The position numbers and the translations under genes are program-made. This document shows positions 1 through 45,172 of a DNA stretch of 45,172 nucleotides, one piece after another; position 1 is the stretch's first letter; each line of letters begins with the position of its first letter. This DNA comes from Klebsormidium nitens. Its lineage: Eukaryota > Plantae > Klebsormidiophyceae. Below the pieces are notes generated by a model. It was not told where the DNA came from and did not search any database. It saw only the letters and a list, made by a program, of their open reading frames with translations. The stretch lies in the NCBI GenBank assembly GCA_000708835.1, contig DF237625.1, positions 1 to 45,172 on the forward strand. The letters are read 5' to 3'.

Positions 1-480
1 TATGTAGGTACCTACCTATAAGTAGAATTAGGTACGGACTGACGAAGCGTTCGTACCGGTTTGCATCATGGGGGATCCATGACGCACACGAGGCATGACG
101 TCTTGTGGCGCGTTGTTGGCTCCGTTTTGGACCATACGTTTCGGCTGTACGGCACAACAATTTGACGTGAAAGATGCATCATGATTCATGATGCATCCCC
201 ATTAGACGGGGATCCGATCGGCTACGTGAGCCCGTACCAGGTACCTACTTGGAAGTTGAATCGCGCATCATGGCATCATTTAACGTAACGGTCCTTCGCC
301 CGTACTTTTGTGTACAAGGTGGACGTCATGGGACTGCACTGTGCACTGTGCACTGTGCAGGATCTTAGTACGGCCCTGTACGGGCCACTCACGTCACGTC
401 AATCGCAACAGGATCCGGGGGCCGGGGCCCGGGCCCCCGACCCATTTGTTGTTGACAGCTCAAATAGGTAGGTACCTACA
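1..480. repeat. Palindrome-dense non-coding tract, possible non-autonomous transposon or MITE fragment
   Basis: The 12-bp palindrome GTAGGTACCTAC occurs at 4-15 and 468-479, with its core AGGTACCT near 239-246. A 25-nt hairpin GATGCATCATGA-T-TCATGATGCATC lies at 173-197 and a tandem GCACTGT x3 near 337-358. No credible exon was found. Confidence 0.4.
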
Positions 481-753
481 GCTACGGGTGTTGCTAAGCA
501 GCATATTTAACGGCGAAGCGCCCGGGCATCTGCTTTCGGAAGCCAAACTAAGTTTCCCTCTTCCAACAGAGTTCATCTTCCTGCTGTAGCTGTCTGGAGC
601 TGCTGATCATCCTTGCAAAAGGATACTATCCAAGACTTGTGAATCATCGAAAACCCTTGGTGCATCTCAGCCCACTCCTAGTGCTGACGCTAACTTTTGC
701 AGGCGGCCAGACTTGAAGTGACACCAAATCCATGCAATTGATTTGTAAGGAGA

Positions 754-897
754 ATGGCGCCCCCACATGGTGTGTTAGATCAAATGCAAGCCACAGAAAC
801 AAGCAACTTGCACCCTGCAACGGGAAGTCCAGCTCAGATTGACAGCTCCAGCTCATGGGCTGGCCTGGCCGGTAGTGGGCTCCAGTACAGAGAGGAG
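754..897 (+). CDS. Candidate first coding exon of the O-methyltransferase (uncertain)
   Basis: ATG at 754 and a strong phase-0 donor GAG|GTGAGC after 897, compatible with the phase-0 acceptor at 1454. The peptide MAPPHGVLDQ...QYREE has no recognisable motif. Confidence 0.3.
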
Positions 898-1453
898 GTG
901 AGCTTATCGAAGGGAGTTGCAATGGAAAGGAAGTGCTTGTTAAGTGCTATCGGTATTGCAGCCCTCATTGTGACATGTATATTTGTTGCCCAATTCAAAG
1001 AAGCCAAATGCCTGTTCCAGCGACCAAATCTGAAAGGCTCACATTTGAGTGGGCGTTTGTGAGCATTCACAAGCTCATATAAGCAGCACGCCAATCCACC
1101 TTGATGTATCTTGGAATGGACTGGATTAAACCCTGGATAGAGCAAACTCCGTCTCATCACTGGAATTGGTGCAGGTTTCCAGCTTGGAAGAAATCCACCA
1201 GCCGCAATGCACTACTTATAGTCTAGAGCCACTCTCCATGACAGTGATCGGAAACGACGGTTTCCATAAATCAGATCCGGATCTCGATTGCCCAGACTTT
1301 TTCACCGTCTTTTTCTTCAGATCAAAAACATCATTCCATTTCTTTGCCTTGAACCCAAAACTCTGATGGCAGTGATCAGCTACCCTTCTGTGCTGCCCAA
1401 CGCAGGCGACTCTGCTGAAATCAGTCAACAAAATCATCTCCACAACAATTCAG

Positions 1454-4303
1454 TACTGGAGCCCAAAGGCCCTGTACACGGCAGTGTCGCTGGGAGTGCC
1501 TGACGCGCTGGCTGCAGCTGGGGGGCCACAAACAGCCGGTGAGCGGCCGAACAGGGCCCTGAGCCACCTTTTATTTCTCAAGATGGGATGCTGCGAATCA
1601 TTCCTGTCGAGGATGCACTAGAATGTCATAGAACCTGCCAATATATCCTTTCAATGCAGAGGGCCTATTTGCCAACAGGTTTCGACAGACAGCTACAAAC
1701 TAGTCAGAATAACGCACGGCAAGAAGTGACTGGCGTTGGCAGTGTGACTCACTGTGCCCGGATTAGCTCCTCAGAAAGTGGGCTTATACAGATTACCCGC
1801 TTGTGCTTCGAAGACCAATCGAAAAGTCTGGTTGCGCACAAGTGGTTGTAAGCTTACACACCTTTCCACTTTGCTAACCACATCAACGCCCTGCCTACAG
1901 CCGAAATTGCACGAAGAGTTGGTGCAAAAGAGGCTTCCCTCCTACAACGCCTGCTGCGAGCGCTGGCCGCAAACGGATTTTTCACCGAGTCAGAGGACGA
2001 GGATCCGCGGTATGGACTTAACGAAACCAGCAACCTGCTGACCAGCCAAGGCCCCTTTGCAGGGTTTGTTCTTCATGAGGTAGGCAGCTGTCATATACAG
2101 TTTGCTTTTCAAAAGTTTTGCTTTAGAAGGGATCTGCAATCTTCGTGCAGACGGTTCGATTTCCTTGCCTGCAATGTCTACAGAGCTAGCTGTCTTGGCT
2201 GACGCAATCATGTGAGGTTAGTCTTCAGTTTTGAATGTGCTAAAATACCCTGAGCATATGCGTACTCCTCCAATATCTAGCTTTTCAAAAGTGCCCAAAA
2301 GTTGGTCTAAACGGAGCTGCTAATTCAGGATTTCGAACGCCTTCAACCTCAAACCTCACATTCAAGCTTCGAGCACGAGTTTTGATCGAGGGTTTCAAGC
2401 TTCGAGTCCCTTCTCGAATCGCTCCTCCGAAACTCAGTGCGCTGCCTTTTGCAGTGCGAGCCCGCTTCCTGGTTGGCATGGGACAAGTTGACGGAAGCCA
2501 TACAGAACGGAGTCCACGAGGGCACGTACCCGTTCGAGCTGGCCACAGGGGGCAAAAGCTTCTTTGGCTACTACAAGGTGCGTCGTTAATGTTTTACTTC
2601 TTCTCAGCTGTGGTGGATCTGGCAGAGCAAGCGTCAAAACCTGGTCTGAGTTCCTGTGCTTGTAACTCCGTCTCTGGTTGAAGTGCTTGACTGAACGATG
2701 AAAGGGGCCCCTCCTTCTTTCGACAGCCAACAGGAACAAGCTGCCTGCCACTTGTCGACAGGCTCGGTTGGTCCTCAAGAGGAGGTCCGCTGGACCTCGC
2801 TCGTAGGAACACGTCAGAATGGGGCAGATTGTTTCGCCTCAGATTCTTCTAGGTGTCTGGGCTGAGATCTGGGTTAAAGTTGTCGCCGGTTCCCTTGCAG
2901 GAACACAAGGAGTCCGCCAAGTGGTTCAACGACGCTATGCAGACATGGTCGCTCGTTCAGGTGAGAAGCTGCTGACCACCTTGAAACCGAAACGGAGATC
3001 GTTTCTCTTCTGCGAAGCTCACTTGGTTCATATTCTATCACGAAAATAACGGGGAAGAGGGCAGCGGCTGCCTTTCGTGGTGGGATGACTGTTTTCGAAA
3101 CAGCATCATCCGACTTCCAAATATCTAGCGTTGCAGAAGGTTTGAAACTTTCCTTCCAAGCTAAGCCAAGCACACCAGAAAGGAACGTTGCGAACGCTTC
3201 GTATTCTGCAGGGCGAGGGCGATCGGTCACGATCCAACGTTCGCGTCAAACGTTTTCACGGCAACTCGACTCAATAGACACTTGATCACGAAGTTGCCCA
3301 GTGCTCGACCCTCTCTCCCCTCAGGGCCACGCTTTGCTGGAGCATTACGCCGGTTTCAAGTCCCTGACCGGTACGCTCGTCGACGTGGGCGGCAACCGGG
3401 GGGTCATGCTGTCCAAGATCCTGGCGCAGAACCCCAACATAAACGGGGGGGTCGTCTTCGACTTGCCACACGTACTGAAGCAGGAGGGGGTGGTGCGGCA
3501 GCCCAACGTTCGGCTCGTCGGGGGGGACATGTTTAAGGAGGTCCCGAAGGCGGACGCGATCTTCATGAAAGTGAGCGGTCCGGCAGAAAGTTGGAGAGGC
3601 AGATCTGGAAGAGCTGCTGTGAGGGGAAGTTGAGACTGCGCATGCCCAACCCGGCCAGGCCGGGGGATTGTTATCCCGATATGCCACAGGCTGTTGCTGC
3701 GCTTGTGATGCATTCAAAGGTGATGCCGCTTGGATCCGTCGGTCTCGTTCGTTCTGTTTGAATCCGTTACTTTACAGAGAATTTGATTGGGTTGATTCGT
3801 TGAGATTATCAGCCGATTGCTCGTCAAAACGAGGTTGTGCCAATGGTTTTCGTACTCGGAAAAGCGAGGACACTGGCTGCACTCGAAATCTTGGTGCAGA
3901 TTGGTGCCTGACGGCCTCAGTGCCTCAATGCCTCAATGCCTTATCGAAGCTCAGAATTGTCCTGTCAAGCTCGTAAATCGGCATCTGGTTTCTTCAGATG
4001 ATCTGCCACGACTGGGACGATGAGGCCTGCATCAAGCTCCTGCGAAACTGCCACAACGCTCTTCCGGTCGGGGGGAAGCTTCTGGTGGTGGAAGTGGTTG
4101 TGGCTAACCCGGGGCAAACCGGGAAAGAAACCCTGTACAGCAAGGAGTTTGACTTGCACATGCTGGCGCTCCTGGGGGGGGGCAAGGAGCGGACGGAACG
4201 GCAATGGCGGAATCTGCTCGAGGGGGGGGGCTTTGAAGTCGTGGGGATGACCCCCTGCCCGAGCGTGGCGTTACAACACGTGATTGAGGGGGTCAAGAAG
4301 TAA
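1454..4303 (+). CDS. SAM-dependent O-methyltransferase, class II / COMT-like (dimerisation domain plus Methyltransf_2 domain), spliced
   Basis: Phase-consistent GT-AG exons: 1454-1538 (YWSPKALYTAVSLGVPDAL), 1901-2079 (EIARRVGAKEASLLQRLLRALAANGFF...YGLNETSNLL), 2455-2577 (WLAWDKLTEAI...PFELATGGKSFFGY), 2901-2960 (AKWFNDAM), 3325-3570 (LVDVGGNRG, VVFDLPHV, VGGDMFKEVPKADAIFMK) and 3998-4303 (ICHDWDDEACIKLLRNC...GKLLVVE, DLHML...GGKERT, stop). All plant/bacterial OMT motifs appear in order. The true N-terminus is uncertain. Confidence 0.93.
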
Positions 4304-5622
4304 AACAACGGAATGTCGAGTGGAGCGTTCCTTATTGAGCGCTTAGCTGGGCACCGCCTAGCAGATTATATTGGTTAGCGCGTGCATTTCGATGTTAGTC
4401 AGGAAATCCTCGATGTATATAATTATAATGTAGACTGCTGATGAATCACGAGATTAAACATGATTAGAAGAATGTTCAAGCTTCTTTTACTTCGAATTCT
4501 TGGCAGCGAAAGTAAGATGACAATTTTGAACAGGATATCAACGGCAGTACTATACCTTAGCCTGTATCGCAAAATAAAGTCGGAAACTTCATGCCCCCTC
4601 ATCCCCCTGCAGCCTGCTCTAAAATCCGATTGGAAACTTCCGAGAAAGAAGGACGTGTATGCAAGCAGCAAAAGTGTCCTGAGTCGTACGATCATGCAGA
4701 GCTCGATCTGCAAGCTGCAGACCTCTTCATTAACTAAACTGATGGAGCAATCAGAGTTGCTAGCTGCAAACGCGGTGGTTAACAAGCTCACAACTGCAAA
4801 CTGGGTCCAACTGAATATGGTCTCTTTCGTACTCGTATACGAACGCCTCGAGTCAGTAGCTAGTCACTGGCTAGGTAGTACCCTAGTAGCAAGTACCGTA
4901 ATACCCGTAGCTACTGGACAGAGACTCGACCCGATGTCCGATTTCAAAATGCTGGCACCATCCCTGGGCGCAAGGTCGCTTCCCCGGGATGCATGTCTCA
5001 GTTGGGATAAGCAGCTAAAAGGCCCCGGCAGCTAGTCCCGGGCTCTATAGAATGGCCGGGGGCCCGTTCTAATGCGGCGACGCGTAATTGTACGGATCAG
5101 ATTTTCCGGACGTGATCGAACGATCAATAATTGCACGAGATTCTGTAATGATGGAGCGCGACGTCACAGCCTCCCGCCTCGGGAAATGGACCCAGATTTT
5201 AGCTAATGCCGGCCACGTCCAATGGAACGCAGGCGGCAGGGCCGAGCCACTTGCAATGACTTGATTGAGCTGTCTTTCGGACAACTTTGCTTCCAAGGTC
5301 ATGACAGGATACTCCAGCCTCAGGCAGTGCCAACCCAGACCAAAGACGTCCGCCTTGTGTAGCACTCATCGCCCAAAAGACTTGATCCAAACCTGCTCAG
5401 CTGGTCTCTCGCGTTGATACATACCTACATCACGTGGTCGTGAAGACACCAGGTCTGTGGCAGCTGCCACTGGTCCACAAGAAGCAGGCCTGCTGGTCAG
5501 GTGTGCGAGCAATGAGCTTTGATCAGCAACAGCGACTTCATTAATCCAGCTGAAGGGACACCGGGCCGCCTTCGCTCGCTTAAGAAAAACACTCTAAATT
5601 GAACGTGCATCGCCATCTCAAT

Positions 5623-8600
5623 ATGGCTGATCCCAGGCATGCTGCGAGGACCCTCCCCAAGGTGCTCGCCTTGCAAGCGGCACAAAGAGGAGACCAGCCC
5701 TTTCTGCTGCTGCCCCGAGTAAGTATGAGAATCATGACCAAATTGCAGGCCGGCTGGCTCACTCGCACATGCTCTGGCAGTTTCTTGTCCCAGGTCAACG
5801 CTGTTGCAAATGTTGTTTTGGCCCGCGCATTGAGCGATGCAAGAAGCTGATGTGCAGAATGCTGATGCAAGCGGGATGAGCTCCATGGTTCCCCGACCAA
5901 CACGTGAAGCGGGACCCTAGCTTATGTTGGTGTTTGTCTCAGACCAGTTGAAGCACCTCAGGTTCAGCCTCTGTAGTTCATCGCGCCAACTTATCCATGT
6001 TTATGAACTCCTTTTGCAGGCACAAAGCAATGGGATCTCACAGAATCAGGCAGCGGACGGTGCGCTCAAGTACCACACGGTTACTTTCAGCCAGTTTCAG
6101 CAAATGACTTTTCAGGTGGGATCCTTAGCTATTTGCAGCTCTGGCTTGAACATCATTGCATTTTATGATGAGGGCAGATGGAGTAGCTCTTGAAACCAGA
6201 GACATCATTGCATTTGCTTTCAAAGCTTGCTTCCAGAAAGCACGCGCACCACTGCCACCTCTGCTGGGGCCCTCCTTTACTTTCCATCATTTATGCCTCT
6301 TAGGTGTTTACTATGTGGTTAGGTTTGTTTAATCATCACATTCACTCGCGTCCAACTGTTGTTTGTCCGAGATATTTTACTGCGCTCTACACTTCAGTAC
6401 CAAGTTACGATGTTGCATGTCCTGATCCACATTACAGCACCTCTTCATTCTTTGCCAGCCCTCCTGGTCATCTGCCCACCGGCCAGTTCCTGTGTCCAAA
6501 TCAATTCAAGTCAGCAAAGCATAGCTCTGTACTGAAGTAAGTTTTGTCTGATCATTTCGTTGGTAGCTTTTGCTAATGGGCTTGTCTTCCTCTCCCACAG
6601 GCTCGGGCCCAACTGGTCCAGGTGACGACTCCTTTGGGCGGCACATGCCGCATCAGGAAGGGCGACCGAATGGCCATTCTGGCAAGCAACTCCCCAGAGT
6701 ACATTGTGGCCACGTTTGCGGCGTGGCTGCAGGGGGCTATGACTGTCAACCTCTCGACGCGCGTCGGAGACGAAGCGCTGCAGGTGCGCTGAAGGGGCGC
6801 TCGCCGTGACACGTGCATCTGAATTTGCGGGACGCCAACTTTTGGTTTTTTGGGATCTCAGGGCTGTGGACTAGCTCTAATGATCCTGGAAACAATCGGT
6901 TTGGCTTTGACTACTCTGTAGCATCCTGATAATTTTGACGCAAAAGTCCGGCACACTGAGGTCTCAAGAATTCAAGGGTCTTGGGCTCTGAGGCTTCCAG
7001 GGCGTCCTATCCTTTTCTCAGATCATTGCTGACATCAGCACCCGCCTTGCAGCACTTGGTGTCACAGTCTGCCCCTTCGGTGCTGCTGGTCTCGCAGGAG
7101 TGCGAGTCTGCGGCAAAGCGGGTGCTCAAAGTGAGGCCTCAGACCTTAAACACTGATCAAAGACCGTCTGTAGGGCAATTCTTGTGAGCTCAGCAAAGCA
7201 TTTGCGGTTTCATTCGGATCACACGGACGTTGGTTGGAGAACCTTAGCCCCATCAGATCTTTAGCTGCAGCTTTTGGCATTCAATCGCAGTATCACTGAA
7301 GTAGCAAACGGCGGATTCAGGCACACAGGAACCTCCAGATCCCCATCTTGAGACTCGAGTTTAGCGCTTCCTTGAGAGGCCATTGAATGGCACCAGTCAC
7401 ATTGCGCTCTTGCCGGCTCTTACCATCCGTTTGCTTGTGCACCAAGCGTCTGGTATATTGCATTTCAAGCTGCCAATTTGTCCCATTACAGACGCTTGAT
7501 GTCCCAGACCGCCCGTTGCTCCTGCGGCTGAACATGGGGGTGCTGGCAGGAGCGGTCGCCTCTGGCTCGAGTGTCCTGCCTCCGATGTTCACGATAGTCG
7601 TGGATGGCGAGATGAACGGCCACCCGACGCAAAGCAACGGTGCAAAAGAGAGCCACGTAGCCACCGTAGAAGTGGACGATCGGGACTATTCAGAGGTGGG
7701 CAAACACGGCAGAGCGGCGTAGTTATTCGCTAAAATCTGTGGTTGTTTGAGAAAAGCAGTGAAAGAGTTAAGTGGTCGCCCCAATGGGTGGTCATTTCTG
7801 ATGGTCAAGCAGAGCCCCTTGCCTTCAGATCCTTTTGAAGCTAAGGCTTGAGTTTGTCCGAAGATTACATTGCTAGCGCCAAGTCTCTAGCACGGTCTGC
7901 AGAGGCAAAACACTGCCTAGTCCGAGTCGAACTTGGCAGAGGCCAAGCCTGCTTTGGTGCCGGGAGACTGGGGCAACTTGCGGCAGTCACGTCCGATCTG
8001 TTCTTCTTCGAAGTTCGATAGAATTGTATTTATCGGGCATTCGTCTTCGATCCCGTAGCAATCGGTGCAGAAATCCCAGGAATTTGGAGTGTGACGGAAG
8101 CCCGCAATCGTGACGTCCTCAAAGAGTGGAGAGTGGAGAGGGGACAAGGAATACTCTGACATGAAGCTCCAAAAACAGATGCTCACGATTGTTTCTTCCG
8201 CGCCCCAGGCCTTTGCTCCGGCGGTCATCATGCACACGGGGGGGACAACCGGGCTGCCCAAGCAGGTCGTCCGTAACCATGACAGCCTGATCGAGCTGAT
8301 ACGCATGATGCACGTAAGTCACTCCGAACCATGACCCAATTGTGAAGAGCACGTTTAGATACAGCTAGGAGGGGAGCTTCAGTCAGTCCAGCGCTGATTA
8401 GAGAAGGGGACTTTTCCGGTCGATATCGATCTTCAAAGCGGCGTCAATCTTCAGAGCGCATGTGGTCTCTAAAAAGGGGACCTTTGAAAACGGAGTCGGT
8501 CTTGAAATCAATGGCAGATCGGCCATTCAAGGTCCTGATTTGTATTCCGTGGCCGCGATTCGTATTACGCCTCGGAGCAACTGGGGTTTGTAGCGACACT

Positions 8601-11600
8601 TTCTGGAGATGGTCAGCTTTCAGCATGCAGGCCCTTAAGAAATCGAGAATGGAGCTTTTACCTTTCGAACGGTGGGACTCAGATCTTGCTTCCGTGTAAG
8701 GCAGTTCCAAGGACTACACCCGCTTCCGATAGAAGGCTCGACTCACCCGGAGCACGGTTCTTACAGCCGCCCCCAAGTTGCTTTGATCAGCCGAAAATCT
8801 CCTCGAACGCATGCCGTGCTGCTTTCTTCCTCTCTCTTTCGGCGCCCAGCTTATTCTCTAAAATGCGAGTATTTCCGTGTATCCTTGCACAAGGTGCTCC
8901 GCCTCCCACAAGAAGTAAATCATGGATATTTCTGTGCTGATTATGGGCTCGTCGAGAAGTGGTAACACTTTCAATAAGCAGACCTGGGCGGGGACCGGCC
9001 TCATAACCAGGTCAAAGCCCGCTTACTCTTTGAAGAGACCAGGCCTGAGACTCAAGTCTGGTTATTGGCCTGGTTAGCACCCAAACTACCCGTCCCCCTG
9101 CGCAGGATCTGGACCCCCCGTACGCTCCCCCGGGCACTTTGCCTACCCAGCTGGGCTGGATGCCCCTCTTCCACGCGATCGGGTTCATCATCGAAGTCGG
9201 CCTGCCCATCTACTCGGGCTCGCCCTACTACTCGGCGAAAGTGCGTTAAAACCGCTGTTGCTCCACTCTTCTGAGCATTTCCAAAGAGTTTACGTCTGGA
9301 GCTGTTGAGAACCCTGCTTCGACGAGGTTGATGCCCATTGTGTGCTGACTTTGAAACCACCCAAAGTGATCAGCCACGGTCATTTTTCCTAGCTTTGAAT
9401 TGCAGTCGTTGGCAGGTGGAAGGGGATATTCCTTCGAAGGCCACAGAGTTTGATGCTTTCAGTAATAGAAACAGCCCTCGCGGGATCGGTCAAAGGTTGC
9501 TTATCTTTCCTTAGGTCCTTTGCAAAAGACGTTTGATATCTTTGGGGGGGTGATGCCTCTGGAACCCTGCTCGCTCTGTGTACTGCATCTTTCCTCGCTT
9601 TCAGGCTTTTTCGGCAGCGTTTAGGTGTTGCGTTTGAAGGAACAACAGCACCACCCAGAGCTTCGATGCTCTGGATCCGTCAGCTGAGCGTGCAAACTAG
9701 TCCTCGACCGTAGCCCGCAATCTCTTCACTCGATGGATAAAGGTCCTACGTCGTCTCAAACCTCAATTCACCACAGCCCTTAGGCCTTAAAACCCTAAAA
9801 TCCTAATCCCTAATACCTCAGGATTACTAAATACCTAAAACCCTGAAATACAGTTCGCGGCCGCGCCGTCCCCCGAGGGCCTCCTCCAAGCGATTGTGGA
9901 CAGCGGGTCGCAGCTCATGTTCGTAGTCCCGATCATTGCCGAGCAGTGGTGCCACATGATCAGGCGGGAGGAGGAACAGCACGGGTCAGGACGTCGAAAC
10001 TTCTCGATCTCCATTGAATGATAAGCAGAAGAATCATAAGCCCCCGACGTAACCAGAAAGCCAAGACAAAAGGTCCACGCGCTTCGCACCCGCACCCCCC
10101 CTAACCCCGGTAACTAACCACAGGGTCAGGTGGAAGGATGCATAGCACGGGTTAGGCTAACCTCCTCTGTCACTTGGCCTCGGTTACTTTGCTTCAATCC
10201 GATCCGTTTGTCCAATCTGGGCTCTTACTTTCAGTCAAAATTCTGAAACCAAGCTGAAGCTCATTTGCGAGAATTCTACACCTACTAGTCCGGAGGGTCT
10301 CTTCTTTTCTCATCCGGCTAATGGAGCAGGGTTGATGGGGACGTCCTCCTTTCCGATGAAGGCCGTAATGGATGGTTTAGAAACCGTACGAAAAGATGGT
10401 GATGGATCCATCAGTCCCTGGTTGTGATGGGTCACAGTCTCGTGAAGTTCCCCTTGGCTTAGAACGAGTGCCGTCACCTGATTGATTAAATTTCTGGAAA
10501 CATATGCCAGCTGAACTTGAGCCTTTCTGCCGTGCTTGCAGGGAATCCAAGACGCTGACAACTCTCTTGACACTGCACGCGCTTATCTACGCGGGCGCGC
10601 CCCTGGCTGAGTGGGCCGGGTCGTTCTTGGTTTCAAAGTAAGGCGCCCTGTCAATTTCGCAAGCCCGCTTTATCTGAAGGAGCCTGCTTCGTATGCACAC
10701 ACTGAGCGTCTTTCAGAATCTAATGTATGCCGAACCATTGGACCTGACTTTTAAAGCGGGCTAGAGCGGGTTTGCCAGCGCGTAACATGCTTGGAGGGAT
10801 CCAGCTTTGGGTCAGAAAATACAAACCCATCCTTATTGTTTTGAAACAGTGTTGTTCAACGTCCGATATTCTGAAGTCTTTTCTGCCAGATTCACAAGCT
10901 TTGGCCCGTACATAATACACGTACTTATCCCGTTTGAAGCGTCAAAGACTCCACGAGAGTAGGCTGTCCTGAAGATCCAGACAAAGTGAAAATCTCCAGC
11001 ACCTCTCACACGGGGACATGTTTCTTCGTTTGAATTGCGCCCTGCTATTTTGTTTGCAGGCGAGCGATTGCGCAGCATCGCCAGCTTCTGGTCGCCAGGA
11101 TTTTCCCGATCGCCTGGAATTTCCCGAACTTAGGACGTTTCTACAAGATGAAGAAAATGGAACTGTCATTTCTAACTACTAAGCTCTCCTTTCTTTCAGG
11201 GGCGTCCGCCTGACCACTGCTTTTGGGAGCACGGAGATTGGCGCCGTGGCGTTTGGCTTCCCNNNNNNNNNNNNNNNNNNNNNNNNNNNNNNNNNNNNNN
11301 NNNNNNNNNNNNNNNNNNNNNNNNNNNNNNNNNNNNNNNNNNNNNNNNNNNNNNNNNNNNNNNNNNNNNNNNNNNNNNNNNNNNNNNNNNNNNNNNNNNN
11401 NNNNNNNNNNNNNNNNNNNNNNNNNNNNNNNNNNNNNNNNNNNNNNNNNNNNNNNNNNNNNNNNNNNNNNNNNNNNNNNNNNNNNNNNNNNNNNNNNNNN
11501 NNNNNNNNNNNNNNNNNNNNNNNNNNNNNNNNNNNNNNNNNNNNNNNNNNNNNNNNNNNNNNNNNNNNNNNNNNNNNNNNNNNNNNNNNNNNNNNNNNNN

Positions 11601-14478
11601 NNNNNNNNNNNNNNNNNNNNNNNNNNNNNNNNNNNNNNNNNNNNNNNNNNNNNNNNNNNNNNNNNNNNNNNNNNNNNNNNNNNNNNNNNNNNNNNNNNNN
11701 NNNNNNNNNNNNNNNNNNNNNNNNNNNNNNNNNNNNNNNNNNNNNNNNNNNNNNNNNNNNNNNNNNNNNNNNNNNNNNNNNNNNNNNNNNNNNNNNNNNN
11801 NNNNNNNNNNNNNNNNNNNNNNNNNNNNNNNNNNNNNNNNNNNNNNNNNNNNNNNNNNNNNNNNNNNNNNNNNNNNNNNNNNNNNNNNNNNNNNNNNNNN
11901 NNNNNNNNNNNNNNNNNNNNNNNNNNNNNNNNNNNNNNNNNNNNNNNNNNNNNNNNNCGCCGTGGCGTTTGGCTTCCCCGGGGGGGGGCCTACGTGGAGT
12001 GCTTTCAGACTGGCGGGCCCCCGGTGGGCAGATCACATCCGGTTTGTGGAGAGCCGCGTACCTGGCCACGTCATCCTCGGCGGTATGGCCACACTCCCGG
12101 GGATGGCGCAGGGTTACTTACAGTCGGTGGATCGGGAAACCGGGAAGATGAAGGTGGGAACAGGGGGCAAAACATCCAGCTTGTATATAATTTTCATAAA
12201 AATCTTTCTTCTTGTCGCTCTTCCAGTGAGAGCCCACAGCAAATTAGCGAAATCGACGAAGAGGAAGAATGCACAATAGACATAAAGTCCACTATTTTCT
12301 TCTCTTGCTGTATCTCACGCTTCCCTTCGTAAACGAGGAGCTCGTGACTACCTCTTAACGAAACATTGCGTGAAGGCTGCTCTTCGAACGCCCAATGGTC
12401 CTGCAGAAGTCCCCCGTTCTGATGCCTTTCATTCTAAACCCTATCGTAAACCATTACAAACCTTCTTTCAGTTTCGCCCTTTCGCCCCGTCCCCCGACGT
12501 GCCGACGGCGACCTATTTCTGCCCTTGATGCCTTACGCCGTAAAGTACCCTTAACCTTCTGTTCTGACTGCAAACTTTCGTACAGATCCGCCCTCTCGCC
12601 CCGTCTCCCGACGAGCCCTACCAAACGGGCGACCTCTTCACGGTCTACCCACATTCCTCGGACGGCCTCACTTGGATCAAGTCCGTAATTCGTGCGGACA
12701 ACTTGCTGGTTCACACGACCGGGGAGAAAACCAACCCAACAGCCTTCGAGGGGGCTGTCCAGGAGCTGCCGTTTGTCAAGGTCAGACTGCTAACCCACGA
12801 GGTTAAGACTGCTTGTTTGGCAAATTGTTCAGATTTTGCCAGGGCCGATGCGTACCCGCCAGCGTCTGGAAAGTGCTAAGAAGGAAAAATCGTGATAGTT
12901 CCAGGATCTCAGAAGGCTTGGATCTTGTCATCCTCGCCCCCTGGTCGAAACAGAGGCGTGTGTTTATTAAAGGTGACGTCAGCATGACAGTTGCAAGGAA
13001 AACAAGGGCACTCGAGTGAGCATCCTTCGCTCGCAAATTATCCAATGTGTGCACATTAACAAGTGGATAGCCCATTTCCCGTCAACGATTTCCTGCCGTT
13101 GCTTGGTGTGGAGAAGTGACGATTACGACGACACGTGTCGCTCGCAGGATGTGATTGCGGTGGGGAGCGGCTACCCGCGGCCGGGGCTGGTGGTCAAACC
13201 GGATTGGGCGGCAGTGGAGCAGCTGACACCGGTGGGTCAAGGCAAGGAGGTACGTCGGTCTTGTCCTATCTTGGCTGATAAGCGCTTCCGTCTCAATTGT
13301 TCTGTGACTTTTTTGACGTCTTACAGGCCTTCGCAGGAGGGTTCGTGCTGTAAACCTGGTTGATGTACTGGCCTTGAGTCTGTCTAAAGGACAGACAAGC
13401 CGGCTTTATCCTTGTTACCGTCTTGTTCACATATTGTCAGCTTCTAAGCAGCCCGTAACCGACCATGATTAACCACCAGAAACCCTGTGGAAGTAGCACT
13501 TCCTCTCATATCACTCCCTTATTGAGGTTGAGCTCTTTAAAGCTCCTACCTGGCTGACTTGGTTCCGCTACCGCAGCACGCCTCTTTCACAAGCGACTTT
13601 CTGCAGAACACTCCCGGAGTACACGAAAGCTCTCCAGAAAGATTCCAAAGGAGGAGATTCCCCACATCGCACCGGTACTCACCGACATGCTCTCAATTGT
13701 TTGATTTCCCATCCGTCAAAGTTCTCAGCTTTGGGCCAGTCTCCGTCCACTCAGAGCGTTTTGAGGCTGCCTCTGGTCAATCAGACGAGCTTTGTCGAGT
13801 GTTTCGAATACGAGCTGATACTAGTCGTCGTTTGCAGGAGTGGGTCCGTGGCCAGGTGTGGGCGTTGATCCAGGCAATCAACAAAAAGATGCCGTCCAGC
13901 TCGTGGGTCGCGCGAGGGGCGATCTGCGTTCTCTCGCCACAGGATTCGGAAGAGGTGGGGCTTCAATCTGCTCCGAAGCTTGTGGCTTCTGCAGCTAAGC
14001 GGTCTGACACTTCGCCGTTTCCGAAGTGTGGAAACGGCGAAGAAAAGTGATGGATTGTGCTGTTCGTACCCCAAAGGATTCGTTCTGCTTCAAGCTTATC
14101 TAGTCCACGATTGTGACCTCGGCTGTTCGACGTGTCGGTTTAGCTGCGGTCTAGATGCAGGAGACAAATACTAGTCCTTAAAGGAGGACGAAATAGAGCG
14201 ACTTACCTTCTTCGCGCTGTGCAAAAGTCAGATTTCAACGTAAAGCGATACCTGTGCAGAAGGAGGTGACTGCGTGGGAGAAAAGTGGGTGATCGCCTCA
14301 CAGAGATGCCTTCTAATGACTATTTTCATAGGTCACGTTCCCGCGGACCGTCAAGGGCGAGATAGCACGTGGCCCAGCGAACGAGCTCTTGAAGAGCCAC
14401 GTGGCAGCTATGTTCGCGGGTCTTGAAGCGCCTCCACAGAAGTCTGTCCTTCCGGTGGCGAACGGTGTACACACGAAG
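5623..14478 (+). other. Adenylation (ANL-superfamily) domain of A-T-R copy 1
   Basis: Motifs: KGDRMAILASNSPEY (A2), IMHTGGTTGLPKQV (A3), WMPLFHAIG (A4), AFGSTEIG (A5), YQTGDLF (A7), RADNLLVHTTGEKTNP (A8), FPRTVKGEI (A10). Confidence 0.9.
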
Positions 14479-17400
14479 GTCGGTGTTGCTGAAATGCAAA
14501 GGTTGAGCTTCATTCGAGCGCCTGCTCATGCCGTGTGCCATCCCTTGTATTGCAAAAGTCGACCGCCTTCTTCTGCTGAGGCAATGCTCTCATCTCACTG
14601 GAAGTCAGTGCATGAAAGTGACGGTCTTTCCATTTCCGGTCTCAGATCTGTGAAAGGCCTGCGCCAATGATAGTGTCTGTCTTCAAAGATCCATCATTAC
14701 CCGTCAATGGGAGCTGACGTCATCAAAGCGCTTCCTATCTGGACGGAATGATTCCCATATTTGAGCAGTAATAGACACGACGTTTCCACTTCGAACGTGA
14801 CAAGTTTCTCAACGTGTCATTGAACCAACTTAGGAAGGTAGTGGATAATGTTCGAACGTGAGAAGATGTCTTTCCGATACTCGCAGGTCAAGGTAGTTGC
14901 GTACGACAGAGTTTTGGACACCGTCCGCCGAAGAGCCGCCCAAGTGTTGGGGCTAGATGCTCGAGAACTGGACGCTCAGCCAGGCGGTGAACCGCCCCGG
15001 CTTCTGGACCTAGGCCTCAGCAGTCTGACAGCAACCGAGCTAGCCCAAGTGAGATCTTCCGGAAACTTATATTTACGGGCCAAACAAAGCGCCCAACATT
15101 GCTGTACAGAATTTTCCAAAGCGTTGAGATTGCTACTGGCAGGTAGTTCCAGTCTACTCACGTACAGATATCTGCACATTCAGCCGGTATAGGCTGTCGT
15201 CCGACTTTCAAAACCTGGCAGATCAAGTTTGTGAGGAGAGTCTCGCGTTGACCGCTTCGAAGCTCTTCGTTTGATGTGCGATTAGCCTCCCTTGATTCAG
15301 CGAAGACTTTTTTGAACGGAAACTCCTTTGCTCTAGTCTTTGGTCGCTCGATTGAGCTTAACAGTGACCCAATTTCTACTTGCAGATCTGAAGCGCTTCT
15401 CATTTCGGTGCAGGCAATTGCTGAGTACGTGGGCGTTCCTTTCCCGGCGACCATGCTGTACGAGGACGTTCCTGACGTGGTCGCCCTCGCCGAGTGGGCG
15501 ACCGCCGCCTTGCAAACCGAGGCGGAGCACGCGCCGCGATCAAACGGGGCGGTAAGAGCAGTCACCTCAGCGGAGGGAGCTAGTCCCATTTCCTTAAAAA
15601 GATCAATGTTTCCTAGCAAAGGGGAGGCCCTAATAAAGGGCCTTTCTTTCCTTGACGAGGGAAAGTGACAATAGGACCCTTTTCTTTCCTACAATGAGGG
15701 TCAGTCTCGACTGTCTGAAGGAGAGGGCCTCGTATGCATCGCGCTTGGCGTTTTCCATGTGCAGTTTCTGTTTCCAAATGCCTTAACCTTCTGATTATCT
15801 GCTTATTATCTGTCTTTCAGGAAAATGGATGGGGTACAAACTTTCAGCAATCCTTTTGCAGGTCCCCAGTACCAATTCTAACCACAGCCCCAACGGCATT
15901 GCGCCTGAGGGCAAGGGAACTTTCCTCTTTCTGACGGGCGCTACTGGATTCATCGGCTCGCACGTGTTGAAGGTGAGTTCAGCGGGGCAAAAGAAATGTC
16001 GACCAAGCCAGCATAAGTATCCAACCCACTGCCAATAAATGATTGGCAAATTTCGAGACGGTTGATTCCAGCCGCTGTTCTGCACGCAAAACGCGTCTTC
16101 TTACAGCGTAAGTAGCGCAATCAGGAAAAAACAGCGTGAGAGCAGTCCTCTCCGAGTCCGTCTGCTTATCTGAAGAACAAATCACCCCACTCTCTGTAGA
16201 TTCAATCCTTGAATTGTCGTAATAAGCTTGCCAATGGCGATCACTCGGAGCTCGTATTGTCAAAAACCTCAAAGCTCTACCGAACACCGAACTTCCCACC
16301 TTGCAGGATCTCCTGAGCCGCCCCGCCGACGAAGTGGCGACCGTGGTGTGCCTGGTCCGCGGGCCCTCGGTCGCCGCCTGCCAGGCCCGGCTGCACCAAG
16401 CCCTGCTGCGTGCGGGCAAAGACCTCAAGTCCAGAACCGGGTGAGGAAAAGTTATGGGAGAGGGCCAGGAATGCCCGTGTCCCTTCTGTTGAACACACCT
16501 TTTGATGAGGCATTTTGAACGACTTTGGGAGAGAAGATGAGCCGGGACCTGGAGAGATATTTGATAGCAACTTCGGCCCTCTCCGTTTCGTCCTCGACAA
16601 GATTTGGGGCCGTTCTTTCAGCGAAGTGTGATGGAAACTTATGCGAATCCTTTTGCGAAGGGATGTTAATCAGACTAGCTTTACCTGCCCGAGTTCTTTC
16701 CAAAGACCCTCGTGGGTATCTTCGCAGAATTGGCAACTCAAGGCGGGGGCAATCGTTGACCGTACTAGTTCTAAACTCCTTGTCCTTGATTCAGAAAAAG
16801 AGGGACAACTTTCTGGCTAACATAAAGAAACGTGCCTTTTCCTGCTGGCCCGACAGCGCCCGGGTGGTCGTTGTGCCCGGCGACCTGCAGAAGCCGCTCC
16901 TGGGGATGACTCCCGACGACTGGCGACTTTGGGGGGAGCGCGTTCACACCGTGATCCACTGCGGGGCAGCCGTGCACCTGACCGCAGAGTACGAAAAGCT
17001 CGCGGAAGCTAATGAGAAAAGGTGCGTTGCAGGGGATAAATTCTAGCAGAACTCATATATTTGGCTTGTGATGTGAGCTTGATCCGAGACCAGAGGCAGC
17101 TGTCGACCGAAACGTTCATCACCTCAATTGTGCATCGTGAATACAAAGGTTTCAGGACCTGTCTTGATGAAAACAGACAGGGAGTTTTCTTGGGTCGTGG
17201 AAACGTCAGACTTTGTGGTGTCTGAAAGAGTGACAGCTGGACGTGCGCTATGCAGTGTGCAAGAGATCATTCGCTTCGCCCTCCAAGGGGTGGGACCGCC
17301 AAAGCCCGTCCACTTCGCATCCAGGTAAGCCTTCCAACCTTCACCTTCCGCTCAAAGTCGGTTACTTTGCACAAAGCTCGACTCTCTTTCCTTTAGTCTC

Positions 17401-20197
17401 TGTTGGCTCTGTTGTTGTCTCCGCAACGGTGCGCATGCCTTTGCCTGTCCTTGCTAATCCGTGACTAAAATTTGATACATGCGAAGAGTATTGCACATTG
17501 TTCTAGCGCGTCTTACCACGTGTTCTCTTGCCTTTTCGTTCACAGACTGTGCATCAATCCTTCAGAGGCATGTAAAGCTTATCCGAATAGATAGAACATA
17601 AGCTCGTTTATGTCGGTCATGATTTCAAGGAAACGTTTCCGCTTTCCGTCTCAGCGTGTCGGTGAGCTTTCTACTGGGAGCAACTCAGAAGAACGGAGAA
17701 GTGCGGATCATGCCAGAGGCAGTCGACTTTGTCGAGGAGCGCGGGGCAACCCGAATGGGTTACGCGCTAACTAAGGTAAACACGCTCGTGAGGGATGAAG
17801 TCACGGCACTGCTATTACGTTGACGCTAGTGCAGTCGAAGCCGAGTACAATAACGTCCTTAGCAAGTTTGCGTGATGGAATAATCTCAGCGTTTGGTCCC
17901 TCGGATCCTTTCTGTTGTGGCTCATGTTTTGACGCGACTCACCCTTTGTCGCCTTGTTGATGACTGGGCGTTCTACTGCGTGCTTCTACCTTCCGAAGTT
18001 GAAAGCATACCCGAGCACGTCGAATACGCGCAAAACATAGAAATGGGCTGCAAAAGCGATGAACGGGACTATTCGGCCGCGGTTGAGCTTCCCCCATGTG
18101 CGACTGGACGTGAAGGAGCTTGACTGATTCCTTTGACTATTATCATTCTCGCAGCGGAAAGCGGAGCTGGCTCTTAAGGCCGCGGCGCAGGGCACCAGCG
18201 TCCCCGTTTTTATCTACCGGATCGGGTTAGCATTGGGTTCCACCGAGAACGACGGGTTGGGCGCCGCCGATAACATGTTCACGTGGCTGATTCGGGCCGC
18301 GAAAACGTTCAAAAAGGTGAGCTGCCTTCGCTGACTCTGACGTTACTGAGTCGTCTTGCGGTGACCGTCAAAGTCATGCGTGTTGCCTGTGGCGAAGTTT
18401 GTAGAGCCGAAGGGGGAAGTTGACCCGCCGTCAGCGTCTAATGATTTGGAAAGTTGCTATACGTACTGGCCTTCCGTGAGCTTGAGACTCCCGTTTGCAC
18501 TTACTCTGCATCCTGCCCAAGCTTTGATTCTTCTACTGGAACTGAGAGAATTCATTTTTTATGTTTGCGCGTGCTCCGATACAGGACTTCGGGAGAGTAT
18601 CTTCATCCCTGTTTCCTCCCTCAGGTGAATCGTGAGCCAGGATTGTCAAACGGAGCGATCGCTTGAAGAATGACGTTCCAACAAGCTGACTTCTTGTGAG
18701 TTTTTAATAAAGAAGCCGTGCTGAGAAAGATGCTCAATAAGCAAACGTTTTGTGCAGCTTCCTCGCCTGGGACCGAGTGCGTGGATGGGCATCCCCGTTG
18801 ATTACTTGGCGACCACGTGGGCCACCCTCTGCCTTCGCAACACTAGGTGAGTGCACTTCGATATCTCGCACAGCACATAAGAGGCAACTCACTTAAGATA
18901 AGCACCCGGGTGCCGAGTGGGGCTGGTTGGGTAGGTTCGGGCGTAATGGTTTGCGTGATTAGGGTGCGTTTGGGTGCGGAGCGCGTAGATTTATGGTTTA
19001 GAATCTACGGTTGTGAGTGCCCGAATGAATTGAAATGGGAGTAATTATGTGGCGAGAGCAGTCTATCGCACGTTCAAGGCTCTCGGCCTCACTGAAGAAA
19101 CTCACTAGTGCGATCTGCCGCAGTGATTTTGTGGTCTTCCCAACCCAGTGCCAGAACGAGAAGGCGCATGATGGATTTTCTCAAACTCCCTTAATGAAGT
19201 TTCGACTTGTTTCTCCGCAGGGTCGTTCCGGACGAGCTCCCCGTTTATCACTTGATTCCGTTCACGCCCCAGAGCTGGGACGACATCTATGAGGTAAGCC
19301 CTATCCCATTAGGGTCGGAGTCCGGCGACCCTCACTTTTCCTTCGAAAAAGTCAACGATTGCATTCTGTCCAGTCCTTAGGTTCGCTTGAACCAGTCAGA
19401 TTCATCATCGTCGTTGGACCTGACTTCTTTTCAAAAGTTGGTGCTTATCGCGCTCCTTGTCGTTGGCACACGTCGCCACTCGTCCTCAAACCCGTTTTGG
19501 TGCACGACACCCCGAGCGAGTTGGAATGTGCCCTGCAGCTTTGGGCTATTCTCTGTTACGGGCTCCTCGTACCCTCTAACAAGCCGCCTTTGTTCTGTTG
19601 ATCTGACGAGAGTCTTTTATGCTCGACACAGGCGATGCGCAGCAACGGGCTCCCTTTCGAGACCCTCGGTTCAGTGGCCGAGTGGGCTGCGGACGTCCGA
19701 ACGGCAGCGGAGACGGACCGCAAGCTTACCCAGTTCTTGCCGCTCATTCCCCTGCTGGAGGTGAGGCGTAACGCTTTCTCTCACGTCTAAACAAACGTTA
19801 CCGCACCGCTCTTCCTGCACATGGATGGTTTTTCGGACGATCGCCTCGGCGAGACCGAATATGGAGTTCAGTCCTTGTGCGGCAGGGTTTACGAAGCCAA
19901 GCTGCAAGGTTTGCTCTCTGCGTAAGGTCAGGCCGAGATGGACGGAATCCGATACTGTTCCTGCCACCTTGTTTCCATCTTCAAACTAGAAACTAACGAG
20001 GCCCTGTTTTGCAGCCAGCCCGCAATGCCGAGCTTTCTTTTGGCCGGTCTCTCGGGCGAAGTGGACCACAACAAGGCCCTGCATTCGAAGCCACGTTTTA
20101 GTTGGTGCCTCACTTTTACACGGGATTCTCCTTACAGGGTCTCGCTGCAAGGCCGTTCCCCAGCTTTGCGACGGAGCGCACGCGCCGCGCACTGAAG
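5623..20197 (+). CDS. NRPS-like adenylation-thiolation-reductase (A-T-R, carboxylic acid reductase-like) enzyme, copy 1, about 1110 aa, at least 26 exons
   Basis: Exons: 5623-5718, 6020-6115, 6601-6783, 7053-7130, 7492-7695, 8209-8313, 9106-9240, 9854-9984, 10542-10637, 11200-12153 (spans the false gap), 12586-12780, 13148-13249, 13838-13954, 14332-14478, 14887-15048, 15414-15551, 15862-15972, 16307-16440, 16857-17021, 17256-17324, 17655-17775, 18155-18316, 18758-18846, 19221-19293, 19632-19760, 20138-20197. All are frame-compatible and matched exon-for-exon by the paralog at 27359-41592. The terminal exon and stop were not resolved. Confidence 0.93.
11263..11957. other. Assembly gap (695 N) inside a coding exon, probably spurious
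   Basis: The flanks overlap by 21 identical nt (11242-11262 = 11958-11978). Collapsing them gives a 238-nt exon, the same length as the paralogous exon 36309-36546. Confidence 0.9.
14887..15551 (+). other. Carrier (thiolation, phosphopantetheine-binding) domain of copy 1
   Basis: VLDTVRRRAAQVLGL...LLDLGLSSLTATELAQAIAEYVGVPFPATMLYE. The LGLSSL serine corresponds to the G-x-(D/S)-S-L attachment site. Confidence 0.88.
15862..20197 (+). other. Terminal thioester reductase (extended SDR, NAD_binding_4) domain of copy 1
   Basis: FLTGATGFIGSHVL (Rossmann fold), VVCLVRG, GDLQKPLLGM, VIHCGAAVH, HFASS, catalytic GYALTK (YxxxK), IYRIG, IPVDY. Confidence 0.92.
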
Positions 20198-20235
20198 GTG
20201 GGTCCCAGTTTCTTCATATGCAAAGGGCTACCGGA

Positions 20236-20350
20236 GTCCGAACGGGGTCCGAATCTGACCTGAATCAGGCCCGAAACAACACTGCCACATGTCCGACTAG
20301 TCCGATTGATGTCCGAACTGGATCCGAAACGGTCCGAACTTGGTCCGAAA
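20236..20350 (+). repeat. Degenerate short tandem GTCCGA(A) repeat
   Basis: About 8-9 copies of TCCGA. Six consecutive copies at 20292-20348 are spaced 9-11 nt apart. Confidence 0.6.
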
Positions 20351-21844
20351 GGCACTTTTATTTGAATCTGCTTCGGACAAGCTTTCAGGCCTTGTGAATG
20401 GCTTACACGTTGAAACCCCGCTAGGCGGAATCACCTCGCCCGCCGCGGCCCCGCCGCAAAGGAACAATTCTTTGAGCGCTCAGTTGCATGCCCGGCGATC
20501 ACCCTTCTCAAGGAAAACACCGTAGACTTCTGCAGTTGCAAAAGTTTGCTCGTTCCTATTCATTTGGGGTAGTTCTTTGCGGGCGTAACTTGTCCCAGTG
20601 ATTTTTTCGCAGTGTATGGGACCGGGGTCAGAGAAGGCCTAGTCCCTTGATCTGGTCCGTCAGATTTCATCGACAATTTGGACATCGAAATAGAGCAGTT
20701 GAATTCACCAAAGAACGCTCTTTTTTAAGCGTTGCGTCCCGTGCTCGCAATCAAATGGGAGATCCGACGCTCAACCCGGCGCTCTCACAGCGAACAGTTT
20801 CCTTGTGCAGATGGCCGGAGTGAATACGCCGACCCTCTTGAGTGCCAACGAGCTGAGGCTACTTGTGCAAGCGGTCGGCTGATAACACTAGCTCATGAAA
20901 TTATCCGGCCGGACAGATTCAATCAACCGCCCTGCGTGTCTCAAAAGTCCTCAGCAATCCGTCTTAGATATGTTCATCATTCAGGCGGCAGTACACCCGG
21001 CGCTGATAGATTAATCCAACTGTCGTAGAAAGAAACAACTTGCACGCTGCTCGCAGGAAATCAAAGACCTCGACTGATTTCTTTGTTATATTTTCGAATT
21101 GTACTACACTTCATGCGTGCCTGCTTGTCGACTTTGACGTCATGGTTAATGGTTCTCGTATGTGCATGCGAAGCCCTAATACGAATCACATAGGATTGCT
21201 TCTACGGGTCACAAAACTAACTCCCGGTAAAACGGTCGGTTGTGAAACGAAATCACCACCATTGTAATATCTGCGGTAATGTCATACACCTTGCACTTCG
21301 TAAACCTGGGATTACGAGTATTCAGTGCACGAAGGGTTATGCATAATCAGACAATCTAATCGACTGATGCAGTAAGCTGCACTAGCTTATGAGCTGGACG
21401 ACATTCCCGCAACTGTCGACGGAATGATCGACTGCTGCTCCAACGTGTACTGATAAGAGGGTAATTGAGCACCATTGCTGAAGAAGCGATGTGGAGTTTG
21501 TATGCAAAGAAACCACGAATCGAGCTATATCAATAGAATGACTGCTGTTTTGACACAAACATCCCTGTAAAATACTTCACTTATTCACGTTTGAACGACT
21601 CTTGTCTATGTATACATCAGAACTGAGTTTCTGGCAGTCTTTTGCATTGCATGCATGTCAACTGTAGTTGTAAACGCTCGAATGAGGGGCAAGTCGCCCT
21701 CGTCCGGCTATTTGACGAACCGAGCAACCCGCTGATCAAAATCAAGCAAGTCGAGTCTGAGGCTCTATCATGTGTTCTCCAAAAGGTGGCCGACTGCACA
21801 ACTTTTTCACGTACGCAAGCCTGAACCCATCAGCTCTACACATT

Positions 21845-23480
21845 TCAGGCGAGCGCCGGCACCTCAACGCTCGCTTCCACCTTGTCGAAGTCGCACCAGA
21901 ACAGTCTGGAGGGGGACTTGGGGTCGATCCCAATGAAGAACCCGCGCGCGGCCGCGCCCCACTCGTCCTTGGAGATGGCGCCGTTGCCGTCTTCGTCGAT
22001 CGCCTCGAAGCACACCTTGGCGTCGGCCGAGAGGTCGCGCCCCACGCCCTTCTGCATCTTTAGGAACTCCTTCCAGCTCACAACGCCGTCCTGGTCTTCG
22101 TCAAGCAGCTGCGCGCGCACATATACGGAAGATGAATCAGATGTCATGAGAGATTGAGCTTGCTTGGTACTTGTCAAGCAGCTGCATAGACAAGAAACTT
22201 CTCAAATGTCAAGCCAAGATGTGTATGCCGGTTTTTGGCCTAGAGCAGGCTTGGCAACACTGAAGCTTTGCCTTCTTCAGGATTTTGGGCATGGCAGAGC
22301 CAGAGGACTAGGCTCTTTCTTGGGTAAATCATGCCAAGTCCGAAGTTTACTGGCGCCTTTTCACATGACGAGCTGCAAAACAGCAGAATGGAGCTTTCTG
22401 TACAATCGTGACCATTTTCAAACGCAGCAAAGCGACAACGCTCCAAAATTTGAGACCTGAAAGGTTTGACGCACTTACGTTGAACCACCTGTCACTGATC
22501 GTCTTGATATGCTCGACACAACCGGGTTGCAATGTGACCTCCGCCATGTGCTTGATGCTTTCCTTCTTGGTGATTGGGGGACCGTCGGGCATGAGGCCGT
22601 ACCACTCCCAGGCGTGATCCACCCCGGTCTTAAAAGCCTGCACCTCCTCAGGGCTCAGAGGCTTGGAGATCTCCGCAATGGTCCTGTAGAGAGGACAAGA
22701 GCCCAAGCTGTTTGCATTCGAACGTAAACGAAGCATTTTTTGACCCGTGACGACAGCGAGAACAAACACTGAACCTAAGCAGGTGACTTTAGCCTTTTTT
22801 GTTCGAATTGAATCAGCTGATGGAAGTGGTAAGAAAACTTTTAACAAAGGCTGGAATGGGACCACTCTTCAGATTCCGAAGTTGGATGACCTTGAGATTC
22901 AGAATGAGACGTGGGCTCCCACAGGGGATTGCGCTGCCAGGATGATGAGTTTCCTCAGATCCTGCAAGATGTAGGGAGGCAGAAACTGGGTTTTGTTTGG
23001 CTTGCGCAATACATTGTGAGTTTTTGGAAGCGAGAGAGTCGCAAACAAGAGCACTGGGAAGGCCCCTGTCAACAGATCTGCGCCCTCAAGGGAGCGACCT
23101 TGCTAGCTTAGACAGGCCGAAAACATTGTGCTCATGCGTGCCACTAATCAGAGGTCGATTCAACAACATGATGACAGCTGGAAACAACAGATCAGCTGAC
23201 AGTAGCACAAGAAGCCGCAACAAGTTGGCGCCAAACAGCCAGCATTTGACGGTTGGAAGAAGTTGCCTTGATGATGGAATCGGAGCTGGAGACATTCTCA
23301 CCTTGTCACCCAGAGATCCTTGTCGTTCTGACTCAGCTGCCCATTCTGGTCAATGTCAATGTAGTCAAGGAAGTAGGACATCTTCTTGAGCCAGAACTCG
23401 TTTGTCAGGTACACCTCCGCAGGGTAGACCGGGAAGTTGTACGGGTTGCTCGTGTTGGGGGTGACTGTCTGAGGGGCCAT
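21845..23480 (-). CDS. EF-hand Ca2+-binding protein of the sarcoplasmic calcium-binding protein / coelenterazine-binding protein / aequorin superfamily, 215 aa
   Basis: Exons 23480-23302, 22683-22479 and 22108-21845 join in frame (phases 2 and 0). The product has FWLKKMSYFLDYI before EF-I DIDQNGQLSQND, a degenerate EF-II GLMPDGPPITKKE, EF-III DEDQDGVVSWKE, EF-IV DEDGNGAISKDE and a C-terminal GFFIGIDPKSPSRLFW. Confidence 0.88.
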
Positions 23481-24733
23481 TTCTGCAGATCTGGAAGATC
23501 AGCCGGAAACCTGCGACAAGAAGAGAAGAATCAACATTTTGATGTGAGAGGTTCAATAGGAACAGCTGGAGCCAATGAGCTGGATTTTTGAGTTTCTGCA
23601 CCCCTACACAAGAGAACAGAGGCGTGCTTGCTTACGGGGAACTTTTTGGATCTTCCGTCGACGAGTCCCTGGAAGTTAGGACCAGCAGGTATGATCTGGA
23701 AGTTGCAAATGGGGCGCACACACTCTGGGTTAAGTTCAAAGCATTATTGCAGCCCACTTTTGAGGACCCTCTGAAAAGTGTTCTCCGAGCATTTCAGAAA
23801 GCTGCACTGTCTTCTAAGCGACTGTTTGGCTCCATCCTTGGGAAGGTAAAAATCTGCTTTCTGGGCTACATTCATGATACTGCAGAAGAGCAAACAAAAT
23901 TCTGAAGGAACCGGGAGCACAAATCCAAAATTACTAATTCATTTCATGCTCAAATATGGGGATTACTAATGCAGAACTCATAAAGGGTCACTAGAAGTTG
24001 GGGCACAGCATACTGACAATCAGATCACATGCTGTCAGGCCATGGCATTGACTGTCCTTCAAACCATGTCAAAGCAGAAGCACACGCAATATGAAACACT
24101 GAAGTCCCGGCTCCAAGAGCGAAAACAACTCACCTTTAGCTCTGTCTGCGACTTTTTCAGGAGGACAGATTGCTACTTGCGTGTTGGTCGACCCCGGAAC
24201 AGATCAAGCTGCAGACCAACACGCTGGCTCGCAAAGAACGGCTAAGTAACTTAACCTTAACCAAATTGTTGGAGTGCTTCAACTCTCTGGAAGCTCTGCT
24301 CCGGTTTGAGCTTGAACTACCGGTATTACAACTGGTGAGTTCAACGCGAAGCAATTATATATTTGGTAGCACTGTTTCCCCAGCTGCCGGTTGATACCAG
24401 CGCATGGGAACCACAGTACCACAGGTTCAAAAAGAGTCAGCTGGTGCTGATCCGGGCGCTAGCTAGCAGCTCTTACGTGGCCGAATCCTAGTATCCAAAT
24501 GGCTGGTCGGTGGCCAAGGCTACTGATATTTTGAGGTACATACGGTTGTGTGCTTGGCTGAGCCTGAGTAGGTACGTGAGGATACCGAGAATCTAACTAT
24601 GTAACGGCCCATGATAACAGCGGGGAGCGCTCAGCGCACCCTTCCGGGTACGTCACACAAATCATAATGTGACCACTGTGCGTATGGAGTCATGTCAGTA
24701 CGTGCGGTAGTGTCACGGCGACTCACGGGTGTA

Positions 24734-24775
24734 GCTACTTGCACCATATATCCCGCTACTTGCACCATATATCCC
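24734..24775 (+). repeat. Perfect 21-bp tandem duplication
   Basis: GCTACTTGCACCATATATCCC at 24734-24754 and 24755-24775. Confidence 0.9.
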
Positions 24776-24934
24776 GTCACAGGTTGCTTTAATTGATGGA
24801 TCAAGGATTCTGCCGGCCATACCCTATCTCTACATGTGTTCTCCCGGCCCCCACGTCAGCCGATGAACATGACATGCAGGTAACAGGAGGTTCACACTTT
24901 CTTTCGCGCCGCAGCCCGCTCCCCGCTGTGAGAC

Positions 24935-25470
24935 CTTCCCCGGGCCCCGGCCCCCGGGGCAGCGATTCTAGCAATTTTTACCCTGGGGCGCCTCCTTCGC
25001 CCCGGCCTTTGCCCGGGGCCGCCCCGGCCACCTCTTGGGGCTCCCAGGTCAAAGCGGCTATTTTCCGATATTTGTTTTTCCCAGTTTGAATAGGCTTTGC
25101 GCCTAGTTTATTTGCTCTTATGCAGCGGAACATATGATTAATAGGTAAGTCTTCTCGTAAAATGTCTATATCCGGCCATGTGATGAGAATTCTATTTGCC
25201 AAGTCTGTGAGGCCGTGCGAAACTCCACTCTTAATGCTAGGGGGGAACAACAGGGGCCAGTTCTCGGTTCCGAAATCTCGAGAACTATCGGATCGAAGAT
25301 GAATTACGAGAGATTTTTGGGAAAAGAGGGCATAATGTGCCCAGATCCATCCATTCTCGGACAAATCAGTATGATTTTGCCCCGGGGCGCTATGCGCCCC
25401 AAAGTGCGCCCCGTCAGAAACGCTGCCCCGGGGCCCTGAGCGACCTTTCCAAGTTCCCCGGGGCCCTGAA
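24935..25470. repeat. GC-rich tract with degenerate inverted ends, possible MITE or foldback remnant
   Basis: CCCCGGGGCAGCG (24952-24964) is the reverse complement of CGCTGCCCCGGGG (25421-25433). Several CCCCGGGGC motifs lie on both flanks of an AT-richer core, and CCCCGGGGCCCTGA is repeated at 25426 and 25456. Confidence 0.35.
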
Positions 25471-27358
25471 CCCAGATTTAACGGTCCATTTCAATTTCTT
25501 TCAACAACGGATCATATCGTACGTACTGCGGACCGTTGCCGAGATCCCCGGCATTCAGTGGCCTGTGCAGTATGACGTAACATGGTGAACAAATCCACGT
25601 CACATGATGCAGATCACAAATCGCCAAAGATCGACCATCCCGGCCCGGCGTACGGACAGTCGCCAAGGCCGTCAAACGGTCACTGGCATACACTCTACAG
25701 TCACCGTATACTGGTACCTAGCTGAGCCGAAACATACGCCGACTCAAGTTTGCAAGGATTCGAACTCGCTGTACCTGCTTCAGCCCGTCGCACCGCGGTG
25801 AGCGCTTTCCGAGGGCGCATCAATTGCACTACCGTCTGTAATTTGCTGTGTTTGACGAACGTATTAAACCACTGGTTTGACATCCACGAATCGTAGTTTG
25901 AGAGATCCGATGATCAGATGCCCATGTGATGACATAATCGACGCGGGCCGTCAACATCCAATCACTCACTTTTACGAGGAACGTTGACCATGTTAAGTAA
26001 ATAGGATCAGCTTGCGGAGGACGTCAGCAGTTCTGGGACAGCCAAAGCAACTTTATTTACTCCACACAACATTTTTGCAAGCTTGAAGATCCCCTTCCGG
26101 CTAGACTTCGAGATGTTCTTCTGTCAAATCTTCTTTTTCCAGTCTTCAAGTACTAACTTCCAAGGACCCTCTTCGAGTCGCATCTTTCAGAACACTGCGA
26201 GACAGCCAAATTCTTGTCCACTTCAAATTTTGCTGCTACCCTTGCTTATACGGCGAGTCTAGAACATAGTAGGTGCAAGACAGAAACCCCACCGACACGG
26301 ATTATCGACAAGGACTAAGAAACTCCCCCAGCCTGGCCTTTTCTCCTACCCATCCACACACCCAGGTTTGTACACAAATACGCATCTTCTTAGCAAGAAG
26401 CAATCTACCCTTTACTTTGGCTACTACTTCTAACCCTCCGATCTAACAGATGAACGATTCAGCTGATCCTCCCATATCGTCCGGCCTCACGCGTTACTTC
26501 GTTTCAGCTAGCAAAACACTTCCGTCTTGAGCCTTGTTGAGCCGCCATAGCGCCATCTCCATGCTCGTGACTGCAAAAACACGACCAAATCAACATTTGA
26601 ATGCGGGTAAACGATCCCGGGTCGAAGTCCTCAGGTTAGATCCTCAGAAGTCCTTGTAACAAGGATCCACGGCGACCGAAGTTTTCTCATCAAAGGTCCG
26701 AAGCAAGCGAGTATGCACGATTGCAGGGCTCACAAGCAGGGTTCGCCGACAGACACGAATGAGGTTAGACACGGACAGCCTTATAAACGAGTCAAGAAAT
26801 TATCAAGTGAAAGAGCCACGACTAGGCAAGGCCAAGCTTACAGCTTTGTCACGCAACCGCTCGCAAGAGTAGCTTCACTTTATCGGCACCCAGGAGCGTC
26901 GGCAATCTGGCTCCCGCCATCTGCACGAGAACGTTCTCGAAGTTTGAGAGTGCTCAGATCATCTCAGACCTGATCGCGAGTGCACAATTACTTCGTCGCA
27001 TCTTCTCTTGATGGACCATCAACAAACGCACGGCCAACTTGTCTCCATCTCCGTATATTGAAATGGTTTGGGCATGTATGTCCTATGGCTGCTTACGAAG
27101 CCCCAGACTGAAAAAGGCTTTGGAACGTGGAGGGATTCCCCGGAACGTGCGAAGGGCGACTCGGAGTGCCCGGCAGCCCATCGCAGCGCTTGGACAGATT
27201 GCCGTGCCGGGTTAGCTTGCGGCTAGGCCGGTCAAACAAGTTCTTTGCGTCTATTTTGTTTGCCAAAGAGAACTTTTCAGGCGGCGAGGTACATCAGATA
27301 CACAAGCTAGACCTGTACGTTAACGTGCGCGCCTGAGACCTCAGGACGAGGGACCCAC

Positions 27359-30300
27359 CTCTAGTTCGTGGCGCGTACGTTCCGTCGCAAAGCTGGGGAA
27401 CTGCCTTTCAGGGATTCCCTGTAAAAGATGTCAGAATCGAACTGAGCCCTCTTCTTCACCCTGGCTGTAATATGCAAGGCTTGATGTTGGCCCGCTCGGC
27501 CCATCAGACCAGCTACTGGATGGCTCAACGTTGGCCTGTTGATTACAGCAAGTTTTGTCGAAGTCAAATTCAATGGCTGCAGCAAACAGAAGACTGCTGC
27601 GTTCACAATGGCTTGCATCGGCTTTGCACATCTTTGATACCACTAAGATTCTTCGCGAACCGAGATACAAATTTTCTGCAGTCGTACTCCCTTGGGTTCT
27701 AGCTGGAAATTCTAGCTCTTGTTGTTATCTATGAACGCATTTGAAAAACTGCATTCCCGAGACTCGATCGTGATTGGCCTGGTCTTTGCGGGAAAGAAGA
27801 ATTGGCCATGCCTTGAGAAGGAACGACGTACGCAGCCAGAGGGATGGTCCGGTAACGTCGTCTCGAAGCGACGCAAGCGTTACGCCTCACCTCCAGCAGG
27901 GGTATCAGCGGCAGGAACTGCGTGAACTTGCGATCCGTCTCCGCTGCCTTTCGGACGTCCGCAGCCCACTTAGCCACTGAGGAGACGGTCTCGAAGGGAA
28001 GCCCGCTGCAGTGCATCGCCTGTCTAGGACACGAAAGACACTCGTGAGCTAGTCGAGGAAAAGGGCGACTTATCGTTGAAGCGAGAAAAAAGCCGTATAA
28101 CGTTGAGGCAAGCATACTGAAATGCGAAGCACAGTTGACAGAGACTAGAGTCTCTTGCGCAGAACGGAGGTACAACCGACTGACTTCTGCCAGTTTTTGA
28201 GCAGCGCAATGAGCCGAATCTTCTATGAAAGGCAGGTGGCAGCTGGAGGCCCCGAGAACTCTGATCGGTAGCTTAAAGGAGAGCAAACGTTGCACTGCAA
28301 CTCTCTTACAGCAGGTTTGCATCGGCTTTTCGAAATGAAGGGCTGTGAAGCCGACCATTGGCCCTTATGGCAGACAGCTCAATAATCGTGCAGCACTCTA
28401 GCAGAGCGCGGCCCCAGAAAGGATTCCTCCAAAGAGAAAGGCCATTTCTATCTTTAACACCCATAACTAACAAGTTTGAGCAAGGAAGACGAAACGCGAA
28501 TCAAGTAGAATCTTTGGGCGCTTGGCCGGTGTGGTTCTGATCGTAAACGTGACCAGAGAGGTTTTCCCTCAAACCCCTTCCCACTCAGCATAGCTGACCA
28601 GTATGCGATCACTAATCCGCTGAGGTGTAAGGAAGAATCACTGAAACCTAAGCCCCTGAAACTGTACGAGTCAAATAAGTTTCAACCTCAGAGCCGTGTC
28701 TCACCTAATAGATGTCGTCCCAGCTCTGAGGCGCAAACGGAATCAGGTGGTAGACAGGGAGCTCGTCAGAAGTCTCAGACCTGGAAGAACACATTTCCGC
28801 CCACGATTAGCCACATTTCTACCGTTACGACCGTTCCAGTCGCTGTGATTCGAGCCGACAGATTACAAATAGAAGCAAATCAGTAAGGGGGAAGGCCTAA
28901 GGTGCCATGGACGGCAAGCCGGCCTCGGACGATTCCCATCTCACAAGAATTCTACTGAGGCTGCGCAAGGATGTCTAGCGGAAACGAGGCACAAAAGCTA
29001 CTGTAGGCACTTTCCACCAAGAAAGTGCTTCTAGCATCTTTCCGTCGGTCTTCTGATTTTCGATCCGTTCCAGCCGACCCGCAACGCTTTGTTCGCGTCT
29101 GCCTTTAGGAAGCAGCGAACATCCGTAGCTTGCTCAACTCCTTACACCTGCGTTTAGCATGCGCTCCATAATCTCGTTCGACGGGGAAGCGAAACCGGAA
29201 ACTCTGCATCATCGGGAAGATTTTACAGTAAAAAGGGACTGATCGCGCAAGGGCGGTTCTCACCGAGCGGGGCGGAGGGCGAGGGTAGCCAAAGTCGGCG
29301 CAATATGGTCGACGGGGATGCCCATCCACGCACCGGGTCCCAGGCGAGGAAGCTGCAGATAAGATATGCTTGTAGAACACCGTTCTCAGCCGCATTCTTT
29401 GGTTAGGTGCACGAAAGTGAAGCTTGATGAACCTTCATTCAAAAGGCAATTCTTCTCAAAGGGCTGCTGCGATCATGATTCGCCTGGACGGAGCAAAGGC
29501 AGCAAAAGTCCTCCGCAAGTCCTGGTTTCAGAGACTACGATATTCAGAAACGGACGCCAGAGGTTTTGGAGCTCAGGTATGATGCACCATATTACGACAG
29601 TCAAGCTCATGGGACGGGAGCATATGCAGCACCTGATTTGACCGCGTCAAACGCTGAAGGTGGATCCACCATCATACTTAGTCCCTCCTCGGCCACACAA
29701 GTCTCCCTTCGAACAACGCCGTGACCTTTTCATCACAAGAAGGTTCAGAAGCATCACAAACAGCGGGACCCGGCTCACCTTTTTGAACGTTTTCGCCGCC
29801 CGAATTAGCCACGTGAACAGGTTGTCGGCGGAACCTGCACCCTCGTTTTCGGTGGAACCCACCACTAACCCAATCCGGTATATGAAGAGGGGGACGCTGG
29901 TGCCCTGCGCCGCGGCCGCAAGCGCCAGCTCCGCTTTCCGCTGCAACAACGGAACTGCGTCAGGCTGCGTCATCTCCAAATGCAGATCGTTACATGATCA
30001 GGCCATTCGTTCGTTCATGCAGCTTTGTCTTGTTCCTGTTGTGAATCTGACGTCCTCATGTTTTTCTGTCACGATTCCAACTTAGGAACGAGATGAAGCA
30101 GGCAGTACGCTTCCGAGCCATTGACATGCGGTCAGGGCGTGAGCCCCCACAAAGACGCCCCCGAGGACCAACCGTAAGAATCAATGTGGCATCTGCTGAA
30201 ACGATGTGACTGACATACTAGACGAGTCCCCCGTTCACGTCACAGCACTTAAATTCCTCTTACCTTGGTTAGCGCGTAACCCATTTGGTTTGATCCATGC

Positions 30301-33300
30301 TGCTCGACGAATTCGACTGCCTCTGGCATTACCCGCGCTTCTGCGTTCTTCTCAGTAGGTTCCAGCAGAAAGGCCACCGACACGCTGAGACGAAAGCAGA
30401 ACCGGCTGAGTCAAGTTTTTTACGGCGCTTTCTCGTCGTTCAGACACACTTACGTTCTTCTGAGGAACAATTTAAAGAATGTTAACGTCGACGGGACTTG
30501 GAAATGCACGTGGCCAGGTGCGCTAAAATAGAGGCAGGGGAGCGTCCCCATTTTACTAAGCTGTTAACTATGCACCGGGCTAGAACAAACAGAATATCGA
30601 TTACCGTTGCGGAGTCAGAAGAGACTGAACGAAGAGATCAGGGTGACGGAGATTCATCGACGTTGAAGGCAATGGACAAGGTCAAGAGGCAGAGCACCTG
30701 TTTACCTGGATGTGAACTGGAAGGGTTTTGGCGGTCCCACCCCTTGAAGGGCGAAGCGAACAATCTCTTGCAGGCTGCAAGTACAGGTACAGCTGTCAGC
30801 CCCTCGTACGAAACTCTACCAACAATCAATAACACAGCAGCGGACTTGCAGTGTAAACGTATTTGGCTTTTATGACCCCCAACTTAGATGTTAACTTTCC
30901 CAGACCCAAGGTGCTACCGTTCCTCGGATCCCGGAAGCAGCTATCTGTACACAAGCCGAACGTTTGAGTCTGCTGAGAGCCAAATTCTCTGCGCCGCACC
31001 TTTTCACATTGGCCTCCGCGAGCTTCTCGTACTCTGCGGTCAGGTGCACGGCTGCCCCGCAGTGGATTACGGTGTGAACGCGCTCTCCCCAGAAGCGCCA
31101 CTGGTCGGAAGTCATCCCCAGGAGCGGCTGCTGCCGGTCGCCCAGCACAACGACCACCCGGGCGCTGTCGAACCTGGAGGACAAGCACTTACTTTTCTTG
31201 CTTATCGAACCGCTGTTTTCCTTCTTTTTGTAAGTACCACAGAAAAGCCAAGGCTTTGGAACTTGAAGTTGTCTGCTGGCCTTTTGACCGTGTTGAGTTC
31301 AAAACGTTCGCGTTCTAAGATAGAAAGAGATTGAAGGCCGTGCCTGTGTAAACGAGCAGCTGAAGCCACCCTGTGAATTGCACTGCAGCTTCAGAATAGG
31401 GATCTCTTCGCTTTTGATATGCATTTCTGCTGAACCCGGTAACACGGATTTGCGAAATCGAAGAACGATTTGAAGAGTTTAAAGTAGCCAAAAATTTCAG
31501 GTACTTCGCCTGGTCTCGGCTTCCACTCTCGATTCGCGGATTGTTTGAAAAGCTTCTGAAGACAGTGCATTCAGTAGACACCAGCAAGCCTAGCGCAGGT
31601 TTCGGTTCGACTTCCGTTCTCCTTCCGGATCCTCACCGGGTGCCGGATTCCCGCCCCTTGCTCGTCCGCAGTAGAGCTTGCTGCAGCCGGGACTGGCAGG
31701 CGGCGACCGAGGGCCCCCAAACCAGGCACACCACGGTCGCCACCTCGTCTGCTGGGCGGCTCAAGAGATCCTGCAGGGCTCGAGGTTTTGAGGTTTTTGA
31801 GCGTTTAGAGTATAGGCCTATGAAAAATTCGAGGACCGCATTAAATTCGAGGACAGCATTCGCGATTTCTGGATAAACAGCCGTTCGCTGGGCTAGTCGC
31901 TTCATAGGAAGCGAACGGACACTGAGAGGTTCGCTCGAAATGCTTGATAAGCTGTGGATTATGCACGTCCATTCAAGAAAAGACCGCACGCGTGTGCAGT
32001 GCCATTAGAGGGCTGATAGAAAGCCATTCTTGAGCTCCACGATTGCGGCAACGTTTTTGCTGGCCCGCTCTGCCTTTCGGTCGCTCCTCAACTCACTTGT
32101 AATACGTGCGAGCCGATGAACCCAGTAGCGCCCGTCAGAAGGATAACGGTGCCCTTGACCTCAGACAGGCCGTCCGAAATGTGGTTCGGGAGAGTACCAG
32201 GGACCTGCGCACAGCAAGGCTGGGGCTTATTTCAACTTTCGCTTCGTTTCCAAAAAGAAAGCAACGCAAAAACGGGGAGGTTCAGAAAGACTGAAAAACG
32301 TCACACGAAAGAAACGAGCGCCGTATTTTCATCCCGCATGTGCTCAATCATGCAAGAAGGAGAACCATCAAGATATGTCAGGCTTCTCTCCGACTCGAGG
32401 TGAAATGGTTAGCGCACATGGAGCATGTCGGCGTCAGCGATTGAGAAGCAAGAAGAGAGCGGAAGTACTGGGCCGACGAATGTAAGAGCCCTCGAGTTCG
32501 CTCACTTGGTTGCGAACTCTACCTTCGCAAAATCTTCAACTTTCAACGCTACTTGTGATATCTAACATTGATCTTACGAGGCGGCCCGGAAAAGCTACTT
32601 GTGATATCTAACATTGATCTTACGAGGCGGCCCGGAAAGTTCACTTGCTATGAAGAGAACTTCGGTGGTTCACTCAAGAATCTTTCTAGCGAAAGGATGT
32701 AACTTCAATCTCTGAAAAGGATCTTTCTGTAAGGAACATCTATCTTACGTCAGGACAACATCAGCTTGCTCGCTTGAGGCGGATACTCTCACCGGTCCGT
32801 TTGATTGCGCTGCATGCTTGGTCTTCGTTTGCATGGCAGCGGCTGCCCACTCGGCGAGGGCGACCACGTCAGGAACGTCCTCGTACAGCATGGTCGCCGG
32901 AAGGGGGACCCCCACGAACTCGGAGATTAACTGCGCCAAATGACACATTGGATTTGAAAGTAGAACTGGATTGAGATAAAATCAAACTTCTGACTTTGGC
33001 GAAAGAGAGGAGAGATTGCGGAGAAGAACCCAGCTCTTTGAATTTGGATTGCGCATACTGCATGGACGCTCGTTCTACCTCATACAATAGCTTCTTCACA
33101 GCCTTCAAGATAAGACTGCCCAGAAAGCAAAGGCAGTTTTTGAAACCTGAAAACAAATCTACGTCATCTGAACGCGTAAAGTCAGGACTTCTATCAGACT
33201 AGATTTGGCTACCGCAGGGCCTAAGGAGGTTCTTGATTACAAAACTGGGCGCTCTGAAATCACCCTCAGAAGAAGTGCCCGAGAAACTTTACCTTGGCCA

Positions 33301-36300
33301 GCTCGGTCGCTGTCAGACTGCTGAGGCCCAAGTCCAGAAGCGGGGGTGCTTTGCCCCCGGACTGAGCGTCCAGTTCTTGCGCATCCAGTCCCAGGACTTG
33401 GGCGGCTGTCCGGCGGACGGTGTCCAGAACTCTGTTGAATGTCACTTCCTTTTCCTGCAAGTATGACAAAAGACCTCGTTTCGGTCGGGGCCTCCATTTG
33501 AGGATTTTCAGTGTTCGACAGCGCTTCAGAAGACCTCAGTAAACACCTCTTACTATCTTCAAACAAGCTACAGAAGAATCTCATAGAAACCTCTGGTCAG
33601 TCTTCTTTCATTTAGCCACGGGTACGAAGCACCTTGGCGTTGCCAGCTTCAGCTGACGGGTCAATGTGGATCTATTAAACGAGCAGAATTGACACAGGCT
33701 TTCCGTAAAAGTCGGGAGGTTGAGTAAGCAGATCGATACAAGGACGTCCAAGAAATGAGAGTGCTGCCATTAAGAAAACGAAGATTAACCTCAATTCAAA
33801 AGACCGGCTGCCATGCAATGGCATGAGTATCTTCAGATGAAGCTCATTTTTTGAAGATTGAAAGCGCTGACCTTCGTCTGTGCAGCGTTTGTAACTGGAG
33901 GAACCGAATTTTCTGACAGTGCTTCAAGACCCGCGTACATGGCTGCCACGTGGCTCTTCAGGAGCTCGTTCGCTGGGCCACGTGCTATCTCGCCCTTGAC
34001 CGTCCGGGGGAAGGTGACCTGTGGAAGGAACATGGTCAGTGAAACGTAATGTAGCGAAGCAGGGTTCCCGCTCTTTGCGTTATCCTCAACTCGTCTGTAA
34101 TTTCTGCTTATAATCTCAAGTTTCCCGAAGCGCGGGAGGAGAACTTCATCCACGTAGGCCACCTTCAAGGAATCCGGCAGCGAATTATTGCAGAAGATTG
34201 ACACGTGAATCGTCCGACGGACCCTTTAGCTTGGAAAAGTTTTGAATGACCTTTTGAAGTAACGGCAGTCACACCTATTTCCTTCACGTCGACCCACACT
34301 CCGATGCTCCTCAGAAAGAAAATATTGGGTGCAGAAAACCAGATTCCTGCTAGCAGGAAACCGCCCCACCTTTTGAGAATCTTCTTGGGAAAGAACGCAG
34401 ATCGCTCCTCGCGCGACCCACGAGCTGGACGGCATCCTCTTGTTGATGGCCTGGACCAAAGCCCACACCTGGCCTCGGACCCACTCCTGAAAGAGGAGGA
34501 GGATAGAAGTTTTTCACGACACAAATTGATTAAGTTGAACACAAAAGTGAAGCCTCGAAGTGGTCGGTTTGGAAGGCTGCGGATTGGGCTGTCTGACGAT
34601 TCAAACGTCAAGAGATCAGCAGCAACCTTGTTTTCTGGAGCGATCGATGGGGTCAGCAACTGACACCTTCTCTTGCATTTCTTGCAATCTTTCCTTGTAC
34701 TTGCGAGCATGAGACGAAACTGCTTGTAGAAATAGCTGGTTCATCAGCAGAAGCAGTGAGGTGGGACCTATCGCGGGCCAACTCCGCAAGGGTTCACCAA
34801 AGGACCTTAGAAGGCAATATCAAAGCTCAGCTCCAAGCAAGATTTTTCAGTTACGAGGAAGCTCCCGAGCATCTCTCGCTTTCAAAGGTCACAGAAGTCA
34901 CGAATGTTCGAGCGACGGATTGGGTGCACCATTCTTCCTGTTCTAGCCATTCAGCCAGACGTTACCGCGAGATCTCTTGCAGATGAGAAAACAATTTGAG
35001 TTAAAGCTGGATCTGACGTACCTCCTGGTCCTGACCTGCTGACGTCAGCTGCTCCACAGCCGCCCAGTCCGGTTTGACGACCAGCCCCGGCCGCGGGTAA
35101 CCGCTGCCCACTGCGATCGCATCCTGCAAGTGACACGTGTCATTTTGCAGATGATTTCCAATCAAAGCCGACAGCGCGGTATCGCTGATCAGGAACGGGT
35201 GCCACGTCCCCTGCACTAGCTCAGTGATACTTCGCGAGCAAGTGGTATCTGCTCGACTGCTCTCATTTTAGCTGCAGTCGCATGCTGACGTAAATCTTCC
35301 TTACGCTAACGGCCCAGCTTTTCGCGCAGGGGAGAACTGGCAGCGTCTCCAACACTAGCAGACACTGAAACAGCACTAGTTCACCTTCTTGTTTAACACG
35401 TAAAGAACCTTCCAGAGCTGACGCGTCCCACGGCAACCCTGCGGAAGTAGATGTTCCTAACCATCTTGCCTAAATCTGGTGGGCTAGCAGCCTGACCTGA
35501 ACAAACGGCAGCTCCTGGACCGCCCCCTCGAAGGCTGTCGGGTTGGTTTTCTCCCCGGTCGAGTGGACCAGCAAGTTGTCGGCCCGGATGACAGACTCGA
35601 TCCACGTGGCGCCGTCAGAGGATGGGGGGTAGACCAGGAAGAGGTCGCCCGTTTGGTAGGGGACGTCGGAAGACGGGGCGAGAGGGCGGATCTGTAAGAG
35701 GGTTTGAGGTCGTTTACAGAGGGTTGTAAGTGGGTTTAGGAAGGGCATCGAAAGGGTGGGAAGAGGTCGCCCGGGATGGGGTGAGAGGGCGGCAGCTGTA
35801 GAAAGATTTGCAGTCGTAACAGAGGTTACAATCAAGTTACAGGAGGTTAAGGAAAGGTGAAAAGTGAGCTTATAGAGGGTGTAAGGGTGAAATTACGATG
35901 AGATGACGGCATCAGAGTGGCAGGATTCTGCATTTACCGAAGCAGCCGCGACAGCATGGATCGTTGACTGTTAAGCACAAGCTCGAATCACCAGCAGAAC
36001 GTGCCATCTGGTTCTACTCTCGTGCATTCTTTTCTTTCCTCGTTTTCGCTATGCTGGCATTCTACACGCAAAAGAACCGAAACAAAGCATCTAAAGAAAG
36101 CATGCGAAACAGGAAGGGTATGAGCAGATATCTGTCTCCCGTCCCACCTTCATGTGTCCGGCTTGTCAAGATACCGACTGCAAGAACTCCTGCGCTAATC
36201 TCGGTCTAGTTTCATTTGATTGGGCTCTGCTGTCGGATTACACGAAGAGCATGGAAGAGAAAGATGAAATATCAAGATTAGGAGTTGGATGTTTTGCCCC

Positions 36301-39300
36301 CCTCCCACCTTCATCTGCCCGGTTTGCCGATCCACCGACTGTAAGTACCCCTGCGCGATTCCCGGAAGAGTCGCCAGAGCGCCTAATATGACGTGCCCAG
36401 GCACGGGGCTCTCCACAAATCGCACGTGATCTGCCCACCGGGGTCCCGGCAGTCTGAGTGCACTACGCGTAGGCCCCCCCCCGGGAATACCGATCGCCAC
36501 AGCGCCAATCTCCGTGGTGCCATAACCGTTGATCAAGCGGACGCCCCTGGGAAAAGAAGTAAATAGCGTATGTAACCTTAAGAGGAGAGATGACGATTAT
36601 GGAGTTGGGGAGAGTGTGCGGAGAATAGGTGAGCTCGAGGGGGACCATAAGCCTGCGATGCTGCGCACTAGGTCGCCCGATTTCCGCCTAAGAGGGGCCC
36701 CGTTTAGATCTAGGAGGCACGGTTCCAAGACACGGTTTTCCTTGGGACTTTGAAGGGTTTGACAATCTTGGCTGATGGTTTTCAAGTTTGACTGCGTTTA
36801 TGCATCTTTCGATCTGCTCGAACAGGCATTTTGTGACAGATGCTTGATTGGACCCTCCTTGTGTCAGTGCCAGGCAACAATGGCAAAAATATCTTGATAC
36901 GAACCTTTGCTTTGCCTTCGCACTCGCTAGCGTTCAAGGTGAGGCGTGAAACTCGATACACTGCAAACAATGTAGAATTGCGGGGAAGCAGAGATGTATC
37001 CGCTTTAGTCAAATAGATCGGCTGATTAATCGGATGCAATCATAGGGCTTTACCTTGACACCATGAACTTCCACGCCCAGTCAGCCAGCGGTGCTCCGCA
37101 GCACTTCAGCGAGTGTAGTGTTAAGAGTGTTGACAGCGTCTTGGAATCCCTGCGCGCATAGCACAAACGCAGGCATCAGATCTTCTTCCTTTGGAGATAG
37201 CGCGCCAGATGTTGATAAATCAGGTGACTGCGCTGGTTTCGCGCGGGCAAAGCTTACCAGAATCTGACTCGTTGTAAATATCGACATGATCCTGCAATGT
37301 TCGTTGCTTGCACCTTCCAACCATGTTTCAGAATGACAAGCGGGTACGACGGAGTGCTTTACCTATGTTTAGCCGGATAGCCAAAGAACAGGCTTTCTTG
37401 GCCTGTTAAATCCAGTTCCGTTCCTTCCTTGGCAGGAAGATAAGATTCCATCTTATCTTCTGCGAACGAAGAAATTGTACGGGGACCGACGAAAGGCCCT
37501 ACCCGTGCGGTTCCTCTTCCCGTTTGACCATGTGGCACCACTGCTCGACGATGATGGGGACCGCGAACATGAGGTGCGACCCGCTGTCCTCGATCGCCTG
37601 AAGGAGGCCCTCGGGGGTCGGCGCGGACGCGAACTGCGTGTCGGGGTTTTACAATTTCGAAACGTTAAAGGATCAAGGGTTTGGACGACGCAGGAAGAAC
37701 TTTCATCGAGAAATGCCTTCGCGAATTTGCACTAATTGTGCGCTCGGCGAGACGAATCTGGAGACTCAAATCTCTGGACGCTGCGCTTGTCGCTTAGAGG
37801 AGCAGCTTCTGGCAGAGCGCAGAGCAATAAGGAGGCAAGGAACATGCCGCCAGCGGAGCAAGCAGGTTCCCTTCAAACAAAACGGACTTAGCACTTTCAC
37901 GATCGTTTGATGTCTTCTGTGGATCTCTCAAGCTTTGATGGGGATTTTGAATACTTTTGTGTCGATTCCAAGAGGCGGCGACCCTTCGGATTTAAATCTT
38001 CTCTTTTGACGTAGAGCATTCGAAGCGCAAATTAGCTTTGACCGGGACGAAGGTAGACTCTTCGAACTGTCGATGGAAGATCTCCGTGTTTCTGAGCGGG
38101 TTTCACCCTTAGCTGAGGACAGCAACTCGATGGAACTCCGCCGGTGGCTGACTAAGTCGTATCGACCGCGAAAATTTGAGGACTCAGCCTTCTTAAAAGG
38201 TGAATCTCAACATGAAGCTAGACCTTTGGAAAACGCCGAATTTGAGAAGAAAGGGAAACGTCCGAAACGCACCGTAGCCGAGTAGTAGGGCAAGCCCGAG
38301 TAGAGGGGCACGCCGATTTCGAAGAACCCGACCACATGAAACAGGGGCATCCAGCCCAACTGGATGGGCGAAGTCCCCGGGGGAGCGTTTGATGAGTCCA
38401 GGTCCTGCGCGGCAAAGAGGCGTAATGATTTTGAAAAGCCTAAGGCTCTAGAACTCCTAAAGCTCACGAAAAGGAGAAGCAAGAGGAATGAAAGACAAAC
38501 GGACACCAGGATGCTCCTGACCAAAAATTCATCGGCTTTACGCGATGAAGTCCAGGCCAAATGAAGAAGTGGGGAAAAGGCTGGGCGCCGAAAGAAAGAA
38601 ACAGAGTGAAGAAAAGGAGCACGGGAGGCATTTGAAAGGCGAGACGAGTTATTTTGATCTAGGTTTCTGAAGACGACAACAAGGGCGGGTTTACGGACGT
38701 GCCTTGGGGCAGTTAGAAGTGCTAGCGGCAGTTTTGAAGCTCTGAAGTGTGCCGAGACGGAAGGCAATCTGGTAGTATCGGTCAAGCCAAAGGGCGAAGG
38801 CCGGAAGCTCTGGCAGAGGCACTCGTTTATGGTCCATCGCTCCGTCACGTCATCTCGAATCTCGTCGTCTCAGATTGGGCGTTACAATCATTCCTGCGAC
38901 CGCTCACCTCAGTCGCACGCGCTACTTCGACCAGGCTGTCGTGGCTGCGAACGACCTGCTTGGGCAGCCCGGTGGTACCTCCCGTGTGCATAATGACTGC
39001 CGGAGCAGATGCCTGGGGCGCGGCAGAAACATCCGACGGTCAGTTTCCAATTAAGCAAGCCATGTATTACCCCCTTGTCCCGCACCGATTTCAGAAAAGG
39101 CATCATTTTTCAAAGCTCCAAGCTTCGTAGAGTCCTCTTTCGTGTTCGAATAGCACCACAAACGTAGACTGTAATTGGTTTTGAAATTTGGACGAGAGCA
39201 GACTGGGCCTCGTGACAGCAAGTCCATCCAAACCAATGCAAGCCTGTCATAAAAGCTGTTCCACAACACCTGTTCTACTTTTCCACAGTGCATTACCGAT

Positions 39301-41592
39301 ATGCGTGGCGGACTATCTCTCGATTCTCAAACCTGATTTCTAAGAACTCACGTACAAGCGGCTCTCCGCCGTTCAAAAGCAGCCTGCTCGAACCTCAGAA
39401 CTGGTCGTACAGATCATAACCACTGGGTTATATCAACTATCATTAGCGTCATCAATACTCGCCCATTCTTCCCACCTCAGAGTAGTCCCAAACCTTCACT
39501 TCTGCCGCGCCCACGTGGCCCCCCTTTGCACCGTTGCTTTCCGCCGGATCGCCGTTCATTTCGCCATCCACTACACTTTTGTACATCGGAGGCAGGACCT
39601 TTGAGCCAGAGGCAACCGCTTCCGCCAGCGCGCCCTTGTTCAGCCGCAGGAGCAACGGGCGGTCTTCGACATCAAACGTCTGTAGTGTGCCGAAGTGCCG
39701 GTTTGAGATGCAAGAACTACTACGATTTCACGGAAGTTTAGACACAAATAATCGGGGCATTCAGGTCACAGCCGCAAAGGCATGTCAAGTGCTGCCAGGA
39801 GCGCAATGAGTGGTGCCTTTGGCTGGTCCAAGAAGGGCTTTACTTGAGTCTCAAGAAGGAAATCGCAAAGTTCGACGTTGCTGTGTGCCTGAAAGTTTGA
39901 GGCCGCCTATGTTACCTTCGAGATTCCCAATTCGACGAAACTGCTGACGAAATCGTTGGGCAAGATCAGCCGGGTTAGGTTTTGAGAACCAAGAGCGTGC
40001 TGAGCCGAAATGCTATGCTGAGCCGTACAAGTACTTCCCGGGGGCAAACGTTTGATCACTGTGTATGTGTTGAGAACTCACTTTCAACACTCGCTTTCCC
40101 GCAATCTCAGTCTCGGGAGAGACCAGCAGCACCGAAGGGGCGGATTGGGACACCAAGTGCTGCACGGATGAAGCTGGCATCAGCAACAACCTAAAGAATG
40201 GTGTCAAAAAGCGTGAGCAGCGTGCCCCACAGCCATAGAAGCTTCAAATCTCGTGTCCAGCCTTGACTCGTGCTCCGAAACAACTGGGGATTTTCCAAAG
40301 CTGNNNNNNNNNNNNNNNNNNNNNNNNNNNNNNNNNNNNNNNNNNNNNNNNNNNNCATGATATCACACCGACATAAGACCGCATGACAAAGCCCTGAAAG
40401 CGTGCCAAATTTCTGAGAATACCGGAACCGTGAACCCTAAGCCCCTACTTGGAAATCTCAGAAACACTGAAATAATGAAAAGCAGAAAAAACGAATGAAG
40501 GCCGCTTTAGCGCACCTGCAGCGCCTCGTCTCCGACGCGCGTCGAGAGGAGGACGGTGACCGCCCCCTGCAGCCACGCTGCAAACGAGGCCACAATGTAC
40601 TCTGGGGAGTTGCTCGCCAGGATGGCTACGCGGGCGCCCCTGCTGACGCGGCATCTGCCGTCCGACGAAGTTGCCACCTGGACCAATTGGGCCCGAGCCT
40701 GCGGTGGAAAAAGACAGGCCATGTAGCAAAGCAACAAAAGATTAAGTTGAGCAGAAGGTTCTCCATTATGTTGAATCGTTTCAATGAAAACATAAACAGT
40801 GCCACAGTCGTTTCATCAGGGGCCGGCAGGTAACTAGAAGGGGTGGACAGCGAAAAACGAGTTTAGCATGGTTCAACGCCTGTGAAGATTAAGGTGAGGG
40901 CACGTGCAGGATCGAGGGGTACTTCCACGTGAGCAGAGTAGATGAGTCAACCGAAGCGATGAGTCAAAAACATGTGTTCGAGGGGGGGCTTCAGCAGGGG
41001 CATTGGTACTAGTGCACGTGCGTCTCAGAAAAAAACCGAAGCAAGAAGTGGATCGAAGGCAAACTTATTTCCACTTGTCAGGGCTTGCTCCTGCAAGCTG
41101 CTCTCCAAAACATAAGCAACTTCTCCTCAATTGAGCAACTTCTGCAGATTGCCTATGAAGCCTTGCTCAAATAATTTACCTGAAAAGTCATTTGCTGATA
41201 CTGGCTGAATGTGACCGTGTGGTACCGTTCCGGGCCGTCTGCTCTCTGGTCCTTTGGATATTCATCGCCTGGGGTCTGCAAAAGCAGTTCGTAAAAAATA
41301 GTCAGCAGAAGGCAAAGCAAAGTCTAAACCTGAGAGTCTGAGTGCTCAATCCGCTTTCAGCAGCAACCTGCCTGATAAAACAGAGTTCCCTGCAGTGAAT
41401 CTGTGGATGAAATCTGTAAGCGTTCATCTCTTGGAAGAGTAAGTGGCAGCTCAAAAACGATTAAGCCAACCCCGGAAACCTGGTTGTAATCCTTACCTTG
41501 GGCAGCAACAGAAAGGGCTGGTCTCCTCTCTGCACCGATTGCAGAGCCAGCAGCTTGGGAAGAGTCCCAGCAGTGTGTCTCGGATCAGCCAT
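27359..41592 (-). CDS. NRPS-like A-T-R enzyme, copy 2 (inverted paralog), with an in-frame TAG at 28707-28705; possibly truncated or pseudogenising
   Basis: Exons 5' to 3': 41592-41497, 41275-41180, 40698-40516, 40159-40082, 39679-39476, 39012-38908, 38404-38273, 37633-37503, 37149-37054, 36546-36309, 35691-35497, 35123-35022, 34486-34370, 34018-33872, 33454-33293, 32930-32793, 32204-32097, 31770-31637, 31173-31000, 30774-30706, 30384-30264, 29940-29779, 29352-29264, 28780-28705, 28019-27891, 27418-27359. Motifs: IMHTGGTTGLPKQV, WMPLFHVVG, NGYGTTEIG, YQTGDLF, GEKTNP, FPRTVKG, LGLSSL, LTGATGFIGSH, GYALTK. Confidence 0.9.
32548..32638 (+). repeat. Near-perfect 46/45-bp tandem duplication in an intron of A-T-R copy 2
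   Basis: GCTACTTGTGATATCTAACATTGATCTTACGAGGCGGCCCGGAAA(A) occurs twice. Confidence 0.9.
40304..40355. other. Assembly gap (52 N) within an intron of A-T-R copy 2
   Basis: N run between exons 40698-40516 and 40159-40082. The paralog has no exon in this interval, so no coding sequence is expected to be missing. Confidence 0.9.
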
Positions 41593-43727
41593 GGATGACA
41601 AGATGGTGGTACGTATTTACTTCTGATGAGCTCTTTGCTGGGGAGGTGCAGGGTTCAGAAGTCCCTTGGGAATCAACGCAGCTTTGGTCTCTGGCGCTTC
41701 CTCTAGCGTTCAAACCCTCTCAGCATCTCCTCAACATTGCATTGCGCAATAAACGTTTCCTTCCATCCGGAACTGCAATTACTGCTGCTTGCATATCTTT
41801 GGAATGTTTCGAGCTTTAGTGTGACTATGCCGGGTCCTACATAGGACTGCCGCAGGCGAAGCAAAGCAGTGACAGCAGAAAGCGATGGCATTGCTTCGCG
41901 CATGTAACTTGGGTGCATTTTACAAGGACGTTGTTGAAGGGAGGAGCTCATTCGCGGACTCTCTCGGCTCGAGGGGACTGGAACAAGCACAAATGAGGTG
42001 CATAGATCTGGAAGGTTGTCTCCGTCAGCAATTATTCCAGACGGCACAGCAGTATAGTAATCTATTGAGCGTCGGTATCGAGAGCTGAACAAGATACTTG
42101 CTTGCGAGGCTGGCGTCAGCGGGTTTCCAAGAAGCAATAGCTCAGCACTTTCAAGATGATAATTTCCAACTTTCGACGCTTCGTCGAAGCTTAACAAATC
42201 AGACAAGAGCGGAGAACTATATCTGCTTCGTCGACGTCGTTCGCTCTTCCCAGCTGCTTGAAGCGAGCTGCGGCGCGACATCACGTGTTGAGAATGAGTC
42301 AAGTACTTGCGTCACCTTGAAGGATGCACTGCGCATGCACGCGCGCCGGCCTGATTCGCCCGGGGGCCGTTCGATCAATGTCTGCCGCGTCACGATGGCC
42401 CGACCGCGCACCGCGCGCGGGCAGTCGACACGCCTGGCTGCTGGCACCCGAATTGTCCCAAAACCTTGCATGAACCCTCGACTTCTAGGCCGCGCGTTGG
42501 CGGGCGCCGACAGACTTGGACGCGGAACGCCCCCGGGGGGCGGCGGCCCCGGCACCGGGCCGGCCGGGCGCATCTTTCTCCGTTATTTGAAGAGACGAAT
42601 TGAAAGCAGATGACAGTAATATGTGGCCGCAGATCGGGAAGACACCTTCCGACTTGCACCATACCTATCTTCAAATTTGCACGCATCCTTGACATACGGT
42701 CACGTTTCGATCGGACTCGAACGCCCCGCGCGTTGATCCATCGAGCTAGGAGAACTGAAGCAGTTTCGAACTCTCCAATCAAGCAGGTCAAAGATTCTAA
42801 CATGCACCAAGCTCTCCGACATCTACGAAATCTGTATGTATGGCAGCAACCGACAATACTGGAAATCTCTGCGTGTTATCCTAACGCTAACGCCAATACT
42901 ACATACCGGATTTGTCTGCAATCAAACCTACGAAGAAGACTGGCACGTCCTTACATCCGTGTGAATGGTTGGCATGATCATTTGCCAACCGGAAAGCCAG
43001 CGCGCTCAGGGCACGACCGCGATCCCGATTGCAGTTGTGCCCACGCCATTTTCTACCGTACTAAAGCGGCTTGTCCTTTAAGACTGACTGTCTTTTGACT
43101 CACGTCACTCTATAACTGATTACCGCTTCTGGCAACACGCGTGGAAGGTTCATGGAGTACACCACGTACTTAGAGTCGTGGAGCGAAGATGTTGTCAGTG
43201 CCGCTGTCGTAGCGACCGCTACTCGGCTGCGTCATCGTATGGATGGACGTCTCCTGCCAGATATGGAGCGTTCATGGTAAGAATACTTGGTTAAAGGCTG
43301 TAGTGACAAAACCTGCTTTTGGGAGGTTCTGAGTGGCTGCCTCCATGATTTCTCTGAAAATTCTTGCTAAGGAAGCGGAAGAGGAGGGTGTGCGGGGGTT
43401 TCAGGAGTAAAGGACGGATAGAGACGAGCTCAAAATTTGCCGTTCTTTCTTTCGGAAAGAGCCACGACATTGTCCATATTATTGCCCACGTCTACGAGCA
43501 GACGAATGTGGAGACGAAAGGACACACTCTTTCAACCAGGTACAATTGTCAAAGGAGGTCAAGGCAACGAAGGACTAAGACTTAGCTTGAGCTCACTCGC
43601 TAAGAACAACTACTGTTTGCAGATCCACCGCTTCAGCTTGTGCCGGAATTGGCGAGTTGCAATCGTACTTGTCCTGGTCCTCCTTTCTGACACCGCCCGC
43701 ATTAGGAACTCAAAGCGCTCAAAAATT

Positions 43728-44516
43728 TCAAATGATGTATGGCCTTCTGATCAAATCAACGCAATCCTCAGGTAACATGCTCAAGCGGCGGAGAAACAAT
43801 TGCTCGGTTCCTCTGCCTGGACGGAACCAAGTTATGAGCACGACAGACCGGTGCATCTGTATTCCGATTGATTCTAGTCCCTCAGCAGGGCGCACATGAC
43901 CTTTCACCGCCAAAGCTACAAGAAACACAGAAGATGAGCACTTTGACTCGTGATTTCTCGTGAGCAATATCCGCAGTAGACTCTCAAAGATTCTGTTGAA
44001 GAACGACCTCACCAGCTTTCCAAGTGCAGCTTTGCACAGCAGCATGTGGCGAGTCCCCTTTGCGTCCGGTTTGGCGTAGTCGTTGCTTACCTGGACACAA
44101 GAAACGTAGATTTCATGCTTTGCGGCACAATTGTACGCAAGATGACACCAAACAACTTGGACTCTCCTCCCTTTCAACACGTGAAGCAGTGCAACCTAGA
44201 AGCGACAGAACTCAAGGCTCGAAAGTCATCAGTTCTGAATGATGCCGCATTCTTCTACCTGAAGTCAAAGGTCTTGAACCCTCAGGTTTGGAAGGCACTG
44301 ACGTACAGCGACAGAGGCTCCCAAATAGACGCCGTTTCCATACAGTCTTCCATTCTCTGCGTAACTGAAGATCCCGAAGCCGTGCTGCGCGATCTTCTCA
44401 ATGTTGTTGACGGTCGACCCGTGCCAGCAGCGAACGACGTCTGCGTCGCCGCGCGCCTTAGTCAAGCAATCAACGGCAACCTGGAAGTGTTGCATCTTTT
44501 CCGGGCTGACTAACAC
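43728..44516 (-). pseudogene. PARP catalytic-domain gene (SRO/RCD1-like or mono-ART type); the 3' part looks degenerate
   Basis: Exon 44516-44307 reads GDADVVRCWHGSTVNNIEKIAQHGFG...GRLYGNGVYL and exon 44090-44013 reads SNDYAKPDAKGTRHMLLCKAALGKL. Downstream RGTEQLF...DCVDLIRRPYII* resembles the family motif GS.QF.PS...DSGVD...P..YIIW but has TGA at the Trp position and apparent frame problems. Upstream exons were not resolved. Confidence 0.6.
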
Positions 44517-45172
44517 CTGCAGGAAGATTGTTATCGTTAGCAACAACCATCAACGAGTTGACTACGCCAGGACGTTCTCCTCGTGTTTATGACATCTGTA
44601 TCCTGTTTTTAGATTTTACTTTTCGTCAATTTTTGATTGCCGCCTTATGTTAGCCTCTGGTGAGAGGGATTCTATTGGCCCACAGTTTGCGCAGATTTGA
44701 AGCGGTTGAGAGACCTGCAAGTGCTTTGATGGAAAAACAGAGGATGAGAACGAGACGCATCCCTCAAGCGCCTAGCTGGCTCGGTGCATCCCAGTGTTTT
44801 AGCAGAGCAACGAAGACACTCCGTAGCTTCCCTCAAGTCCCTTTACTTGCTCGTGAGCAATCTCGGTACGCAACATCTGTCTAGCGGTGCACAAAAATGG
44901 GCTGACGTTGTGAGATTCCTAATTCAACATGGATCGCCGTCTGTGTGACGGCGGGCGCTTGCCTCTTCCGTTGATTATATTTCCGATCAAAGGTTGGCAA
45001 TCTGATTTGCTTTCGATCGTCGAAAGCTCGTTTGTACGGCTTGGATTTGTAGTCGTGACACCACCGACCAAGCAAGCACGAAACTTCGGCGTCGAAGTCC
45101 GCGAACATGCACGAAGCGCGACACTGGGACTTGCACCATGCACTCGTCGGACCAAAAATGTTCGATTCGTAA

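Follow-up and report, generated by a model that had tools for sequence, protein, structure and literature searches.

Carboxylate reductases of the A-T-R type, in which adenylation, carrier and thioester-reductase domains follow one another on a single polypeptide, are known from bacteria and fungi. The fungal NRPS-like enzymes, exemplified by Neurospora crassa CAR and Pestalotiopsis PnlA (PMC5826065; PMC9605436, available part), carry four Pfam domains, AMP-binding, AMP-binding_C_3, PP-binding and NAD_binding_4, and His237, Glu433, Ser595, Tyr844 and Lys848 are essential in the Neurospora enzyme (PMC5826065). Among the bacterial CARs, those of Nocardia iowensis and Segniliparus rugosus are represented by solved structures (5msc, 5mso, 5msp). 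Two other families are relevant here: plant O-methyltransferases (OMTs) of the COMT family, such as alfalfa COMT (1kyw/1kyz), with a caffeate/5-hydroxyconiferaldehyde pocket pattern M-S/T-N-G-G-G (de Vries 2021, after Louie 2010), and the sarcoplasmic calcium-binding protein (SCP)/coelenterazine-binding protein/photoprotein family of compact proteins, about 180-200 aa long, with four EF-hand motifs.

Members of all three families adjoin in the window analyzed here, an entire 45-kb scaffold of Klebsormidium nitens (DF237625.1, 45,172 nt), where the GC content of ~52% matches the rest of the window. An OMT gene and an A-T-R gene, ATR1, lie on the forward strand, followed on the reverse strand by an EF-hand gene and a second A-T-R gene, ATR2, convergent with ATR1; a PARP-domain gene comes next, at the right end of the scaffold (Table 1). 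With a probability of about 0.6, we interpret the locus as an old inverted duplication of one CAR-like (NRPS-like, A-T-R) gene, with an EF-hand gene in the spacer and a plant-type OMT upstream of one copy; ATR1 is intact and transcribed, ATR2 is probably disabled or weakened, and the neighbors share no common pathway. The four genes and their families, proposed by a first-pass annotation of the same DNA, agree with the Pfam and PDB matches. The EF-hand gene, described there as nested, lies inside neither reductase gene: it sits between their 3' ends, ~960 bp from the ATR1 stop codon and 3.4 kb from that of ATR2. No unrelated gene interrupts the four, and the absence of housekeeping genes between them was noted there, but this says little because they fill nearly all of the 45-kb scaffold.

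Table 1. Positions of genes, domains and assembly gaps in the window.
Feature	Position	Strand	Remarks
OMT gene, plant COMT-like class (presumably KFL_006760010)	754..4303	+	7 exons, 396 aa; Pfam, PDB, RNA joint
OMT exons	754-897, 1406-1538, 1901-2079, 2455-2577, 2901-2960, 3325-3570, 3998-4303	+	introns all GT-AG
ATR1 (KFL_006760020)	5623-20882 (ATG 5623, stop 20880-20882)	+	27 exons, 1135 aa once gap collapsed
ATR1 AMP-binding	6077-12021	+	Pfam
Scaffold gap within ATR1 exon 10	11263-11957		spurious; 21-nt flank overlap
ATR1 AMP-binding_C_3	12697-14421	+	Pfam
ATR1 PP-binding	14920-15497; Ser codon 15022	+	Pfam
ATR1 NAD_binding_4	15931-18814; Tyr 17761, Lys 17773	+	Pfam
EF-hand gene, SCP/coelenterazine-binding-protein type (KFL_006760030)	23480-21845	-	3 exons, 215 aa
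EF-hand gene exons	23480-23302, 22683-22479, 22108-21845	-	model identical to annotated P0053
ATR2 (KFL_006760045)	41592-26849 (ATG 41592)	-	1134 codons; frame conserved to 26849
Assembly gap in ATR2 intron 3 (40515-40160)	40304-40355		affects no exon
Premature in-frame TAG in ATR2	28707-28705	-	codon 1048, last of exon 24; ATR1 has GAG

Both ATRs contain the four Pfam domains of the fungal enzymes in A-T-R order on one polypeptide, the architecture of CAR (EC 1.2.1.30), and are of similar length (~1040-1140 aa). They align over nearly their full length to the bacterial CARs 5msc and 5msp, with the A4 histidine, the phosphopantetheine serine and YxxxK in register; these are the best matches of known structure, yet E-values of CAR entries in the PDB reach only 1e-22 to 1e-25. 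In a 19-protein tree, the two algal proteins, on a very long stem branch of 1.96 changes per site, group as sister to the fungal A-T-R enzymes, and the bacterial CARs fall outside this algal-plus-fungal clade. For each of the five essential Neurospora residues, motif mapping gives a counterpart (H277, E487, S673, Y923, K927), and ATR1, ATR2 and two fungal-type relatives all agree at these positions; E487 stands 11 residues past the motif Arg, the same spacing as in NcCAR. Unlike their fungal counterparts, the ATR genes have 26 spliceosomal introns and reside in a streptophyte alga, and the proteins, known here from sequence, carry an insertion between the A core and the C-terminal subdomain and are only 22-26% identical to the fungal enzymes. 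The NCBIfam CAR equivalog NF041592, which is built on bacterial CARs, scores the ATRs at 162 and 156 bits, far below its cut-off of 1300. L-aminoadipate reductase (Lys2) was considered and rejected: TIGR03443, whose cut-off is 1030, scores them at 105 and 99 bits and matches the R domain only, and the ATR A4 motif has His in place of the Asp of amino-acid-activating domains.

Full-length similarity to solved CARs and intact catalytic residues argue that the ATRs function as CARs do, in keeping with the A-T-R chemistry assigned to them at first pass. By homology, ATR1 would use ATP to activate a free carboxylic acid in its A domain, where a histidine takes the place of the aspartate that binds the amino group in amino-acid-activating domains. 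Next, a phosphopantetheine arm on the Ser of LGLSSL, which a transferase encoded elsewhere would have to attach, would take over the acyl group, and the SDR-type domain at the C terminus (GATGFIGS, YALTK) would use NADPH to release the aldehyde. The fungal sister group suggests, by analogy, an aryl acid or a short/medium aliphatic acid as the most likely substrate.

The ATR1 gene model was derived by paralogue comparison with ATR2, and all its introns are GT-AG. A 21-mer at 11242-11262 recurs at 11958-11978, on the other side of the scaffold gap; with the gap and one copy removed, exon 10 becomes continuous, in frame, and colinear with ATR2 36546-36309 and with the exon of a relative in contig L001, which identifies the gap as an assembly artefact. 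The public model (P0007) is 14 residues short of ours because of this false gap. The transcript starts at or before 5259, and a 3964-nt spliced RNA contig verifies introns 1-3 and runs on into exon 5; of four runs examined, it is present in two, and partial contigs in the other two. The 5' part of ATR1 is found in 10 of the 24 RNA-like runs listed, from four studies. The reductase domain is complete up to the stop codon. In ATR2, the exons around the gap in intron 3 join in frame as they do in ATR1, where the joint is verified by RNA.

The two copies share 26 intron positions and 77% identity, with Ks of 0.45 and an overall Ka/Ks of 0.29, values that point to purifying selection on ATR2 through most of its history. 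In this one assembly, the premature TAG, at which the public KFL_006760045 annotation (P0001) also terminates, removes the final 87 residues of the reductase domain; ATR2 is thus probably a recently disabled or weakened copy. Downstream of the stop, exon conservation persists (Ka/Ks 0.37), a pattern that a sequencing error or a strain-specific mutation could explain as well. Three other runs contain relatives whose introns sit at identical positions; the related contigs (L001-L006, 1.2-4.0 kb) are each confined to the ATR gene and do not cover its flanks, and metagenome scans found nothing.

The OMT is a class I, COMT-type enzyme by its N-terminal dimerisation domain (PF08100), its C-terminal SAM-dependent Methyltransf_2 domain (PF00891) and its catalytic His, in MICHDWDD, which aligns with plant OMT structures; these match exon 7 with an E-value of 1e-18 (PDB). 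The COMT-like assignment made earlier is thus sound; the start proposed with it, at 1454, lies 700 bases downstream of the true one, as the joint 897|1406 between exons 1 and 2 is present in RNA contigs. Domains, the CHDWDD histidine, length and fold class are those of the plant COMT family, exemplified by alfalfa COMT, from which the algal protein differs in a 48-aa N-terminal extension and in its SAM motif, VDVGGNRG, where the glycines read GGN instead of the usual GGG. The nearest Atlas clusters are Streptophyta OMTs. The protein falls among the algal 'Chloroplastida OMT' radiations (de Vries 2021 preprint).

The EF-hand protein aligns over its full length (residues 28-201) to 2hps with an E-value of 2.5e-13, which upholds its earlier placement in the SCP/coelenterazine-binding protein family; Nereis SCP (2scp/1q80) follows at 4e-9, and aequorin and obelin at 1e-8 to 1e-7. 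It is compact, with four EF-hand motifs, and EF1, EF3 and EF4 have canonical Ca loops, the same three positions as in Renilla coelenterazine-binding protein. By contrast with the family, it has a 27-residue N-terminal extension, and the similarity is low even at best. The Atlas model reaches a TM score of 0.75 to an SCP cluster; a single-sequence structure model (pLDDT 40) is too poor for cavity inspection. In fold, the protein is equally close to actinobacterial EF-hand proteins, and a luciferin-like ligand would be putative.

Several other readings of the locus have to be weighed. A small scaffold with two gaps and fungal-like genes could be a contaminant, and the ATR copies an assembly duplication or alleles. 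This has next to no probability and is already largely refuted: each ATR gene is split by 26 GT-AG introns (220-790 bp), the GC content is that of the rest of the window, a streptophyte-type OMT lies on the same scaffold, the copies differ at 23% of residues and by the Ks given above, relatives with matching intron positions recur in three other runs, and ATR1 transcripts at least 99% identical to the gene occur in runs from four studies labelled as the organism. A role in lipid metabolism is a more serious, if still unlikely, alternative. The ATRs would convert long-chain fatty acids into fatty aldehydes or alcohols for algal surface lipids, as mycobacterial FadD9-type CARs can, and the OMT would be irrelevant. 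Among stand-alone ligases, the A domain matches long-chain fatty-acid CoA ligase models best, but these matches are generic (60-93 bits against cut-offs above 470). Stand-alone AMP-binding_C_3 proteins are annotated as long-chain acyl-CoA synthetases, the R domain is of the 'male sterility' fatty-acyl-reductase type (NAD_binding_4), and Neurospora CAR reduces aliphatic acids (PMC5826065). Nevertheless, no lipid-pathway gene lies nearby, and the closest full-length relatives are fungal A-T-Rs, described in the available part of PMC9605436 as CARs for aldehyde generation.

The first-pass annotation read the locus as a candidate biosynthetic cluster whose product is an O-methylated aromatic aldehyde or alcohol. 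In a true metabolic gene cluster, the OMT and the reductase(s) would share one aromatic acid scaffold and together turn it into such a product, which the EF-hand protein would bind or release on a calcium signal. The layout is suggestive: the four genes adjoin, ATR1 has the OMT as its immediate upstream neighbor in the same orientation, with under 1 kb between that gene and the ATR1 transcript start, and a true cluster would be expected to place a tailoring-type enzyme right beside a rare core enzyme. Fungal A-T-R reductases are commonly clustered (PMC9605436, available part), and the Renilla member of the EF-hand family binds a small aromatic ligand. Against this, the plant-type working definition of a cluster asks for at least three adjacent genes of different enzyme classes, and here an OMT and a duplicated ATR, thus only two enzyme families, accompany one non-enzyme. 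One reductase is truncated, the OMT belongs to a family that is multi-copy in Klebsormidium (de Vries 2021 preprint), and the OMT has its nearest relatives among streptophytes, the ATRs theirs among fungi. The OMT mRNA was not assembled in the 24 listed runs, against 10 with ATR1; in the four runs examined in detail, ATR1 mRNA is assembled and the OMT left only two fragments of 118-250 nt, although contigs cannot prove absence. The highest word share across the 24 runs is 0.14, no more than the ATR1 5' part alone accounts for. As to the co-expression proposed as a check, the contigs, compared for the OMT and ATR1, lean against it but give no expression levels, and weak co-expression with the OMT may exist. 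The case for a cluster is weak; we treat the idea as hypothetical, with the expression data leaning against it, and as distinctly improbable. Most likely, the OMT and the EF-hand gene stand beside the ATRs by adjacency only.

The ATR pair described here, transcribed, intron-rich and very divergent, extends this enzyme class to a streptophyte alga; relatives with matching gene structure occur in a few other samples. For research on plant evolution, the ATRs are concrete candidates for making aldehydes without going through CoA esters; CCR-like genes are patchy in this algal lineage (de Vries 2021 preprint). A bolder scenario, to which we assign very little probability, is that Klebsormidium and its relatives keep a lineage-specific CAR family that is otherwise confined to fungi and bacteria. 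In this early-diverging streptophyte, ATR1 and the OMT would then turn phenolic acids into methylated phenolic aldehydes by a CoA-independent route, doing the work of 4CL and CCR in land plants, with the SCP-type protein as a calcium-controlled product carrier. The practical yield of the analysis is a pair of corrected gene models, for KFL_006760020 and KFL_006760045.

The two A-T-R enzymes of this locus, ATR1 and ATR2, built of adenylation, carrier and reductase domains, most likely act like carboxylic acid reductases (CARs), to judge from their domains (Pfam AMP-binding, AMP-binding_C_3, PP-binding and NAD_binding_4), their structural matches and their conserved residues. Their nearest solved structures are the bacterial CARs 5mso, 5msc and 5msp, with the alignments to 5msc and 5msp covering nearly the entire length, and the ATR sequence MPLFHAIGF aligns on the CAR motif MPMSHVMG. 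Replacing any of five residues abolishes the activity of the Neurospora CAR (PMC5826065), and both ATR copies carry the counterparts, H277, E487, S673, Y923 and K927. Neither copy reaches any NCBIfam equivalog cut-off: the top score, to carboxylic acid reductase, is 162 bits against a cut-off of 1300, and the Lys2 model scores 105 bits against 1030, in the R domain only. A Lys2 identity is ruled out by this score and by the A4 histidine. A CAR-like ATR would adenylate a free acid, form a thioester on phosphopantetheine and release an aldehyde in an NADPH-dependent step. The reductase chemistry proposed by the first-pass annotation is reasonable.

The window is one complete 45,172-bp scaffold of Klebsormidium nitens, eukaryotic in character (about 52% GC, rich in introns), and protein searches place on it annotated proteins that include KFL_006760020 (ATR1), KFL_006760030 (the EF-hand protein) and KFL_006760045 (ATR2). 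A blastn comparison of 4.3-21.6 kb with 24-42 kb returned 26 inverted colinear blocks of 68-88% identity, which correspond to exons. Reading frames were set by copy-to-copy comparison, and splice sites were picked where they were consistent in both copies; the resulting models have 27 exons each, with GT-AG introns throughout and identical intron positions. They equal the public proteins save for three differences: KFL_006760020 lacks 14 residues at an assembly gap, ATR2 has a 3-residue alternative acceptor, and our ATR2 model includes the portion beyond its stop. ATR1 and ATR2 share 77% identity; Ks between them is 0.45 and Ka/Ks is 0.29. The pair is, on these sequence measures, an old duplication with purifying selection on both copies, and the Ks value rules out an allelic or assembly duplication as the source of the two copies.

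Coordinates of genes and repeats in the window
Feature	Position	Strand	Description
OMT (COMT-like O-methyltransferase)	754-4303		7 exons, 396 aa; dimerisation and Methyltransf_2 domains
ATR1	5623-20882	+	1135 aa
EF-hand gene KFL_006760030	23480-21845	-	3 exons, 215 aa
Perfect 21-bp duplication	24734-24776		Spacer, EF-hand gene to ATR2
ATR2	41592-26849	-	1134 codons
Perfect tandem duplication, 46-bp unit	32548-32638		Within ATR2 intron
Open frame, 202 codons	41706-42311	-	Immediately upstream of ATR2 start codon; no Pfam match
PARP catalytic-domain gene	43731-45172	-	Pfam PARP on ORF 44268-44549, E 3.9e-7

Two assembly gaps fall within the ATR genes. The gap at 11263-11957 lies in ATR1 exon 10, flanked by 21 bases (11242-11262) that recur exactly at 11958-11978; the flanking contigs thus overlap, and the gap is spurious. 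Removal of the gap and one repeat copy gives ...TEIGAVAFGFPGGGPTWSAF..., in frame, and the collapsed exon is colinear with the uninterrupted ATR2 exon (36546-36309) and with the corresponding exon of L001, a related genomic contig. An ATR1 RNA contig is 3964 nt long, which agrees, as a fit of length only, with a 364-nt 5' UTR plus a 3408-nt coding sequence plus a short 3' UTR. The other gap, 40304-40355, falls in ATR2 intron 3; the neighbouring exons join in frame, at a joint that matches the ATR1 joint seen in RNA.

The last codon of ATR2 exon 24 is TAG (28707-28705), its ATR1 counterpart being GAG; no alternative donor site was found near it, and the public model stops there, at 1050 aa. If real, the stop would yield a product without the final 87 residues of the reductase domain. 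The three exons beyond TAG retain an open frame with Ka/Ks 0.37, so the TAG either arose recently or reflects a difference between strains or in sequencing.

Few relatives of the family came up in the searches. A phmmer search with a 79-aa ATR exon against 1.84 billion representative proteins recovered no more than six: the K. nitens protein itself, a weak NRPS match and four short fragments. The fragments derive from six genomic contigs (L001-L006; GC 54-55%) of three Logan runs (SRR23617210, SRR20627847 and SRR23617307), which are pieces of at least four distinct ATR-family genes and contain neighbouring exons at 45-89% identity per exon, with the intron positions of the K. nitens ATRs. The family is therefore present, in multiple copies, in a few related organisms; at 1.2-4.0 kb, the contigs are too short for synteny. 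Two scans of JGI metagenomes, one by protein patterns and one by a degenerate DNA pattern encoding TGEKTNPTAFE, recovered no further relatives. The full-length proteins found with this architecture are all fungal or without stated origin, at 22-26% identity, in agreement with an Atlas feature search. Two points are notable: a streptophyte alga carries a divergent family of CAR-like enzymes, and the gene models have been corrected.

The first-pass annotation had read the OMT, the two ATRs and the EF-hand gene as a biosynthetic cluster for an O-methylated aromatic aldehyde or alcohol. The four genes themselves were confirmed, with corrections, one of which concerns the EF-hand gene: described as nested, it sits between the convergent ends of ATR1 and ATR2, inside neither. 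Along its whole length the product aligns with the coelenterazine-binding protein of Renilla (E 2.5e-13), with Nereis SCP and with photoproteins. EF1, EF3 and EF4 have canonical loops, and a model folded without an alignment reached pLDDT 40. The last exon of the OMT matches plant OMT structures (E 1e-18) and is nearest, in the Atlas, to streptophyte OMT clusters; K. nitens carries a clade of paralogues of such OMTs. In a 19-protein tree the ATR pair occupies a very long branch whose sister is the clade of sampled fungal enzymes; the bacterial enzymes fall outside. Transfer of a whole fungal cluster is not supported, given the streptophyte-type OMT and the position of the ATR pair, sister to and not within the sampled fungi; nor does a tree this small show an ATR transfer from a fungus.

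Among 24 RNA-like runs queried for 1400-7399, 10 (from four studies) contain 8-14% of the sampled words and the other 14 contain 0-1%. In the four runs whose contigs were placed on the window, ATR1 explains essentially the whole share. Coverage of this gene takes in the 5' UTR from 5259 together with exons 1-4, or 817 of 6000 bases (13.6%), spliced at 5718|6020, 6115|6601 and 6783|7053 and then on into exon 5. The OMT appears only as contigs of 288 and 152 nt across its first joint and one unspliced piece. Because no run exceeds a share of 0.14, OMT mRNA is unassembled in all 24, and these data, in which contigs show presence and not absence or level, lean against the co-expression named as a test of the cluster. 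The partners give no sign of joint expression, and the tests run lend no support to the cluster or its product: the locus holds two enzyme families, one ATR copy is apparently truncated, and the nearest relatives of the OMT and of the ATRs differ. An antiSMASH survey lists, without comment, one "Other(A)" cluster in K. nitens (PMC7073580), which is probably this locus. A literature search for "kfl00676" found no paper, and the supplementary lists of two transcriptome papers on K. nitens do not include the scaffold. Nor does any paper mention the accessions of the three Logan runs with the related fragments.

The unspliced OMT contig, from run X2, is 250 nt long (2082-2331), covers the end of exon 3 along with intron 3, carries T>A at 2142, and could reflect intron retention, pre-mRNA or DNA carry-over. 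The PARP-domain gene at the right end is probably cut off by the scaffold end; by eye, its ORF 43731-44195 has a PARP-like C-terminal motif. The 202-codon frame may be an additional gene or merely 5' flank. No gene is recognisable in the 3.4-kb spacer that separates the start of the EF-hand gene from the stop of ATR2 (23500-26849); its sole Pfam match, MS_channel_3rd, is sub-threshold, at 18.6 bits where the cut-off is 21. Short GTCCGAA-like repeats pack the last ATR1 intron (20206-20400; TRF row 20311-20350), and the spacer seems to hold similar GGTCCGA-rich sequence, to judge from the peptides translated from 24981-25490; the two may represent a small repeat family.
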